Below, one piece after another: positions 1 to 55,616 of a stretch of 55,616 nucleotides of DNA. The stretch comes from a virus (Duplodnaviria > Caudoviricetes): positions 1 through 55,616 of IMG/VR virus record IMGVR_UViG_3300005663_000053; one strand, given 5' to 3'. The notes beneath the pieces were generated by a model, which searched no databases, was not told where the DNA came from, and saw only the letters and a list, made by a program, of their open reading frames with translations. Positions within the stretch are counted from its first letter, which is position 1. Every line of letters begins with the position of its first letter. Both the position numbers and the translations under genes were made by a program.

Positions 1-77
1 CCTGTACGGATTCTCCTTTCTGGCTCTGGGTATGGTGTACCCTCGTGTCACGCTCTCCACCCTCCCTCGGCAAACGC
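1..77. repeat. 77-bp terminal direct repeat, left copy (circular assembly overlap)
   Basis: Identical to 55540-55616; 77 is a common assembler k-mer size; an ORF reads through the join in frame. Confidence 0.97.
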
Positions 78-403
78 ACCCCCATCCCTAACTGAATCAC
101 GTTGTTTCCCGCCATTTTCTCAAGTTCGATCCCCGCCCGCTTCTGCACGAGAAAGCCGTTTTCTTCGACGAAGAATCCCCGCAACAAAGCGACTTCCTTC
201 CGCCATCCCTTCGTCCTTTCTATGCCAGAGAGGCGCGCTATGGTTCGGTCGACCGCCGGGATCTTATTGCCGTGCTCGTAGGATCCTTTCACCAAAAGCC
301 GCAGATATTTCCACCGCAGATCATCGATTCGGTCGTCCGGCAGGAGAGCCGTCGCGGCCTCGAAGTCGTCGAAGTACACCTTGATGTAGGCGAGCTTGGG
401 CAT
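1..403 (-). CDS. YdaU/DUF1376-like phage replication protein, 5' part; continues across the circular junction to 55310 (210 aa total)
   Basis: Manual translation from ATG at 403: MPKLAYIKVYFDDFEAATALLP...YLRLL...; runs in frame into the 55310..55612 ORF (403+230=633 nt); N-terminus resembles DUF1376. Confidence 0.7.
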   Translation of the reverse strand, partial: MPKLAYIKVYFDDFEAATALLPDDRIDDLRWKYLRLLVKGSYEHGNKIPAVDRTIARLSGIERTKGWRKEVALLRGFFVEENGFLVQKRAGIELEKMAGNNVIQLGMGVRLPREGGERDTRVHHTQSQKGESVQ

Positions 404-404
404 G

Positions 405-704
405 TCACTTGACGGTCTTGGCTACTGCCTCCGCCGCAGCGTTAATTCTTCGCTTGAAGTCCGGATCGCGCTGATGGAAGTGCCGCACTCGGTCGACACC
501 GTACATGATGGTCGCGTGGTCGCGCCCAAAGCATCGGGCCACGACGGGGAAGCTCTTGTTGGTCAGGCACCGAGCCAAATACATGGCCGCGTGTCGGGCG
601 CGGGTAAGGTCGCGGGTAGCCCCTCGCTCCGTCATGGCATCCAAGGGCACATCGAAGGCGATCGCCGTCTCGCGCTGGATACAGCGGATGGTGGGGCCGT
701 TCAT
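405..704 (-). CDS. DnaA C-terminal (domain IV) helix-turn-helix protein
   Basis: RARHAAMYLARCLTNKSFPVVARCFGRDHATIMYG matches the Bac_DnaA_C pattern; ATG at 704 overlaps the upstream stop (ATGA). Confidence 0.88.
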   Translation of the reverse strand: MNGPTIRCIQRETAIAFDVPLDAMTERGATRDLTRARHAAMYLARCLTNKSFPVVARCFGRDHATIMYGVDRVRHFHQRDPDFKRRINAAAEAVAKTVK

Positions 705-1339
705 GGGCGCGGCTCCGTGAACAGATCCGCCCCTTTGACTGGATTGAGCCAGTGGAGCGTCGGCGGTCCACGGTGGCCGTGGTCCCACACGAACCAAGCG
801 AATGCCACGGCGCCGCCCTTGGCCTCGATCCCTTGCCCACCAGGCGGCATCGAGACCCGCCGCGCGAAGACATGGACCCGGGCAAGCGGGGTCTCCGCGA
901 ACAGCCGGACCCGGGCCTGGCCCTCAAGGAAGGCAAGGCGCAGCAACAACGCCACCTTGGATCGGGCGAGCTTGAGCCCCTGGCGGACAAAGGGTTCGGC
1001 TAATTTGAACGGTGGGTTGCAGATGATGTGGTCGGTGCGTTCCATCCCCCTGGTGTCGAGGGCCGGGAAGTCCCATCCTACTCCCGTTATCCCATAGCCG
1101 TGGTCGATGGGATCAGTAGCGATGACCGACAGATAACCCCGCGCCTCCAGTACCTTCGGGATCGTGCCTTCGCCACATGCCGGATCCCATATTCGTCCTG
1201 CAAACCCCTCAACGTCGAGTAGAGCTTCAACCGCCCACGCGGGCTCAACGTAGAAATCGCACTCAGCGCGATCGCGCTGAGTGCGGCGGTAATCTATGCC
1301 CTGGTGGGGGCGCGGCAATGTCGGCGTCGTCGGGTCCAT
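701..1339 (-). CDS. SAM-dependent DNA amino-methyltransferase (N6-A/N4-C type)
   Basis: WDPACGEG motif I and ICNPPF motif IV. Confidence 0.85.
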   Translation of the reverse strand: MDPTTPTLPRPHQGIDYRRTQRDRAECDFYVEPAWAVEALLDVEGFAGRIWDPACGEGTIPKVLEARGYLSVIATDPIDHGYGITGVGWDFPALDTRGMERTDHIICNPPFKLAEPFVRQGLKLARSKVALLLRLAFLEGQARVRLFAETPLARVHVFARRVSMPPGGQGIEAKGGAVAFAWFVWDHGHRGPPTLHWLNPVKGADLFTEPRP

Positions 1340-1357
1340 CAGGCGCTTAGCACGGAG

Positions 1358-1376
1358 AAAAAGGCCGGGGCCGGCC
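1358..1376 (-). terminator. Possible intrinsic terminator
   Basis: Minus strand GGCCGGCCCCGGCC hairpin followed by TTTTT. Confidence 0.4.
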
Positions 1377-1697
1377 GCCTCCGGTTGCCTCGGGCATAGC
1401 CCGTTACCATGACTCTATTGCGGCGAGTCGCCATGTCCGAACCCCGGCAAGTCAAGGGTAGTCCCCCTCTCGGGGGTCTTACGGGAGGGAACACCCCGTA
1501 AGCTCTTGTGCTCCTCGATCCGCATGAACAGCGTCGAATCCCCTGCGGCTTTCAGATGGCGGCGCCGATTAGGAAGCCGAGGATGAGACCGATAAACAAG
1601 CCAGCCCGGTGCCGCCGTCGGCCCCACCATCTGAATCGCTCTCCTGGATCAACCGGCACCCACATCTCAGGCCGCCTCGCCCATTGCAGCGCGCCTA

Positions 1698-1926
1698 TAG
1701 TGCGCCAGATGGCGCACTAATCGATCCGGTGATTTTCGGGAATGGGCGCTAAGCCCTTGAAAAGATTGGAGTGCCCGAGAGGGTTTAAGCCTTCCCCCTC
1801 CGTCCCGACGGCACGGGGACCAGCACCCGCATCGTATGATTTTCAACGACTTGGCTGATCGAGGAATCATCATTTTTCCGCCGAGTTCGATTCCTGTTCA
1901 CGGATTAGTGCGCCACATGGCGCACT
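1698..1926. other. Probable attP region
   Basis: Next to the integrase 3' end. Palindrome TAGTGCGCCA(G/C)ATGGCGCACT at 1698-1718 and 1906-1926; IHF-like boxes at 1750-1762 (rc) and 1841-1853; tRNA-3'-end-like segment AAACCCTCTCGGGCACTCCA on the minus strand at 1767-1786. Confidence 0.65.
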
Positions 1927-2937
1927 CTCATCGAGGGCTGCGGCCGCATCCCTCAAGTAGTCCGGTTTGAACTTCCGATAGATTCTGTAGACCGTCGCCG
2001 GACTGATGGTGAGGAAGTCGGCGATCTCGTCGAGCGGGCGCCCCTTCATCGCCAGCATCGAAGCGCATGTGTGGCGCATGACGTGCGGCGTCACGCCCAC
2101 GAGCCCAGCTTGCTGGCAGGCTCGCGCAAACGCCTGTCTGATGTCCTTGACCGGCTTCCCGTTCCACTCGATGACATAGGTGGTTTGGGCGAGCACGCGG
2201 GCGCGTAGTAGTTCCTCGCGCACCACATTCGGCATCGGGATCGTGGCGCGGCGCTTCTTGGTCTCGGGTCGGTCGGGGTCGACATAGGTGAGCAGTCCGG
2301 TGTCAAAGTCTACCGCGGGCCACTGGAGCCCAAGGATCGCTCCCTTGCGCGCCCCGGTATAGAGCCCGAGGATGATGAAGGTGCGGACGTGCGGCGCCCT
2401 GGCGCCATCGATAAGCCGCTGGCGCTCACCCGTGTCGAGCCAGCGATCGCGGGGCGGCGGCATCGGCCCGAGCGGCACCTCCGGAGCTTGTCGATACCAG
2501 CCGGCCCGCTCTCCCCATCTGAGGGCTGCCCGCAAGGTCTGTTTCTCCTTGCGGAGCGTCCACGGGCTCAGATGTCCGCGCGCCCGGTCGTACCGAGCGA
2601 TAGAAGCTGGCGTGATTTCGTCCGGGACCATGGCGCCGAAATGGCGTTTGAGCGGCTTGGTTGCTTCTACAAGCCGCTGGTAGGCAAGCACTCCAGCAAG
2701 GCGCCGCTCCTCAAGGTATCCATCGAGCACCTGGGTCACGGTGCGGGCCTTTGGGCCGGGAAGGGCGTTACGTTGCCGGAGCCATCCAGACATCCAGGCG
2801 CGGGCCTCGGTCCAGTCTTCCTCGCCCGTCGATACTTTCTTCGATCGGCGGCGCTCGGACCAAACGATGTGCCAGTATCGGCGTCCGGGGATGCGCTTGA
2901 GCCTGAATTCCGGCTCGGGTCGGGCGCGGCGGGACAA
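1870..2937 (-). CDS. int: Tyrosine recombinase / phage integrase
   Basis: LYTGARKG (catalytic R), TPHVMRHT (HxxR), C-terminal Tyr in VYRIYRK; start codon uncertain (TTG). Confidence 0.95.
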   Translation of the reverse strand: MSRRARPEPEFRLKRIPGRRYWHIVWSERRRSKKVSTGEEDWTEARAWMSGWLRQRNALPGPKARTVTQVLDGYLEERRLAGVLAYQRLVEATKPLKRHFGAMVPDEITPASIARYDRARGHLSPWTLRKEKQTLRAALRWGERAGWYRQAPEVPLGPMPPPRDRWLDTGERQRLIDGARAPHVRTFIILGLYTGARKGAILGLQWPAVDFDTGLLTYVDPDRPETKKRRATIPMPNVVREELLRARVLAQTTYVIEWNGKPVKDIRQAFARACQQAGLVGVTPHVMRHTCASMLAMKGRPLDEIADFLTISPATVYRIYRKFKPDYLRDAAAALDESAPCGALIREQESNSAEK

Positions 2938-3107
2938 AGGTTTGCCTTCTCGTATGCCTTGACGGCAGCGACGGGGATGCGGGTCGAGGACTCGATCTTG
3001 AGATGCGCGATTCGCCGTTTCTTTATCATGCGCCTGATCGTCTCCTCGTCAACAGCCCAATGCGCCGCGAGAGATTTGACGGTGTAGTGGCGGGAAGGCT
3101 CAGCCAT
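2736..3107 (-). CDS. Excisionase-like HTH protein
   Basis: YTVKSLAAHWAVDEETIRRMIKK...RIP, an HTH_17/Xis pattern, directly upstream of and overlapping the integrase. Confidence 0.8.
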   Translation of the reverse strand: MAEPSRHYTVKSLAAHWAVDEETIRRMIKKRRIAHLKIESSTRIPVAAVKAYEKANLCPAAPDPSRNSGSSASPDADTGTSFGPSAADRRKYRRARKTGPRPAPGCLDGSGNVTPFPAQRPAP

Positions 3108-3423
3108 CGCGCGCCCTCCACACCGCCGCCTGCCGTCCGTTCGGATTGCGTCTCCGCTCGCCCGAATCGATCACCAGGCCGGCGTGCTTCAGATCGGCGA
3201 TTCTCCGGGCGACCTCGTGGTAGGAAAGCTCGGTGCGGGCGGCGATCTCGAGCGAGGTCAGGCCAGCGCCCTTGATCGGGCGATTTTCGGCGAGTAATCG
3301 GTAGATGATGCCGCAGTGGCCGCCCGTGAATTTCCTCGCGTGCAGCGCCGCCGCAACTGAGGTGGACGGATCGACCCGGTGCGCGTGAGTCTCGGCCCAG
3401 GTGAGGAGGTCGGGCTCAGTCAT
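3100..3423 (-). CDS. Winged-helix DNA-binding protein
   Basis: GLTSLEIAARTELSYHEVARRIADLKHAGLVIDSGERR. Confidence 0.75.
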   Translation of the reverse strand: MTEPDLLTWAETHAHRVDPSTSVAAALHARKFTGGHCGIIYRLLAENRPIKGAGLTSLEIAARTELSYHEVARRIADLKHAGLVIDSGERRRNPNGRQAAVWRARDG

Positions 3424-4166
3424 GCGGCCCTCGCATCGGTGGAAATCGCGCGCCGCACGGCTTTCGCCACGGCGCGGCCCATCGGCAGCGGGACGCCGTT
3501 GCCGATGGCGTTGATCTTGCCGGCCACCGTGAACGGCGCATCGTCGAGGAATCCGTCGGGTAGCCCTTGCAAGCGGGAGTGATCGGCGAGCGTCCGCGCG
3601 GACAGATACCCTCGGTTATTCAGCCGCCCACGGTCCTTGCGCTTCCCCGAACCCCCGACTGCGACTGGCCGCTCCCGCATCCCGCCGGCGGCCAATGCCG
3701 ACACCTCGCCCTGGGGGTGCAGCGCCAGCGTGTCCAGGGCGAGGCGCATGCCGTCGCGCGTACCGAACGAGAACCGCCTGAGCCGCTGCGTCAGACCGCC
3801 GGCCCAGACATCCCGAAGTAGCTGGGCATCGACTTCATAACCGTCCACCCGGGCCACTGGCCCGTCGGGCACCATCTCCATCAGGAACCATTCGGGCTGT
3901 GCCTCGGCAACGCAGCGTTCGAATTCCGGTATCAAATCTTCGGCGATCTTGTAGCCGTTATGCTCGACGATGTACCGCAGCCGCGAATGGGCTTGGCACG
4001 GCGGCCCGCCGATCACGCCGTCGAAGACACCGGCCGGCGGATGGAAGCTCTTGATATCTCCGCCCCATAGGAGATCGGGCCCGCGCACCACGCAAAAGCC
4101 CTCTTCCTCGAAGGCCATGTCGAGAAGCCCGATGCCCGGGAACAGCGACAGCACCAAGTCGGTCAC
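3420..4166 (-). CDS. DNA (cytosine-5) methyltransferase
   Basis: SLFPGIG motif I, GGPPCQ catalytic motif IV, EMV, Q-R-R, IGNGV motif X. Confidence 0.92.
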   Translation of the reverse strand: MTDLVLSLFPGIGLLDMAFEEEGFCVVRGPDLLWGGDIKSFHPPAGVFDGVIGGPPCQAHSRLRYIVEHNGYKIAEDLIPEFERCVAEAQPEWFLMEMVPDGPVARVDGYEVDAQLLRDVWAGGLTQRLRRFSFGTRDGMRLALDTLALHPQGEVSALAAGGMRERPVAVGGSGKRKDRGRLNNRGYLSARTLADHSRLQGLPDGFLDDAPFTVAGKINAIGNGVPLPMGRAVAKAVRRAISTDARAA

Positions 4167-4552
4167 TTCTTGACCACCTTCAACTGCGCCGCCGTCTCGG
4201 CGTCCTCGAGCACGCCGCGGAGCTGCGGGATCAGGAGCCGGAGCGCCTTTAGCAATTCACCGGACTCGATGATTTCGAGATCGCTCGCCTTGATGCACAC
4301 CACGCCGGTCGGCCTGAGTACCTCGGAAGCAAACTCGGGCCCGAAATGCGCGACCATCTTCTGGAACGCATCCAGGCCCGGCGTCGTCTTGGCGTAGAAG
4401 TAGGACTCGAAGGTGTCGGGCAGGATGTCGAGCGCATCGGCCTGCTCGTCGATCCACTGCCTGCGGTGTGGCGCTTTGGATGCCGCCCGCTTGAGCGCGG
4501 CCGAGACGCGCTCCGCCGAAAACCCCTTGGTGATCTCCGCTGGGGCAAGCAT
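4163..4552 (-). CDS. Putative CII-like regulator
   Basis: Position downstream of the cro-like gene; helical, HTH-like segment. Confidence 0.45.
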   Translation of the reverse strand: MLAPAEITKGFSAERVSAALKRAASKAPHRRQWIDEQADALDILPDTFESYFYAKTTPGLDAFQKMVAHFGPEFASEVLRPTGVVCIKASDLEIIESGELLKALRLLIPQLRGVLEDAETAAQLKVVKK

Positions 4553-4817
4553 TGCTACCGGAGCCCGGTAGTGAAAGGCGGGAGAATGTGTGGATAACTA
4601 GCAGGCATGGAAGCCGGCTTCCCCTTAACTACCCTCGGCCGGCGTCGCTCCTCCCAAGATCGGCGCCGGTCCTTTATCAATTAACGGCCTGGTGGCACCC
4701 AGGCCCTAATGCTTCTCTCTCTCAGCAAGGACGTCTAATCAGCTAAGCCCTGGTCCCTCATAATCTCCTATGTTCGTGCTGCGCTGCGCGCCTGCCAACA
4801 GGCGAGGTGCGCCCGCG

Positions 4818-5018
4818 TCATGCCGCTTTCTCATCGTCGAGAAAGTCGTCTGCGGAGACTGCGCCCTTGGTAGCCTTAACGATCCGCTCGAGCACATCCC
4901 AGTCAGGACGCCGCTCGCGATTGATGTAGCGCCGCACGGCCTCGTGCGAGACGCCGATTCGCTTCGCGAACTCAGCAATGCTGACCTTCCGGCCAGCTAG
5001 ATAATCCTTCAACTTCAT
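4818..5018 (-). CDS. Cro-like HTH regulator (66 aa)
   Basis: MKLKDYL...SIAEFAKRIGVSHEAVRRYINRERRP; divergent from the repressor. Confidence 0.88.
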   Translation of the reverse strand: MKLKDYLAGRKVSIAEFAKRIGVSHEAVRRYINRERRPDWDVLERIVKATKGAVSADDFLDDEKAA

Positions 5019-5029
5019 CGCAGCGCACT

Positions 5030-5078
5030 CCACCACATTGGTGGAGCCACGTCAAGGGGCTATCCACCGTCTTGGTGG
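5030..5078. promoter_or_regulatory. Two palindromic operators CCACC-N5-GGTGG (5030-5044, 5064-5078) flanking the cro -35 element (TTGACG, minus strand 5055-5050)
   Basis: CCACCACATTGGTGG and CCACCGTCTTGGTGG between the divergent HTH genes. Confidence 0.85.
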
Positions 5079-5113
5079 TTGCCTTGCGGGGGCGGATTGG
5101 TGAGGACTAGGCC

Positions 5114-5434
5114 ATGGCGAGTGAGGGAGAATTGCTAAAGCATTACCGTGAACTTCGCGGGCTTTCCCAGCAGAAGCTCGCCGAATTCGTCGGCACATCG
5201 AATCAGCAAATCAGCCGTCTCGAACTCGGCGACCGGCGCTTGGGCGAAAAATGGCGAGAGCGTCTAGCTCCTCCTCTCACCATCACGCCCGATGATCTCA
5301 AGGCCAACGCCGTAGTAAGATGCCCCGTTCACCAAGCTGCGGTGGATCTGATCGAAGGCATGAACAAGGAGCAAGTGGAACGTGTCCTGCCCCTACTTGA
5401 TGCGTCAACGAAACTCGTGAAAGCGAGCGGCTGA
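5114..5434 (+). CDS. CI-like XRE repressor (HTH only)
   Basis: LKHYRELRGLSQQKLAEFVGTSNQQISRLELGDR. Confidence 0.85.
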   Translation: MASEGELLKHYRELRGLSQQKLAEFVGTSNQQISRLELGDRRLGEKWRERLAPPLTITPDDLKANAVVRCPVHQAAVDLIEGMNKEQVERVLPLLDASTKLVKASG

Positions 5435-5435
5435 C

Positions 5436-5732
5436 ATGAAACCGATCTTTCTGTTTGCGGGCTTGGTGCTCATTGCGATGAGCGCGCCGCCGGCCCATGC
5501 CCAATCGGTATATCAAGGGGAGTATGCGGCACCGTACTCGAGCTGCGGCGTGCTGTGCGAGAGTTATGACGATGCGCGCACCCGTCGCGCCATTGAGGAA
5601 GCGACACAGCAACGGGACCAGCGCGAGATGCGATCATGGTCCCAGCCCGGGTCGCAGGATTTGGCCCCTCTGGAACCGCTGACACCGAACCCCAACGACT
5701 ACGGCTACGATCAGGCGCCGGCCTACCAGTAG
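5436..5732 (+). CDS. Small exported protein, candidate superinfection exclusion
   Basis: Sec signal peptide ending PAHA; starts 1 nt after the repressor stop. Confidence 0.6.
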   Translation: MKPIFLFAGLVLIAMSAPPAHAQSVYQGEYAAPYSSCGVLCESYDDARTRRAIEEATQQRDQREMRSWSQPGSQDLAPLEPLTPNPNDYGYDQAPAYQ

Positions 5733-5762
5733 CTTGGCCACCTATATTTTTTTGCCCGCGCC

Positions 5763-5815
5763 CCACCGAAATGGTGGATTTTTTTCTTGACCGTTCCACC
5801 AAACTGGTGGACAAT
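5763..5815 (+). promoter_or_regulatory. Rightward early promoter (TTGACC-17 nt-GACAAT) with two operators (5763-5777, 5796-5810)
   Basis: CCACCGAAATGGTGG and CCACCAAACTGGTGG; -35 at 5787-5792, -10 at 5810-5815, ATG at 5821. Confidence 0.85.
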
Positions 5816-5820
5816 GCCCC

Positions 5821-6249
5821 ATGACCGATGAGTTCATGGGGAGATTCGATGTGACTGATAACCTCGCCTGCCACAACGCGCTCATCGCCCTCGAGCGCCG
5901 CTACAACGGCCCGATCCCGCCCTGGGAGCGGGAGGCCGCGATCAGGGGGGCCCGCACCGAGCGGGAAAACCTCGAGCATGATTTAGGCATCGCCCGCTTC
6001 TGCCTGATGCGCCGCTCCGACAAGCTCCGCGAGTACGCCCATGAAGTGATGCGGCGGCACAAGGCGGTGCGCAAGTCGCAGTCGACGCCGGACTGGAGTG
6101 AGGCGTTCAGGCATTGGGCCGCCGGACGCAAAGACCTTCAATTCTACCTCGACGCTTTCAAAGCACAGCGCGAGTTGGTGCGCGGGTTGGAAGTCCGGCT
6201 GGCCGCGCTGGGATGTGCCGACCCGATCAACGTGAGCCAAGCGCCATGA
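5821..6249 (+). CDS. Hypothetical protein (probably leaderless transcript)
   Basis: ORF starts 5 nt after the -10 box. Confidence 0.7.
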   Translation: MTDEFMGRFDVTDNLACHNALIALERRYNGPIPPWEREAAIRGARTERENLEHDLGIARFCLMRRSDKLREYAHEVMRRHKAVRKSQSTPDWSEAFRHWAAGRKDLQFYLDAFKAQRELVRGLEVRLAALGCADPINVSQAP

Positions 6250-6431
6250 CCCTGCTCATCATCACGATAATATGGCTAGGTCTCTCCCCGCCCTATGCGG
6301 TCCAGGACCACATAACCTTTGTGCTCGAGACGACCCAAGCGGAGTGCGAGGAGATGCGCCGTGAGGCAGAAGCCGCTTGGGCGGACAATCCAGTAGGAAT
6401 ACGAACGTGGGCATGGTGTGTCAAGCCATGA
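6246..6431 (+). CDS. Hypothetical protein with hydrophobic N-terminus
   Basis: ATGA-coupled to both neighbours. Confidence 0.55.
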   Translation: MTLLIITIIWLGLSPPYAVQDHITFVLETTQAECEEMRREAEAAWADNPVGIRTWAWCVKP

Positions 6432-6754
6432 CCAAAGATACACCAAAGCATAAAACACCAGTGTTTGCATTTGATCCCGATTCAGGGCGCGGCATCGACC
6501 CAAAAATCCTAGATCGTTTCACGCTCATCCCCAGGAATCCACAAACCGGAGTTCAAGCCATGACCAAGCTATTTAGGATGTATGTCGGGACCGATGGCCG
6601 TGTGCAGATCGAGATTACCGCCGGAGACGCGACAGTGAGCGCAGTCGTCCCAGCGCATTACTTGATTAAGGTGCTCAACGGCAGAGAGATTACAGAGAGC
6701 GTTCCCGGCGGGGTGGAAGTGTATGCGCCCAAGGCCAAGGAGCCTACGCCATGA
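6428..6754 (+). CDS. Hypothetical protein
   Basis: ATGA coupling; internal repeat of the start context at 6553-6567. Confidence 0.55.
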   Translation: MTKDTPKHKTPVFAFDPDSGRGIDPKILDRFTLIPRNPQTGVQAMTKLFRMYVGTDGRVQIEITAGDATVSAVVPAHYLIKVLNGREITESVPGGVEVYAPKAKEPTP

Positions 6755-6960
6755 CCGAGACCGATCTCCATGAAATCCCTGAATTTCTCCGCCGCAGGCC
6801 GATCACCCTGCCTCAATTCGCCCAGCGGTCTTTCCTCGGCCAGTTGTGGCACCGCCTCGCAAGCGTGCTGCCGCGCCTATGGCCCAAGCTCCCCCCGCCG
6901 CTGAGATCCTGGCGAGCTGGCCGGTATCTGATAATCGAGATGGAGGACGATACGCCATGA
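6751..6960 (+). CDS. Hypothetical protein
   Basis: AAGGAG RBS, ATGA coupling; contains EIPEFLRR, resembling the FtsZ C-terminal peptide (DIPAFLR). Confidence 0.6.
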   Translation: MTETDLHEIPEFLRRRPITLPQFAQRSFLGQLWHRLASVLPRLWPKLPPPLRSWRAGRYLIIEMEDDTP

Positions 6961-7050
6961 TCCGCCGCCTCATCCGCTGTCTGTTCTCCCGCCGGCACGC
7001 GCCCGCGACCCTCATCACCAACGTCCGCTATGCCCTCTCGGAGTGAGCGC

Positions 7051-7395
7051 ATGGACGAGCCAGCCCGCACAATCATCCGTATGACCGCCGCCGTCGATCT
7101 CATGCGCGATGTCGACGTCGGGCTCGAACGCTATATCCCGGAGCATTGCCGGGACGGTTTCAGGGGCTACATCGGGCGCGGTGCGCCGGTCGGGGATTTC
7201 CTCCGCGCCGTGCTGGCCAACGACTTCTCTATGGCCCTAGCCCACGCCGACGACACCAACCTCTCGTCCCTGCACGACTACATGCTGTTCCTCTACTACC
7301 ACGTGCCGCACCACTGTTGGGGGTCGCGGCGGAAATACGCCTCATGGCGCCTAGTCGGAGGACTAGCCGGGCTATGCAAGGAGAAGGTGACATGA
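7051..7395 (+). CDS. Hypothetical phage protein
   Basis: GDFLRAVLAND...AD..N...CWGS; operon context. Confidence 0.65.
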   Translation: MDEPARTIIRMTAAVDLMRDVDVGLERYIPEHCRDGFRGYIGRGAPVGDFLRAVLANDFSMALAHADDTNLSSLHDYMLFLYYHVPHHCWGSRRKYASWRLVGGLAGLCKEKVT

Positions 7396-7742
7396 CCGCG
7401 CGCGATGAAGCCCTTGCCATTCTTGCCCGCCAAGACGGCATCTGCCCTTGGTGCGGCAATATGATCTCGCGCTACGAGAGATTCGAGATCGACCATACCT
7501 GGGCGAAAGCGCGCGGCGGGCCCGACACCGACGACAACAAGCGCGCCCTCCACAAGATCTGCCACACGGAAAAGACCAAGGGTGACGTCGCCGCGATCGC
7601 CAAGACGAAGCGCCAGCGTCAGAAGCAGGATGAACACGACTATGCCATGTCAACCCGCACCCGCCGGCCCAACGCCAAGGAGCGGGCCCGGGCGCGCATG
7701 GAAGAACGCCGCCTTCTGCCGCTGGCCCCGAGGCAGGAATGA
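7392..7742 (+). CDS. HNH endonuclease
   Basis: CPWCG...EIDHTW...GG.D...N..ALHKICHTEKT. Confidence 0.85.
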   Translation: MTARDEALAILARQDGICPWCGNMISRYERFEIDHTWAKARGGPDTDDNKRALHKICHTEKTKGDVAAIAKTKRQRQKQDEHDYAMSTRTRRPNAKERARARMEERRLLPLAPRQE

Positions 7743-8044
7743 ACCGGAGAAGAATGATGAAAAAAGACATTACTGAACGCGAACTTGCCTTTCTTCAAGC
7801 CCTCGCTGCTGGAGATACAGACCCAAAAGTTCAAACAAAGAGGGGTCTCCGCAGTACCGCTGTTGGCTATCGTTGCCGCGTTAAGGAACTCGCTGAATTT
7901 CTGTGGGAATTCGAAGATGGAGAGATCGGCGCGGCGCGGGATGCTTACCATTCATATCAAGAAGGCCACCGTCCAATGCGGATTATTGGACAGCAACTCA
8001 CGGATGCAGGACGCCATGCATTATTGGTCGCCAGACCGTATTGA
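7739..8044 (+). CDS. Hypothetical protein
   Basis: ORF in operon. Confidence 0.5.
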   Translation: MNRRRMMKKDITERELAFLQALAAGDTDPKVQTKRGLRSTAVGYRCRVKELAEFLWEFEDGEIGAARDAYHSYQEGHRPMRIIGQQLTDAGRHALLVARPY

Positions 8045-8083
8045 GGCGCGCCGCCGCGAGGGCCTGATAGCAGAGAGGCAGGA

Positions 8084-8551
8084 ATGACTCTGCCCTATGC
8101 CAGCGCCAGCAGCGGCATCAAAGCGCGCGATGAGATCCTACGCATCCTTAAGCGTTTCGGGTGCGAGAGCGTCGGCTTCATGGACGAGTTCGACACCCAC
8201 ACCCTCTTGCTCGCCTTCCGCTGGGGGGAGCGCAACATACAGCTTCGCGCCAGCGCGCAAGGCTGGGCCAATGCCTATCTGCGCGAGAACCCATGGACAT
8301 ATCGGAAGCATTCAACCAAGCGCGATTGGGAACAATGGGCGCTCGACCAAGGCATGATCGCCGTCAACTCGATCCTGCGCGATTGGGTCAAGGGACAGGT
8401 CACCGCGATCGAGACGGGAATCCTGACGTTCGAGCACGTCTTTCTGCCCTTCATGCTGACGAAGGATGGCCGCACCGTGGCCGAGCACGCGACCAAACTG
8501 TTGGCGGGGCCGAAACAGAAACCGGCCCTTGTCGAAGATGAAGCGCCATGA
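8084..8551 (+). CDS. Hypothetical phage protein
   Basis: RBS; globular-looking 155 aa ORF coupled to the next gene. Confidence 0.75.
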   Translation: MTLPYASASSGIKARDEILRILKRFGCESVGFMDEFDTHTLLLAFRWGERNIQLRASAQGWANAYLRENPWTYRKHSTKRDWEQWALDQGMIAVNSILRDWVKGQVTAIETGILTFEHVFLPFMLTKDGRTVAEHATKLLAGPKQKPALVEDEAP

Positions 8552-8880
8552 CCGCCGACGCGCCGCGTGAGGGTTACTACCTCATGTACCGGGTGCGGAA
8601 CGGCCCGCTGGTTCCCGTGCGCATCTACAGCGGCGTCACACCGGATCCCGACTTCCCCGACAACCCCCAGGACCGCTCGCCTGTTTTGTGTGCGCTCTGC
8701 GACGGCAAAGGGGTTGATGTTGACTCGGTCTGGCCGTGGTGTGCCCGCCGCCCCATCACAGAAGCCGAGTATCGCTATCGGCTCGAGGCCGCCGCATGGG
8801 ATCGCCGCCACGACCCAGCCTCGCCTGGGGCAAACCCGGATGAGCCGATTGATCTGAATCGCACAAGGCCAGTTTTCTAG
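8548..8880 (+). CDS. Hypothetical phage protein
   Basis: ATGA coupling. Confidence 0.7.
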   Translation: MTADAPREGYYLMYRVRNGPLVPVRIYSGVTPDPDFPDNPQDRSPVLCALCDGKGVDVDSVWPWCARRPITEAEYRYRLEAAAWDRRHDPASPGANPDEPIDLNRTRPVF

Positions 8881-8892
8881 GGAGTGAGGAAT

Positions 8893-9693
8893 ATGAGAGA
8901 CACGAGTGCCATACCTGAGTCGGCGCCGGCGGGTCCGGGCGACAACTTGCCGCCCAGCGCAGTCGAGATGTTGCGGGACGATCTAGCCGAGCGCTACCGC
9001 GGGCTGACTGCCCGCCATGACGAGCTGCTCGCGGCCGGCGTCCGGACGCCATCCTCGGTCGACGACGATGAGACAGCCGGTAAGTTTGGCGACTTCATCA
9101 AACAGGTCACCGGCGCGATTAAGAGCGCCGAAGCTGCCCGCATCGACGAGAAGGAACCCTATCTCGAGGGTGGTCGCGCCGTCGACGGTTTCTTCAAGAA
9201 GATCATTGAGCCGCTGGCGAAGCTCAAGAAGGCCGTTGAGGAACGGCTCAACATTTATCAGCGGCGCAAGGCCGATGAGGAGCGCCGCGCCCGCGAGGAG
9301 ATTGCGAGCAAGGCCCGCGAGGAAGCCGAGGTGGCAGCACGCGAGGCCGCGGAACGTGCCAAGGCCCTCAAGACGCCGAGCGATATGGATCCTGCCCTCG
9401 CGGCTGAAAGCACCGCCACCAGGGCAGCGGAGGATGCGGCCGTAGCCAAGAAGGCAGCAGCCGCCAAGGCCGCTGATCTGAGCCGGACCCGGGGCGACTT
9501 AGGCTCGGTTGCCTCGCTGCGCACGGACTGGACCGGAGAGCTTGAGGATCGGGCGCTCCTCGAGCTTGAACCGCTGCGCGAACATCTGACCCAAGACTGC
9601 CTCGACAAGGCCATCCGCGCCTATGCCAAGGCCGGGGGCCGGCAGCTCACAGGCGCGCGCATCTGGCAGCGCCAACAGACCGTAGTGAGGTGA
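8893..9693 (+). CDS. Coiled-coil phage protein of the recombination module
   Basis: Ala/Glu/Arg-rich helix; KEPYLEGGRAVDGFF; lies upstream of ERF. Confidence 0.7.
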   Translation: MRDTSAIPESAPAGPGDNLPPSAVEMLRDDLAERYRGLTARHDELLAAGVRTPSSVDDDETAGKFGDFIKQVTGAIKSAEAARIDEKEPYLEGGRAVDGFFKKIIEPLAKLKKAVEERLNIYQRRKADEERRAREEIASKAREEAEVAAREAAERAKALKTPSDMDPALAAESTATRAAEDAAVAKKAAAAKAADLSRTRGDLGSVASLRTDWTGELEDRALLELEPLREHLTQDCLDKAIRAYAKAGGRQLTGARIWQRQQTVVR

Positions 9694-9697
9694 GGCC

Positions 9698-9868
9698 ATG
9701 ACCGAGCATAAACCGGAGCCACGGGACGAGGCGGTGCTGATTACCGGCTGGGTGGACCCAACAATCAAGGCTGCCGCTGTTCTCCTAGCGAAGGAAGGCG
9801 GGCACCCCGAGGAAAGCTGGCCGTTTTACTATGCGGTCGCCAAGGCCAAACAGAAGGATAAGCCATGA
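9698..9868 (+). CDS. Small hypothetical protein (56 aa)
   Basis: Manual translation MTEHKPEPRDEAV...KQKDKP; GAGG RBS; ATGA overlap with ERF. Confidence 0.55.
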   Translation: MTEHKPEPRDEAVLITGWVDPTIKAAAVLLAKEGGHPEESWPFYYAVAKAKQKDKP

Positions 9869-10512
9869 CCGACCATGACGACAAACAGGGAATGCCGATC
9901 ATCGAATCCGAACTCCGCACCAGCCGGGAGATCGGGAAGCTCGCCAAGGCGCTCGCCCGGGCCCAGGCCAAAATCCAGAACCCGCCCAAGAACCGGGAGG
10001 TCACGGTCCATGGCCGCAACAAACACGGCGGCCCGGTCACTTACGAGTTCGAGTACGCGACCATTGATGAGGTCTTGAACGCGGCTCGCCCCGCGCTCAG
10101 CGCACATGGACTCTCGTTCGTCCAGGTGCCGACCGAGACGAGCCGTGGCCCCGTTCTCTTTACCCGGCTCATGCACAAATCCGGCCAGTGGATCGAATCG
10201 AGCATATCCATCGGACCCTTCGAGGACATGCAGGGCTTCGGCGCCACGGTGACCTACCTCAAGCGCTACGCGCTTTGCGCCATGTGCGGGATCGCGGCCG
10301 AGGATGATCAGGACGTTGGTGATGTCGCCGACGTCGCCGAGCGTATGGTCGGCCCGCTGACCAAGGCCGTGCTCAGGGAAATCCGCGCCGGGGCGCCGGC
10401 GCGCCCAACACGCCGCGACTACAAGGATTCCGCCGAGCGTGCCACCCATATCGCTGATCAGGAAGGCGTCTCCCCGGATGAGGCGCTGAGCCGCGCGCGG
10501 GCGGAGGAATAA
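9865..10512 (+). CDS. ERF-family single-strand annealing protein
   Basis: KALARAQ...YATIDEVL...LSAHGL...TRLMHKSGQWIES...GATVTYLKRYAL...DDQD. Confidence 0.9.
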   Translation: MTDHDDKQGMPIIESELRTSREIGKLAKALARAQAKIQNPPKNREVTVHGRNKHGGPVTYEFEYATIDEVLNAARPALSAHGLSFVQVPTETSRGPVLFTRLMHKSGQWIESSISIGPFEDMQGFGATVTYLKRYALCAMCGIAAEDDQDVGDVADVAERMVGPLTKAVLREIRAGAPARPTRRDYKDSAERATHIADQEGVSPDEALSRARAEE

Positions 10513-10636
10513 GCAATTTATGGCCCCTGTGGCGCTGCTGGTCCCCACTCTACTGACAGCGCCGGCGCGTTTCGCGGCTGGATAGCCTCGTCCCAAGCGG
10601 TCGCTCGCGCGTGTCCGTATACCCAGTCGGCCAGGG

Positions 10637-11015
10637 GCCGCCCGATCTAGGAGGATAAAGAGACATGTATTTAGACATCTTTAGGGTAGGGATCGGCGAC
10701 AAAATCGCTCTGTGCGCTCTTACAGAGAAACACACTATGCGGGTTCCGGGAAACATCTCTGGTAATAGGGCCAAGCGGCTAATTGCTCTTGGCTTTGCGT
10801 GCCCCAGCAAGTGCCGCAAGATGGAATGGCGAGGGCTATCGTTCTCGGAAATCCGCATCACGAAAACGGGACAACAAGCAAATGTCGAACTCAATATCCT
10901 AAGAGTTCGCGCGTGACCCAGCCCAATCTCCTCACTTGGATTGAATGGAGAGCATCCTGCAACCGCCGATCCACAGCGCAGATACGCCGTCACATGCCGC
11001 CCGATCTAGGAGGAT
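10637..11015 (+). repeat. 20-bp direct repeat GCCGCCCGATCTAGGAGGAT at 10637-10656 and 10996-11015
   Basis: Exact match; includes the RBS; flanks a visibly lower-GC segment. Confidence 0.9.
10665..10916 (+). CDS. Hypothetical protein
   Basis: AGGAGG RBS from the repeat. Confidence 0.5.
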   Translation: MYLDIFRVGIGDKIALCALTEKHTMRVPGNISGNRAKRLIALGFACPSKCRKMEWRGLSFSEIRITKTGQQANVELNILRVRA

Positions 11016-11019
11016 GAAT

Positions 11020-11292
11020 ATGAAAAAATGGATCACACTTGTTGCCGTCCTTATTTTGCTTGCTGCTCCCGCCCTCGCTCAAGATACCGGGCTAACCATT
11101 AAGCCACAGCTTGAAAACGCAGGTCTGTTGCACTTCGTTCACGAGGGAGTAACGGTTGTCTCGATCGACCTGCGCGATGGCAGCGTGGAATACGGCGAGG
11201 GCTACGCTGCGGATGAAGCCGCCAGGGTCTTTTGGGAGGCGGTAGGGCAACTCCTTCCTATAGGCACTTGCCCAGACAAGCCCGATGAATAG
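11020..11292 (+). CDS. Hypothetical exported protein
   Basis: MKKWITLVAVLILLAAPALA signal peptide; RBS. Confidence 0.7.
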   Translation: MKKWITLVAVLILLAAPALAQDTGLTIKPQLENAGLLHFVHEGVTVVSIDLRDGSVEYGEGYAADEAARVFWEAVGQLLPIGTCPDKPDE

Positions 11293-11665
11293 AGAGGCGC
11301 TTGAGGCTGGACAAGTCCTTGAGGTCGTCCACCCGTTCACATGGGACAAGGCAACGGTCTACGACGAGAAGGCGGACGCCACAAAGGAAATCAAAACATG
11401 GCGGCCTGGTCTGCGGTTCGAATTGGAAGATCAGGCGTCGCCGGATGGCGGGAGAGGCATCGCGGTTGCCGAAGCCGAGGGTCTGCAAATCTTCACTATC
11501 GTCAGCCTCCACAAGCCGGGCCGGTATCCTGAGCGCGTCTTTTACACCCGAGAATGGCAAGACCCCGATGGGAAGCGGTTTGGCAAGCTGCATCTTCGCG
11601 TGACGACGACGGTGGCGCTGCGTCGAAGGATCAACGGCTACGCATACGAATACGAAGTGGCGTGA
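11285..11665 (+). CDS. Hypothetical phage protein
   Basis: Overlaps both neighbours in the operon. Confidence 0.7.
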   Translation: MNREALEAGQVLEVVHPFTWDKATVYDEKADATKEIKTWRPGLRFELEDQASPDGGRGIAVAEAEGLQIFTIVSLHKPGRYPERVFYTREWQDPDGKRFGKLHLRVTTTVALRRRINGYAYEYEVA

Positions 11666-12696
11666 TGGGTGAGAGCTCCAAGATCGAGTGGACGGACGCG
11701 ACCTGGAATCCGGTCACGGGCTGTTCCGTCGTCTCCCCAGGCTGCACCAACTGCTACGCGATGCGGCTCGCCGGCGGGCGGCTCCGCGATCACCCCTCGC
11801 GCGCTGGCCTCACGCAGCCTTCCAAAGCCGGTCCGGTATGGACAGGAGAGATCCGGTTCAACGAGCAATGGCTCGACCAGCCGCTGCGCTGGAGGAGGCC
11901 GCGCCAGATCTTCGTCTGCGCCCATGGCGACCTGTTCCATGAGGACGTGCCGGACGAGTGGATCGACCGCATCTTCGCCATCATGGCGCTCGCCCCGCAG
12001 CACACCTTCCAGGTGCTCACGAAGCGACCGGAGCGGATTCAAGCATATGGCGCGCATCCTGATCGCGCTTATTTCGTCGGGCAACAGGCGGCGAAAATCT
12101 TGAATCGTCCCGCCTTTGGTTTGGACTGGCCCCTGCCGAACGTCTGGCTCGGCACCTCTGTCGAGGATCAGAGGCGCGCCGACGAGCGCATCCCGCACTT
12201 GCTGGCGACGGCGGCGGCGGTGCGGTTCGTCTCGGCCGAACCATTGCTGGGCTCAATTTACTTTGGACCAACTGGCCCGCTCGGACAGCCACCGGGTCCG
12301 AGCGACGATCCTTGGCTACGGGATCCCTGGCCGCAAAGTCCGCAAGCCAATCGGGGAAAACTCGACTGGATCATCGTCGGCGGCGAGTCGGGCGCCGCCG
12401 CCCGGCCCATGCACCCCGATTGGGTGCGCTCGATCCGGGATCAATGCCAAGCCGCCAGCGTGCCGTTTTTCTTCAAACAGTGGGGAGAGTGGGGACCCGT
12501 AGTTTCGACAGGCGACGATCCCGATCCACAAGGCCGGTCGGTCATGGCTTTGCCCGACGGCACGCTGACCGACACGGAATGGAACGGCGGGCCAGGGCCG
12601 CATCTTATTGATGCTCAACCAATGTATCGCGTCGGCAAGAAGGCCGCCGGGCGGGCGCTCAACGGCCGGACCTGGAACGAGTACCCCGATGGCTGA
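11665..12696 (+). CDS. DUF5131 / phage Gp37-Gp68 family radical-SAM-like protein
   Basis: SKIEWTDATWNPVTGCSVVSPGCTNCYA, LTKRP, SAEPLLG, IVGGESG, FFFKQWG. Confidence 0.95.
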   Translation: MGESSKIEWTDATWNPVTGCSVVSPGCTNCYAMRLAGGRLRDHPSRAGLTQPSKAGPVWTGEIRFNEQWLDQPLRWRRPRQIFVCAHGDLFHEDVPDEWIDRIFAIMALAPQHTFQVLTKRPERIQAYGAHPDRAYFVGQQAAKILNRPAFGLDWPLPNVWLGTSVEDQRRADERIPHLLATAAAVRFVSAEPLLGSIYFGPTGPLGQPPGPSDDPWLRDPWPQSPQANRGKLDWIIVGGESGAAARPMHPDWVRSIRDQCQAASVPFFFKQWGEWGPVVSTGDDPDPQGRSVMALPDGTLTDTEWNGGPGPHLIDAQPMYRVGKKAAGRALNGRTWNEYPDG

Positions 12697-12813
12697 CCGC
12701 CTCGCCCCTACGTCTCCCAGGCTTCCCTCCCAAACATCCTGACGGCACCATCCGCCCGCCCACCTGATTTCCCAAACCACGATTTTCTGCTAACCTATTG
12801 CCCTGCTTGACTT

Positions 12814-13332
12814 TTGGGGGGGCGATGGTTGTTCTGGACGGCGAAGCGAGTCGAGGCTTGGCTGGTCGCCGCGGTTGATGTGCTGCAGCGATTGCCGGAT
12901 TTGGAGGCGCGCTACCTGCGCAACCCGCTCAGATCGCGCTTTCCGGAGGTCGTCGAGACGTGGTCGACCGCCTTTGTGGCGGCATTGGGCGCGATCGAGG
13001 TCGATGGCGTGCCGCCTGGGTCCGAGATGAAGCCGACCTCGCCCTCGCCGCAGGAAATCGATGAGATGGAGGCCGCGATTTTCGGCCTTTCCAAGCCCAG
13101 GCTTGGTCTCTCGGGCACGACTCCGTGGCTCAACTGGCTCGGCCGCAAGCGGCGCCGCATGGTCTGGCGGCGTCTGGCCGGCGGCCGCGATGGCGACCGG
13201 ATGACATGGACGGGCGTGGCCGCCCTCGAGGACCGCAGTGGGCAGGCTCGGCCCAGCGAGGCGACCTGCCGGCGTTGGTACTGGCAAGCGATGCAGTGTA
13301 TCGCCGACGAGCTGACGACGGAAAATGGGTAG
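12814..13332 (+). CDS. DUF6362-like protein, putative late transcription regulator
   Basis: WTAKRVEAWL..A.DVLQRLP...PSPQEIDEME...WLNWL...MVW; position before the packaging genes; start uncertain. Confidence 0.65.
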   Translation: MGGRWLFWTAKRVEAWLVAAVDVLQRLPDLEARYLRNPLRSRFPEVVETWSTAFVAALGAIEVDGVPPGSEMKPTSPSPQEIDEMEAAIFGLSKPRLGLSGTTPWLNWLGRKRRRMVWRRLAGGRDGDRMTWTGVAALEDRSGQARPSEATCRRWYWQAMQCIADELTTENG

Positions 13333-13699
13333 ATTCGGCCTTTTCGCCGGTTTGCTGAAACGCCGTGGCGCATCTCGGCCTAAATCTGGTATAGGCGAAG
13401 ATAGCGTGGCCGGGTTGTCGCCTGGCCCCACCCTTCTCCCCACAAATCCCCCCCAAGAATGCCATGGCGTAGCTACCGTGTTGCCCTCGGAGATCGTCAC
13501 CCGGCTCTGCCGGCGCCGCCATGCGCTCCATCTCAACCAGGCCGAACTTGCGGCCCGCATCGGTGTCAGCGATTCGGCCTTGAGCCGCTGGGAGCGGCAT
13601 AAGGCATCCCCATCTCTCGCTGATTTCTGCGCCTGGACGGAGGAACTCGCCGTCGAGATCACCCTAACCGATCGAGAACCCCCCCATGTTTCGCCGTAA
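13325..13699 (+). CDS. XRE-family HTH protein (true start may be near 13478)
   Basis: LNQAELAARIGVSDSALSRWERHKASPS. Confidence 0.75.
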   Translation: MGRFGLFAGLLKRRGASRPKSGIGEDSVAGLSPGPTLLPTNPPQECHGVATVLPSEIVTRLCRRRHALHLNQAELAARIGVSDSALSRWERHKASPSLADFCAWTEELAVEITLTDREPPHVSP

Positions 13700-13997
13700 C
13701 GTCCCAGCCGCGCCGGATACCCTAGCTCCGCCTGAGCTTGCCGACGAGTTACTTGATCTGAAGGCGGCGGTGGCCGAGCTGACCGTGCGCGAGCGCGAAT
13801 TGAAGGACGCGCTCATCGCCTCGGGGATCACGGAAGTCGAGGGTGAACGTGCCCGCGCCACCGTGTCCACACACGAGCGCACGACGCTCGACGTCGAGGC
13901 GGCCAAGGAGAAGCTCGGGCCCGCTTGGTGCCGGCGCCACTCGACCACAAAAGAGCAAACCGTGGTGCGGGTAAGCGCCCGCAAGCGCGTCGACTAG
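13686..13997 (+). CDS. Hypothetical phage protein
   Basis: LADELLDLKAAVAELTVRERELKDAL coiled coil. Confidence 0.7.
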   Translation: MFRRNVPAAPDTLAPPELADELLDLKAAVAELTVRERELKDALIASGITEVEGERARATVSTHERTTLDVEAAKEKLGPAWCRRHSTTKEQTVVRVSARKRVD

Positions 13998-14008
13998 CCC
14001 TAAATCCC

Positions 14009-14530
14009 ATGGCCAAGAAGCGTGCGCCCAAGAAGCGCGCGGACAAAAAGCGCGGCCGGCCGACCCTCTATTCGGATGCCCTTGCAGCAACGATTTGCAA
14101 GCGGCTGGCGAAAGGCGATTCGCTGCGCCGCATATGCCAAACACCTGGCATGCCGCATGTCGACACTGTGATGGGGTGGTTGTTCGATACCCATCCCAAG
14201 GATGATCCGCGTACCGAATTTTCCTTACGGTACGCGCACGCGCGCAAGGCCCAGGCCGAGCTCTATGCGGACGACATCATAGAGATTGCCGACGACGAAA
14301 AAGACGATGACGTCGGCGACTTGGCGATGAGTTCGGCGCGGCTCGCCCGCCACCGTCTGCGCATCGACGCGCGCAAGTGGATCGTCTCCCGGCTCCTCCC
14401 GCGCTACGCCGATAAGATCGTCCATGAGGGCGGCGAGAAGCCGATCCCGATCAAGCTCGAGGGCCGCCAGCTCGCCCGTGGGATCGCGCTCATTTTGAAC
14501 CGGGCCGACCCGAAGAAAGGCAAGGAGTAA
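14009..14530 (+). CDS. terS: Terminase small subunit
   Basis: GRPTLYSDALAATICKRLAKGDSLRRIC...MP...IIEIADD...RLRIDARKW, Sf6-gp1-like. Confidence 0.9.
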   Translation: MAKKRAPKKRADKKRGRPTLYSDALAATICKRLAKGDSLRRICQTPGMPHVDTVMGWLFDTHPKDDPRTEFSLRYAHARKAQAELYADDIIEIADDEKDDDVGDLAMSSARLARHRLRIDARKWIVSRLLPRYADKIVHEGGEKPIPIKLEGRQLARGIALILNRADPKKGKE

Positions 14531-14531
14531 A

Positions 14532-14879
14532 ATGGCAGACAAGCATGAGCATCCAGAGGGCACAGCCCCGCACGGCCACATGGGGAAACATTACGGTGGG
14601 TCGTCGCATAAGCCGACCGGGCCGAAGAAGAGCGATCCGTTCCCGCCTAATCCAGGTCAGGAACATCACTCACACGCTCCTCAGACAGCGCCCAGAGCAA
14701 CCCTGTTGGCGCATTACGGAATAGGTAAGGCAGCAGCCGCCCAGCCAAGCAAGCCAAAGAGGCAGCGCGTCGCTCCTCTCGGCGGTAAGGCGCGCGCTGG
14801 TGTGCCTCCAGTTGGGGGCGGGCCTGGAAAATACCGCGTTGCCGGCACTACTGGGCGCCGGCGCCGCACCCTCGGTTGA
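14532..14879 (+). CDS. Basic low-complexity hypothetical protein
   Basis: AAGGAG RBS; His/Pro/Gly/Arg-rich. Confidence 0.6.
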   Translation: MADKHEHPEGTAPHGHMGKHYGGSSHKPTGPKKSDPFPPNPGQEHHSHAPQTAPRATLLAHYGIGKAAAAQPSKPKRQRVAPLGGKARAGVPPVGGGPGKYRVAGTTGRRRRTLG

Positions 14880-14904
14880 AGTCCTCTAGGAGCGGATCCC
14901 TCTG

Positions 14905-15075
14905 ATGCCGATGTTAAGCGAGGCCATGCGCGGGGCCATGCACGCCGCCGCCGCTGGCCGAGGACGCCTTGGGATCCCGATCAAGGTGGCGAAGGAATAT
15001 GTCGCCGAGGACAAGGGCGGCAAGCTGCCCAAGCGGAAGCGCAAGCGCCACCGCACCATCCTGGAGTCCCGCTGA
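14905..15075 (+). CDS. Small basic phage protein (56 aa)
   Basis: Manual translation MPMLSEAMRGAMHAAAAGRGRLGIPIKVAKEYVAEDKGGKLPKRK...; AGGAG RBS. Confidence 0.65.
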   Translation: MPMLSEAMRGAMHAAAAGRGRLGIPIKVAKEYVAEDKGGKLPKRKRKRHRTILESR

Positions 15076-15242
15076 TGCCCAGCGAATATACCGGCCGGGA
15101 CGGTTTCAATTTCCGCCCCCACAATCGTCTCCGCGCCGCTAAGCGCGGGGCCACCCCTGGTCCTGGTGGGCGAAGGATTGAGACTGAAGATGCGACTCCG
15201 ATTGAGACCGAGGAAGGCACTGAACTGGAGACAGAGGGATGA
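15075..15242 (+). CDS. Small hypothetical protein (55 aa)
   Basis: Manual translation ending IETEDATPIETEEGTELETEG; overlaps the stop/start codons of both neighbours. Confidence 0.55.
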   Translation: MPSEYTGRDGFNFRPHNRLRAAKRGATPGPGGRRIETEDATPIETEEGTELETEG

Positions 15243-17521
15243 TCGACTGGCTTAAACGCAACAAGCTGTGGGTCGGGGTGGCGGGACTCGTCCTTGTGCC
15301 TGCCGTCGCCTATGCGATCACCATCTCCGCGCTGACAGCAATCACCGGGGTCAACACGGCGGCTGGCGATCATTTCGTGATCGTCGACGTTTCGGAACCC
15401 GCGGCGGCGGATCGCACCAAGCGCATCACGCGCGACGAACTTGCGGTTGCCATGGCGGCGGGCTTTACCGCCGACGCAATAACCGGCAGCGCCGTGACGG
15501 CGGCGACCGCGACGGCGGAAGGCGTGGCCGAATTGGCGACCGACGCGGAGACGGTCACGGGGACAGCCACCGACCGAGTGACGACCCCCGCCAACATCAC
15601 CGCGAAGATGTCTGCTCCGGGCGCCATCGGCGACACGACGGGCGCAACCGTTGGACTTTCCGACGGGTCGGTGTCGTCTCCGTCACTCTATTTCCCCAGC
15701 GACCCCGACACCGGCTTTTACTGGGAGGGGTCTGGTGACTTCCGCGCAGCGATCAACGGTGCGATACGGTTCATTTTTAGCAACGGCGGTTTTAACGTTA
15801 ATCCTGGCGGCGATATTAGGGCCGTCAACCCGAGCGCCACAACTCCGACATTCATTCCTAACGGCAACGACACTGACACCGGCATCGGGACCGCTGGGGA
15901 TGACGAACTCTCCCTCATCGCCGGGGGCCGCGAGGGCATCCGCGTCACGAGCACCGATGTCCACATCGTCCACACGGCCGCAGAAGCTGACAACCACGCG
16001 GTTGAGATCGTCGCGGACGCGGCCGGCTTCGGCGACGTCAAGGCGCTGGACATCGACTATATCACTGGCGCGATCTCTACCGGGGAGGACGAGGCGGTAA
16101 TACTCGTCAACATCGACGAGATAGCGGCTACAGGCGGGGAGGTGTTTGGCCTTGAGGTTCTCGCCACGGATGGTGGGGCGGACGCTATCTACGGGTTGAA
16201 GGTGGGTGCGGTCGTCGGGGCAGTCCTTCAAGACGCTGGCTCGTTCGCGAATCCAACGACTGGCACGAACAACACCACCTCGACCGATGTCGCCGCCATG
16301 ATCGACGGCTCTAACGGCACGAACACCACGATATTCGTCTCGGACGACGACTACATCTTGATCGGGGCCGCCGCTGCGTTCACCGAGATCGAGTTCATCA
16401 TCGAGACGGCCGCACCGAACCCCGGCGTTCAGCCGACCTTCGGGTACTCCACCGCCGGGTCGCACCTGTTCACGGCGTTCACCCCCGTTGACGGGACCAA
16501 CGGGTTCAGGAACACCGGCGTCGTGGCGTGGGACGCGGTCGACCTGACCTCGCACGCCGTGAACACCGACACCGGAACCTTCGACATAAAGGTAACTAGG
16601 ACTCACGCAAGCTCCGGGTCAGTCTCTCTGTTCTACGCGAAGACCGCCGCCACCGTCGTCTACGCATGGGACAGCAGCGGCAACCTGTCGGTGGCTGGGC
16701 TGACTGCTACCTCCGGCGCAACGGACCTGCTCGACATGAGCGGTACAGACGCCTCCACGGACACAGAGGGGCTGATCCTGCCTCAGCACGCGACTTCTGC
16801 CGCTCCGGGAGGAGTGGCGGAGGGCCAGGTGTTCTGGGAGGCTGACGCGAACATTCTCCACGTCGGGGACGGCGCTGCGGTCCAGAACTTCCCGCCGGCC
16901 TCTGCGTTCAGCGGCGACGCGACGGTCTCTGCGACGGGCACGGTCGCGGTCCTGACGGGCGACACGGCCACCGCCTTCTTCAGCGCGGGGACGATCGAGC
17001 ACGAGCGCGGCGGATTAGAGTTCGATGCCTCCGGGGTCGTTGACACCGACTTTGTCGTTGGAACCGGAACTGGCACGTTTGGACTCGAGAGTGGGGCCAC
17101 AGCGCGGACCTCGCTTGGCCTTGGTACGGCGGCGCTACTGGCCCTCGCTCAAGCAGATCAGGCTGCCCTCGAGGCCGAGACTAACGAGGACACCTACGCT
17201 CCGCCTGATCTTCTCAAGCATAGTCCCGGCGTCGCCAAGGGCTGGGTTCAGGCGGATATCGCTGGTAGCATTATCGTCAGCCACAACGTCACGTCAGTTG
17301 CCGACACCGGTACTGGCCGAATGACCATTACCTGGGCCACGGATTTCAGCGGTGCAGACTACGTTGTTGTGGCGACCGCTGAAGGAACGAACAGATACGC
17401 GGCTGTGGACAATGCTAATCCGCCAGCGGCTGGTACGACGGAGATAACTTGCTTCAACGACTCCGGCACCAAGGCCGACCCGGATACGAGCTACCACGTT
17501 GTTGCGTTCGGGGATCAGTAG
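15239..17521 (+). CDS. Tail-fibre-like / surface fibre protein with N-terminal signal-peptide-like segment
   Basis: Gly/Thr/Ala-rich; fibre-type modules GVAELATDAETVTG, DGSVSSPSLYFPSDPDTGFY, AKGWV...SHNVTSVADTGTG. Confidence 0.7.
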   Translation: MIDWLKRNKLWVGVAGLVLVPAVAYAITISALTAITGVNTAAGDHFVIVDVSEPAAADRTKRITRDELAVAMAAGFTADAITGSAVTAATATAEGVAELATDAETVTGTATDRVTTPANITAKMSAPGAIGDTTGATVGLSDGSVSSPSLYFPSDPDTGFYWEGSGDFRAAINGAIRFIFSNGGFNVNPGGDIRAVNPSATTPTFIPNGNDTDTGIGTAGDDELSLIAGGREGIRVTSTDVHIVHTAAEADNHAVEIVADAAGFGDVKALDIDYITGAISTGEDEAVILVNIDEIAATGGEVFGLEVLATDGGADAIYGLKVGAVVGAVLQDAGSFANPTTGTNNTTSTDVAAMIDGSNGTNTTIFVSDDDYILIGAAAAFTEIEFIIETAAPNPGVQPTFGYSTAGSHLFTAFTPVDGTNGFRNTGVVAWDAVDLTSHAVNTDTGTFDIKVTRTHASSGSVSLFYAKTAATVVYAWDSSGNLSVAGLTATSGATDLLDMSGTDASTDTEGLILPQHATSAAPGGVAEGQVFWEADANILHVGDGAAVQNFPPASAFSGDATVSATGTVAVLTGDTATAFFSAGTIEHERGGLEFDASGVVDTDFVVGTGTGTFGLESGATARTSLGLGTAALLALAQADQAALEAETNEDTYAPPDLLKHSPGVAKGWVQADIAGSIIVSHNVTSVADTGTGRMTITWATDFSGADYVVVATAEGTNRYAAVDNANPPAAGTTEITCFNDSGTKADPDTSYHVVAFGDQ

Positions 17522-18079
17522 ATGAAAATGAAGCACCTCATTTCTGTTGCAGTTTTTGTTCTCATCCTAGTTGTCTCAGCCACGGCTGCTTGGGCGGACC
17601 ACCTAAAGATTGTCTACACGCGGCCTGATGGTGGAGTCACCGTTGTTGGCCCCGCGCCGGAGTTTGTCGCCACGTTTCCTACTGAGGTCGAGGCTCTCGC
17701 GGTCATACAGGCTGAGGACGTCCCAGTCGACGCCGCAGATGTGGAGGTCGTTGACAGATCCACCATCCCGACCGACCGCTGGTTTCGAGATGCCTGGACG
17801 CGTCCGGTGGGCGGCGGCTTGATCGGCGTCGATATGGCGAAGGCGCGGGTGATCCAAGCCGGTAAGATTCAAGGCGCTCGCCGAAGCCAGATCAACCGCC
17901 TGCTGATCGACGAGGACAGAGCGCGACTGGAGGGGCGGACTGTCGCCGCCAACCAACACGCCGCCGACCGCGCGTCTCTGGGGGGGATGGATCTCGCGGC
18001 CGTGGCGGCCAGCATCGCCGGCGCCGCCAACCCAACCGCTCTCAAAGCCATATGGCCGGCCGGGCTGCCGCCCCAGTAG
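17522..18079 (+). CDS. Fibre-associated (chaperone-like) protein with signal peptide
   Basis: KIVYT.PDGGV...DVP...IPTDRWFRDAW...VDMAKAR...LKAIWP; directly after the fibre gene. Confidence 0.65.
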   Translation: MKMKHLISVAVFVLILVVSATAAWADHLKIVYTRPDGGVTVVGPAPEFVATFPTEVEALAVIQAEDVPVDAADVEVVDRSTIPTDRWFRDAWTRPVGGGLIGVDMAKARVIQAGKIQGARRSQINRLLIDEDRARLEGRTVAANQHAADRASLGGMDLAAVAASIAGAANPTALKAIWPAGLPPQ

Positions 18080-18109
18080 GCCGATTCACCAGACTGACGG
18101 AGAATAACC

Positions 18110-18454
18110 ATGCCCAGCCGCTTCCAGCTTCCCTTCCACCCGATTGCCTCGACAGCGCCGAGCTTCGAGGCAACCTTCGATAACACCTCCACCAGCCTTG
18201 CGCTGCAATCGACGAGTCTGCGCGAGTGGGCTGGTCCGACAAACCGCTCCGTCCGCTTGGCGACCCGCACGGCCGATGACTATCTCGTCGCCTTCGGCAC
18301 CAGCGACATCACCCTCGGCGGCTCGTCCGATGCGATGCTTGTGCTGGGCGGGACCGTCGAGGTCTTCCACCCCATCCTTCCCAGCCACACCCATATCGCC
18401 ATGCAGTCGTCGACCGACGTCACAGCCAACGTGACGCTCGGCTACGGCGCGTAG
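18110..18454 (+). CDS. Small beta-rich, Ser/Thr-rich putative virion protein
   Basis: GGAG RBS; composition. Confidence 0.6.
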   Translation: MPSRFQLPFHPIASTAPSFEATFDNTSTSLALQSTSLREWAGPTNRSVRLATRTADDYLVAFGTSDITLGGSSDAMLVLGGTVEVFHPILPSHTHIAMQSSTDVTANVTLGYGA

Positions 18455-18468
18455 GGAGGAGACGCACC

Positions 18469-19050
18469 ATGCCTGCCCCAAGGCGTCCAGCAATGGAGGT
18501 TCCGGCTTCCGTGCTGATCGAGATCGCCAAAGAGCCCAAGCGCTATGAGGAGATAATCGCCGAGATCACCGGCGCTCAAGAGAAGGCGCGCGAGGACGAG
18601 GCGAAGGCGCGCGCGGCCGAGGCCGCAGCACTAAAGGCTCAGGAAGAGTCGGCTGCCGCTCTCGCCAAACATGAAAGCGCGATGGATGAGGCAACGCTGA
18701 AGTCGAAAGAAGCCCAGACGCGCCACAGGGAGGAAATGACGAAGCTCGGGCAGGTTCGTGCGAAAGAGGGCGAGCGGCTGGAGAACAAGGAAAAGCGGTT
18801 GACGCAGGAGACCGCCGGCCAAGCCGAGTTCGCCGCTAAGCTCGCCGCCGATGAGAAACGGCTAGGCGAGGAGCGCGACGAAGTGCAAGCCACCACTGAT
18901 CGCCTCAAGAAGCAAGCCGCAGGACTGGACGACAGAACCGTCGAGATGAACGACCGCCAGACGGCCTTGAAAGCCCGCGAGAATGCGCTATCGGTTCGCG
19001 AGACCACCTTCCAGAACCGGCTCAGCCGGTTCAACGAAGGCCTCGACTAG
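18469..19050 (+). CDS. Coiled-coil hypothetical protein
   Basis: Glu/Ala/Lys heptads; GGAGG RBS. Confidence 0.75.
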   Translation: MPAPRRPAMEVPASVLIEIAKEPKRYEEIIAEITGAQEKAREDEAKARAAEAAALKAQEESAAALAKHESAMDEATLKSKEAQTRHREEMTKLGQVRAKEGERLENKEKRLTQETAGQAEFAAKLAADEKRLGEERDEVQATTDRLKKQAAGLDDRTVEMNDRQTALKARENALSVRETTFQNRLSRFNEGLD

Positions 19051-19078
19051 ATCTACCCGATGAGCCGAAATCAGCGCC

Positions 19079-19333
19079 ATGTCGTTCGCTGTATTTCTGG
19101 AGCGCCTTGTCGAACGCTCCGCCCAACTAGACAGAGCCCAGGCGGCGATAGAGGCGCTCGATGTCGGGCTCAAGTTCGAGGCCAGGACACTTGCCAAGAG
19201 GCGCGCCGATCTGGATATGCGCGAGGTCATCATCAAGATGCGTGAGGATTCCTTTTTCGCCCGTGAGGCCAAATTCGCTAACCGTCTCAGGCGGTTCAAC
19301 GAAGTCCTCGATGACTTCAACGATGCTGCATGA
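19079..19333 (+). CDS. Hypothetical protein, partial paralog of 18469..19050
   Basis: Shared C-terminal RE..F.NRL.RFNE.LD. Confidence 0.6.
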   Translation: MSFAVFLERLVERSAQLDRAQAAIEALDVGLKFEARTLAKRRADLDMREVIIKMREDSFFAREAKFANRLRRFNEVLDDFNDAA

Positions 19334-19572
19334 AGCCTTCATCGGCTGACATCGAACAGCGGGTGGCCCAAGCCCAAAAGGCAGCGGAGGCGCTTGATTT
19401 CGGTCACCAGGTTCGGGCCATGCTTCAACCACCCAAACCGATACGGTGGATAATGGATCGCCTTGATCGCCAGATCCCGATCTATCGGGACACACATCAC
19501 ATCGTGAAGGAAGAGGAACGCCAGCGGCGCCGGAAGCGGCGCGAAAAAGCGGGGCGCTACGTCTGGCCATGA
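19330..19572 (+). CDS. Hypothetical protein
   Basis: ATGA-coupled on both sides. Confidence 0.6.
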   Translation: MKPSSADIEQRVAQAQKAAEALDFGHQVRAMLQPPKPIRWIMDRLDRQIPIYRDTHHIVKEEERQRRRKRREKAGRYVWP

Positions 19573-20255
19573 CGCCTGTGATTCTCATGGCTGGTGGCCG
19601 AGGCTTGCGTCTCCATCCGCTCACCGAGAAACACCCCAAGTCCTTGTTGAAGGTCGGTGGCAAGCCGATCCTCGAGCAGATCATCGATGGGTTCGCGCGC
19701 CAAGGCTTCCGCCGCTTCTGGCTATGCGTCAACTACAAGGCGGACCTCATCAAGGATTACTTCGGCGACGGCGGGGTGCGAGGCCTCAAGATCAAGTACA
19801 TCCACGAGACGGAGCCATTGGGCACCGGCGGGGCGCTCAGGCTGCTTCCTGCCTTCGATGTGCCCTTCATTCTCTGCAACGCCGATGTGCTCGCCAAGAT
19901 CGAATACGGCGATCTCATGGAATACCACGCCCGGGCGAACGTCCAGGCGACGGTCTGCGCGGCTTTGTCCCAGCGCCAAGGCCCCTACGGCGTCCTCGAT
20001 GTCGAGCCAGCCCCAGGCTCCACCGCGATACGGTTGATCTCCCTGCGCGAAAAGCCGATCGAGGGCACGCTGGTCAACGCCGGCGTCTATGTGCTAGACC
20101 CGAAGGCGCTGGACCTAGCGCCCGAGGGACACTTCGACATGCCTGAGCTGATTGACCGGCTGGACCGGGTTGCGGCCTACCCGATCGAGGGATATTGGGT
20201 GGATGTCGGCAGCTTTATCGACTTGGCGATGGCGAACACAGAGTGGGCAGCGTGA
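19569..20255 (+). CDS. Sugar-1-phosphate nucleotidyltransferase (PtmE-like, no CBS domains)
   Basis: ILMAGGRGLRLHPLT...PKSLL.VGGKPILE, EPLGTGGAL, EKP, VNAGVY, YWVDVG. Confidence 0.9.
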   Translation: MTPVILMAGGRGLRLHPLTEKHPKSLLKVGGKPILEQIIDGFARQGFRRFWLCVNYKADLIKDYFGDGGVRGLKIKYIHETEPLGTGGALRLLPAFDVPFILCNADVLAKIEYGDLMEYHARANVQATVCAALSQRQGPYGVLDVEPAPGSTAIRLISLREKPIEGTLVNAGVYVLDPKALDLAPEGHFDMPELIDRLDRVAAYPIEGYWVDVGSFIDLAMANTEWAA

Positions 20256-20351
20256 TCATATGAATCGCTTAATCAGCACCTTGACGTTGCCTATCTTGAC
20301 CGCTAGCGTGTTATACGCGCTTTACAAAATGGCTGAAAGCGCAGGCACGTT

Positions 20352-20672
20352 ATGACCGTCTGGATTGTTCGCTTCATGCCTCTCGAAGGAACCGTGCCGA
20401 CCGATGGCCGGTTCCGCACCGAGGAAAGCGCCCGAAAGGTTTGGAATGAGGCTGGGGCGTGGGACACGGGCAAGGGCAAGTTCACCTTCAGGGACGATTT
20501 CGGCGCCGACATCAGGATTGATTTGAAGAAATGCCTTGAGGTTTTCACTGACACCGACAGTTCCGCAGCTTCCCAGTACGCGCTCAACGAGGCTAACCAC
20601 GAGGCGGCGCGCGCTCACAACCTTCCTCCACCCAGCAAGGGTAAGGTCCACCCGGGGTCGACGACGCATTGA
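20352..20672 (+). CDS. Hypothetical protein
   Basis: ORF within the cluster, overlapping the next start. Confidence 0.55.
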   Translation: MTVWIVRFMPLEGTVPTDGRFRTEESARKVWNEAGAWDTGKGKFTFRDDFGADIRIDLKKCLEVFTDTDSSAASQYALNEANHEAARAHNLPPPSKGKVHPGSTTH

Positions 20673-21295
20673 ATGTCCTCGGCTTGATCCCGGCGCGCGG
20701 CGGCTCGCGGCGCGTTAAGGGGAAGAATCTGCGCTTGCTCGGCGGCCACCCGCTGATCGGCTGGACCATCGAAGCGGCCAAGATGACGCATAGCCTCGAC
20801 CGTCTGGTCGTCTCGTCCGAAGACCCGAAGATCCTCCAGGTGGCGCACGAATGCGGCGCCGAGGCGCTGGTGCGGCCAGCGGAGATGGCGACCGACGAGG
20901 CTTCCTCCTATCCGCTGATGCTCCACGCGCTCGACAGCCTCGATGAGCCGTTCGACTATCTGTGCTTGCTTCAGCCGACCTCGCCGTTCCGCCGGCCGAT
21001 CGACATCGACAACTGCATCGGTGCGGCGCGGCAAATGGACTTGGCGGCGGTGATTTCAGTCAGGGAGAAGGAAACCGCAGGCAATGGGGCGATCTATGTG
21101 GGCCGCACGGATTGGCTCCGCGATCGCCTGGCCGCCGGCGATGCCGCACCTTTCGATGGGCCGGCGCCGGAGTTCTATCCCATGGCGCGGGATTGCTCGC
21201 TCGACATCGATACCGAGGAGGATTTCGTCCGGGCCGAGGCGATGGCATCCTTCTTGATGTGGGATGACGCGCTGGGAGAGGACATGAGGAAATGA
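20669..21295 (+). CDS. neuA: CMP-nonulosonate synthetase (acylneuraminate cytidylyltransferase, NeuA/LegF)
   Basis: IPARGGSRRVKGKN, RPAEMATD, LLQPTSPFR, NGAIY, SLDIDTEEDF. Confidence 0.93.
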   Translation: MNVLGLIPARGGSRRVKGKNLRLLGGHPLIGWTIEAAKMTHSLDRLVVSSEDPKILQVAHECGAEALVRPAEMATDEASSYPLMLHALDSLDEPFDYLCLLQPTSPFRRPIDIDNCIGAARQMDLAAVISVREKETAGNGAIYVGRTDWLRDRLAAGDAAPFDGPAPEFYPMARDCSLDIDTEEDFVRAEAMASFLMWDDALGEDMRK

Positions 21296-22260
21296 ATCCC
21301 TTCCAGCCGCTCTACGACGCCTGCAACCAGGGCGACTCGGCGACCAAGTATGCGAACCTGCCGGAGTTTCCCACCCACATAGACGTCGAGCTCACCAGCG
21401 CGTGCAACTTCCGCTGCGTATTCTGTCCAACTGGACTCCACGGGCTCAATCGGGCAGCGGTCAACATGACGTCCGAGACATACGCCAATATCATCGCGCA
21501 GTGCTCCCCGCGCGGCACGCCGTTGCGCTTCATCGGGTGGGGAGAGCCATTGCTGCATCCCAAGGTGGTGGCTTTTGTCCAGATCGCTACCACGGAAGAA
21601 ATCGACACGCATATCAACACCAACGGGTCGAAGCTGAATGCGAGGATGGCCGCTGGACTGGTCCGGGCCGGACTCAAGTCGCTCAAATTCTCATTCCAAG
21701 GCGTTGATCGCGACTCCTTTGCCGAGGCGCGGCAGATCGACTTCTTCGAGGGCATGATCGAAGCCATTAAGACGCTGCGTGCAGCGCGGGGCGATCGGGA
21801 TGACCCCTACATCGCGGCATCGACATCGATCACTGGCGAAAGCCCGGAAATGGTGGAGGTGTTCCGGCGGCGCCTGGAACCGCTGGTAGACCAGCTTTCG
21901 GTGGGACGGACGATCTTTGACTTCCTCGATTCCCGAGCGGTGCGCGCGGCGACGCCGAAGCAGCGCGAGGCATTGGAGAAATTGAAGGCGGCTGATTCAG
22001 CTCCGAAGGTTCACCCCGCGCCCTGCCCGGAAGTTTATGACAAACTGTCCATCCATGCGGACGGCAGCGTGCGCATCTGCTGCAACGATTTCTCAGGCGT
22101 GACCAATTTAGGGAACGTCAACGAACACCGCATCGATGATATTTGGCGGCATGGCGTGATTGAACAGTATCGCAAACGGCTTGCGGCGAAGAAATATGAG
22201 GGCCCGCTTTGCTCCGTATGCTATGATTATCAAGGACTATCGCAGGGCGCGAAACAATGA
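21292..22260 (+). CDS. Radical SAM protein with SPASM/twitch domain
   Basis: CNFRCVFC, GEPLLHP, TNG; C-terminal C...CC...CSVC. Confidence 0.92.
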   Translation: MNPFQPLYDACNQGDSATKYANLPEFPTHIDVELTSACNFRCVFCPTGLHGLNRAAVNMTSETYANIIAQCSPRGTPLRFIGWGEPLLHPKVVAFVQIATTEEIDTHINTNGSKLNARMAAGLVRAGLKSLKFSFQGVDRDSFAEARQIDFFEGMIEAIKTLRAARGDRDDPYIAASTSITGESPEMVEVFRRRLEPLVDQLSVGRTIFDFLDSRAVRAATPKQREALEKLKAADSAPKVHPAPCPEVYDKLSIHADGSVRICCNDFSGVTNLGNVNEHRIDDIWRHGVIEQYRKRLAAKKYEGPLCSVCYDYQGLSQGAKQ

Positions 22261-22703
22261 CGTTCGCAGTCACTCAAACACCGGAGCAACGCTTCTTCGC
22301 GAAAATCCAGCCTGAGCCAAATTCCGGTTGCTGGCTTTGGGACGCAACGATTGCTCGCGGCGGTTATGGGCATTTCTGGGTCGAGGGACGGTTGGTCTAT
22401 GCTCATCGATTCTCCTATGAATTGGTGCATGGGCCGATTCCTCCAGGCGCAGCCTTGGATCATCTCTGTTCGGTGCCCTCATGCGTAAATCCAGATCATT
22501 TGGAAGCGGTGACGCCACAGGAAAACGCCCAGCGGACGGTGGACCGGGGCCGCTGGCATAATCGACACGCCGCCAAGACACATTGCCCTTATGGGCATCC
22601 TTACTCGGGCGATAATCTCTATTTCGAGAGCGGCTATCGCCGTTGCCGTGCATGTTCCCGCCGAAAAGCGGCAGACCAAAGGCGCAAGCGCAGGGCGGCA
22701 TGA
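22257..22703 (+). CDS. HNH homing-type endonuclease
   Basis: CWLW...AHRFSYE...LDHLCSVPSCVNPDHLEAVT..EN; HCPYGH...CRAC. Confidence 0.9.
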   Translation: MTFAVTQTPEQRFFAKIQPEPNSGCWLWDATIARGGYGHFWVEGRLVYAHRFSYELVHGPIPPGAALDHLCSVPSCVNPDHLEAVTPQENAQRTVDRGRWHNRHAAKTHCPYGHPYSGDNLYFESGYRRCRACSRRKAADQRRKRRAA

Positions 22704-24046
22704 CTTTCCCGCCGCTGTGGTCCGCCGAGGTCGAGGCCCGGGTCCGCGCCGAGGCGCGCAATCTCGATAGCCAGGAAAGGCCCCAAGAAGTCCGTTTCTG
22801 TACGCGCTGCGTCGTCTCCAACCAGCGCCCGCGGATACGCTTCGACGACTACGGGGTTTGCTCTGCCTGCCAATACGCGGAGCGGAAGAAGTATGGCCGG
22901 AAGCACACCGATGGAAAACGGTGGGGGATCGACTGGGCGGCACGCGAGGCCGAACTCAAGGCGCTCCTCGACAAGCACCGACGGTCATCCGGATACGATG
23001 TGATCGTGCCCTGCTCGGGCGGCAAGGACTCGAGCATGATCGCGTACCGCTTGAAGCACGAATACGGGATGCACCCGCTGTGCGTTCGCTTCGCGCCGTT
23101 CATGGAAACGGAGATCGGGCGCAAGAATTGGGAGAGCCTTGGCGAGGAGTTTGATCGCCTGGACTTCGGCCCCGCAGGAAACCTGCACCGCAAGCTCGCC
23201 CGTCTCGCCTTCGAGTTCTACGGCGACCCGTTCCAGCCGTTCGTCTACGGCCAGCTCGCCTGGCCGATGTGGGCAGCCGTCGACCGCGACGTCGGCCTAG
23301 TGATGTACGGCGAGAATGGCGAGGCCGAGTATGGTGGTGACCCGGCAGCGAACGACAAGCCATGCTGGGATACCAAGGACTGGGATCGCGTCTACAGCAA
23401 GGGCGCGGGAATCGAGGCGCTATTAGCCGAAGGGGTACATATCGGCGCCATCATGGAAGAGGAGTCGCGCGCGGCCAGCGAGTTCTATCGGATGCCATCG
23501 TTGGACCCGGACGTTGAAGTTGTTCTGCGGCCAGGGACCGTCGCATACACTGACGTAGCCGCTCAATTCCACTGGTTCGGCTACTACCGCCGCTGGCACC
23601 CGCAGGAGAATTACTACTACGCCTCTGAGCACACCGGCTTTGAGGCGAACGAGGAGAGATCGGAGGGCACCTACTCCAAGTACGCCTCGCTCGACGACAA
23701 GCTCGACGGGTTCCATTACTTCATGGCGTTTGTGAAATTCGGGATCGGGCGGGCAACCTCCGACGCCGCCCATGAGGTAAGGGACGGCGACATCACGCGC
23801 GAGGAAGCGATCGCGCTGGTGAAGCGCTACGACGGTGAGTTCCCGGGGCGTCACTTGGACGAGTGCCTAGACTACTTGGGGATGGACCGACAGCAGCTTG
23901 AGCACGTCATTGACCGCTTTCGCGCCCCGCATGTTTGGGATTGTACCGGTATAGTGTCTGGCGCTGATGGCACTACAATTTTTCCTGTGAGCCGCATCTG
24001 GCAGCTCAAGCACGCCGTCTACGACAAGGAGACAGTGGCGGCGTGA
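22700..24046 (+). CDS. N-acetyl sugar amidotransferase (WbuX/WbpG/PtmG family)
   Basis: FCTRCVVSNQRPRI, PP-loop SGGKDSS, YGENGEAEYGG, KFGIGRATSDA. Confidence 0.92.
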   Translation: MTFPPLWSAEVEARVRAEARNLDSQERPQEVRFCTRCVVSNQRPRIRFDDYGVCSACQYAERKKYGRKHTDGKRWGIDWAAREAELKALLDKHRRSSGYDVIVPCSGGKDSSMIAYRLKHEYGMHPLCVRFAPFMETEIGRKNWESLGEEFDRLDFGPAGNLHRKLARLAFEFYGDPFQPFVYGQLAWPMWAAVDRDVGLVMYGENGEAEYGGDPAANDKPCWDTKDWDRVYSKGAGIEALLAEGVHIGAIMEEESRAASEFYRMPSLDPDVEVVLRPGTVAYTDVAAQFHWFGYYRRWHPQENYYYASEHTGFEANEERSEGTYSKYASLDDKLDGFHYFMAFVKFGIGRATSDAAHEVRDGDITREEAIALVKRYDGEFPGRHLDECLDYLGMDRQQLEHVIDRFRAPHVWDCTGIVSGADGTTIFPVSRIWQLKHAVYDKETVAA

Positions 24047-24176
24047 CTGGCAAGATCATACCCAATGAGGTTAGGACGATCGAGGATCTGGTGCGCTGGA
24101 TCATTGATATGGAGCGCGACGTTGTCGCGTTCCAAGAGGCCTACCTCGGGCGCAAGCGGGAACTGCCTTCCAAGAA

Positions 24177-24938
24177 ATGCCCCTCGCCTTCCGGCTGATA
24201 GCGCGCCTCGACATCAAGGCTCCGAACCTGATCAAGACCGTGCGCCTCGAGGGCGTGCGGGTGGTCGGCGATCCGCAGGAATACGCCAAGCGCTATGACC
24301 AAGAAGGCATCGACGAGATCCTCTACATCGATGTCGTCGCCAGCCTCTACCAACGCAACAGTCTCGCCTCGCTTGTCGAGTGGACCAGCGAGCATGCCTT
24401 CGTTCCTGTTACTGTTGGCGGCGGCGTTCGATCGACCATTGATGCTCGCGCCCTTCTTAGGGCAGGGGCGGACAAGCTGGCACTCAATACAGCGGCGGTC
24501 GAGCGGCCCGGACTGATCACGGAAATCGCCGAGAAATTCGGCTCCTCAACGATAGCGGTGCAGATCGATGCGAAACGCAAAGCGTCATCGTGGGAAGCGT
24601 ACTCGGACGGCGGCCGGCAGCCGACCGGAAAAGACGTTGTCGTTTGGGCGCAGGATGCGGTTGAACAAGGCGCTGGCGAGGTTCTACTCACCTCTATCGA
24701 TCATGAAGGAACCGGACAAGGCTTCGATCTCGAGCTGATCCGCGCCGTCGCCGGGGCTGTGCCTGTTCCGGTCGTCGCCTCGGGCGGATTCGGTGAGTCC
24801 AGCCATGCCGTTTCCGCCGCCCTGGCGGGCGCATCAGGCGTCGCCATTGCCGGAGCACTCCACTATCGCCGGGTGCCTTTGAGCGCAATGAGGGAGGCAC
24901 TCAGCGCCGCAGACGTACCCGTGAGGAGAGCGGCATGA
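24177..24938 (+). CDS. hisF: HisF-like cyclase subunit (WbuZ-like, glycan amidation associated)
   Basis: RLIARLDIK, GDP, DVVASLY, PVTVGGGVRS, GADK, GAGEVLLTSIDHEGTGQGFD, SGG. Confidence 0.9.
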   Translation: MPLAFRLIARLDIKAPNLIKTVRLEGVRVVGDPQEYAKRYDQEGIDEILYIDVVASLYQRNSLASLVEWTSEHAFVPVTVGGGVRSTIDARALLRAGADKLALNTAAVERPGLITEIAEKFGSSTIAVQIDAKRKASSWEAYSDGGRQPTGKDVVVWAQDAVEQGAGEVLLTSIDHEGTGQGFDLELIRAVAGAVPVPVVASGGFGESSHAVSAALAGASGVAIAGALHYRRVPLSAMREALSAADVPVRRAA

Positions 24939-25900
24939 CAAAAGCCTTCGTTACCGGCGCCGATGGCTTCATAGGCTCCCATCTCTGCGAGGCGCTGCGC
25001 GATCAAGGCGACGAGGTGACCGGCCTCGCCCTCTACAACAGCTTCGATTCCTTCGGCTGGCTCAATGAGGTGGAAGGAGTCGAGAAGGTCCGCGGCGATG
25101 TGCGCGATGCCGACCAGATGCGATATCTGATCGGCAACAGGTCGACCGACATCGTGTTCCATCTCGCAGCGCTGGTCTCGGTGCCATACAGTTTCGAGGC
25201 ACCGCAGAGCTTCATCGACACGAACGTCACGGGGACACTAAACGTGCTTCTGGCGGCGGGGCACATCGGCGCAAAAGTCATCCACACCTCGACCTCGGAG
25301 GTTTACGGCTCGGTCCCCGACAAGGCGATAAACGAGGACATGCCGCTCGCTCCGCAGTCTCCTTACGCGGCCTCCAAGGTGGCGGCGGATGCCCTTGTGC
25401 GCTCGTTCTACCGGAGCTACGGGCTGCCGGCGGTAATCCTGCGGCCGTTCAACACCTATGGCCCGCGGCAGTCGGAAAGAGCCGTGGTGGCGACCATCAT
25501 CCGCCAAGCACTCGACCCGGAATGCCGACGGATCGAACTCGGCAATCTCCATGCTACCCGCGACCTCACCTACGTTGACGATATGGTGAGGGCGTTCCTT
25601 GCCGTGGCCGGGATCAACGCGTATGGCGTCTACAACGCTGGCGGCGGCGTGATTATTAACGTCCGCGATCTCGGCGAGCTGATAAAGGCATTGACCGGGT
25701 GCGACAAGTCAATCCTCTCTGGGATGGCTGACCGCATACGGCCTGAGGCGAGCGAGGTGGTGGCCCTCAAGGCAGACGCGACACGATTGACCAAGCGCAC
25801 TGGCTGGAGGCCGAAAGTGCCGCCCGGCGAAGGGATGAAGCGCACCATCGACTGGTGGCGCTCTCGCCCGTTCCGCAAGGACCAGGTCTATCTGACGTGA
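24935..25900 (+). CDS. legB: NDP-GlcNAc 4,6-dehydratase, LegB-like
   Basis: VTGADGFIGSHL, YNSFDSFGWL, PYS, HTSTSEVYG, PQSPYAASK, RPFNTYGPRQSERAV. Confidence 0.9.
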   Translation: MTKAFVTGADGFIGSHLCEALRDQGDEVTGLALYNSFDSFGWLNEVEGVEKVRGDVRDADQMRYLIGNRSTDIVFHLAALVSVPYSFEAPQSFIDTNVTGTLNVLLAAGHIGAKVIHTSTSEVYGSVPDKAINEDMPLAPQSPYAASKVAADALVRSFYRSYGLPAVILRPFNTYGPRQSERAVVATIIRQALDPECRRIELGNLHATRDLTYVDDMVRAFLAVAGINAYGVYNAGGGVIINVRDLGELIKALTGCDKSILSGMADRIRPEASEVVALKADATRLTKRTGWRPKVPPGEGMKRTIDWWRSRPFRKDQVYLT

Positions 25901-26826
25901 TCCCGCTCGCCGAGCCCAACTTGGCCGGCAACGAATCCAGATACGTCCGCCAGGCTATTGCCTCGGGCTGGATCTCCGGCGGCGGCCCGTTCGTCGAGCG
26001 CTTCGAGGAGATGGTGGCGAAGGCCTGCGGCCGGCGATGGTGCGTCGCCACCCTGACCGGAACTGACGCGATCCATCTCGCGCAAACCGCATGCGGTTTG
26101 CGGCGGGATATGCGCGTCGATATGCCCTCGATGGCCTACATCGGGGCGGCGAACGCCGTGAAGGCCGCGGGCGGCACAATCCACTTTCGCGACATCACCG
26201 ATGGCTGGACCTATGATCGGACGGTGCTGGGCGGGGTGGTCGATGCAGCCCCCGCCGTCGGGATCAGGCAAGAGGGCTTGGTTATCTGCCTCTCGTTCAA
26301 CGGCAACAAGACGATCACCACGGGCCAGGGCGGCGCCGTCCTCGGCAACGAGCTGGAGTTTGGCAGTCTTGTGCGCCATCTGGGGACAATGGCCAAGACG
26401 GGGCCATACGAGTACGACGCCGCTGGCTTCAACTACCCCATGACGAACCTCACTGCAGCCATGGGGTGCGCGCAGATGGAGCGGCTCAAGCCAGCCCTCT
26501 CTCGGAAGCGGGATATCTGGCGGCGCTACCGCGAGGCACTGCGACCAGCCTTTCCCGGCGTCCGATCACAGTCGTGCTGGATGGCGACCCTGCGGACGGA
26601 GAAGCGCGGCGCGATGCTCGCGCATCTTCGCAAGTTGGGTATCGACGCGCGGCCTTTCTGGACGCCGCTGCATATGCTGGCACCATATCGGAACTGCCAC
26701 CGCGATCCTCTGCCCATCACCGAGGCGATCTGGGACAAACTGGTCTGCCTGCCATGTTCGACCGGACTCACGGAAGGGGATCAGGACAAGGTGATAGCTG
26801 CATGCGCCGCATTCTTGTCGTCGTAA
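25897..26826 (+). CDS. legC: PLP-dependent sugar aminotransferase, LegC-like (DegT/DnrJ family)
   Basis: SFNGNKTITTGQGGA (PLP Lys), GFNYPMTNLTAAMGCAQME, RPFWTPLH, LPCS. Confidence 0.88.
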   Translation: MIPLAEPNLAGNESRYVRQAIASGWISGGGPFVERFEEMVAKACGRRWCVATLTGTDAIHLAQTACGLRRDMRVDMPSMAYIGAANAVKAAGGTIHFRDITDGWTYDRTVLGGVVDAAPAVGIRQEGLVICLSFNGNKTITTGQGGAVLGNELEFGSLVRHLGTMAKTGPYEYDAAGFNYPMTNLTAAMGCAQMERLKPALSRKRDIWRRYREALRPAFPGVRSQSCWMATLRTEKRGAMLAHLRKLGIDARPFWTPLHMLAPYRNCHRDPLPITEAIWDKLVCLPCSTGLTEGDQDKVIAACAAFLSS

Positions 26827-27791
26827 GCGGGCGGGCGGACGCGAGCCCTATGACTCCGGTCATCACCGCCCTTGCGGTGCGCGGTTTCTCGGTCCCGATC
26901 AGCGAGCCCGTCACCGGCGAGTACGCCCCGACCAACCCCGCCGTGCGCATGGCTGGGCAGCTTCGCTGGGTCACCCAAGACATCGAGGAGCACCTGCCCG
27001 ACATCGTGCTCTTGCTTGGGGACCGCTATGAGACGTTGGCCGCCGCCGCGGCCGCGACCTTGGCGCGGGTGCCCATCGCCCATATTCACGGCGGGGAGGC
27101 CTCCTTCGGCTCGTTCGACAATCAGATCCGGGACGCGGTCACGAAGCTCGCTCATATCCACCTTGTCGCGGCCGAGCCGTTTCGCGAGCGGCTGATGGCC
27201 ATTGGCGAGGATCCGGTGCACATCTACACGGTGGGGGCACCCGGGCTGGACAATTTCCCAAACCTGCCCAAACGCACCCTGGGAAAGTATTTCCTGGTCA
27301 CCTACCACCCGCCGACATTGGCCGAAACCGGCGGAATCAAGGCACTGCTCAAGGCGCTCGACTTTTTCCCAGATTACCGGGTGATCTGGACCGGCTCGAA
27401 CGCCGATCCGGGCGGCCAAGAGATCGAGAACGCGGTCATCGCCTGGGGCAAGGCCGATCGATGGACGTTCCTTGCCCTGGACGCCTATCTGAAACTCGCC
27501 CGCAACGCGGCGGCCATAATCGGCAATTCCTCGGCCGGCATCATCGAGGCGCCGGCGCTCGAGGTTCCCACGGTCAACGTCGGGCCACGCCAGGACGGAA
27601 GGCTTAAAGGGCCTTCGGTGATGGACTGCAGGGAACACCATGCTGAAATTGGGGCGGCGATACATCGGGCCTTGGCGTTTGTGGGCCCGTTCGACAATCC
27701 CTACGGCGGGCCTGGGGCCTCGGCCAAGATCGCGGACGTGCTGGCCGACATCGATCTCGACGGGATTCTGGTGAAGCGATGGTCTTCGTAA
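26802..27791 (+). CDS. neuC: Hydrolysing NDP-sugar 2-epimerase (NeuC/LegG)
   Basis: GRAD, LLGDRYE, AHIHGGE, IRDAVTKLAHIH, GAPGLD, TYHP, GNSSAGIIEAP, RQDGR. Confidence 0.93.
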   Translation: MRRILVVVSGRADASPMTPVITALAVRGFSVPISEPVTGEYAPTNPAVRMAGQLRWVTQDIEEHLPDIVLLLGDRYETLAAAAAATLARVPIAHIHGGEASFGSFDNQIRDAVTKLAHIHLVAAEPFRERLMAIGEDPVHIYTVGAPGLDNFPNLPKRTLGKYFLVTYHPPTLAETGGIKALLKALDFFPDYRVIWTGSNADPGGQEIENAVIAWGKADRWTFLALDAYLKLARNAAAIIGNSSAGIIEAPALEVPTVNVGPRQDGRLKGPSVMDCREHHAEIGAAIHRALAFVGPFDNPYGGPGASAKIADVLADIDLDGILVKRWSS

Positions 27792-28585
27792 TTGCCGAGG
27801 CCGGCGTCAACCACAATGGCGACGTCGACATCGCGCACAAGCTGGTCGAGGCGGCTGCAAGCGCCGGCGCCGACGCGGTCAAGTTCCAGACCTTCGATGC
27901 GGAGAGATTGGATCCGCCGGGCGCGCGCCGGGAGATGCTGGCCAAGCTCCAGCTCTCGCACGAGGCGCATTTCGCCTTGAAGAAGCAGGCCATGGATCTC
28001 GGCATCGAGTTCATGTCCACGCCGTTCGACCTCGACTCCCTGCGTTTCCTGGTCGAAGATGTCATGGTCGGGACGCTTAAGATCGGCTCCGGCCAGCTCG
28101 ACAACGCCCCGCTGCTTGAGGCCGCACGAATGTCCCCATGCCACCTGATCGTCTCGACTGGCATGGCCACGATGGAGGACGTTGGGCGGGCGCGCGGGGA
28201 GCTCCGGCGCGGCATCATGCTGCACTGCACGAGCGCCTACCCGGCGCCGCCGGCTGACATCAACCTGCGGGCGATGGTAGCTATGCGCGAGAAGCTGGGC
28301 TGCCCCGTCGGGCTTTCCGACCACACCGACAGCACGGCCATCCCGATTGCGGCGGTGGCGCTCGGCGCCGAGGTCATCGAGAAGCACCTGACGCTTGATC
28401 CCTGGATGCGGGGCCCGGACCATGCGGCCTCGCTCGATCCCCATCGCTTTTCTGCGATGGTCACTGGCATCCGCAGTGTCGAACTAGCCCTGGGCGACGG
28501 GGTGAAGCGGCCCCAGGCGAGCGAGGCCGGGGCCATCGAGATCGCCGCCGAGCGGCGCGCTTGGAGGGAAAAGAATGCAAGTTGA
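27779..28585 (+). CDS. neuB: Nonulosonic acid synthase (NeuB/LegI), lacking the C-terminal SAF domain
   Basis: IAEAGVNHNGD, GADAVKFQT, FMSTPFD, STGMA, LHCTSAYP, GLSDHT, IEKHLTLD, GPDHAASL. Confidence 0.95.
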   Translation: MVFVIAEAGVNHNGDVDIAHKLVEAAASAGADAVKFQTFDAERLDPPGARREMLAKLQLSHEAHFALKKQAMDLGIEFMSTPFDLDSLRFLVEDVMVGTLKIGSGQLDNAPLLEAARMSPCHLIVSTGMATMEDVGRARGELRRGIMLHCTSAYPAPPADINLRAMVAMREKLGCPVGLSDHTDSTAIPIAAVALGAEVIEKHLTLDPWMRGPDHAASLDPHRFSAMVTGIRSVELALGDGVKRPQASEAGAIEIAAERRAWREKNAS

Positions 28586-28799
28586 CAGTGCAGACGCCAG
28601 ACCAGATCCACCGGAGGAGTGCGGCAGTTGCGGCCAGGAGGGTGTCGAACTCCATCGGACCTCTTCTTATGGTCCCGGCCATCAGGTCACATGGCATTGT
28701 GATTTCTGTTTTAACTTCATGGATCCCGGCAGCGCCCTCAGCCACAACCTCGCCAAAATGGGGCACATGCTGCTCAAGGCAATTCGCGATAGAGGGTAA
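28575..28799 (+). CDS. Small putative Zn-ribbon protein
   Basis: CGSC and CDFC pairs; coupled to both neighbours. Confidence 0.55.
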   Translation: MQVDSADARPDPPEECGSCGQEGVELHRTSSYGPGHQVTWHCDFCFNFMDPGSALSHNLAKMGHMLLKAIRDRG

Positions 28800-29344
28800 T
28801 GTCTCGCATCGTGATTCTCGGCACCGGCGGCCATGCGCGAACGCTACAGGCGCTTATGGGCTATCCGGCCGACTCCTGTATTTTGACTGATGATGACGAC
28901 GAAGTCCGACCTGATGATTCCGTTCTTATTGGTGTCGGCGACGTGGTGAAGCGCCGGTCGCTTTTTAAGAAATTCCGTTCGCAAGTGCAGGAGATGCGCG
29001 CATCTCGAACCTTCGTTCATACGTCGGTGAAAGTCGGGCGCGGCATCCAGATGATCATGGGCGCGATGATCATGCCAAATTGCCGAATCGGCGACAATGT
29101 GCTGATCAACACCGGTGCCCAGATCGACCACGACTGCAATATTTCGTCACATTGCGTCATCAGCCCCGGTGCGATCCTATGCGGCAACGTGACGCTCGGT
29201 GAGGCATGCTTTATCGGTGCCGGCGCGATCATCGTGCAAGAGGTGACCCTTGAACCCGAGACCTTCATTCCGGCGGGAACGCTCGTGGTAGGACCAGATG
29301 ATCTCCGCCATCCATTGCGGGATGTCGTCTTACCGTCGCAGTAG
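28799..29344 (+). CDS. Hexapeptide-repeat sugar acetyltransferase (NeuD/LegH/PglD family)
   Basis: ILGTGGHA, IGVGD, INTGAQIDHDC, left-handed beta-helix repeats. Confidence 0.9.
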   Translation: MSRIVILGTGGHARTLQALMGYPADSCILTDDDDEVRPDDSVLIGVGDVVKRRSLFKKFRSQVQEMRASRTFVHTSVKVGRGIQMIMGAMIMPNCRIGDNVLINTGAQIDHDCNISSHCVISPGAILCGNVTLGEACFIGAGAIIVQEVTLEPETFIPAGTLVVGPDDLRHPLRDVVLPSQ

Positions 29345-29348
29345 ACCA

Positions 29349-30851
29349 ATGGACATCTGTCTCGTCATCCCGCCATCGACCTTTTTGATGGACGAGCGGG
29401 TATTCCCGAGCCTGGGCGTGTTGAAGATCGCCGCTGTCCTCGAGGCTGCGGGCAAGGATGTCGGCGTTCTGGATCTATCGGGGGTCGAGAACTATCTGGA
29501 CGCGCTCGATGTGTTCCTCGCCGGGTTCACTGGCCGCCACATCGGCATCACTGCGACGACGCCGCAGATGCCGGCCGCGCACCTGATCGCCAAGCGTATC
29601 CGGGAAGTTGCCACCGGTAAGCGCATTATCCTCGGCGGGCCCCACGTCACGCTGGTCCATGCGGCAGCGCGAAAGGAAAAGGAACGCTCGAAATACAGCC
29701 GGGGCAGAAGGGCTCTGGACCAACTCTGCGATCTCTATGAAGTGCTCTCGGTCGGTGATGGCGAGGCGGCGATCTTCGAGGCGATAGGGCCTTGCCGACC
29801 ACCCAAGATTATCGACGCCGACGATCGCAAAGGTCCGCTGTTCCAGACGCGGGACCAGTACGCAGCATCGCCGTTCCCCGCGCGCCACCTGATCGACCTG
29901 GACAGCTACTCCTATGAGATCGAGGGGCATCGGGCGACCAGCCTGATCTCCCAGTTGGGCTGCCCCTTCAACTGCGGCTTCTGCGGCGGCCGGAACTCCT
30001 CGATGCTCAGGGTGATCCGCACCCGACCCGTGGCCACGGTGATCGACGAGCTCACCGAAATCCATGAGGCCTATGGCTACACCGGCTTCATGTTCTACGA
30101 CGACGAGTTGAACGTGAACGAGGCCAGCTTCCTCGAGTTGCTGGATCGGCTCACAGCCCTGCAAGCGCGCCTCGGGACCGAGTTCCGCCTACGAGGCTTT
30201 ATCAAGGCGGAGCTATTCAACGAGGCCCAGGCACGCGCGATGTATGCGGCCGGGTTCCGGTGGCTGCTCTGCGGCTTCGAGGGCGCCGACGACCGGATCC
30301 TGACCAACATCAACAAGAGGGCGACGATCGAGGACAACACGGCTGTGATCAAGGTCGCGCACAAGCACGGCCTGAAGGTCAAGGCGTTGATGTCGATCGG
30401 GCACCCAGGCGAGTCCCGCGCCTCCGTGCTGGCGGTCCGCGACTGGCTGATCGCACAAGAGGCGGACGATTTCGACGTCACCATCATCACGCCCTATCCG
30501 GGCTCGCCTTACCATGACGAGGCGGTGGAGCAAGCCGACGGGTCGTTCACATACGTCCAGCCCGTGACCGGCGATCGCCTCCATATGCGGGAGGTCGACT
30601 ACAATGAGCACGCCGATTACTACAAGGGGATGCCCGGTGAGTACGTTTCGCTGGTCCATACCGACGGCCTGAGCGAAGCGGAGCTGGTGGCGTTGCGCGA
30701 CCAGGTGGAGGCCGAGGTGCGTGAAGCACTGGGGATTCCATTCAGCGCCGTCAACAGGGCCACCAAGTACGAGCACTCGATGGGACAGGGCTTGTCAGAT
30801 CATCTGTTGCGGTCTACTCCAGAGGAATGGGCGCGATCTCAAACCGCCTGA
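29349..30851 (+). CDS. Cobalamin-binding radical SAM protein
   Basis: N-terminal PSLG...LGGPHVT...GDGE B12 domain; GCPFNCGFC; FYDDE; GHPGES; PYPGS. Confidence 0.92.
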   Translation: MDICLVIPPSTFLMDERVFPSLGVLKIAAVLEAAGKDVGVLDLSGVENYLDALDVFLAGFTGRHIGITATTPQMPAAHLIAKRIREVATGKRIILGGPHVTLVHAAARKEKERSKYSRGRRALDQLCDLYEVLSVGDGEAAIFEAIGPCRPPKIIDADDRKGPLFQTRDQYAASPFPARHLIDLDSYSYEIEGHRATSLISQLGCPFNCGFCGGRNSSMLRVIRTRPVATVIDELTEIHEAYGYTGFMFYDDELNVNEASFLELLDRLTALQARLGTEFRLRGFIKAELFNEAQARAMYAAGFRWLLCGFEGADDRILTNINKRATIEDNTAVIKVAHKHGLKVKALMSIGHPGESRASVLAVRDWLIAQEADDFDVTIITPYPGSPYHDEAVEQADGSFTYVQPVTGDRLHMREVDYNEHADYYKGMPGEYVSLVHTDGLSEAELVALRDQVEAEVREALGIPFSAVNRATKYEHSMGQGLSDHLLRSTPEEWARSQTA

Positions 30852-31732
30852 TCTCAGGCACCTGGGCCGCATGGTACGCGGCGACCGAGCCGGTGAGACT
30901 TCGATGGGCCCGCCAGAAGCATGGGGGTGACTATGATGGCCTCAACGATCCGCGGTTTCATGCGCCGCAGAAAAACGCAGACGGTTCATTCACGATCTAC
31001 GGAAGTTCGGACCCGCCGATCAATCCACTGGTCACGGTCTACATCCCGACGCACAACCGGGTCGATCTGTTGATGGAGCGCGCCCTGCCGAGCGTGCTGG
31101 CCCAGACCTATCGCAATATTGAGATTATCGTCGCGGCGCACGGGTGTACTGACGGGACGGCAAGTCGCGTTTGCGGACTCGGCAGACCTAAAACATGTGT
31201 GCTCGGCGTACCGCGCCGGCGCACCTACCCGCCCACGGTAGAGAACCACTGGTTCGCAAAAGAGGTAGCCCCGGCAAATGCCGCTTTGCGGGCGGCGGGC
31301 GGCGCATGGATCGCCCGCCTTGATGACGACGACATCTGGACCCCGGATCACGTCGAGAAGCTGCTGCGCTTCGCCCAGAAAGGCGACTTCGAGTTCGTCT
31401 CAGCGGCCTATGAGCGGGAGCGCGATGGTGTTCGCGAGGTCGTGCCCCATTTTGGATCGGACATAATCGAAGCCCCGTACATCGGCGGTCACCAGACCTG
31501 GCTATATCGCTCGTACCTTCGGTTCATGCGGTACAATCAGGAATGCTGGCGGAAGCGATGGAACCGGGTCAACGACACCGATCTCGCTGATCGATTCTGG
31601 AAAGCGGGCGTGCGCATTGGCTGGCTCGATGAAGTCCTGGCCTACGTTATTCCACGGCCAGGCGAAACGACGGTAGGTTTGGAGGCCTACCGCCGTAACG
31701 CGGTGAACATTGAGCGCGAACTAGCGTTCTGA
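30827..31732 (+). CDS. Glycosyltransferase family 2
   Basis: VTVYIPTHNR, SVLAQTY.NIEIIV, GCTDGT, IARLDDDD. Confidence 0.9.
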   Translation: MGAISNRLISGTWAAWYAATEPVRLRWARQKHGGDYDGLNDPRFHAPQKNADGSFTIYGSSDPPINPLVTVYIPTHNRVDLLMERALPSVLAQTYRNIEIIVAAHGCTDGTASRVCGLGRPKTCVLGVPRRRTYPPTVENHWFAKEVAPANAALRAAGGAWIARLDDDDIWTPDHVEKLLRFAQKGDFEFVSAAYERERDGVREVVPHFGSDIIEAPYIGGHQTWLYRSYLRFMRYNQECWRKRWNRVNDTDLADRFWKAGVRIGWLDEVLAYVIPRPGETTVGLEAYRRNAVNIERELAF

Positions 31733-31740
31733 TCTGAAAG

Positions 31741-32001
31741 TCAGGCGTGGGCCGACATCCCGCCGTCACCTTTGCGGGCTCGCCTCATCTTCCCCAGCGC
31801 AACGCCTTTGGGTGGCCGACCGAGTCGCTTGGTGCGGGTCGGCGCCTTGGCTCGCTTGGCCGTCTTGCGCGCTACGCGTTTCGTTGGATGAGCGGCAGCA
31901 AACTTTTTGCCCGACATGATGTCGTCGATCAAACTGGAAAGGAAAGCATCGATGCTGGCGCGACCTTTGAGCCAGATCGAATCTGGAACGATGAGTTTCA
32001 T
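31741..32001 (-). CDS. Small basic hypothetical protein
   Basis: Reverse-strand ORF filling the gap; GGAG RBS. Confidence 0.4.
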   Translation of the reverse strand: MKLIVPDSIWLKGRASIDAFLSSLIDDIMSGKKFAAAHPTKRVARKTAKRAKAPTRTKRLGRPPKGVALGKMRRARKGDGGMSAHA

Positions 32002-32075
32002 GTGGGATCTCCCTAGAGTTAAAGTGATCGCACCCTAACCAGCCTGGGCCGCCGGCACAACGGCCCATCTCAGCA

Positions 32076-32100
32076 GCCGTCCCGCTTGGGGCGGTTTTTC
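32076..32100 (+). terminator. Intrinsic terminator-like hairpin
   Basis: GCCGTCCC-GCTT-GGGGCGGT followed by a T run. Confidence 0.6.
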
Positions 32101-32133
32101 TTATCCAGCAACAGCACCAGCAAGGAGAACGTC

Positions 32134-32649
32134 ATGACCTTCAATCCTGTTCAGCAAACGTCCATCCATGGGCGCCGGCTCGGTCTTGGCAGCACGGGTG
32201 CCATCCTGCAAGGGAGCAGCGACGGCACAAAATACGCGGCCCTCATCAGAAGCACGGCCGATATGCTTCAAAACTCGACCGCTCTGTTGGCTTCACAGTG
32301 GGGCCTCAACGCACAGAGCGTGGTGCCAAGTTCCGTAGGCTCGACGCTCACGAACTACGGCCTTGAGAGCCTGTCGTCGGCCTCGGCGACATTGGTCACC
32401 GGCCATCAGCTCGGAACTCCGGTCGTTGGCGTCATCAAGACGATCCACCTCGATTGCAGTGGTTCGGAGATCATCTTCGGCGGCACTTCGACCGCCATGG
32501 TGTTCCGGCCCGCGATCGCGGGTGCCGGCTCGAGCTTGTCCATTGTTCAGCTCCCCTTGGCGGGCACCGTGATCACCCTCATGGGATTCGCCTCCAGCGA
32601 ATGGACGTTGATCTCGGTTGGTTCGTCAGCAGCAGTCGTCATCGGGTAG
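32134..32649 (+). CDS. Ser/Thr-rich putative virion surface protein; shares a domain with 52948..53649
   Basis: AAGGAG RBS; SSVGSTLTN.G...FGGTSTA...GAGS...LAG..ITL.G....W. Confidence 0.7.
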   Translation: MTFNPVQQTSIHGRRLGLGSTGAILQGSSDGTKYAALIRSTADMLQNSTALLASQWGLNAQSVVPSSVGSTLTNYGLESLSSASATLVTGHQLGTPVVGVIKTIHLDCSGSEIIFGGTSTAMVFRPAIAGAGSSLSIVQLPLAGTVITLMGFASSEWTLISVGSSAAVVIG

Positions 32650-32655
32650 GTGCCA

Positions 32656-33519
32656 ATGGCAGTAAAAAAGATCGCCATCATCGGGACGAGTCCGTCCTGC
32701 AAAAAGGCACCTTATGGTGACCGTTCGTGGGAAATCTGGAGCTTTAACCGGACATGCTTCGATCTCAAGCGGTGGGATCGACTCTTCGAGATACACCAAA
32801 AATGGGATTATGAACCCGACCCCAAGGCGTATCTCGACCGTCTCAAGAAGGTGAAGCCGCCCAAGAAAGTCATGTCGATCATCCCACTTGGCGGACCAGC
32901 GAACATCGTGATCGACCGCGAGGCGCTGTTCAAGAAATACGGCGCAATCTGGATTTCCTCGTCCATCACCTATGCAATCGCTTGTGCCCTAGAAGAGAAG
33001 CCCACCGACATCGGCCTATGGGGCATCGACATGGAGTCCCGCGAGGAATACGTGGTGCAGTTCGCGGGGTGCCGGCATTTCATCGACATGGCGAAGGTCT
33101 TGGGCATCAAAATCCATCTGCCCCATGATTGCCTTCTTCGCCGGGATCCCCACCCCTATGCGGACCGCTTCGAGACGACCCTCGCGCTGACCCTCGAAAG
33201 CAAGGCGAAATATATTGAGAAGCTGATCGATAGGGTCGAATGCCAGCTCAGTGCAGCCGAGGCGGGAATGAACCAGCGGTTGGGCCGCATCCGGGAAATG
33301 TATCTGCACGCTGATCTCCCGTATGAGGACGTCGATAAGCAAGAAGCCAAGGCCGCCGAGGACAAGTGGTACGTCGAAAAGCTGACGGCCTCCCTCAACC
33401 GCCTTCGGGGCGAACTCATAGCCACCCAGCACTACAAGCGCCTCTTCGTCTGGAACGTGCTTCCGCCGGAATTTGGCGAGGAGACTACGACGGACATCGA
33501 AGATTGCGGTCCAATCTGA
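32656..33519 (+). CDS. Putative nonulosonate transferase (Maf/GT42-like Rossmann motifs) with C-terminal coiled coil, copy 1
   Basis: KIAIIGTSPS, WSFN, SSITYAIACA, IGLWGIDM. Confidence 0.55.
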   Translation: MAVKKIAIIGTSPSCKKAPYGDRSWEIWSFNRTCFDLKRWDRLFEIHQKWDYEPDPKAYLDRLKKVKPPKKVMSIIPLGGPANIVIDREALFKKYGAIWISSSITYAIACALEEKPTDIGLWGIDMESREEYVVQFAGCRHFIDMAKVLGIKIHLPHDCLLRRDPHPYADRFETTLALTLESKAKYIEKLIDRVECQLSAAEAGMNQRLGRIREMYLHADLPYEDVDKQEAKAAEDKWYVEKLTASLNRLRGELIATQHYKRLFVWNVLPPEFGEETTTDIEDCGPI

Positions 33520-34478
33520 TGAGCCAAAGAAAGACGAAAGCGGCGAAGAAAGCGGCCCCGAAAGGGGCCAAAATCTTGAAGTCCCCCGAACGCAAGATCG
33601 CCATCTTCGGCACCACGCCCTCGCGCGGGCTGGGGCCATATGCCGATGGTTCGGGCTGGGAGCGATGGACGATCGGCCCCGGCGGCAAGGATGCCCACAA
33701 CTGGGAGCGGCTGTTCGAGGTACACGGACTCTGGCCTGCGGACTTCAAGGGTTATCTGAACGATCTCTCCCTGATCAAGCCGCCCCAACAGGTCGTCACG
33801 CTTCCGCAGCCCGACCGCCCAGCCGAGACTTGGGCCGAGGCCATCGCGAACTGGAAGGCCACCCATGGGCTGCCCGACGACGTGCTCAAAGGCGACTGGT
33901 CGGGGCAAGTGACTTACCCGCGCGAGACCATCCTCGAAAAATTCGGCCGGCGGATGTGGTTCTCGTCGTCGATTTCCTGGTGCATCGCGCTCGCCATCCA
34001 CGAGAAGCCCACCGACATCGGCCTGTGGGGCATCGACCTGGAAGCGGGTGAGGAATACATCAGCCAATTCGTCGGCTGCGCCCACTTCCTCGATCTCGCC
34101 CGCCTTTGCGGGATCAACATTCACCTACCCAAGGACTGCGGCCTCCTCCGCGACCCGGCGCCCTACCCGGATCGCTGGGAAACCCATCTCGCGCTCACAC
34201 TGGAAAAGAAAGCCAAGTGGATCGACGAGATGATTCAGAAGCAGCAGCCGGAGTACGACGCCTTGAGCGCCGAAGTACACCGCCAGGAAGGCAAGCTCTT
34301 GACCATGCGCGCCTATGAAGCCGAGGCCAAGGACATCGAGGAGGGCGAGCGCGTGCTCATCGCGAACAACGCCCGGCTCGGCCAAATCGCGGCAAACATC
34401 AACCAGCTCAAGGGCGAACTCAGCGCTACCCAGTTTTATCGCCGGATGTACGTCTGGGGCATGGTGGAGCCGTATTAG
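33519..34478 (+). CDS. Putative nonulosonate transferase, copy 2 (paralog)
   Basis: KIAIFGTTPS, SSISWCIALA, EKPTDIGLWGIDL, YPDRWETHLALTLE. Confidence 0.55.
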   Translation: MSQRKTKAAKKAAPKGAKILKSPERKIAIFGTTPSRGLGPYADGSGWERWTIGPGGKDAHNWERLFEVHGLWPADFKGYLNDLSLIKPPQQVVTLPQPDRPAETWAEAIANWKATHGLPDDVLKGDWSGQVTYPRETILEKFGRRMWFSSSISWCIALAIHEKPTDIGLWGIDLEAGEEYISQFVGCAHFLDLARLCGINIHLPKDCGLLRDPAPYPDRWETHLALTLEKKAKWIDEMIQKQQPEYDALSAEVHRQEGKLLTMRAYEAEAKDIEEGERVLIANNARLGQIAANINQLKGELSATQFYRRMYVWGMVEPY

Positions 34479-36067
34479 TGAACCTGCTCACCGAGATCGT
34501 CGAGCGCGTTGCCGCCGTCGATGAGAAAACCCAGGCGAAACTCAACGACGATGTTGTAGCCGCGGCTGGCAATATCATTGATCTTGCCGACGGCGTCTGG
34601 CTCCCGAATCCAGGCTCGCAAACCGAGGCGTATTTCTGCGAGGCCGATGAGATCGGCTATGGCGGCGAGGCGGGCCCGGGCAAGACCGACCTCCTCATTG
34701 GCCTGTCGCTCACGGCGCATCACCGCTCGCTGATCCTGCGCCGAACCAACAAGGAGGCGGGCAAACTCGTCGAGCGCTACTTCGAGATCCTCGGCCACCG
34801 CCGGGGCCTGAATACCGTCAAGGGCACCTGGGAGTTGCCCAGCCGCCTGATCGAATGTGGCGGCGTCCAGCACGAGGACGATAAGCAGAAGTACAAGGGC
34901 ACGCCGCGCGACCTGATCGGCTGGGATGAAGTCGTCGACTTCACGCGCTCGCAGTATCTGTTCGTCAACCAGTGGAACCGAACGACCGACCCGAACCAGC
35001 GCTGCCGGGTTGTGGCCACATTCAACCCGCCGATTAGGCCTGTGGGCCTGTGGGTGATCGAGCATTGGGGACCATGGCTCGATCCCAAGCACCCCAACCC
35101 GGCCAAGTCAGGCGAGATTCGCTGGTTCACCGCCATCAACGGGCGCGACACGGAAGTCGACGGCCGAGGCCCGCATATCGTCGATGGCGAGCCGATCATG
35201 GCCAAGAGCCGCACCTTCATCCGCGGCTATCTGCACGAGAACCCGGACCTGGCCGAAACCGGATACGACGCCACCAGGGCAGCGGCGCCGAAGGGCCTCC
35301 GGGAGATCTACCGAGCCGGGGACTTCGAGGCCGCACTTGCTGATGTGCCGAACCAGCTCATCCCGATGGCCTGGGTCCGCGCCGCGCAGGCCCGCTGGAC
35401 CGACAGCCCGCCGCTGCACGCGCCGATGTGCTCCATGGGAGTCGACGCCTCTGGCGGCGGCGATGATCCGATGATGATCGCCATGCGCTACGACGGCTGG
35501 TACGCGCCCTTAATAGAGGTGCCCGGGGCCGAGCTGAAGGTGGCGCGCATGGGCTCGATGTCGGCCGGCATCGTCGTCTCGCACCGCAGGAATAACGCCG
35601 TTGTCGTGGTTGATCTCGGCGGCGGTTACGGCGGTGCGCTCTACGAGAAGCTGCACGAGAACAACATCGAGTGCGTGGGCTTCAAGGGCGCGGAGGGATC
35701 GAACAAGCGCACCCAAGATCGCAGGCATCTCTTCGTCAACACGCGGACGGCAGCCTATTACGGCTTTCGCGAGGCGCTCGATCCGGACCAGCCGAACGGC
35801 TCGCCGATCGCGCTGCCCGATGACCCCCGCCTCGTCGGCGATCTCACCTCGGCCACTTTCGAGGTGACGCCGAACGGCATCAAGCTCGAGCCAAAGGAGA
35901 AGGTGGTCGAGCGCCTGGGCCGGTCGACCGATTCAGGCGACGCTGTTGTCATGGCCTGGTGGGCGGGAGCGACCGTGGCCACCCACGGCACCATCTGGCG
36001 CAAAGCATTGAGAAACCAGCATCGGCCCGCAGTCCATCGCGGGCATGACGCGCAACGCAGGAAATAG
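34478..36067 (+). CDS. terL: Terminase large subunit
   Basis: YGGEAGPGKT Walker A, IGWDE Walker B, TFNP, GVDASGGGDD nuclease motif, RSTDSGDA. Confidence 0.93.
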   Translation: MNLLTEIVERVAAVDEKTQAKLNDDVVAAAGNIIDLADGVWLPNPGSQTEAYFCEADEIGYGGEAGPGKTDLLIGLSLTAHHRSLILRRTNKEAGKLVERYFEILGHRRGLNTVKGTWELPSRLIECGGVQHEDDKQKYKGTPRDLIGWDEVVDFTRSQYLFVNQWNRTTDPNQRCRVVATFNPPIRPVGLWVIEHWGPWLDPKHPNPAKSGEIRWFTAINGRDTEVDGRGPHIVDGEPIMAKSRTFIRGYLHENPDLAETGYDATRAAAPKGLREIYRAGDFEAALADVPNQLIPMAWVRAAQARWTDSPPLHAPMCSMGVDASGGGDDPMMIAMRYDGWYAPLIEVPGAELKVARMGSMSAGIVVSHRRNNAVVVVDLGGGYGGALYEKLHENNIECVGFKGAEGSNKRTQDRRHLFVNTRTAAYYGFREALDPDQPNGSPIALPDDPRLVGDLTSATFEVTPNGIKLEPKEKVVERLGRSTDSGDAVVMAWWAGATVATHGTIWRKALRNQHRPAVHRGHDAQRRK

Positions 36068-36077
36068 GAGAGACATC

Positions 36078-36284
36078 ATGGGCGCACTTTTCGGCGGAGC
36101 CCCCAAACCGCCTCCGCCTCCACCACCACCTCCACCGCCGCCATCGCCGGCCCCTCTGCCCGATCCAGAGAACGTGGCGCTGCGTCAGCGCAAGCGCCGC
36201 CTCGCTGCCACGGCCACGAAACGATCGGGATTTCAGTCGACCATCCTTTCCGAACGCGGCGGCATAGAGAAGCTCGGTGCGTGA
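36078..36284 (+). CDS. Small proline-rich protein upstream of portal
   Basis: MGALFGGAPKPPPP...STILS...KLG; AGGAG RBS. Confidence 0.7.
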   Translation: MGALFGGAPKPPPPPPPPPPPPSPAPLPDPENVALRQRKRRLAATATKRSGFQSTILSERGGIEKLGA

Positions 36285-36498
36285 TTCGCCTTGCCTCCCG
36301 AAGTCATACGGCAGGCCAGGTGAATCGCTGCGTATCGCTGCCTGACCTGCGCTCACGAATGGCTTCAGAAGCTAGGCCCTAGCCAAGGTTGGAAGCGAAT
36401 ATACCGGGGAGGGAAATGGTGCGAGTTGTTCCTTCAGCCCCATCCCCCTCCGTTCGGATGTCCCAGATGTGGACATATCTACATGAAGTGGATGAACT

Positions 36499-36807
36499 AT
36501 GCCGACCTTGACTGAAAACGATCCAGGAAGGCGACGCGCAGTCACCGAGGCCCTCTGGACAACGCTGACGCTCGCCTACCGCGACCCTGGTGATCGTTCC
36601 GGCCAACCAGTGGCGATACCAATAAACGAGGCGGTTGGCGCACTCCTCACATGCGTCGTCAACCTAGTGGCGGAAGTGCCGGACGCGGCGGCGCGCGGGA
36701 AACTGATCACCTTGATCCCGCCTCTGATTGACCGCGGTGTGCGCGCCGCGCGCAACCAACCCGGCTTCAAGTTACAGCCGGTGAGCGGAATCATCCTACC
36801 AAACTGA
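36499..36807 (+). CDS. Hypothetical protein
   Basis: ORF directly upstream of portal. Confidence 0.55.
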   Translation: MPTLTENDPGRRRAVTEALWTTLTLAYRDPGDRSGQPVAIPINEAVGALLTCVVNLVAEVPDAAARGKLITLIPPLIDRGVRAARNQPGFKLQPVSGIILPN

Positions 36808-36814
36808 GCGACAC

Positions 36815-38503
36815 ATGGATGAGCGACACAGAAAGCTCCTGAAAGACGGCGACCGGCTGTTCTCCGAGCGCAAGGATCTCGACTCGTTTTGGCAGGAGGT
36901 CGCGCTCAACTTCTATCCAGAAGTCGCCACCTTCACGACCACGCGCTCTATAGGCGAGGAGTTCGCCGACCACCTGACCACGTCCTACCCCTTGATCGCG
37001 CGCCGAACCCTCGGCGATGCCTTTTCGGCACTCCTGCGTCCCGTCAATCTGGATACGACCTCGCCCGGGGTGTGGTTCTCCATTATCACGACCCGCGAGG
37101 AGCGCGAGGACATGCAAGCCAAGCGCTGGCTCGAGTGGGCGACCACCATCATGCGCCGGGCCATGTATGATCGCGCCGCCAATTTTGTGCGGGCCACCAA
37201 GGAAGGCGACCACGCCTTCGCGACTTTCGGCCAGTGCGTACTCACCATCGAGCTCAACCGCGCAAGGGATACCCTTCTTTATCGGTCGTGGCATTTGCGG
37301 GATGTGGCTTGGGTGGAGAACGCCGAGGGCGAGATCGACACGGTTCATCGCAAGTGGAAGCCCACGGCCAGCCAGCTCGTTGCCACCTTTGGCTCACACG
37401 TCTCGGACAAGGTCAAGGAGGCGCTCAAGGACAATCCCTACACGAAGTTCGAGTGCCGCCACATCGTGATCGCCGCCGACAACTACGAGCAGAGGGATCC
37501 GGCCGGCAAACGCTACCGCACTCCTTGGGTCTCGGTCTGGATCGATGTGACCAATGACTATCTCATGGAGGAGATCGGCTCGTTCTCGCGCATCTACTTG
37601 ATCCCGCGCTGGGTCACCGTGCCCGGCTCGCAATACGCCTCCTCCCCTGCGGTTACCGCAGCCCTGCCCGATGCGAGGCTGATCCAGGCGATGACGCTGA
37701 CGCTCTTGGAGGCGGGCGAGAAATTTGCCGACCCGCCGATGATCGCGACGCAAGAGGCGATCCGAACGGACATCCAGCTCTTTGCCGGCGGGGTGACTTG
37801 GGTCGACGCCGAGTATGACGAGAAGCTCGGCGAGGCGTTGCACCCCCTTTACCACCCGGCTGGCGGCCAAGGGGTGAGCATCGGCCTCAATATGCGCGCC
37901 GATGTGCGCGAGGCGCTCACCGAGGCGTTCTTCCTCAACTCCCTCTCGCTGCCGCCCGCTGACGTGCGTGACATGACCGCCTTCGAGACGGCCCAGCGCA
38001 TCTCGGAATGGATTCGTCAGGCCATGCCGATCTTTGAGCCGGTGGAGTTCGAGTACAACGGCGGCACATGCGAGGATACCTTCGACCTCCTCATGCGCAA
38101 CGGGGCGTTCGGCTCCCCCGCCGACATCCCGGAGACACTCCGCGGCGCCGACCTCCAGTTCAAGTTCGAGAGCCCGCTGCACGAGTCCGCCTCGCGCCGT
38201 AAGGGCCAGAAGTTCCTCGAGGCCAAGGCTGCGCTCGTTGAGGCCGTCGAGCTGGATCCTGATGCGGCCCCCATGCTCAAGGCGGTCGACGCGCTCCGCG
38301 ACGTGCTCGACGGCATCGGCGTGCCGGCCGACTGGACCCGCGACGAGCGCGAACTCGAGGAAAAGAACGAGGCCAGGCGCCAAGCAGAGGCACTCCCAGC
38401 CATGATCGGGACTGCTGGCGCCGCGGCGGGCGTCGCCAAGGATGTGGGGAGCGCGGTCAAGGACTTCGCTGGGGCGCAAGGCACCGGACAGCCAGCGGGC
38501 TGA
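36815..38503 (+). CDS. Portal (head-to-tail connector), podovirus type
   Basis: 562 aa; SNF-like ANF...FG, IPRW...Y..SP...ALPD, MTAFE..QR..E, FESPL. Confidence 0.9.
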   Translation: MDERHRKLLKDGDRLFSERKDLDSFWQEVALNFYPEVATFTTTRSIGEEFADHLTTSYPLIARRTLGDAFSALLRPVNLDTTSPGVWFSIITTREEREDMQAKRWLEWATTIMRRAMYDRAANFVRATKEGDHAFATFGQCVLTIELNRARDTLLYRSWHLRDVAWVENAEGEIDTVHRKWKPTASQLVATFGSHVSDKVKEALKDNPYTKFECRHIVIAADNYEQRDPAGKRYRTPWVSVWIDVTNDYLMEEIGSFSRIYLIPRWVTVPGSQYASSPAVTAALPDARLIQAMTLTLLEAGEKFADPPMIATQEAIRTDIQLFAGGVTWVDAEYDEKLGEALHPLYHPAGGQGVSIGLNMRADVREALTEAFFLNSLSLPPADVRDMTAFETAQRISEWIRQAMPIFEPVEFEYNGGTCEDTFDLLMRNGAFGSPADIPETLRGADLQFKFESPLHESASRRKGQKFLEAKAALVEAVELDPDAAPMLKAVDALRDVLDGIGVPADWTRDERELEEKNEARRQAEALPAMIGTAGAAAGVAKDVGSAVKDFAGAQGTGQPAG

Positions 38504-38612
38504 TCTGGGGAAAACTGGGATAAATCTCGTTTCCAGTTATCGCGCGAAAACAAGGGCTTAGGCTAAGATCCCGCGAAAACTGGAATCTATCTGGGGACAA
38601 TTGGGTAAATCA

Positions 38613-38930
38613 ATGGCTCGCAAAGCTCCGGCCGGCGCCCCATGGGCACCCGCTCCCTATCAGCTCGCCGACATAGGGGCCATCCAGGCGATGGCCAAGG
38701 GCGAGGCTGAACCCCACCAGCAAGTCCGCGCCTTGAAATGGATAGTTGAGGACGTGTGCCGAACCTACGACTTGTCGTTCCGGCCCGACTCCGAGCGCGA
38801 CACCGCGTTCGCCGAGGGCCTACGTCACGCTGGCCTGCAAATCGTCAAGGCCACCAAGATCAACACGAAACTATTGAGGAAAGATCATGCCCCCAGACCC
38901 AAACCCAGCACCGAACAACCCGGAACCTGA
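38613..38930 (+). CDS. Bbp19-like head-associated protein
   Basis: SFRPDSERDTAFAEGLRHAGLQI directly after portal. Confidence 0.7.
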   Translation: MARKAPAGAPWAPAPYQLADIGAIQAMAKGEAEPHQQVRALKWIVEDVCRTYDLSFRPDSERDTAFAEGLRHAGLQIVKATKINTKLLRKDHAPRPKPSTEQPGT

Positions 38931-39909
38931 TTCCCCCCCAGCGGGAGACCCATCGCCGCCATCGCCGGACAGCCCGCCCGAACCTCCCACGGGGGGCGAA
39001 GGGCCCGATCCGAGTCCAGCCCCGGACCAGCCCCCTGGGGATGGCGGCGATCCCACCTTGGCCGAGGGCGGCGGTGAGGGAGAAGACGAACCCCAGCCGA
39101 CGCCCACCATCTTTCCCGACAACTGGCGCGCGCTCGCCTCGGGCGGTGATCCGAAGACCGAGCAGTACCTTGGCCGCTATGCGAGTTTCGGAAACGTCGT
39201 CAAAGCACTCATGGCCTTCCGGCAGAAGATGTCGGCTGGCGAATTGCAGGCCACGAAGCCAGACGGCACCGATGAGGAGGTGCTCAACGAATGGCGTGCC
39301 CAGGCTGGCATTCCTGCGGAACCCGAGGGCTATCTCGAAAGACTGCCTGAGGGGCTGATCATCGGCGAGAGCGACCAGCCGCTGGTCGCTTCGTACCTCA
39401 CCGCCATGCACGCGGCCGATGCGCCGCCAGCCTACGTCCATGAAGGGCTCAAATGGTACTACGCCAACGAGGAGCGCTTGCTCACCGAGCAGACCGAGGC
39501 CGACAAGACAAACCGAGCCCAGAATGAGGACGAGCTCAGGGCCGAATGGGGCCCGGAATACCGCCCCAACTTGAACGGCGTCCATGGGCTTTTCGACAGC
39601 CACGGCGTCAAAGGACTCAAAGAGAAGTTCTTCGCGGCCAGGCTCAACGACGGCACGCCCTTCGGTGATGACCCTGACATCCTCCGTTTCCTGGCCTGGG
39701 CTGCTCGCGAGATCAACCCACACGGCACCGTGACTCCAGCGCCCGGAGAGACGCCGCTGCAAACCATTCAGGCCGAGAAGACACCACTCGAAGCCCTCAT
39801 GTCAGACAAGAACTCCGAATACTGGAAGGGTCCGAAGGCCTCGGGTTTGCAGGCGCGCTGGCGTGAGCTGGACGAGATGGAGCAGCGGCATAAGTCCAGG
39901 GCGACGTAG
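38887..39909 (+). CDS. Capsid scaffolding protein (putative)
   Basis: Pro/acidic N-terminus, PDNWR, G.PAEPEGY, LRAEWG; between portal and capsid. Confidence 0.75.
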   Translation: MPPDPNPAPNNPEPDSPPAGDPSPPSPDSPPEPPTGGEGPDPSPAPDQPPGDGGDPTLAEGGGEGEDEPQPTPTIFPDNWRALASGGDPKTEQYLGRYASFGNVVKALMAFRQKMSAGELQATKPDGTDEEVLNEWRAQAGIPAEPEGYLERLPEGLIIGESDQPLVASYLTAMHAADAPPAYVHEGLKWYYANEERLLTEQTEADKTNRAQNEDELRAEWGPEYRPNLNGVHGLFDSHGVKGLKEKFFAARLNDGTPFGDDPDILRFLAWAAREINPHGTVTPAPGETPLQTIQAEKTPLEALMSDKNSEYWKGPKASGLQARWRELDEMEQRHKSRAT

Positions 39910-40794
39910 GTGCGCCCGATCTACGACAACACCGTCATCCACATCGAGGTCGTGGTCGGGGCCTGTCACCTATCGTGCGCCAACTGCACGCGGATGATCG
40001 GTCACCACCGCAAGCCCATGTTCATGGACCTGGACATGATCCGAAAGGCGATCGCCTCATTGGAAGGCTTCCCTGGACGGATTGGAATGATGGGCGGGGA
40101 ACCCGCGCTGCATCCGAAGTTCCGGGAAATTCTGGCATTATTCCGGGAGAAAATCCCCGACAAGGGGCGCCGCGAGTTCTGGACCAGCGGGTTCAAGTGG
40201 GAGGTATACGAATCCGATATTTTGGAGACCTTTTACAAGAAGCGCATCTCCTACAACGACCACACCCAAACGACGGGGCGCCACCACCCGCTCCTGGTCG
40301 CCATCGAGGAAGTCGTTGAAGACCCGGAACTTCGCCGGATCATGATCGAGAACTGCCCCTTCCAGGCCCGGTGGAGCGCCTCCATCACCCCGAAGGGCGC
40401 GTTCTTCTGCGAGATCGCCGCCGCTCAGGACTGGCTCTTTGACGGGCCAGGCGGCTACCCAGTCGAGCCCGGCTGGTGGCAGAAGATCCCAGCCGAGTTT
40501 CAGGATCAAGTGGATCGCTACTGCGGCAAATGCTCTGGGGCGCTGCCGCTTACGCCCCATTCCGACAATCGCGGCGGGCGGGATGGGCTGTCGGTGGACT
40601 TGGTATCGCCCGGCAATCTTGAACGGTTGAAGGCGGCCGGATCACCACGGGTCGCCAAAGGCGGCTATAAGGTGATCAACCAAGCGGCCTATAGTCAGAT
40701 CGCGGTCGACGTCGCACACTGGAAGCCGCGCGAGTTCCGCGACTTCGAGGCGCACACGCCGGAGGATGTGAAAGAGGCTCTCAGCAACGCATGA
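39910..40794 (+). CDS. Radical SAM protein
   Basis: CHLSCANC, MGGEPALHP; additional Cys CPF, FFCE, CGKC. Confidence 0.88.
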   Translation: MRPIYDNTVIHIEVVVGACHLSCANCTRMIGHHRKPMFMDLDMIRKAIASLEGFPGRIGMMGGEPALHPKFREILALFREKIPDKGRREFWTSGFKWEVYESDILETFYKKRISYNDHTQTTGRHHPLLVAIEEVVEDPELRRIMIENCPFQARWSASITPKGAFFCEIAAAQDWLFDGPGGYPVEPGWWQKIPAEFQDQVDRYCGKCSGALPLTPHSDNRGGRDGLSVDLVSPGNLERLKAAGSPRVAKGGYKVINQAAYSQIAVDVAHWKPREFRDFEAHTPEDVKEALSNA

Positions 40795-41174
40795 CCCCGC
40801 TCACCCGCCGCATGGCCCTGCGCGCTTTCGCAGCCGCCTTCGTCTCGGCACCCGTCGTTGCCGAGGCGCAGAAGCGCGCCATGGTGCTGGCGCCCGGGAT
40901 CAGCAATGAAGGGATCGAGCCTCCTTCTTCGGACAATGAAAGGCTCACTTTTACCGATTACGCGAGCTGGTTCTCGCGCGTCGGTCATGCGGAAATCACG
41001 CGGCAAGCATCCTACATCCATGGCTTCGACGGCGACATTATCGACTTCCACCTGCCGATGGTGACCAAGGTTCGCATGCAGCGCGCACGCAATTACGAAC
41101 GCATTCTGGCGGAACGCAAACGCTGGTTCGTCAAGAAAATCGGCCTTAAGGGATTCGTCAATTGGTGGGAGTAG
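40791..41174 (+). CDS. Hypothetical protein with twin-arginine-like signal
   Basis: MTPLTRRMALRAFAAAFVSAPVVAEA. Confidence 0.6.
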   Translation: MTPLTRRMALRAFAAAFVSAPVVAEAQKRAMVLAPGISNEGIEPPSSDNERLTFTDYASWFSRVGHAEITRQASYIHGFDGDIIDFHLPMVTKVRMQRARNYERILAERKRWFVKKIGLKGFVNWWE

Positions 41175-41480
41175 GCGGCGAATTGGCCGGATAAGGCTGA
41201 CGACACTGGACATGAGGGATTTCGACATTTAGGCTTCTTTTGAAAGAAGCAAAGCCGCAGGGCGGACACCCGCGCTTCCGCGTCCCGCCCCGCGCACGAG
41301 CAACCGAGGGCAACGCCCTGCTAGGTTGAGCGACGGCCCCGCCGGCCGGCAATAAGCAATAAGCAATTTTTCGGCGGACACCCCCTAGCACACACAAGCA
41401 GACACCCTGCGCCACGGTTTCCGGCAACCCCAGGCCCGTCTCGCTCAGTGCGAGCGCGATGGGCATGTTGGAGACCCATC

Positions 41481-42335
41481 ATGGCTGACACTGCCTTCCA
41501 ACGTCAGTATCGGCAGGAGTTCATCGCCGCCTTCGAGGACCGCCAAACGATTCTGCGCGCGACCTGTGTGCAGGAGGCGGTTATCTCAGGCAACGAGGCG
41601 GTATTCCTGGTCGCCGGCTCAGGCTCCGCGAGCGCCGTCACACGCGGCGTCAACGGCCTGATCCCGGCACGCGCTGACGCCTTGGATCAGAACACCGCAA
41701 CGCTCCGGGAATATCACGACCTGGTGCGCAAGACCAACTTCAACATCTTCGCTTCTCAGGGTGATCAGCGCCGGATCATGCAGATGACCTCGATGAGTGT
41801 CATCAACCGGCAGATCGACGACTTGATCATCGCTCAGCTCGACACCTCGACCAACAACACCGGCACGGCGGCCATCGCATCCTTGGACGTGGTCGTGTGG
41901 GCAATGACGATCCTTGGCAACAACTTCGTCGACATCACCGACGAGGACAACCTGTACGCCTTGGTCAGTCCCGCCTTCCACGGCTACATGATGCAGGTGC
42001 CAGAGTACGCTTCGGCCGACTACGTCGAGGTCAAGCCGTTCACTGGCCCGGCGCGGCGCTTCCGCCGCTGGGCTGGCTTCAACTGGATGGTCCACCCGCG
42101 GCTCACCAACTCGGTGGGCGCCGGCGGCAGTGGCTCATCCGAACAGTGCTTTTTCTATCACCGCGATGCCATTGGCTGCGCGATCGATAGGGATGGCATC
42201 GACATGGCTGTGGGCTACGATGAGGAGCAGGCATATTCGTATGCCCGCGAATCAATCCACATGGGCGCGGTCCTCTTGCAGAACTCTGGAGTCGTCCAAG
42301 CACTTCACGACGCCTCCGGCTACGCAGCGACATAA
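41481..42335 (+). CDS. Major capsid protein
   Basis: 284 aa; AFQRQYRQEFIAAFE..Q..LR, R.IDDLII, WAGFNWMVH, HRDAIG; GGAG RBS; position in head module. Confidence 0.88.
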   Translation: MADTAFQRQYRQEFIAAFEDRQTILRATCVQEAVISGNEAVFLVAGSGSASAVTRGVNGLIPARADALDQNTATLREYHDLVRKTNFNIFASQGDQRRIMQMTSMSVINRQIDDLIIAQLDTSTNNTGTAAIASLDVVVWAMTILGNNFVDITDEDNLYALVSPAFHGYMMQVPEYASADYVEVKPFTGPARRFRRWAGFNWMVHPRLTNSVGAGGSGSSEQCFFYHRDAIGCAIDRDGIDMAVGYDEEQAYSYARESIHMGAVLLQNSGVVQALHDASGYAAT

Positions 42336-42345
42336 GGAGGGAATC

Positions 42346-42684
42346 ATGGCTTACGCATCTTCTACGGAAGGTTCCAGCGCCAATGTCCCTCTGCTAATCG
42401 CTCAGGGCATTGCGTCAACTGGATTGGGGTCGTCACTCCCCTCGACGGGGGCCGCAGGCTCGTGGTCACCGCCGAACACGTGGGGTTACAAGTCCACGCA
42501 CGACTCCTCCGACATAGCCGAGGCTGGCTTCTTCACCGATGGCCAACAGCTCGGCATGTCGCTCGGCGATTGTCTGATCGCTTCGAGGTCAACGACCTAC
42601 ATAATCTCGAATCACGTGATCAACGCAGTCACGAGCACGGGCGTTACGGTTTCCGCCGGTCTCATCGTGAGTTCGGCTTCGTAA
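42346..42684 (+). CDS. Putative capsid decoration protein, Ser/Thr-rich
   Basis: Strong AAGGAGG RBS directly after the capsid gene; followed by a terminator. Confidence 0.7.
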   Translation: MAYASSTEGSSANVPLLIAQGIASTGLGSSLPSTGAAGSWSPPNTWGYKSTHDSSDIAEAGFFTDGQQLGMSLGDCLIASRSTTYIISNHVINAVTSTGVTVSAGLIVSSAS

Positions 42685-42707
42685 CCACCTCTCTTAACTC
42701 AACCCTT

Positions 42708-42736
42708 GGGGCGACCTTCTTGGTCGCCCCTTCTCT
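42708..42736 (+). terminator. Intrinsic terminator after the capsid/decoration genes
   Basis: GGGGCGACC-TTCTT-GGTCGCCCC-TTCTCT. Confidence 0.75.
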
Positions 42737-42749
42737 ATGAGGAGAGATC

Positions 42750-43385
42750 ATGCAAGAGACAAAAACTGCGGCGGTTCCCGAGGATCCAGGCGGTCCAGGA
42801 TCCGAAGGTATCGAGACGGCGGTCAAAGGCGACCCAGAAGGTGTCGAGACCCATGCCGAGCCGCCACACGCTGCTACGGTGAAACCCGGATCTCCACCGC
42901 CAGAGCCTCAGCCGCAGCCTCCAGCCCCGGCCCAAGTGGCTCCGGTCCCGGTCCAAGCGGCGCGGCTGCATTTCGGCCGGCTCAAGGAGGCCGAGCACGC
43001 GCGCCGCACCTTGTTCGCCGACATTCCGGCCGGGACAGAAATCGCCACCATTCTCGAGCCCGGCTATTGGGCGCACCACACCGCCTCAATCCGGCCCATG
43101 GACCTGATCGAGGCGTTCTGCGAGGACGGCTCATGGGAGGCGCTTCTACGCGTCATGTTCGTCGGTCGGGTGGAGGTCCGGGTATCACCGATCCATGTGG
43201 TCCAACATGAACAGGCCGATGTCGCCGACCTCACGTCCGATCTGTACGTGGTCAAATGGAGAGGCCCAGGCGCTAAGTGGGGGGTGTTGAACCGCGACAC
43301 CGGCGAGGTGATCAAGGATCGCTTCTACCCCAAGTCCCAGGCCGTCGCCTACCTGCGCGACCATCTGAGGAAAATGAAGACCTGA
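42750..43385 (+). CDS. Hypothetical virion-module protein
   Basis: GAGGAG RBS; Pro-rich N-terminus; PGYWAH, KWRGP. Confidence 0.75.
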   Translation: MQETKTAAVPEDPGGPGSEGIETAVKGDPEGVETHAEPPHAATVKPGSPPPEPQPQPPAPAQVAPVPVQAARLHFGRLKEAEHARRTLFADIPAGTEIATILEPGYWAHHTASIRPMDLIEAFCEDGSWEALLRVMFVGRVEVRVSPIHVVQHEQADVADLTSDLYVVKWRGPGAKWGVLNRDTGEVIKDRFYPKSQAVAYLRDHLRKMKT

Positions 43386-43388
43386 GCC

Positions 43389-44039
43389 ATGGCCACCGAC
43401 CAACTCGCGCTTTACAACATCGCCTTGGCCGCGGTCGGCGAACGCTCGATTGCTTCTCTTACCGAGGGACGCGAGCCGCGGCGCTTACTCGATGAAATCT
43501 GGAATCGCGGTGCCGGAGCGATCGAGTATTTCCTTGAGCAGGGCTACTGGAATTTCGCCATCCGCACGGTACAGATCGACCGCTCGACGTCCGTGTCGAC
43601 CTCCTTCGGATTCACCTATGTCTTCGATATACCCACGGACTACATCCGCTTGGTCCAGCTTTCGGCGGGCGAATATTTCGATGATCCGCTTGTCCGCTAT
43701 GAACCCGAGCAGGCCTTCATCTACGCCGACGTCGACCCGATCTATATGCGCTACATCTCGGACGACGCGAGCTTCGGCAACGATCTCACCCTGTGGCCGG
43801 AGACCTTCACACTATGGGCGGGCCATTGGCTTGCGACACAGATCGGCGCGCGCTTCCTGAACGACGCCGACTACAAGGAACTTCAGTTGAAGACGAAAAG
43901 GTATCTCATCGACGCCCGCTCCAAGGACGCCGCCCAGGAGCCGCCGCGGTGGCCGCCGTTATCTTCTTGGGCGAGGGCGCGGTTCGGCCGCTCTACCGGG
44001 CGCCGCGACCGTGGCTCAAGGGGCCAGTTGATCGGGTAA
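43389..44039 (+). CDS. Tail adaptor / tubular protein A (T7 gp11-like)
   Basis: YNIALAAVGE..IASL, WNFA, F.IPTDYIR, Y...W...F, DA. Confidence 0.8.
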   Translation: MATDQLALYNIALAAVGERSIASLTEGREPRRLLDEIWNRGAGAIEYFLEQGYWNFAIRTVQIDRSTSVSTSFGFTYVFDIPTDYIRLVQLSAGEYFDDPLVRYEPEQAFIYADVDPIYMRYISDDASFGNDLTLWPETFTLWAGHWLATQIGARFLNDADYKELQLKTKRYLIDARSKDAAQEPPRWPPLSSWARARFGRSTGRRDRGSRGQLIG

Positions 44040-44046
44040 AGGAAGG

Positions 44047-44167
44047 GTGCGGGCAGGGTTTCCCGCCCTGCTACCGAGCCACCTGTCTGGTATTTCACCG
44101 GACCAAGCTCTCTGACAGACCGCACTAACAGGCGCAGCCTCACCCCGACGCTGTCACGCCGCCGCAC
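44047..44167 (-). ncRNA. Candidate structured small RNA with tRNA-like closing stem and T-arm-like hairpin
   Basis: Minus strand 5' GTGCGG pairs with 3' CCGCAC, directly preceded by a GCAGGG/CCCTGC hairpin; TACAAT at 44179-44174 puts the start at about 44167. Confidence 0.45.
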
Positions 44168-44207
44168 GCTCGAATTGTAATGCCATCATAATCGGATTGT
44201 AAGTCGC

Positions 44208-46940
44208 ATGGCTCGCACGAACGCCCCGTTGGTCGTGTTCAACCGCGGAAGAATCTCGGCCCTCGGCCTAGCCCGCGTCGACCTCGACCGCACCAGGCTC
44301 TCCGCCGAGGTGCAGACCAACTTCATGCCGCGCACCCTCGGCTCGATGATGCTCCGGCCCGGACTCGAGTACATCGGCACGATCCGCAACTCATCGACCG
44401 CGGTCCTACTGCCCTTCATCTTCTCGGCCACCGACACCGCGCTCATCGAGCTGACCTCGACGGCGATGCGGGTGTGGCGCAGCGATGCCGTCATCACCCG
44501 TGCCGCCTCGACTGCGGCGATCACCGGAGGCACCTTTACCTCTACCTCGCTCGCTGGCTGGACAGACGCCGACGAGTCGGGCTCGACCTCGGGGTGGTTC
44601 ACCGGCAACTACATGAGCTTGGTCGGCTCCCGATACGCCCAGGCGATCCGTCGTCAAACCATTACATCGACATCGACATCTATCACGCAAGGACTCACCA
44701 CGGTCATCGCACGCGGCCGGGTCAACTTGAGGATCGGGTCTTCCGCCGGGGCCGATGATTATTTCCGTGAAGCGAGCCTGAGACCAGGCACCTACTCGCT
44801 CGCCATTGCCTCAACCGGGAACTTTTACATCGAGTTCTCGGCCAACACCTACTATCGGAGCCTCGTCGAGTCGATCGCGGTCGAATCGTCCGGCGACATG
44901 GTAATCGGCACGACTTGGGCCGGTGCCGATCTTAGCCGGCTCAGATGGGATCCATCGGCCGATGTCATATTCGTCGCCAACTCCAGCTATCAGCAGAAGC
45001 GCATTGAGCGCTACGGGGCGGAGTCCTGGGGCATGGCGGATTACGAGCCCCAAGACGGCCCGTTCCGCAATCCGAATATCACTGCCAAACGGCTCACTCC
45101 CTCGGCGCTTCAGGGCAACATCACGCTGGAGTGCGACAAGCCGCTGTTCGACCCGAATCATATCGGGGCCCTGTTCCGCATAACTTCGGTAGGCCAGGAA
45201 GTGTCGATCACGCTTTCCGGGGCGGACCAATGGTCAGATCCGATTCGGGTCACTGGCGTCGATTTGGGCAGCGATGGCACCACGGACCACACTCGCACTT
45301 TCGATATTTCCATTACGGCGAGCTCTACATTCACGGCGACTGTCAGACTGCAACGGTCACAAGGTTCGACAGATGATTGGGGAGACATCAGGTCACCGTC
45401 GCTGATATGGACCAACACGACAGCCACGAAATCATTTGATGATCAAAAGGACAATGAAATCATCTTCTACCGCATCGGCGTTGGCTCGACTTACACTTCG
45501 GGTTCGCCGGTATGTGCTTTGAGCATTCCGTCTGGCGGAATCACAGGAATCGTGCGCATCACCTCGGTTGCCGCCGCGACAGAAAGCTCGGCTTCTGTGC
45601 TCGTCGCGCTCGGCTCGACCAGGCCGACCGAGTTGTGGCAAGAGGGCGAGTGGAGTGACTTCCGGGGCTGGCCATCCGCCGTATCGTTCCACGAGGGGCG
45701 TCTGTATTGGGCGGGCAAGGCGAAGATTTGGGGCTCAATCTCCGACGCCTATGAATCCTTCGATCCCGATGTCGAAGGCGATTCAGGCGTAATCAATCGC
45801 TCAATAGCTTTCGGAGCGGTCGACAACATTGAGTGGCTCGCCTCCTTAGGCCGGCTCATTATCGGCACCGGGATGCGCGAGCTGCAGGCCAAGACCGGAT
45901 CCTTGGATGAACCCATCACCCCCTCGAACTTCAACTTGCGCGACATCTCGAACCAGGGATCGGGCAACGTCCAAGCGGTCAAGGTCGATAAGCGCCTGCT
46001 GAGCGTCCAACAGGGCGGCGTGCGCGTCATGGAGACTGGCTACTCGGGCGAATCGCTCGACTATGAGACCGCCGACCGGACGGTCCTCGTCCCGGAGATG
46101 GGCGAGCCGTCGATTGCTAGGATGGCGGTACAGCGCCAGCCGGACACGCGAATCCATTGCGTGCGCGGGGCCACCGACGGCACGGTCGCCGTGCTGGTCT
46201 CCGACCCCGCCGAGGATGTGACGGCCTGGATAGACATCGAGACTGGCGACGCCGATGGGATAAACGGCGTGATCGAGGAGGTCGCGGTGCTCCCCGATTC
46301 GGTCGAGGATGCGGTCTATTACATCGTGCGCCGTGAGATCAACGGATCGACCGTCCGCTATCTTGAAAAGTGGGCGCAGGAAGCGCAGGGGCGCGGCGGC
46401 TCCTCGAACCGGCTCGCCGATTCATTCACGGTCTACGATGGCACCGCTGCAACGTTAATCCCGAGCACGCACCTCGTGGGCTCGAGCGTGATCGCGTGGG
46501 GCTCGACCGCCGATCTCGGCAGCTACACCGTCGATTCAACCGGCGGCGTTACCATCTCTCAGGCATCGACCACGGTGTGCATTGGCCTGCCGTACACCGG
46601 GTTCTACCGAACGGCCAAGCTCGCCTATGCGGTTCCTTCTTCGCTGGGCACCGCATTGACGCAGAGAAAGCGGGTCAACCATATCGGCTTGGTGTTGGCC
46701 GACGCCCACGCCCAAGGCCTTGAGTATGGACCATCGACCGACACTCTCGATCCTCTACCACTCATGTCGGCCGGGGCCACCATCTCGACCGACGCCGTGA
46801 ACGCCACCTTCGATGAAGAGTCCATCGAGTTTCCCGGTGAGTGGGACACGGATTCCAGGATCGTGCTGCGCGCGACGGCACCCCGGCCAGTGACCGTGCT
46901 CGGCATGGTGATCCAGATCGAAACGAAAGAGAAGACATGA
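44208..46940 (+). CDS. Tail nozzle / tubular protein B (T7 gp12-like)
   Basis: FNRGRIS...R.DL, RPGLEYI, GWPSAVSFHEGRL, YLEK, GLPY; 910 aa, beta-rich. Confidence 0.85.
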   Translation: MARTNAPLVVFNRGRISALGLARVDLDRTRLSAEVQTNFMPRTLGSMMLRPGLEYIGTIRNSSTAVLLPFIFSATDTALIELTSTAMRVWRSDAVITRAASTAAITGGTFTSTSLAGWTDADESGSTSGWFTGNYMSLVGSRYAQAIRRQTITSTSTSITQGLTTVIARGRVNLRIGSSAGADDYFREASLRPGTYSLAIASTGNFYIEFSANTYYRSLVESIAVESSGDMVIGTTWAGADLSRLRWDPSADVIFVANSSYQQKRIERYGAESWGMADYEPQDGPFRNPNITAKRLTPSALQGNITLECDKPLFDPNHIGALFRITSVGQEVSITLSGADQWSDPIRVTGVDLGSDGTTDHTRTFDISITASSTFTATVRLQRSQGSTDDWGDIRSPSLIWTNTTATKSFDDQKDNEIIFYRIGVGSTYTSGSPVCALSIPSGGITGIVRITSVAAATESSASVLVALGSTRPTELWQEGEWSDFRGWPSAVSFHEGRLYWAGKAKIWGSISDAYESFDPDVEGDSGVINRSIAFGAVDNIEWLASLGRLIIGTGMRELQAKTGSLDEPITPSNFNLRDISNQGSGNVQAVKVDKRLLSVQQGGVRVMETGYSGESLDYETADRTVLVPEMGEPSIARMAVQRQPDTRIHCVRGATDGTVAVLVSDPAEDVTAWIDIETGDADGINGVIEEVAVLPDSVEDAVYYIVRREINGSTVRYLEKWAQEAQGRGGSSNRLADSFTVYDGTAATLIPSTHLVGSSVIAWGSTADLGSYTVDSTGGVTISQASTTVCIGLPYTGFYRTAKLAYAVPSSLGTALTQRKRVNHIGLVLADAHAQGLEYGPSTDTLDPLPLMSAGATISTDAVNATFDEESIEFPGEWDTDSRIVLRATAPRPVTVLGMVIQIETKEKT

Positions 46941-47266
46941 TCACGGTCCGCCCGGCGACCCGCGCCGACTTCGTCGATTTCTATGGAACAGCCCCGCCGA
47001 TGACGGTGCGCGCCCTCGCCGCCGAATCGACGGCCGGAGAGGTTCTAGGCATCGGCGGCTATTACTTGAGCGACGGCGTGGTACTGGCTTTCACCGATTA
47101 TCACGAGGCCATGAGTAAGCGCGATCGGGTCAAGGGGGCCCACGCGCTGGTCGCCATGCTGAGGGAACTCGGAATCGAGGTGGTCGCGCACATGGGCGAG
47201 GATGGCGCGACGGCGCTCAAGCATTTTGGCTTCGAGGCTTGGGGCATGTTCTGGAGAATGAAATGA
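46937..47266 (+). CDS. GNAT-like virion assembly protein (T7 gp13-like)
   Basis: VRPATRAD...LKHFGF; position after the nozzle gene. Confidence 0.6.
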   Translation: MITVRPATRADFVDFYGTAPPMTVRALAAESTAGEVLGIGGYYLSDGVVLAFTDYHEAMSKRDRVKGAHALVAMLRELGIEVVAHMGEDGATALKHFGFEAWGMFWRMK

Positions 47267-47919
47267 CTGGCATCGAGACGGGTATCATGCTCGGCACCTA
47301 CGCCGTCACCGCAGGCGACGTGATGATGGTGGCCTCCACCCTCATTGGTGTCGTCGGCCAAATGCAGCAGGCCTCGGCGCAACAGGCGGCGGGCCAAGCG
47401 CAAGCCGCCGCCGCTGCCCATCGGGCGGCGATCGCCAACCGCCAAGCCCAAGTCATGGAGCAGCAGGCGGGCCAGGAGCGCGCGGTTTCCCAGCGCGCGG
47501 CACAAGAGGAAAGGCGGCGCGGTAGGTTTGTCTCCTCCCGGGTTCAGGCGCTCTCGGCGGCCTCGGGAGCCGGCGCACTCGATCCCACCATCGTCGGCAT
47601 CCTTGGCGACATCGGCACCGAGGAAGAAACCCGGGCCTTGACCGCGCTCTATGAGGGCGAGGAGAGGGCCAGGGGTCTTGAATACGGTGCCACGCTCGAG
47701 CGTGCGGGCGGGGCCGGGGCGCTCTTTGCTGGACAAGCGGCGCGGCGCGCCGGCCGGTCTGCGGCGGCGCGGTCCCGGCTCTCCGCCGCCGGTACACTTC
47801 TCGAAGGCGGCTCCTCTCTATTCGCCAAGTACAGCCCCGAATCTCCGACAGGCGGAGGCTCCACTTACTACACCCGGCGATCGTCTCGCGGCGGCGTTCG
47901 CCGATATTCCTACGGGTAA
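47263..47919 (+). CDS. Internal virion / ejection protein (gp14-like)
   Basis: Ala/Gly/Gln-rich; AASGAG; synteny. Confidence 0.7.
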   Translation: MTGIETGIMLGTYAVTAGDVMMVASTLIGVVGQMQQASAQQAAGQAQAAAAAHRAAIANRQAQVMEQQAGQERAVSQRAAQEERRRGRFVSSRVQALSAASGAGALDPTIVGILGDIGTEEETRALTALYEGEERARGLEYGATLERAGGAGALFAGQAARRAGRSAAARSRLSAAGTLLEGGSSLFAKYSPESPTGGGSTYYTRRSSRGGVRRYSYG

Positions 47920-47922
47920 ACC

Positions 47923-49758
47923 ATGCCAAAACTTCCAGATGTAACGGCCCTCGGAGGCCGTCCCACCCCGCGCGCGACGCGGGGCGTACAAGATGTGGCC
48001 GTGGCCGGCCGCGGGGTGCAGGCCGCTGCCGATATTTTCTCTCGAGAAGCGGCGCAAACAGGAACCGAGCTGGGCGCGCTCGCGCAGAGTCTGGGCGAAG
48101 CCGGGGATATATTCGCCCAAGCAGAAGCCCGCATTAGGAAAAGAGAAGATCTGATAGCGGTTACAAAGGCGGAAGCCGCCTATGATCAAGGCATGCGAGA
48201 AAGGTTCAATGCGATCTCGACCGAACAGGACTGGGCACTGATCAAAACGGGCACCGAATATCGGGACTTCTCCTCTCAATCCAGGCAAAACGCGCTCACC
48301 GGTTTCTCGGGCTCGGTCGATGCTCGCGCCGCCTTCGAAGCCAGCCTTTATAAGAGACACAACTCCTGGATGGGCAAAGCGGCAGCGGAAACGCTGGGCG
48401 CGCAAAACGCCTTCTTCCTTGGCCAGATCGAGGAGGGCGCCGCCGATCTGCAAAGGCGTGCATTCGAAAATCCGAGCGCCGCTCTATCTTTGTTAGTCGA
48501 AGCCGATGCCTTGGTCGACAAGCACGCCCCTGGTCTCAAGCCGGAGCAAGAACGGTTCACCAGAGCCGATACATACTCACGGATCATCACCGGCGCGGTG
48601 GATAGACTAATCGCCCAAGGCGAGATCGACGATGCCGAGGAGATCGTGCTCGATCCCGCAGTGCGTGGCGTCCTCGGAACTGAGTCTCAAGGCGACCTCT
48701 TCCGGCGCCTCACCAACGCGAGGATAGAAATTGCCAATCGCGGCCTTACGGGCGCGGCCGCGGGTGCAGCCACGATTGAAGAAGCGACTGCCATTCTTGG
48801 GCGCGAGCCCGGACCAGGGGAGCGTATTCAATTAGCTGGGTTCGAAGAAGTGGTGCCGGTGCGACCGGATGTACTTGATGAAACTGGCGCAATCAAACGT
48901 GATGCTTCGGCGGAGATTCGTCGGCAAGCCGTACAACTTCTCGGTGGTAGCGAAACAACGGCGCTGCCCGCAGATGTAGCCCGTGCCGCCCAGGAACTTG
49001 GCGCCGAGACCGAAAAAATCCTTGAGGCGGGAGAGGAAGATAGTATCGGCCAGGCCGTGGCGTTGGCCACAAAACGGGTTGATTTGCCCGAAGCACTTTC
49101 CTTCCCTGAGATCGCAGACCGAGGCATAGCGGCAATCGAGCAAGAAACGGCCGAGGGTCCGACAGAAGCCGAGTTGGCCAGCGCCGAGCAAAAACTTCGG
49201 GTGCAGGACGCGACTGGTGCGGTGTCCGCCTTCATTGACTTCTTCGGCAACAGGATCGTCGGCCAAATCGATCCCTCATATGTTGACCCGGACATCGTTA
49301 CCGCACGTCAACGCTTGGCGCTTCTTGAGACCGAGTTTGTCGTGGCATTCAGGCGCAGCCCTCGACTTCCGGTTTGGGAGCAGGTGAAGTTGTCGCGGAT
49401 CTTCCAGGGGCCAGCGATTCTCAGATCACCCGAGGCCGTCCGGGTAGAGCTTCAAACGATAGAACAGTTGCTTACCGACCATATCGAGATCAATCGCAGG
49501 CTCTTAGAGGCCCCTCTGCCGATAGAAATGAAATCAGAAGCCCTTGGCGAGATTATGAGCCTCGCTGGCTTCCGGGCGCGCATCAGGAACTTTGAACTTA
49601 ACCCGGCGTTCCCTGAGTTCCGCACGGTGGAAGATGTCGGTGCAGGATCGATAGAGGAGTTGAGGGCCTTCGTCGAAAGAACGCCGGAGGAAGAGCTAAA
49701 CCTCCTTCCGCCAGAGGTGGTCGACCTCATGGCCGACAGATTGACGAAGGGGCAATAA
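47923..49758 (+). CDS. Internal virion / ejection protein
   Basis: MPKLP start, 611 aa alpha-helical composition; synteny. Confidence 0.65.
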   Translation: MPKLPDVTALGGRPTPRATRGVQDVAVAGRGVQAAADIFSREAAQTGTELGALAQSLGEAGDIFAQAEARIRKREDLIAVTKAEAAYDQGMRERFNAISTEQDWALIKTGTEYRDFSSQSRQNALTGFSGSVDARAAFEASLYKRHNSWMGKAAAETLGAQNAFFLGQIEEGAADLQRRAFENPSAALSLLVEADALVDKHAPGLKPEQERFTRADTYSRIITGAVDRLIAQGEIDDAEEIVLDPAVRGVLGTESQGDLFRRLTNARIEIANRGLTGAAAGAATIEEATAILGREPGPGERIQLAGFEEVVPVRPDVLDETGAIKRDASAEIRRQAVQLLGGSETTALPADVARAAQELGAETEKILEAGEEDSIGQAVALATKRVDLPEALSFPEIADRGIAAIEQETAEGPTEAELASAEQKLRVQDATGAVSAFIDFFGNRIVGQIDPSYVDPDIVTARQRLALLETEFVVAFRRSPRLPVWEQVKLSRIFQGPAILRSPEAVRVELQTIEQLLTDHIEINRRLLEAPLPIEMKSEALGEIMSLAGFRARIRNFELNPAFPEFRTVEDVGAGSIEELRAFVERTPEEELNLLPPEVVDLMADRLTKGQ

Positions 49759-49761
49759 GGC

Positions 49762-52638
49762 ATGCCCGAGCTCCCCGGAAAATCCGAGAGGACCACAGCC
49801 GTTTCTGTCCTGCCAGAGACCACAATGGCGGAAGAAGGTGAATCGCCTCAAGGCGGCGCGGCGCTCAAGGCGTTGGTGCAACCCAAGGCAGATCCAGAGC
49901 TTTCATTGGGGGGGCCCTCCCGGCTGCAACAGACATCGCCTGGGCTTTTGGCCCCAGAAGAACGATCGGCCGGAGCCAACCTGAAAGCATTGGCCGGTCG
50001 GGGCACATGGCAGGAGTACATATGGGGCATCAACACGGCGATCGCCGACACTCTGGATTTCGCGCCGGATGCCTTCGCGGAGTTGTTTCGAAGGTTCGGC
50101 ATCAGCGCATCAAAAGGCACAGTGCGCGACGTCTTCGCAGGCTTTGGCTGGACTCCGCCGAGAGGGCAGGAGCCGGATACCAGGGCATTCTCCGCCGGGC
50201 ACATGCACGGGGTGGCCGCCATGTTGGCACTCCCGGTGCCGAAGGCGGCTGGGCTTCGTCCGCTAGGAGTCCGCCCGACAGCGCTCCCAACCGGAGGGCC
50301 GAGGGAAGCCATTGTCCGTGGCGTTAAAGAGATAGGCGAGACCGCAGTGCGCCAGCCAGAAAGATTTGCGGCCATTGAATCCGTGTCCGCCGCGGCGGCC
50401 GGAGTCGGTATCTACGAGGCGCGGAAACGCTTCCCTGATTCGCCTGCGGCCGAAGCCCTTGGCGCAATCTTGTTTGGCCTGACACCGGCAGGACTTATTG
50501 CCGCGCCAGGGGCCATAGTTCGAGGAACGCTTGCTGTTGGCAGGCATTTGCCGGTCTCGGGAACCGTCATACGAATCGCGTCCAATATCCTTCAACGGGC
50601 CAGGGAATTTTTCACTGTAAGCGGCGCAACCGCGCGGGCTCGGGCGCGTATGACCCGTGCCGTCGAGGAGCCAGAGGCGGCATTAGCCCGTATGGAAGAG
50701 CCGGGGGTGCTCCCGGAGGCGAAATTGACGCCCGCCCAGCAAACCGGCGAACCTGGGGTGCTGGCTTTGGAGCGGTCCGTCATGGAGAGTAGCGATACGG
50801 CTGTTTTCCAGGCGGATGAGCAGATTGCCGAACTCAACGCCACGATAATACAATCCCTGGAAGCCCCGAGGGGTCAGGTCGCAGTAACCAAGGAGCATTT
50901 CGAAGCCGCGCAAGCCTACCTCCTGTCTTTGCTTGATGGGCGACTCCGCATCGCGGCCCTGGAAGCGGACAGGCGCATCGCAGCTCTTACATCGGGGAAA
51001 ACCCCCAAAGAAGCCAACACGATAGCGGCGCAGGAACTGGATAAGGCGCATGTAGCGGCCCGGGCAACCGAGGAGGAGCTTTACGCGGTTCTGCCCATTG
51101 ATCTCGAGGTTCTGCCAACCACTACGAGAAGCACCCTCAAAATAGAGCTGATGTGGCGCGGGCGGACGGCCGACCCGGAGGACATCCCGGTCTTCGTGAC
51201 CGAGTTCCTGGGCGGGCTGAACAGAAAGGGCAAGTTCGTCGGCGGCACGCTCGCCAAGGGCGCCACGTTTGAGGAGATGCGCGTTTTCAGGAGCCGGGTT
51301 CTCGGTGAGATACGCGCCGAACGGGCCAAGCTACGCACGGGAACGGGAAGTCGGAACAAGGTGCGGATTCTCGAGGATATTCAAGAAGCCATCTTGGCAG
51401 ATCTCGGAGCCCTGAGGGGCCAAGTCTCTGGCGAGGCTGGCCAAGATCTGCGTATCGCGCTGGACTTCTCATACTCTCTCAATGAGAGATTTACCCGCGG
51501 CCCCGTGGGGCGGCTCCTCGGCGCGGAAAGGCGTGGGGGGCCGGCAGTACCGGAGGCATTGACGCTTGAGACGACATTGGGAATAAGGGGCGCGAAGGCG
51601 GGGGAGAACGCGCGCGCCATGATCAAGGCTGTCCAGGACAATCCCGATGAACTTCTGGGCGCGGCCGAGGACTTCATCAAGGCCCGGTTCGTCAAGGACG
51701 CCATCAGGAATCAGCGGATCGACCAAGGTAAGGCGGAGGCGTTCCTGCGCAACAATAAGGAGCTCCTGGATGAATTCCCAGGCGTCCGGTCGGACATAGA
51801 GGCCGCGATCCAGAATGACAGTGCCTTGCTGGTCGCCGAGCGGCGGGCCGAAAGCATCGGCTCCAAGCTTGCGAACCCGCGCATTTCCAAGGCGGCGCTG
51901 TTTATCCGCTCCGATCCCCAAAAGGCTTTCGAGGCTGTGAGAACCATGCGCGATCCCGGGGTGGAAATGCAGAACCTCGTCAATCTCGCGGCGCGCGACG
52001 CAACCGGCGAGGCGACTGAGGGGCTACAGGCGGCATATCTGGACTGGCTTCTGACTCGTGCGATGATCGCGCAAACCGATATCGCCGGCCGTCCTTATGT
52101 GTCCGGGATGAGGCTCCGCAACGCCTTGCAAGACGAAGCCACGCAAGCGATGTCGGCGCGCGTGTTGACGGCGGAGCAGCAAGAACGCTTGGGTCAAACT
52201 CTCGAAACGGCCTTGCGTTTTGACATGATTCGGAGGGCGCGGCCGGCGCGCGAGGGAATCATCGGCGATATTCCCAACATCATGATCGAGTCGATGGCGC
52301 GTATCGGTATCTTGCGGGCCATATCACGGATTGGCGGCGGGTTCGGCACGATCCAGGTTCCAGGCATGATCTCGGCAAGAGTGCGCAGCATGATTCAATC
52401 GCATGTCAAAGACCCGGCGACGCGGCTCATCATTGATGCGGTGATGACCGAAGATCCCGCGCTCATGAAGGCGCTTCTCATGGATTTGAGTAAACCGGAA
52501 AACGTGAAGTTTGTTCGCCGACAGCTTCACGCTTGGATAGCTGGTTTATTGTGGGAGGTCGGGGGCGCGGAGCGTGAAGAGGCTGGCCCCCCGCCAAACG
52601 TTCAACAACAAGCCATCAGCCGCGGCAGCTTCCTATAA
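49762..52638 (+). CDS. Large internal virion / ejection protein
   Basis: 958 aa helical with Gly/Ala hydrophobic segments; synteny. Confidence 0.65.
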   Translation: MPELPGKSERTTAVSVLPETTMAEEGESPQGGAALKALVQPKADPELSLGGPSRLQQTSPGLLAPEERSAGANLKALAGRGTWQEYIWGINTAIADTLDFAPDAFAELFRRFGISASKGTVRDVFAGFGWTPPRGQEPDTRAFSAGHMHGVAAMLALPVPKAAGLRPLGVRPTALPTGGPREAIVRGVKEIGETAVRQPERFAAIESVSAAAAGVGIYEARKRFPDSPAAEALGAILFGLTPAGLIAAPGAIVRGTLAVGRHLPVSGTVIRIASNILQRAREFFTVSGATARARARMTRAVEEPEAALARMEEPGVLPEAKLTPAQQTGEPGVLALERSVMESSDTAVFQADEQIAELNATIIQSLEAPRGQVAVTKEHFEAAQAYLLSLLDGRLRIAALEADRRIAALTSGKTPKEANTIAAQELDKAHVAARATEEELYAVLPIDLEVLPTTTRSTLKIELMWRGRTADPEDIPVFVTEFLGGLNRKGKFVGGTLAKGATFEEMRVFRSRVLGEIRAERAKLRTGTGSRNKVRILEDIQEAILADLGALRGQVSGEAGQDLRIALDFSYSLNERFTRGPVGRLLGAERRGGPAVPEALTLETTLGIRGAKAGENARAMIKAVQDNPDELLGAAEDFIKARFVKDAIRNQRIDQGKAEAFLRNNKELLDEFPGVRSDIEAAIQNDSALLVAERRAESIGSKLANPRISKAALFIRSDPQKAFEAVRTMRDPGVEMQNLVNLAARDATGEATEGLQAAYLDWLLTRAMIAQTDIAGRPYVSGMRLRNALQDEATQAMSARVLTAEQQERLGQTLETALRFDMIRRARPAREGIIGDIPNIMIESMARIGILRAISRIGGGFGTIQVPGMISARVRSMIQSHVKDPATRLIIDAVMTEDPALMKALLMDLSKPENVKFVRRQLHAWIAGLLWEVGGAEREEAGPPPNVQQQAISRGSFL

Positions 52639-52646
52639 GCAGCCGC

Positions 52647-52901
52647 TCATCTGTAGCCGTAATCGTAGGGATCACGGGTCAACTCTTCTTGTGAGCCTAC
52701 GCCAAAGCCTGTCTCGCCTGATCTGAGACCATCATAAGGATCAGCATAGGGCTGCGGCTGTAACCGCTCGAATATCCGGTCACCCTCTTGTTGGTCCAAC
52801 CACCGCTCGGTGCCATAGGCCTCCCACGACGGCAGGTTGTGCATCGATGCATGCGCCGGAGCGACGGACGCGAACGCGAAGATTGCGAGGATTATCCACA
52901 T
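52647..52901 (-). CDS. Small exported protein (inverted moron), resembles 5436..5732
   Basis: AGGAGG RBS; signal peptide ending PAHA; C-terminal LTRDPYDYGY. Confidence 0.65.
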   Translation of the reverse strand: MWIILAIFAFASVAPAHASMHNLPSWEAYGTERWLDQQEGDRIFERLQPQPYADPYDGLRSGETGFGVGSQEELTRDPYDYGYR

Positions 52902-52947
52902 GACCGCTTCCTCCTGATTGGGCTGCACACTTTGTGAGGTTTTCTAA

Positions 52948-53649
52948 ATGCCGTCAACCATAACCGACAGGCTCCGCGGCTTGACCACCTCGGTCGCCGT
53001 CAAGGCACCTGTGCTCCTCGCCTCGACTGGCAACATCCCGCTCGCCTCGACCGGGGACATCGACGGTGTCACGCCCTCGACCGGAATCCGCGCGCTGTTC
53101 AAGGATCAGACGACCGACACCGAGAACGGCATTTATTCGTTCAACGGCTCGACCTGGGGCCGGGAGGCCGACTTCGACGGCCAGCGCGATTCGGTGCGCG
53201 GCACCCTGGTGTATGTCTCGACCGGACTGTTGAACGCTGAAGCCTGGTTCGTCGTCACCTCGACCGGCGTTCCCGGATCGACGGTTGCCGTCACCTTCGC
53301 GCGAGCAAATTTCCCGGTAGCCGTGGGCGCGGTTGCCAGCAGCGTTGGCTCGACGTTGACCAATGCGGGGTTCACCAGCCTGTCGTCATCGTCCTCAACG
53401 GCCCTCACATTTGAGATCGCGGCGCCGGCGATTGGTGTGCGAAAGGAAATCCACATTGATACCAGCGCCTCCGAGATCTCGTTCGGTGGCACCTCAACCG
53501 CGATCATCTTCAAGGGAACTGCCGGCGGGGCTGGATCAACCCTGTTCCTTTCAGGGGTGAATCTCGCGGGCGCGACGATCACGCTTAGGGGCATGTCCAC
53601 TGCCCAGTGGGCGAACATCGGCTCCACCGCGGTGGTCACTATTGGATGA
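52948..53649 (+). CDS. Short tail-fibre/spike-like protein, Ser-Thr rich
   Basis: N-terminal AVKAPV...IDGV...LFKDQT...ENGIY...W.R..DFD fibre-base module. Confidence 0.72.
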   Translation: MPSTITDRLRGLTTSVAVKAPVLLASTGNIPLASTGDIDGVTPSTGIRALFKDQTTDTENGIYSFNGSTWGREADFDGQRDSVRGTLVYVSTGLLNAEAWFVVTSTGVPGSTVAVTFARANFPVAVGAVASSVGSTLTNAGFTSLSSSSSTALTFEIAAPAIGVRKEIHIDTSASEISFGGTSTAIIFKGTAGGAGSTLFLSGVNLAGATITLRGMSTAQWANIGSTAVVTIG

Positions 53650-53677
53650 TGCGCCGGAACCAAGGAGAAGCGAAACC

Positions 53678-54067
53678 ATGATAAATCGTCATTCCTTTTT
53701 GCTGATTGCCGCGCTTGTCGCGGCTTTTTTATGGCCGATGCCCGTCCTGGCTCATGCCCCTGCGATCGGCGAGGAACGCCCGGCCTTTAGCGTCTGCAAC
53801 AAGAAGGCCGCGGACGACATCTTCGCGGTGGCCAAGGAGCGCGGCGTGGGCGCGACGTCGCTCCCGGCATTTAAGTACGAGCGCACGAGAGATTGTCGTG
53901 TTTTCGGCGGCGCTCCGGTGCTGGTCCACGCGATCGCGGTGTCGGAACCCACCTACACGCCAGACAACTACATCGTCTACATGATCCAGGTGGAGCCGGT
54001 GGAAGGCACCCTTCCCAGCGGCTCGTGGTTCGCTTTCCACAGGCACAAGGCCGAGGACGAGATATGA
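53678..54067 (+). CDS. Hypothetical exported protein
   Basis: AAGGAG RBS; signal-peptide-like N-terminus; two Cys. Confidence 0.6.
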   Translation: MINRHSFLLIAALVAAFLWPMPVLAHAPAIGEERPAFSVCNKKAADDIFAVAKERGVGATSLPAFKYERTRDCRVFGGAPVLVHAIAVSEPTYTPDNYIVYMIQVEPVEGTLPSGSWFAFHRHKAEDEI

Positions 54068-54261
54068 CCGTTCGTGTTTTCATAGAGCGATGCCTTGCTC
54101 CCTTGGCCGCGGCCGTTGTCATACTGCTCGCCGCCAACGCCTTCGTCTCTTGGCGCACGCTCGCCGTGGTGGAGAACGATGTCGCGCATCTTACGGCCAG
54201 CATCGAGCGGATCGAGGCCAAGGTGGACCGGCTGTTGTGGCAGGGCGGGCCCAAGCAATGA
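54064..54261 (+). CDS. Small membrane protein, holin/antiholin candidate
   Basis: One TM helix plus coiled coil, coupled to the endolysin. Confidence 0.55.
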   Translation: MTVRVFIERCLAPLAAAVVILLAANAFVSWRTLAVVENDVAHLTASIERIEAKVDRLLWQGGPKQ

Positions 54262-54683
54262 GCATGATCCTGCTCGAGGACGTGTTGATCCTTGCCCGGA
54301 CGGTCTACGGCGAGGCGCGCGGGGAAGACGATGAGGGCCGCCGCGCGGTAGCGCACACGCCCATCAACCGCTGGAAATCGAGAAGCGGCCAATTCGCTCG
54401 CGATGACACCCTGGCCACGGCCTGCCTACGCCACCGGCAATTCTCCGCCTGGGATGCCGGGACGCCGGCCCAAGCCCGCAATCTCGACAGGATGCTTACG
54501 GTCACGCTCAACGATCCGGTGTTCCGTGCCTGCTTGGCCGCCGCCCTCAAGGCTCTCAACGAACCAGACTTCACCGGCAGCGCGAAGCACTACCACGCGC
54601 TGTCGATCTCGCCAGCTTGGGCGAAGGGGCATAAGCCCTGCTTCGTCACCGGCAACCACGCTTTCTACAACGACGTGAAATGA
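54258..54683 (+). CDS. Endolysin, SleB-like cell wall hydrolase (Hydrolase_2)
   Basis: LARTVYGEARGE, AVAH..INR, QFSAW, D.T..A.HYH, GNHAFY. Confidence 0.92.
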   Translation: MSMILLEDVLILARTVYGEARGEDDEGRRAVAHTPINRWKSRSGQFARDDTLATACLRHRQFSAWDAGTPAQARNLDRMLTVTLNDPVFRACLAAALKALNEPDFTGSAKHYHALSISPAWAKGHKPCFVTGNHAFYNDVK

Positions 54684-54697
54684 AGGAGTGACCCATC

Positions 54698-54883
54698 ATG
54701 GAATGGTTTGTTGAAAACTGGCCGCTGATCGTCGCGGCCTGGGGTGCGCTGCACGTTTTTGCCTCGACCATCACGGCCCTGACGCCGACGCCGCGCGACG
54801 ACGCTGCCCTTGCCAAGCTCTACAAGTTCATCGAGCGTGTGGCGCTGGTAGTAGGCAAGGCGAAGCGGGAGGCGCCGAAATGA
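54698..54883 (+). CDS. Holin-like membrane protein
   Basis: ASTITALTPTPRDD...KLYKFIE..AL; AAGGAG RBS. Confidence 0.65.
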   Translation: MEWFVENWPLIVAAWGALHVFASTITALTPTPRDDAALAKLYKFIERVALVVGKAKREAPK

Positions 54884-55239
54884 TCCGCCTATTCGCTTGC
54901 GGCATCTTCGCCACTCTAATCCTCACTGGCTGCATCGGGCTTGAGCCTTGGAACCCCCAGAACAACGCCGGCATCACCAACGTCACGATCGAGTGGTGCG
55001 AGTCCGCCAAGGAAGATACTGACAATTATCTCTGCAAGGTCAGTTGGATCGATGGCAAGGAGAAGGCGGACGTTAGCATAAGCTGGGGCGATAACTTCAC
55101 GTACTCGGCCAATGATGTCTCCGCCTTCCGGGGCCAGGAAATCAGAGCGGCCGTAGAGGAAGCGCTCGCCGAGGCTCAAGTGGAGGTCACCACGGCGATC
55201 GTCGACAGGATCGTCGGCGCGATTGCGGGCGGGCTCTAA
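54880..55239 (+). CDS. Lipoprotein, spanin candidate
   Basis: Lipobox LTGC; last gene of the lysis cassette. Confidence 0.6.
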   Translation: MIRLFACGIFATLILTGCIGLEPWNPQNNAGITNVTIEWCESAKEDTDNYLCKVSWIDGKEKADVSISWGDNFTYSANDVSAFRGQEIRAAVEEALAEAQVEVTTAIVDRIVGAIAGGL

Positions 55240-55309
55240 ATAGGATTAGCCAGTTCCAGCAGCGCGCCGCCGCGCCCAGAGAACATGACGACGTGCTTAG
55301 AGGCGCGTT

Positions 55310-55616
55310 TCACGCCCGGTCCTTTCTCTGATCGATTGCGCAGAAGGCAAGGAACGCCTTTCTAGGTCTCAGCACCGGTTCGCCCTTTTCCCGACTCCAA
55401 ACCCTCCATCGATGCTCCGCATCTTCGATGTCGAGTTCAGGATGAAGTTTTCTCGCCTCCTCCCTCACTTCATCACTAATCCGCGGACCCCCCCCAAAGT
55501 TATCCCCACCTTCCACACCTACCCCTACGATCTGCCGAGCCTGTACGGATTCTCCTTTCTGGCTCTGGGTATGGTGTACCCTCGTGTCACGCTCTCCACC
55601 CTCCCTCGGCAAACGC
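55310..55616 (-). CDS. 3' part of the junction-spanning replication protein (see 1..403)
   Basis: In-frame continuation across the terminal repeat. Confidence 0.7.
   Translation of the reverse strand, partial: RLPREGGERDTRVHHTQSQKGESVQARQIVGVGVEGGDNFGGGPRISDEVREEARKLHPELDIEDAEHRWRVWSREKGEPVLRPRKAFLAFCAIDQRKDRA
55540..55616. repeat. 77-bp terminal direct repeat, right copy
   Basis: Identical to 1-77. Confidence 0.97.

Follow-up and report, generated by a model that had tools for sequence, protein, structure and literature searches.

The window analysed here, a 55,616-nucleotide stretch (IMG/VR record IMGVR_UViG_3300005663_000053), represents the complete circular genome, of 55.5 kb, of a BPP-1-like temperate podophage. 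Upstream of the large terminase gene it carries a cluster whose profile matches point to a divergent CMP-nonulosonate (NulO) pathway of the legionaminic-acid type. We infer, with a probability of about 0.5, that the phage glycosylates its own virion with this self-made sialic-acid-like sugar, a reading now better supported than in the original prediction.

Genome and cluster context

Its gene content (integrase at 1870-2937, repressor-like genes and Erf) marks the phage as temperate, and its TerL is 40% identical to those of Acidovorax phage AP1 and Bordetella phage BPP-1. The record has a 77-bp terminal repeat, and CheckV estimates its completeness at 64%. A chimeric join had been named as something to check, and an assembly chimera is largely refuted: independent contigs close the circle and cross the left border of the cluster. 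Positions 1-20000, which include that border, are covered by contigs in four runs belonging to two studies, three of which (X1, X2 and X3) yield one 55.4-55.6-kb contig. Contigs from the two studies' runs add up to a circle of 55539 bases (20000 + 35539) in which the left border is crossed with 0 differences. In two runs that bear an organism label, the phage appears as a free 55-kb circle and not as an integrated prophage.

The cluster (19569-34478) takes up 14.9 kb of the 55.5 kb (27%), in line with the quarter of the genome claimed originally, and lies between terS and terL, as was also claimed. terS precedes it by 5 kb, with a 760-aa tail-fibre-like gene (19% Ser+Thr, hydrophobic N-terminus) and six small ORFs in between. 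The biosynthesis block spans 19569-31732 with all genes on the + strand; a terminator-like hairpin (32075-32096) and a 400-nt gap part it from a spike-transferase-terL block. All frames are open, and GC and GC3 are those of the remaining genome. The genes discussed below are as follows.

13925..14530, +, small terminase subunit terS, Sf6-type (PF20901 E 3.1e-32, 111 bits vs cut-off 27; PHROG 1482 E 2e-35)
15239..17521, +, 760-aa tail-fibre-like protein (C-terminus vs PHROG 11355, tail fiber protein, E 1.8e-11)
19569..20255, +, sugar-1-phosphate nucleotidyltransferase, NTP_transferase (PF00483 E 1.5e-29)
20669..21295, +, CMP-nonulosonate synthetase, NeuA/LegF/PseF type (PF02348 E 2.9e-21)
21292..22260, +, radical-SAM/SPASM enzyme, candidate tailoring step (PF04055 E 6e-20; PF13186 E 1.3e-10)
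22257..22703, +, HNH homing-type endonuclease (PF13392 E 3e-14; PHROG 826 E 1.5e-53)
22700..24046, +, WbuX-type N-acetyl sugar amidotransferase, acetamidino formation (TIGR03573 288.7 bits, cut-off 203.2)
24177..24938, +, WbuZ/HisF-like partner of WbuX (TIGR03572 249 bits, below cut-off 299.7; PF00977 E 3e-58)
24935..25900, +, LegB-type NAD-dependent 4,6-dehydratase (TIGR04180 329 bits, best family; cut-off 475)
25855..26826, +, LegC-type aminotransferase (TIGR04181 230 bits, in two stretches)
26802..27791, +, LegG/NeuC-type hydrolysing 2-epimerase (TIGR03568 253 bits, above cut-off 235.9)
27779..28585, +, NeuB/LegI-type nonulosonate synthase (PF03102 E 1.1e-71)
28799..29344, +, NeuD/LegH-type hexapeptide N-acetyltransferase (TIGR03570 127.5 bits, cut-off 160.8; Hexapep E 1.6e-12)
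29298..30851, +, B12-binding radical-SAM enzyme (PF02310 E 2.9e-8; PF04055 E 4e-18)
30827..31732, +, family-2 glycosyltransferase, GT2 (PF00535 E 8.6e-18)
32134..32649, +, small Ser/Thr-rich spike/fibre-like protein, family A6, candidate acceptor (26% Ser+Thr)
32650..33519, +, Maf/GT42-fold transferase, paralogue 1 (predicted fold; C-terminal helical hairpin)
33519..34478, +, Maf/GT42-fold transferase, paralogue 2 (43% identity to paralogue 1; family profile match E 2.5e-64)
34478..36067, +, large terminase subunit terL (PHROG 979 E 7e-21; PHROG 2 E 6e-20)
52948..53649, +, fibre-like virion protein with a C-terminal A6 domain (A6 profile match E 2.2e-19)

Predicted nonulosonate biosynthesis and tailoring

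Pfam and NCBIfam profile searches recovered all seven enzymes named originally, co-oriented on the + strand. Every core Leg-type step has a gene and the best-scoring family is each time the Leg/Neu one; thus, we retain the legionaminic-type assignment of the route. Of the eight NCBIfam family matches, only those to NeuC and WbuX clear the curated cut-off; the other six are divergent and fall below it.

By family assignment, the nucleotidyltransferase would produce an NDP-HexNAc (its best NCBIfam families are the GlmU-type N-domain and mannose-1-phosphate guanylyltransferase, all below cut-offs), and the LegB-type dehydratase, the LegC-type aminotransferase and the NeuD/LegH-type acetyltransferase would yield NDP-2,4-diacetamido-2,4,6-trideoxyhexose. 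The dehydratase carries the originally noted YNSFDSFGWL, and its alignment shows YxxxK and Rossmann motifs; motifs are likewise retained in the alignments of the CMP-synthetase and NeuB. The LegC-type enzyme retains the originally noted Lys motif SFNGNK and a DAA motif; inside its PLP domain ~36-40 aa are deleted relative to solved relatives (residues 101-121 occupy the place of residues 103-159 of perosamine synthetase 3bn1).

The LegG-type epimerase, whose best solved match is a hydrolysing GDP/UDP-N,N'-diacetylbacillosamine 2-epimerase (5xvs_A, E 6.2e-51), would free the 6-deoxy-mannose-type sugar for condensation with PEP by NeuB/LegI. This synthase (TIGR03569 310 bits vs PseI 193) is 268 aa long and lacks the C-terminal SAF domain, with no SAF-like frame downstream. 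Its best solved match, 6ncs_A (E 2.4e-46), is a similarly short, 290-aa chain, and SAF-less NeuB also occurs in two related loci (L002 and L004). Finally, the NeuA/LegF-type enzyme would form the CMP-sugar; its closest solved relatives are CMP-Neu5Ac synthetases (6ifd_A, E 3e-21, N-terminal half only), and it scores 105 bits, below cut-off, against TIGR03584 (PseF).

The tailoring enzymes and the GT2 of the original prediction are present, and the cluster holds genes that it did not name: WbuX and WbuZ, two radical-SAM enzymes, and an HNH endonuclease inserted in the cluster, whose stop codon is overlapped by the WbuX ATG at 22700. WbuX/WbuZ would most likely convert one acetamido group to an acetamidino group; no HisH-type glutaminase partner for them was seen, which counts against our preferred reading. 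The two radical-SAM enzymes may tailor the sugar further. The SPASM-type enzyme has a homologue in the cassette of L002 (51% identity), and the B12-binding one, probably a methylase or other tailoring enzyme, is also present in L036. The GT2, which may attach another sugar, has a homologue in L002 (46% identity) that adjoins NeuB, and its nearest NCBIfam families are TuaG, EpsE, WcaA and PglI.

Given the LegC deletion, the missing glutaminase and the absence of genes for the steps making hexosamine-1-phosphate, the earlier description as a full pathway is too strong. The claim that membrane O-antigen machinery is lacking holds. No transmembrane-like segments were found in proteins encoded within 19569-34478 (the single scoring window above threshold, in the beta-rich protein g32086 at 1.73, was judged no membrane helix), and the cluster has no flippase, polymerase, ligase, GtrAB or any other membrane protein.

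Transferases and A6 proteins in related phages

The two candidate transferases originally noted have, in structural modelling, a Maf/GT42 sialyltransferase-like predicted fold. The stop of paralogue 1 shares bases with the ATG of paralogue 2 at 33519, and the stop of paralogue 2 overlaps the terL start. For the AF2 model of paralogue 1 (pLDDT 80.4), the top structural match is 5mu5_A, the Maf glycosyltransferase that attaches NulO to flagellin (Z 11.9; 152 residues superposed at rmsd 2.9). CstI (2p56_A, Z 10.0) and CstII (1ro8_B, Foldseek E 4.6e-5) also match; further down come an MptE-like kinase (8sd5_A, Z 9.2), SteA (9hmy_A, Z 8.5) and, at Z about 7, sialyltransferases of animals. BFVD matches include viral DUF115/MptE-like proteins. 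At the sequence level, membership in Maf/DUF115 was not found by Pfam (no match for paralogue 1 at E up to 10) or by a PDB profile search, which gave only E = 1, to a sialyltransferase. The family is large and so far unannotated (4786 cluster representatives), and almost confined to phage-sized contigs: among 185,579 species genomes scanned, 6 matches turned up, all on short MAG contigs, and the nearest ESM Atlas clusters consist entirely (100%) of viral members. The sole cultured phage with a member is Microcystis phage Mvi-Yong1342-1, in which no NulO synthesis genes occur in the 15 kb viewed.

Directly upstream of the transferases lies the A6 gene. The AF2 model of its product (pLDDT 72.8) contains a beta-domain that matches 9f4a_Le, a baseplate chain of phage KP1 (Z 11.4), 7rfv_A, the N-terminal module of CBA120 TSP4 (Z 10.7), and 9ny6_C, the capsid spike of Pa223 (Z 8.3). 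Of 48161 chains, only 8 reach Z 5 or more; weaker rows include galectin-type lectins (Z about 3). An hhalign comparison (probability 98.2%, E 4.6e-14) places the protein in one family with the relatives' proteins of ~155 aa, and across 70 aligned sequences Ser/Thr makes up at least 70% of the residues at 31 of 171 positions, a richness frequent in fibre proteins in general. An A6 gene directly precedes the transferase in 16/19 loci having upstream DNA and was found in none of the 56 transferase-less sources among the 79 searched; it is absent from three transferase loci, that of Mvi-Yong1342-1 among them. A further A6 domain forms about residues 128-233 of the fibre-like protein at 52948..53649 (53% identity to the small A6 protein), whose residues 7-100 match proteins annotated as tail fibre or head decoration in 53 phage records.

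The same cluster was sought in other phages, as suggested with the original prediction, and the cassette recurs upstream of terL in relatives. NeuB is present in 9 of 70 related loci, all nine with the transferase; conversely, NeuB or WbuX/WbuZ occurs in every one of the 10 transferase loci whose upstream DNA extends to 5 kb or more. Cassettes are Leg-type in the window and L002 and Pse-type in L004, L019, L027, L029 and L032, and the transferase is constant throughout. L002 keeps the cassette and gene order at 30-61% protein identity, with no match to the dehydratase or nucleotidyltransferase. Relatives without the cassette have beta-helix, GDSL, GH5 and GDPD tailspike-type genes upstream of terL, which marks this position as the host-recognition slot.

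Possible virion or host-surface glycosylation

We propose that the activated sugar is made late in infection and transferred in the cytoplasm to fibre or spike proteins before or during assembly. The CMP-sugar would be the donor for the two soluble transferases beside terL, and the acceptors could be the small A6 protein and the A6 domain of the fibre-like protein. The pairing of A6 with the transferase, the A6 domain in the phage's own fibre-like protein and the tailspike slot in relatives all strengthen attachment to virion proteins, as originally proposed, while leaving it conditional. Against it stand the six sub-cut-off matches, the LegC deletion, the three A6-less loci and the hairpin and gap, together with the acceptors of related enzymes: CstI and CstII sialylate glycolipid (lipooligosaccharide), and the families nearest to the GT2 act on lipid-linked (undecaprenyl-linked) acceptors. 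Fold likeness cannot separate a protein acceptor from a glycolipid acceptor. Thus the Maf/GT42-like enzymes and the GT2 might instead place the sugar on a host structure (lipooligosaccharide, capsule precursor, flagellin, pilin or S-layer protein) and so change the surface of the lysogen or infected cell, be it to exclude superinfecting phages, to mask receptors or to bring about lysogenic conversion. Such a role, which we consider doubtful, would suit a temperate phage, sugars that are classic on cell surfaces, closest folds that act on flagellin or lipooligosaccharide, and a hairpin that sets the biosynthetic block apart from the late block; cassettes missing steps, as in L002, would also imply hosts with related pathways. 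However, the cluster lacks membrane machinery and is not beside the integrase or attachment site, which conversion genes usually adjoin. The transferase is fixed beside terL and the spike-like gene in 16 of the 19 testable loci, in the tailspike region of relatives, its family is nearly missing from bacterial genomes, and the phage was a free circle in both organism-labelled runs.

If the virion is glycosylated, the sugar might go to the 760-aa fibre, the capsid protein or some other component of the particle, and A6 might be an adaptor, a receptor-binding spike sharing a host-recognition module, or a lectin that binds nonulosonate glycans. The A6 fold is that of an attachment/adaptor module of branched tailspikes (CBA120 TSP4) with galectin-type lectins among its weaker matches, the numbers of transferase and free A6 genes are unequal (2:1 in the window, 1:2 in L002, 2:1 in L032), and the 760-aa fibre is itself rich in Ser/Thr. 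We nevertheless judge this improbable: adjacency and co-occurrence of A6 and the transferase are near-obligate and stronger than for other fibre genes, whereas the 760-aa fibre has no match in any of the 70 loci and the capsid protein occurs in 53 loci independently of the cassette. It is very unlikely that the cluster is a functionless island of horizontal origin in decay or an assembly artefact. The LegC deletion, the SAF-less NeuB, the inserted HNH gene, the low NCBIfam scores and the CheckV estimate could be read in this way, but the open frames with GC3 bias as in the remaining genome, the recurrence of SAF-less NeuB and its short solved relative, the conserved order in L002, the terminal repeat and the independently closed circle argue against it. 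If virion glycosylation by the phage's own pathway is correct, the host-recognition appendages of the virion would bear an acidic nonulosonate coat.

Phage genome and assembly

On its predicted gene content, the window is a BPP-1-type temperate podophage. It has the set of features by which BPP-1-like podophages are recognized, namely a T7-type portal, tubular tail proteins A and B (the tail proteins are PHROG 394 and PHROG 376), a related large terminase (TerL) and an integrase, and it also encodes a major head protein and an endolysin. The early region further holds DNA methyltransferases, repressor-like genes, an Erf recombinase and a DUF5131 protein (11554-12696, plus strand; Pfam E 8e-97, PHROG 2045 E 3e-117). 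No tRNA genes were found in the window.

Landmark genes of the phage
1870-2937, minus strand: integrase, part of the temperate gene content
13925-14530: small terminase (TerS), Sf6-type
34478-36067: TerL, about 40% identical to the TerL proteins of Acidovorax phage AP1 and Bordetella phage BPP-1
36815-38503: T7-type portal (PF12236, E 1.4e-55)

The record carries direct terminal repeats, its first 77 bases being identical to its last 77. Of nine listed sequencing runs, five, from two studies, contain at least 97% of the words sampled from 18000-27900; these five are not fully independent, because all are flagged as possible sources of the record. Contigs from four runs were compared with window positions 1-20000. 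One run yielded a single 55,362-base contig with zero differences, another a 55,569-base contig that wraps around, and in a third 35,539 letters join position 20000 to position 1, giving a circle of 55,539 bases, that is, 55,616 minus the 77-base repeat. Since the contigs cover 19569 and the circle closes, the left border of the nonulosonate cluster is real, and its right border is backed by synteny kept in related phages. The chimeric join that would have refuted the original prediction is therefore not borne out. Two small runs labelled with an organism name contain the phage as an unintegrated free circle. GC content is even along the window (0.59-0.66), with the sugar region not distinct, and the GC3 of called genes is 0.72-0.86.

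Contigs of two runs break or diverge at 10510-10656 and 11258-11309, with loose ends and skips of 93-98 bases, and metagenome contigs carry 10 substitutions in 11166-11227. These breaks and substitutions, at about 10510-11309, indicate strain variants around the Erf region.

A nonulosonate cassette upstream of terL

The cluster (19569-34478) runs from sugar synthesis genes through a small spike-like gene to two transferase genes that directly precede terL.

Genes of the cluster, in order
19569-20255: sugar-1-phosphate nucleotidyltransferase
20352-20672: 106-aa ORF without assignment
20669-21295: CMP-nonulosonate synthetase
21292-22260: radical-SAM/SPASM enzyme
22257-22703, plus strand: homing-type HNH endonuclease; its stop and start codons overlap its neighbours, the radical-SAM/SPASM gene and WbuX
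22700-24046: WbuX amidotransferase
24177-24938: WbuZ/HisF-like protein
24935-25900: LegB-type dehydratase
25855-26826: LegC-type aminotransferase
26802-27791: hydrolysing 2-epimerase
27779-28585: NeuB
28575-28799, plus strand: 74-aa ORF with two CxxC pairs (zinc-ribbon-like) and no family match, filling the gap between NeuB and NeuD
28799-29344: NeuD/LegH-type acetyltransferase
29298-30851: B12-binding radical-SAM enzyme
30827-31732: GT2
32134-32649: 171-aa Ser/Thr-rich spike-like protein (A6)
32650-33519: transferase, paralogue 1
33519-34478: transferase, paralogue 2

A gap of 400 nt (31733-32133) separates the GT2 gene from the spike gene. Within this gap, the terminator-like hairpin at 32075-32096 (plus strand, 9 pairs) is the region's strongest, and a possible minus-strand ORF of 86 aa lies at 31741-32001, with a GGGAGA ribosome-binding-like motif upstream and no family match. 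A promoter and terminator scan of 13500-33400 returned counts at chance level (5 against 4.1; 14 against 14.1), and only the hairpin at 32075-32096 stood out. Elsewhere in the window, a second HNH-like ORF occurs in the early region (7146-7742, plus strand), and a third radical-SAM-like ORF of 294 aa (39910-40794, plus strand) belongs to the head module, where its neighbours are the scaffold-like gene on one side and the major capsid gene on the other. The latter scores E 4e-6 against Pfam Radical_SAM, under the family cut-off, and has no tblastn match among 70 related loci.

In Campylobacter jejuni, the CMP-legionaminic acid pathway comprises PtmE, LegB, LegC, LegH, LegG, LegI and LegF, and acetamidino derivatives of the sugar exist. 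The window holds the same enzyme families in one co-oriented cluster, together with a WbuX-type amidotransferase. Every enzyme named in the original prediction was recovered with Pfam, NCBIfam and comparison with solved structures. What did not stand is the description of the pathway as full, given a shortened LegC, a NeuB that lacks the C-terminal SAF domain, no HisH-type partner, and NCBIfam cut-offs passed by two of eight family matches. Unlike its C. jejuni counterpart, the cluster is phage-borne, with six of eight scores under cut-offs, a SAF-less NeuB and a short LegC; it also lacks the HisH-type partner and precursor genes, and has two extra radical-SAM enzymes.

The best family of the dehydratase is TIGR04180 (329 bits, cut-off 475), with SDR motifs kept, and that of the aminotransferase is TIGR04181 (230 bits, cut-off 420), with the Lys motif kept. 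The aminotransferase is missing about 36-40 residues of the PLP domain, about 20 residues standing where perosamine synthetase has 56. The epimerase exceeds the cut-off of the LegG/NeuC family (TIGR03568, 253 bits against 235.9), and the solved enzyme that it matches best is 5xvs_A, a GDP/UDP-N,N'-diacetylbacillosamine hydrolysing 2-epimerase (E 6.2e-51; Neu5Ac-type GNE, 1e-27). NeuB matches PF03102 at E 1e-71 and reaches 310 bits against the TIGR03569 cut-off of 399.65, which it misses because the SAF domain is absent; its best solved relative is itself a 290-aa chain. The CMP-synthetase scores 76.7 for PF02348 (cut-off 22.6) and falls below the NCBIfam equivalogs (PseF, 105 against 205.7), and only its N-terminal half aligns with solved enzymes. 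WbuX (TIGR03573) is above its NCBIfam cut-off and WbuZ (TIGR03572) is the top family for its gene. The two are adjacent, as in cellular clusters; unlike the three-component WbuX/WbuY/WbuZ system, no WbuY/HisH-type glutaminase accompanies them, and no glutamine amidotransferase domain was detected in the ORFs scanned across 17522-38503. Genes for the hexosamine-phosphate precursor steps were not found in the cluster.

On family assignment, the product would be a legionaminic-type nonulosonate, because LegB and LegC are the top-scoring families, the acetyltransferase is NeuD-type and the epimerase is nearest to the diacetylbacillosamine enzyme. WbuX and WbuZ point to a putative acetamidino derivative.

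Recurrence in related phages

Searching IMG/VR with TerL returned 69 loci at 33-58% identity, and NeuB as query returned one further locus, L002, its sole match. When 42 window proteins were compared with these 70 loci by tblastn, the portal was found in 65, the capsid protein in 53 and NeuB in nine. The two ORFs before terL match in 13 of the 70 loci, both at identical places, and are therefore paralogues. Their family occurs in all nine NeuB loci; conversely, each of the ten transferase-bearing loci whose upstream DNA extends for 5 kb or more has NeuB or WbuX/WbuZ. The WbuX/WbuZ pair recurs in eight related phage loci. At the nucleotide level, none of 50,697 phage records matched the 14.9-kb cluster in a megablast search.

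Cassette completeness varies among phages, judged from gene matches. The window and L002 cassettes are Leg-type, with NeuC and a hexapeptide acetyltransferase; in L002, a 17.8-kb fragment, there is no match for the dehydratase, nucleotidyltransferase or WbuZ. The L004 cassette is Pse-type (PseB-like, DegT, cytidylyltransferase, GNAT and NeuB), and those of L019, L027, L029 and L032 have GNAT, NeuB, WbuX and WbuZ. NeuB is also SAF-less in L002 and L004, and the SAF domain is kept in L019, L027, L029, L032 and L048. LegC of L002, the closest relative, is full-length (400 aa), so the LegC deletion is specific to the window phage. Shortened DegT-like ORFs, as called, are seen at L004:1602-2186 (194 aa) and L036:1527-2180 (217 aa). 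The L029 cassette (Pse-type) holds another fibre-type gene: between NeuB and the spike-transferase pair, 5125-5703 matches the Pfam family 'Podophage GP4 fiber I protein gp80' (E 1.8e-13) and PHROG 240, 'head protein'.

The placement of the cluster between terS and terL recurs in a database search, where L002 has the order terS, cassette, transferase, terL. The order in L036 is cassette, terS, small protein, transferase, terL. Across these cassette loci the transferase directly before terL is constant; the position of terS shifts. A terS homologue is also seen 150-1000 bases upstream of terL in L022, L053 and L066. In relatives without a cassette, the genes upstream of terL encode a 515-519-aa beta-helix protein (L035, L038), a GDSL protein (L016), or GH5 and GDPD proteins (L050). 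Since such genes are of the tailspike type, we regard this position as a host-recognition slot.

The transferases, their spike-like neighbour and the likely acceptor

Neither transferase has a family match in Pfam, PHROGs or NCBIfam. Sequence membership in Maf/DUF115 (PF01973) was not detected: twelve members compared with Pfam at E up to 10 gave just three unrelated chance matches. Against PDB sequences, the family profile had no significant match, the best relevant one being the sialyltransferase 9c08_A at E = 1. The family is nonetheless large, with 1012 proteins at E <=1e-3 among 8000 candidates scored and 4786 representatives of 50%-identity clusters (1357 at E <=1e-30), all unnamed. An AlphaFold2 model of paralogue 1 from a 70-sequence alignment (pLDDT 80.4) has an alpha/beta domain (residues 2-165) followed by a long C-terminal helical hairpin. 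Its top structural match among 48,161 chains is the central domain of the Maf flagellin glycosyltransferase 5mu5_A (Z 11.9, rmsd 2.9 over 152 residues); CstI (2p56_A, Z 10.0) and an MptE-like kinase (Z 9.2) follow, and only four chains reach Z >=8. Foldseek places CstII first (1ro8_B, E 4.6e-5), viral models annotated as DUF115/MptE-like and GT29 also match, and the nearest ESM Atlas cluster with PF01973 scores 0.83, which serves as a lead only. Identity in the structural alignments is 12-19%. Invariant residues identified here are E47, H49, D127, E133 and Q137. At the level of the modelled fold, the predicted catalytic domain is Maf-like, and the pair first proposed simply as candidate transferases now has a Maf/GT42-like model behind it.

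The window proteins resemble Maf (5mu5) and the GT42 enzymes CstI and CstII (2p56, 1ro7/1ro8) in predicted fold; they are soluble and genetically linked to CMP-nonulosonate synthesis, and, as with Maf and flagellin, the transferase adjoins the gene of a Ser/Thr-rich structural protein. They differ from Maf in size (289-320 aa against 632) and in having a C-terminal helical hairpin instead of the Maf flanking domains; they differ from both groups in being phage-borne, with sequence membership undetectable. Among cultured phages, the family occurs only in Microcystis phage Mvi-Yong1342-1 (PP496355.1, 34781-35584), where the homologue directly precedes terS-terL and is annotated 'type 11 methyltransferase', probably wrongly. 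The 15 kb shown of that genome has neither the small spike gene nor nonulosonate synthesis genes. A scan of species genomes returned six short MAG contigs with inconsistent labels.

Directly upstream of the transferases, A6 contains 26% Ser+Thr, joint top with the 52948-53649 protein among 42 proteins scored. It forms one family with the ~155-aa pre-transferase proteins of relatives (hhalign probability 98.2%); at least 395 homologues exist, all unnamed, and PHROGs and NCBIfam hold no match. One family member gave zero tblastn matches among cultured phages. Local profile searches of 79 sources found the transferase in 23, in four of which the gene starts at a contig edge, and these were excluded; in all of the remaining 19 but L005, L075 and the Microcystis phage, that is in 16, the small gene lies directly upstream of the transferase. 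The small-protein profile had zero matches in those of the 79 sources that lack the transferase. L002 has two copies, with a methyltransferase gene between them. Compared over 70 members, Ser or Thr accounts for at least 70% of the residues at 31 of 171 positions.

The A6 model (pLDDT 72.8) has a low-confidence N-terminus and a confident beta-domain, which matches eight chains at Z >=5. The Z score is 11.4 for a baseplate chain from a Klebsiella phage, 10.7 for the CBA120 tailspike 4 N-terminal modules, 10.0 for the tailspike of an Acinetobacter phage and 8.3 for the capsid spike of Pseudomonas phage Pa223. The same domain, at 53% identity, forms the C-terminus of the 52948-53649 protein, whose N-terminal part matches proteins that 53 phage records annotate as tail fibre or head decoration. 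A complex prediction for paralogue 1 with A6 scored 0.00 and, having no controls, counts neither way. We also considered the ~155-aa pre-transferase gene as the true terS and rejected it, given its beta-sandwich fold and the recognisable terS elsewhere in L036 and L002.

We propose that the transferases move CMP-nonulosonate onto protein Ser/Thr, a role supported by genetic linkage to NeuB (9/9 NeuB-bearing loci) and to a Ser/Thr-rich protein. The phage-made CMP-sugar would be transferred by the cytoplasmic Maf/GT42-fold enzymes to A6 and to the A6 domain of 52948-53649. We give cytoplasmic glycosylation of this spike or fibre domain a probability of about 0.5. It is the simplest account of three linked elements: the cassette for CMP-nonulosonate, the soluble enzyme of predicted sialyltransferase/Maf fold and the spike-like structural protein rich in Ser/Thr. 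All three lie in the host-recognition slot by terL, and none includes a membrane component. The main rival, which we consider less likely, is that the sugar modifies a host surface structure; it keeps some weight on three grounds: the nearest folds include glycolipid sialyltransferases, the nearest families of the GT2 use lipid-linked acceptors, and the phage is temperate. Less likely still is that virions are glycosylated on a protein other than A6, the protein whose gene adjoins the transferase in 16 of 19 sources. Somewhat more tentatively than for the A6 domain itself, we suggest that the pair by terL is a large, unannotated, phage-specific two-gene module, a miniature Maf/GT42-fold nonulosonate transferase with a trimeric Ser/Thr-rich spike, which may draw on phage Leg/Pse cassettes or a host pool to place a sialic-acid-like coat on appendages.

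DNA glycosylation was rejected as a role for the cluster. No 5-hydroxymethyl-pyrimidine machinery was found among the scanned ORFs, and a preprint on virus-encoded DNA glycosyltransferases never mentions nonulosonic, pseudaminic, legionaminic, sialic, NeuB or CMP.

Precedent and implications

Freeman et al. (2023) reportedly described actinobacteriophage virions glycosylated by phage-encoded glycosyltransferases, a process said to use host sugar nucleotides and GT-A/GT2-type enzymes. As there, the window has transferases near structural genes and a proposed cytoplasmic decoration of capsid or tail proteins; unlike those phages, it encodes its own route to a nine-carbon acidic sugar, in about 12 kb, and its transferase, of predicted Maf/GT42 fold, is paired with a spike-like protein. 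A genome announcement cites capsid glycosylation by two phage glycosyltransferases (PMC11256854), two papers on Acinetobacter describe how phage-encoded functions tailor the nonulosonates of the host capsule (PMC12053666, PMC6586298), and others treat flagellin glycosylation by Maf and FlmG (PMC9298399, PMC7591256). A full-text literature search, with subscription journals and bioRxiv supplements outside its scope, returned no phage-borne nonulosonate pathway tied to virion glycosylation. The pathway, the fold and the concept of virion glycosylation are already known; what is new is a transferase family that had gone unrecognised, together with the spike protein conserved beside it.

The compact enzymes of these cassettes (SAF-less NeuB, shortened aminotransferases) test what nonulosonate pathways can dispense with. 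If the sugar instead modified the host surface, the cluster would be a large cassette for lysogenic conversion, unusual in being membrane-independent. If the two-gene module is as we suggest, viral self-glycosylation would gain a new class, and the protein sialyl-type transferases a new family whose members are compact and have the protein acceptor encoded next door. Such enzymes would be useful for glyco-engineering and for defining acceptor rules (those of Maf are unclear). Glycosylation of the spike domain could then serve in protease shielding (host or environmental), host-surface mimicry, reduced clumping on debris or tuning of adsorption. Should the phage indeed coat its fibres or spikes, the use of sialic-acid-like glycans on particles, known from many animal viruses, would extend to viruses of bacteria, in this case with the sugar made by the virus itself.

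Follow-up and report, generated by a model that had tools for sequence, protein, structure and literature searches.

Ordered Ser-Thr pairs in excess in tail proteins of a podovirus clade: candidate sites of glycosylation

In a podovirus-type phage and its sister phages G006 and G011, Ser-Thr (ST) dipeptides are present beyond what composition predicts in candidate acceptor proteins, but not in orthologues from phages lacking the enzymes discussed below; all positive cases belong to one clade. The best available explanation for this single clade is, quite possibly, that the ST pairs of the tail proteins are putative sites of sugar attachment. The stretch analysed (the window; 55,616 nt, IMG/VR record IMGVR_UViG_3300005663_000053) is a complete phage genome with direct terminal repeats, in which a glycosylation island occupies approximately 18.1-34.5 kb. 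The initial annotation had taken the ST pairs to be acceptor sites for O-glycosylation. This proposal gained from the findings that the excess is real and clade-specific and that an apparatus is encoded; it is weakened by the restriction to one clade and by the existence of phages that have Maf-like genes and show no excess.

Results

ST pairs exceed composition in p233, the nozzle and the 112-aa protein

For each of 70 hand-picked open reading frames (ORFs) of the window, the observed number of ST pairs was compared with the number expected from 5000 composition-preserving shuffles. The features concerned are listed in Table 1. ST and TS counts made initially by eye all proved exact: 14 and 5 in p233 (233 aa, with 28 S and 33 T), 6 and 1 in the 112-aa protein, 19 and 10 in the nozzle, 5 and 2 in the 171-aa protein, 1 and 0 in the 611-aa internal protein, 1 and 2 in the 958-aa internal protein and 1 and 2 in the capsid protein. 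The ordered bias claimed for p233 and the 112-aa protein is confirmed, as is the caveat that the 114-aa protein has none (4 and 4). Summed over p233, the 112-aa protein, the nozzle and the 171-aa protein, ST outnumbers TS by 44 to 18, as compared to 46 and 46 in the other 66 ORFs. When dipeptides are ranked by enrichment, ST comes first in p233 and the 112-aa protein and second in the nozzle.

The strongest excess in the window is that of p233, with 3.97 ST pairs expected (p 0.0002), a value that survives Bonferroni correction for 70 tests. An excess over composition holds nominally for the nozzle (9.81 expected, p 0.002), the 112-aa protein (2.16 expected, p 0.006) and the adaptor (3 ST against 0.84 expected, p 0.038), whereas it is not significant in these shuffles for the 171-aa protein (2.6 expected, p 0.084) or the 114-aa protein (1.84 expected, p 0.090). 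Shuffling within blocks of 15 or 30 residues left the outcome unchanged, which rules out patches of locally high S/T content as an explanation.

Two parts of the original picture were not confirmed. ST enrichment is not a property of exposed proteins at large: the capsid protein is exposed and shows no enrichment, and the 760-aa protein has 5 ST pairs against 6.1 expected. Nor do the two internal proteins provide an ST-depleted contrast, as they are merely poor in S and T (observed/expected 0.67 and 0.40, not significant). The RSTSVSTS segment of the adaptor also falls outside the pattern, its homologues having no ST pair in sisters L011, L047 and L056 and a single one in G011.

Table 1. Features of the window
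Feature	Position	Strand	Evidence or remark
760-aa T-rich protein, fibre-like C-terminus	15239-17521		
114-aa S/T-rich protein, edge of sugar island	18110..18454	+	
Nonulosonic acid biosynthesis genes	19569..29344	+	Pfam, NCBIfam; PF02348 found in window
NTP transferase	19569-20255	+	
CMP-sugar synthetase	20669-21295	+	
rSAM/SPASM	21292-22260	+	
HNH endonuclease	22257-22703		Within sugar-gene span
WbuX	22643-24046	+	NCBIfam 289 vs cut-off 203
WbuZ/HisF-like	24177-24938	+	
LegB-like	24935-25900	+	NCBIfam 329 bits vs cut-off 475
LegC-like	25855-26826	+	NCBIfam LegC family 230 vs cut-off 420
NeuC-like	ends 27791	+	NCBIfam 253 vs cut-off 235.9
NeuB	27779-28585	+	
NeuD-family acetyltransferase	28799-29344	+	
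B12-binding radical SAM enzyme, inserted in sugar cluster	29298..30851	+	Pfam Radical_SAM and B12-binding
GT2-family glycosyltransferase, adjoins 171-aa family	30827..31732	+	Pfam Glycos_transf_2, E 8.6e-18
171-aa protein, candidate cognate acceptor, between GT2 and Maf-like genes	32134..32649	+	
Maf/sialyltransferase-fold paralogue 1, 289 aa	32650..33519	+	43% identical to paralogue 2
Maf/sialyltransferase-fold paralogue 2, ~319 aa, C-terminal coiled-coil hairpin	33519..34478	+	Start set at ATG after TTG at 33516
Capsid protein	41448-42335		
112-aa protein directly 3' of major capsid gene; decoration candidate only	42346..42684	+	phrog_18004, function unknown
Adaptor, tail tubular protein A type	43389..44039	+	RSTSVSTS present
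Nozzle, 910-aa tail tubular protein B type	44208..46940	+	phrog_376 tail protein, E 1.8e-140
p233, 233-aa tail-fibre-like protein	52948..53649	+	PHROG, tblastn, shuffles

p233 consists of an N-terminal fibre/tailspike anchor domain (residues 1 to approximately 120) and, as judged from alignment, a 105-aa C-terminal domain of the 171-aa family. The N-terminal part has PHROG matches to fibre, head-decoration and virion proteins, and tblastn aligns p233 with the N-termini of annotated tail fibres. The C-terminal half is paralogous to the 171-aa protein and has two ST positions in common with it (GSTLTN and TSTA), so the ST counts of the two proteins are not independent. Mapping of the pairs onto the p233 model, as suggested at the outset, gave an answer for the N-terminal domain, confidently modelled, where 7 of 7 lie outside helices and strands, in coil or turn beside strands; the C-terminal domain was modelled at pLDDT 40-65 with no secondary structure. 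Foldseek, run with the p233 model, found nothing similar at an E value of 0.001 or below.

The excess is confined to one clade

Nozzle proteins provide the clearest comparison. The ratio of observed to expected ST is 1.94 in the window and ranges from 0.33 to 1.32 in 40 orthologues from other phages; only the window and sisters G006 and G011 reach 1.83-2.16, occupying the top three ranks of 43. Pooled ST/TS counts are 58/28 in these three phages versus 232/257 in the 40 orthologues (Fisher p 7e-4). When 101 dipeptides were examined in the nozzles of the window and G006, ST was the top outlier in both (z 3.1 and 2.9, respectively); TS, SS and TT were not outliers. The fibre data follow the same pattern: the ratio of 3.5 in p233 compares with 0-1.78 in 80 further fibres having the same N-terminal domain, and the first 125 aa of p233 contain 8 ST pairs versus 0-4 in 80 homologues. 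Since 40 nozzle orthologues and 80 fibres of the same type are without such an excess, protein fold does not explain it. The orthologue comparison that the initial annotation called for thus came out in its favour, nozzle and fibre orthologues of phages without sugar genes having no ST excess; likewise, fibres, capsids and portals at nozzle loci show none outside the clade. The sole fibre among the 80 with a nominal excess (L068) comes from G011, whose membership in the clade was taken from capsid identity. That record then turned out to encode both a Maf-like protein and a 171-aa family member; four other records checked have neither.

In G006, ST exceeds expectation in the nozzle (16 against 8.7), the fibre (13 against 6.8), a small capsid-adjacent protein (5 against 1.9) and the 171-aa family member (6 against 2.5), with 0-1 ST in the internal proteins. 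G011 has 23 ST pairs in the nozzle against 10.7 expected (p 3e-4) and 11 in the fibre against 6.2. The individual positions are variable. The clade nozzles share 57-62% identity with one another and no more than 49% with the rest; 3 of their ST columns are common to all three phages and 14 to two, with 8, 2 and 11 unique. Positions turn over among the sisters while the excess is kept. Similarly, the G006 fibre is 33% identical to p233 overall, with 2 shared ST columns, and its C-terminal part cannot be aligned with the C-terminal domain of p233, yet the fibre is ST-rich.

The smaller proteins give a less uniform result. Homologues of the 112-aa protein have 4-5 ST pairs in sisters L008, L011, L047 and L056 and 0-2 in phages without sugar genes, except for a 118-aa homologue with 5 (L041), in a record that contains no Maf-like gene and no GT2. 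The G006 homologue of the 114-aa protein (50% identical) has 3 ST pairs against 1.9 expected, and a 41% tblastn match to this protein also lies within the sugar region of G011.

The island is predicted to encode a legionaminic-acid-type pathway

All six enzyme types of the legionaminic acid pathway are found in the window (dehydratase, aminotransferase, acetyltransferase, hydrolysing 2-epimerase, synthase and CMP-transferase), and an NTP transferase and the WbuX/WbuZ amidination genes are encoded in addition. NeuC and WbuX score above their NCBIfam cut-offs; LegB and LegC are the best family matches of their respective genes yet remain below cut-off, with PseB, PseC and PseI scoring much lower. 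Judged by these family matches, the island encodes a nonulosonic acid pathway of the legionaminic acid type, including the CMP-activating enzyme, the sugar being specified at the level of type. The radical SAM gene inserted in the cluster has its best NCBIfam matches among methyltransferase or dehydratase types, all under cut-off, and no homologue of it was found in L008-L010, G006 or G011. Following the pathway genes are, in this order, the GT2 gene, the gene for the ST-rich 171-aa protein and two paralogous genes for enzymes of Maf/sialyltransferase-like fold.

Megablast of positions 36000-55616 against annotated phages found no close DNA relative. The only pointer to a host is a 2-kb contig carrying a Maf-like gene with 56% identity and binned with a Kiloniellaceae MAG, which is not strong enough for an assignment.

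Two paralogous enzymes with a modelled Maf/sialyltransferase fold

The AF2 model of paralogue 2 (mean pLDDT 87.7) has as its top Foldseek matches Cst-II (1ro7; E 2e-3, prob 1.0), MptE (8sd5), ST6GALNAC2 and a Pasteurella sialyltransferase, with prob 0.97-1.0 for Cst-II, MptE and ST6GALNAC2. In VIA-align, it superimposes on Maf (5mu5_A) with Z 10.8 and rmsd 3.2 over 158 aligned residues, model residues 25-212 matching residues 272-499 of the chain; MptE (8sd5) gives Z 10.2. In the model, the catalytic domain of the paralogues has the fold common to Maf, GT42 sialyltransferases and MptE; their enzyme activity is only predicted.

The resemblance is not apparent at the sequence level. Neither paralogue has a significant Pfam, PHROG or PDB match, and in a profile search against PDB sequences the top seven rows were GT42 proteins at non-significant E values of 0.27-0.4 over only 37-40 residues. 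The Atlas offered no more than a lead: PF01973 is carried by 16% of the proteins in one cluster (score 0.78). No Pfam match was obtained for either paralogue, 7 close members or 60 family members, and a search of the window with the PF01973 model was empty at E values up to 1. Full Maf architecture is absent: the proteins measure approximately 290-320 aa, only residues 272-499 of the 632-aa Maf align, and residues 214-318 form the coiled-coil hairpin. The family comprises 2982 representative proteins, mostly viral. The gene is present in two copies in the window and in a single copy in relatives, and is linked to nonulosonic acid genes in the window, L008, L010 and G011.

An S/T-rich protein is encoded next to the candidate transferases

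The 171-aa protein is unmatched in Pfam and PHROG, and its family consists entirely of viral members. Of 9 close loci, 8 (the window, L006-L010, G006 and G011, with L152 as the exception) have its gene immediately 5' of the one for the Maf-like protein. In the more distant G007 and G008, a small ORF rich in S and T likewise occupies this place. ST enrichment is pronounced in L008, L009 and L010 (11-12 pairs versus 3.2-3.6 expected, p 0.0002) and in L006 (8 versus 2.8); it is not seen in L007 (4 versus 2.9) or G011 (2 versus 2.15). Several ST positions are conserved in the family alignment and are followed by hydrophobic stretches, a pattern that could reflect structure rather than exposure. 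A predicted complex of the Maf-like and 171-aa proteins, computed without controls, scored 0.00, which speaks neither for nor against an interaction.

Among 42 related records, a GT2 orthologue is found in exactly two, G006 and G011, which are those with the nozzle ST excess; GT2 is also found in L006, L008, L009 and L010. NeuB and the excess come apart in two records: no NeuB is present in the 31.5 kb available for G006 (39% complete), which shows the excess, and G008 has NeuB without the excess. Nor does the mere presence of a Maf-like family protein predict an excess of ST in the nozzle: records G007, G008 and G044 contain such a member and have ratios of 0.98, 0.94 and 0.50, respectively.

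Discussion

Alternative explanations of the ST excess

The most serious competitor is a habit of the clade unrelated to glycosylation, such as the use of polar turn pairs (xSTG, GSTx) in beta-rich tail proteins. The island would then modify a host polysaccharide, flagellin or pili, blocking superinfection or changing adsorption, or would act on the small proteins only. Such an explanation is somewhat unlikely but has several points in its favour. Both features occur in one clade and, as the three ST-rich phages form that clade, their co-occurrence may go back to one evolutionary event. In the N-terminal domain of p233, ST pairs sit at strand ends where distant homologues carry TT, SG or AA; many ST pairs of the 171-aa family are conserved in the manner of core positions, and in the 112-aa family two ST pairs are conserved also where the phage has no sugar genes at all. 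Some phages, as seen above, carry Maf-like genes or NeuB and yet lack the excess in the nozzle, and phage enzymes that alter nonulosonic acid capsules of the host are known (PMC12053666, available in part). Arguing against a mere habit are the 40 orthologues of the same nozzle fold without excess, the specificity for the ST order, the turnover of nozzle positions and the recurrence of the excess in the unalignable part of the G006 fibre, as well as the fact that the 171-aa protein, encoded between transferase genes, has a domain in common with the tail fibre.

It is also conceivable, though improbable, that the virion is glycosylated and ST is no motif, with any accessible Ser or Thr serving as acceptor, as is the case for Maf, or with the 171-aa and 114-aa proteins as sole acceptors. 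The ST excess would be a by-product, for instance of adjacent hydroxyl residues raising occupancy. Consistent with this are the looseness of the flanking preferences, the lack of a known sequon in Maf-type systems according to the available part of PMC11339370, and a somewhat raised S and T content of the clade nozzles (10.0-11.6% S and 9.5-10.2% T, compared to means of 9.3% and 8.6%). However, if hydroxyl residues were favoured in general, TS, SS and TT should be more frequent as well, and in the same proteins these are not raised.

Chance, in the form of a few nominal p-values among 70 proteins, might be invoked given that p233 alone passes the Bonferroni threshold and that the cytoplasmic enzyme NeuB also scores (3 ST against 0.56 expected, p 0.016); it is made very improbable by replication in G006 and G011, where the same proteins are enriched and whose nozzles rank with that of the window at the top. 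A cause at the DNA level, be it a favoured TCGAC word or a codon-pair bias, is scarcely credible: TCG does encode Ser in 50 of 90 ST pairs of the window as compared to 270 of the remaining 825 serines (odds ratio 2.6, p 4e-5), and 14 of 19 nozzle pairs read TCGACN, but the excess affects few genes whereas the codon preference is genome-wide, TCGAC lies mostly in another frame (105 in frame 1 versus 49 in frame 0), and a DNA motif is rejected because G006 shows the same excess with different codons, mostly TCC-ACN (TCGAC in 2 of 16 nozzle pairs).

A tentative model for virion glycosylation

If ST pairs are indeed acceptors, the island enzymes would O-glycosylate Ser/Thr residues of p233, the nozzle, the 112-aa protein and the 171-aa protein during infection. 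GT2 could place the first sugar or act directly on protein, and the sialyltransferase-fold enzymes would add the nonulosonic acid. Selection for extra acceptor sites would have raised the number of ST pairs in these proteins, in a preferred context that appears loose: a hydrophobic residue at -2, G, T or P at -1, and G or A at +1. As a speculation, the benefit might be a hydrophilic, acidic tail coat altering adsorption, stability or recognition. The fully specified version is doubtful, albeit worth stating: a podovirus clade would attach its own legionaminic-acid-type sugar to nozzle, fibres and small proteins with Ser-Thr as the preferred acceptor, the transferases being GT2 and a compact, previously unnamed family of sialyltransferase fold (approximately 3000 representative sequences, mostly viral). 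Were this correct, protein glycosylation with nonulosonic acids would have its first sequon-like signal, and no phage virion before this one would have been seen to wear a coat of sialic-acid-like sugar. ST pairs acting as acceptors would make glycosylated phage proteins predictable from sequence alone, give a function to a large unnamed, mostly viral Maf-like family and supply a usable acceptor rule for glyco-engineering with nonulosonic acids. A tail coated in acidic sugar would also matter for the recognition of hosts and for the way immune systems perceive phage particles.

Relation to known systems

The closest parallel is with the Maf islands of Campylobacter, Aeromonas, Clostridium and Magnetospirillum, in which, as in the window, nonulosonic acid genes lie beside a transferase of the same fold and the enzyme gene has as its neighbour the gene of an S/T-rich protein, the cognate structural protein in Maf islands and a candidate for that role in the window. 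According to the available part of PMC11339370, Maf enzymes O-glycosylate surface-exposed Ser/Thr residues of flagellin with nonulosonic acids, at sites whose flanks tend to be apolar, resembling the hydrophobic enrichment at -2 seen here. By the same source, known Maf systems lack a sequon, so an ordered ST preference would be new. Unlike Maf, the system in the window is encoded by a phage, its proposed acceptors are tail proteins rather than flagellin, and its enzyme is half the size, with no flanking domains, a coiled-coil hairpin and no match to PF01973. The best Foldseek matches of the model are GT42 sialyltransferases (1ro7, 2p2v and 9c08; Cst-II and Cst-I of Campylobacter jejuni and the Pasteurella LOS enzyme), with a CMP-nonulosonic acid as the presumed donor; TM scores reach a modest 0.37/0.46, similarity in sequence falls short of significance (E 0.27), and GT42 enzymes sialylate lipooligosaccharide sugars, not protein.

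Phages of Acinetobacter baumannii encoding epaA/epaB and O-acetyltransferases have pseudaminic/legionaminic acid chemistry in common with the window (PMC12053666, PMC6586298). As described in the available parts of these papers, their enzymes change the host capsule, and the systems comprise neither ST-rich virion proteins nor a full biosynthetic pathway with transferases beside structural genes. Among open-access papers and preprints, we found no report of phage virions with nonulosonic acids, and reports of phages glycosylating their own virions only for mycobacteriophages (PMC12619734, available in part). The glycosyltransferases of the latter modify the phage's own structural proteins (Freeman et al. 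2023, as cited in that part of PMC12619734); these phages are siphoviruses of actinobacteria, and the glycans are carried by the C-termini of capsid and tail tube subunits. The window represents a podovirus, and its candidates are instead the nozzle, the fibre and small accessory proteins; the phage is predicted to make its own nine-carbon acidic sugar, and the ST pairs are dispersed along the proteins rather than placed in terminal extensions.

Ser-Thr pairs exceed expectation in a small set of virion proteins

Seventy ORFs of the window, hand-picked on length, third-position G+C and non-overlap, were shuffled 5000 times each, and the ordered dipeptides Ser-Thr (ST) and Thr-Ser (TS) were counted. 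The by-eye counts of the initial annotation were all exact on recount. The 233-aa fibre-like protein (p233) carries 14 ST pairs where 3.97 are expected (p 0.0002, the lowest value that 5000 shuffles can give). Excesses were also seen in the nozzle (19 against 9.81, p 0.002), in a 112-aa protein encoded after the capsid gene (6 against 2.16, p 0.006) and in the adaptor (3 against 0.84, p 0.038). Values for the 171-aa protein (5 against 2.58, p 0.084) and for ORF 18110-18454 (4 against 1.84, p 0.090) fall short of significance, and NeuB, a cytoplasmic enzyme, also reaches a nominal p of 0.016. After Bonferroni correction for 70 tests, p233 alone stays significant. Confining the shuffles to blocks of 15 or 30 residues gives the same outcome, which rules out S/T-rich patches as the cause, and the Ser and Thr content alone does not account for the excess.

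The bias concerns the order of the residues. Summed over p233, the 112-aa protein, the nozzle and the 171-aa protein, there are 44 ST and 18 TS pairs; the remaining 66 ORFs have 46 of each. Ranked by enrichment among dipeptides, ST comes first in p233 and the 112-aa protein and second in the nozzle. The suggestion that the excess is restricted to exposed proteins holds only in part. Neither the capsid nor a threonine-rich 760-aa protein with a fibre-like C-terminus (5 ST against 6.1 expected) shows enrichment, and the internal proteins are merely poor in Ser and Thr.

A cause at the DNA level was considered and rejected. In the 70 ORFs, TCG encodes the serine preceding a threonine in 50 of 90 cases, compared with 270 of 825 other serines (odds ratio 2.6, p 4e-5), a preference that produces many TCGAC words in the window. 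These words lie mainly in another reading frame, and the sister phage G006, which lacks the preference for TCG before Thr and for TCGA words, keeps its ST excess mostly with TCC-ACN codons. The excess thus arises at the protein level.

The excess is confined to one clade of phages

Searches of viral contigs yielded 41 full-length nozzle orthologues. In 40 of these, the observed/expected ratio for ST ranges from 0.33 to 1.32 (median 0.78); the nozzle of G006 (locus L011) stands at 1.83 (16 against 8.7), and that of the window at 1.94. In both the window and G006 nozzles, ST is the top outlier among 101 dipeptides, TS, SS and TT being ordinary. Nozzles of phages without the sugar genes do not share the excess. 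Five proviruses whose nozzle is 45% identical lack NeuB, the GT2 glycosyltransferase, the 171-aa family and the Maf-like gene described below, and show no ST excess.

In 80 more fibres that share the N-terminal domain of p233, the ST ratio lies between 0 and 1.78, and their first 125 residues contain 0 to 4 ST pairs compared with 8 in p233. The sole fibre of the 80 with a nominal excess (L068) was taken for a clade member because the capsid is 71% identical. Its record, that of the second sister phage, G011, was then found to carry a Maf-like gene (E 2e-68) with a member of the 171-aa family directly upstream; neither was present in the four other records that were checked.

Both sister phages reproduce the pattern. 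G011, with the full sugar cluster, GT2 and a Maf-like gene, has 23 ST pairs in the nozzle against 10.7 expected (p 3e-4) and 11 in the fibre against 6.2. G006 shows the excess in the corresponding proteins: besides the nozzle, there are 13 pairs against 6.8 in the fibre, 5 against 1.9 in the small protein encoded next to the capsid gene, and 6 against 2.5 in the member of the 171-aa family. Its terminase, portal and capsid contain at most one ST each; of two large proteins encoded after the nozzle gene, one (543 aa) has no pair and the other (1204 aa) a single one. Pooled over the three clade nozzles, ST and TS number 58 and 28, compared with 232 and 257 in 40 others (Fisher p 7e-4). Individual positions turn over: 3 ST columns occur in all three nozzles, 14 in two, and 8, 2 and 11 in a single one. 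The G006 fibre and p233 do not align in their C-terminal parts and have only 2 ST columns in common.

A sugar gene cluster with two kinds of candidate transferase

The sugar genes span 19.5-34.5 kb of the window; judged from profile matches, they are predicted to encode every step of a legionaminic-type nonulosonic acid pathway. The product probably carries an acetamidino group. Its assignment is provisional, since the profile models specific for Leg enzymes do not reach their cut-offs. Taken at their longest, the LegC-like and NeuC-like ORFs (25855-27791) share about 360 bases. Similarity to NeuC begins only at residue 159 of the 441-aa ORF, so the true start of the gene is probably near 26.8-26.9 kb. 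The B12-binding radical SAM enzyme is missing from the syntenic clusters in L008-L010, G006 and G011 and likely performs an extra sugar modification specific to the window.

Main features of the window, sugar cluster in gene order followed by the structural module
Feature	Coordinates	Remarks
NTP transferase
CMP-sugar synthetase		PF02348, 76 bits
Radical SAM/SPASM enzyme
HNH homing-type endonuclease	22257-22703	Between radical SAM/SPASM gene and WbuX
WbuX		Above model cut-off
WbuZ/HisF-like protein
Dehydratase		LegB best match
Aminotransferase		LegC family best match
NeuC-type 2-epimerase		Above model cut-off
NeuB
NeuD-family acetyltransferase
B12-binding radical SAM enzyme	29298-30851	Inside sugar cluster
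GT2 glycosyltransferase	30827-31732
171-aa protein	32134-32649
Maf-like paralogues	32650-33519, 33519-34478
Terminase	34478-36067
Portal	36815-38503
340-aa protein	38887-39909	phrog_3742, function unknown
Radical SAM domain protein	39910-40794
Capsid	41448-42335
112-aa protein	42346-42684
Adaptor	43389-44039
Nozzle, 910 aa	44208-46940
Internal virion protein	47239-47919	phrog_418
Two large unannotated ORFs	47923-49758, 49762-52638	Internal ejection proteins in the initial annotation
Fibre-like protein p233, 233 aa	52948-53649
Cell-wall hydrolase	54090-54683

Searches of Pfam and PHROGs with either Maf-like paralogue gave no match, and none against PDB sequences was significant. A profile built from seven close members retrieves, at E up to 0.001, 2982 representative proteins. 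Most of them measure about 220-300 aa; the family is named in neither Pfam nor PHROGs, and viral sequences make up 89% of the Atlas cluster to which the query belongs. An AlphaFold2 (AF2) model from 60 family members has a mean pLDDT of 87.7. With its N-terminal 210 residues, Foldseek finds the sialyltransferase Cst-II (1ro7, E 2e-3, prob 1.0), followed by the archaeal kinase MptE, human ST6GALNAC2 and a Pasteurella sialyltransferase. An independent structure aligner places the Maf flagellin glycosyltransferase 5mu5_A best for the N-terminal domain (Z 10.8, rmsd 3.2, 158 residues), its other high matches falling on the C-terminal coiled-coil hairpin. On these matches we call the proteins Maf / sialyltransferase-fold enzymes; they would work like that group, yet they stand outside the Pfam family.

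A small ST-rich protein precedes the Maf-like gene

Homologues of p233 split into two families. One matches residues 1 to about 120, a domain with which many phage tail fibres and tailspikes begin; the other matches the stretch from about 128 to 233, a domain that elsewhere makes up free-standing proteins of 135-190 aa, the 171-aa protein among them. The latter family has no Pfam or PHROG match, and its Atlas neighbours, all viral, lead only to tail-fibre-type domains. ST is strongly enriched in the members from L008, L009 and L010 (11-12 against 3.2-3.6, p 0.0002) and numbers 8 against 2.8 in that from L006; the copies of L007, G011 and the window are not significantly enriched. Several pairs are kept across members 40-60% identical, and two conserved pairs are common to p233 and the 171-aa protein, so the counts first reported for these two are not independent. 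In the proviral loci L001-L005, which lack sugar genes, the fibre (at about 19.4-22.6 kb of each locus) has a p233-type N-terminal domain and a C-terminal part of 400-500 residues where p233 has 105.

In eight of nine close loci a member of this family lies directly upstream of the Maf-like gene; in the ninth, L152, a methyltransferase-like ORF takes its place. In the more distant records G007 and G008, too, the ORF before the Maf-like gene is small and S/T-rich (132 aa with ST 5 against 2.4 in G007, 118 aa with 3 against 1.5 in G008).

Glycosylation as an explanation of the excess

The initial annotation had read ST pairs as glycosylation sites of the virion proteins, a proposal that withstood two of the three tests put forward for it, those of composition and of orthologues. 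Glycosylation would explain why the excess depends on residue order, why only a few virion proteins show it, why it recurs in the part of the G006 fibre that cannot be aligned with p233, and why the small ST-rich protein is encoded between two kinds of transferase gene. The first sugar would be placed by GT2 and the nonulosonic acid by the Maf-like enzymes; this assignment is suggested by co-occurrence, by fold and by the fact that some GT2 enzymes O-glycosylate flagellins. Among 42 related records (12 at least 90% complete), exactly two, G006 and G011, have a GT2 orthologue. The 31.5 kb of G006 sequence contain WbuX, a dehydratase-like gene, GT2, a 171-aa family member and a Maf-like gene; NeuB was not found in it.

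We hold this reading tentatively, as a possibility somewhat short of even, because all positives belong to one clade (nozzles 57-62% identical to each other), because phages with related enzymes and no excess exist, and because some ST pairs resemble conserved structural positions. Taken broadly, the Maf-like family occurs in 4 of 41 records, G006, G007, G008 and G044, and the last three have nozzle ratios of 0.98, 0.94 and 0.50 despite the gene; G008 has NeuB too. In the AF2 model of the p233 N-terminal domain (pLDDT mostly above 85), all seven ST pairs of that domain fall in positions that are neither strand nor helix, either just after a strand or between two. The single clade, the phages with enzymes and no excess, and the conserved pairs would also fit an excess that is a structural habit of the clade, with the sugar island aimed elsewhere, a somewhat less likely explanation against which the turnover of ST columns and the G006 fibre speak.

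In one article, Maf enzymes are described as putting nonulosonic acids on surface-exposed Ser/Thr of flagellins, the modified residues having apolar residues on either side and no sequon being known (PMC11339370). Virion glycosylation without any ST preference would agree with this, but it leaves the ordered excess aside and is improbable. The residues around 101 ST pairs, drawn from ten ST-enriched proteins encoded by the window, G006 and L008, show preferences: at position -1 for G (2.5-fold), T and P, at +1 for G and A (about 2-fold), and at -2 for Y, F, I and L (about 2-fold).

Self-glycosylation of phage virions is known for mycobacteriophages, according to a second article (PMC12619734). 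Open-access papers and preprints yielded no case beyond these, nor any of virions with nonulosonic acids or of phage Maf-like transferases.

Other features of the genome

The window is a whole virus record of 55,616 bases with direct terminal repeats, about 62% G+C and a podovirus-type structural module. No close DNA relative was found among annotated phages. The radical SAM domain protein encoded within the head module has counterparts of 50-64% identity in L008, L011, L047, L056 and G011, and none in other nozzle loci. The 760-aa protein (15239-17521) contains 97 threonines and a hydrophobic N-terminal segment, and its C-terminus matches the tail fibre PHROG phrog_11355; a 185-aa protein with a signal-peptide-like start comes next, and neither member of the pair (15239-18079) has a Pfam match. 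L152:1-2008, in which the Maf-like gene (56% identical) lies between the methyltransferase-like ORF and the terminase start, is a 2-kb contig binned with a Kiloniellaceae MAG, a weak lead to the host.
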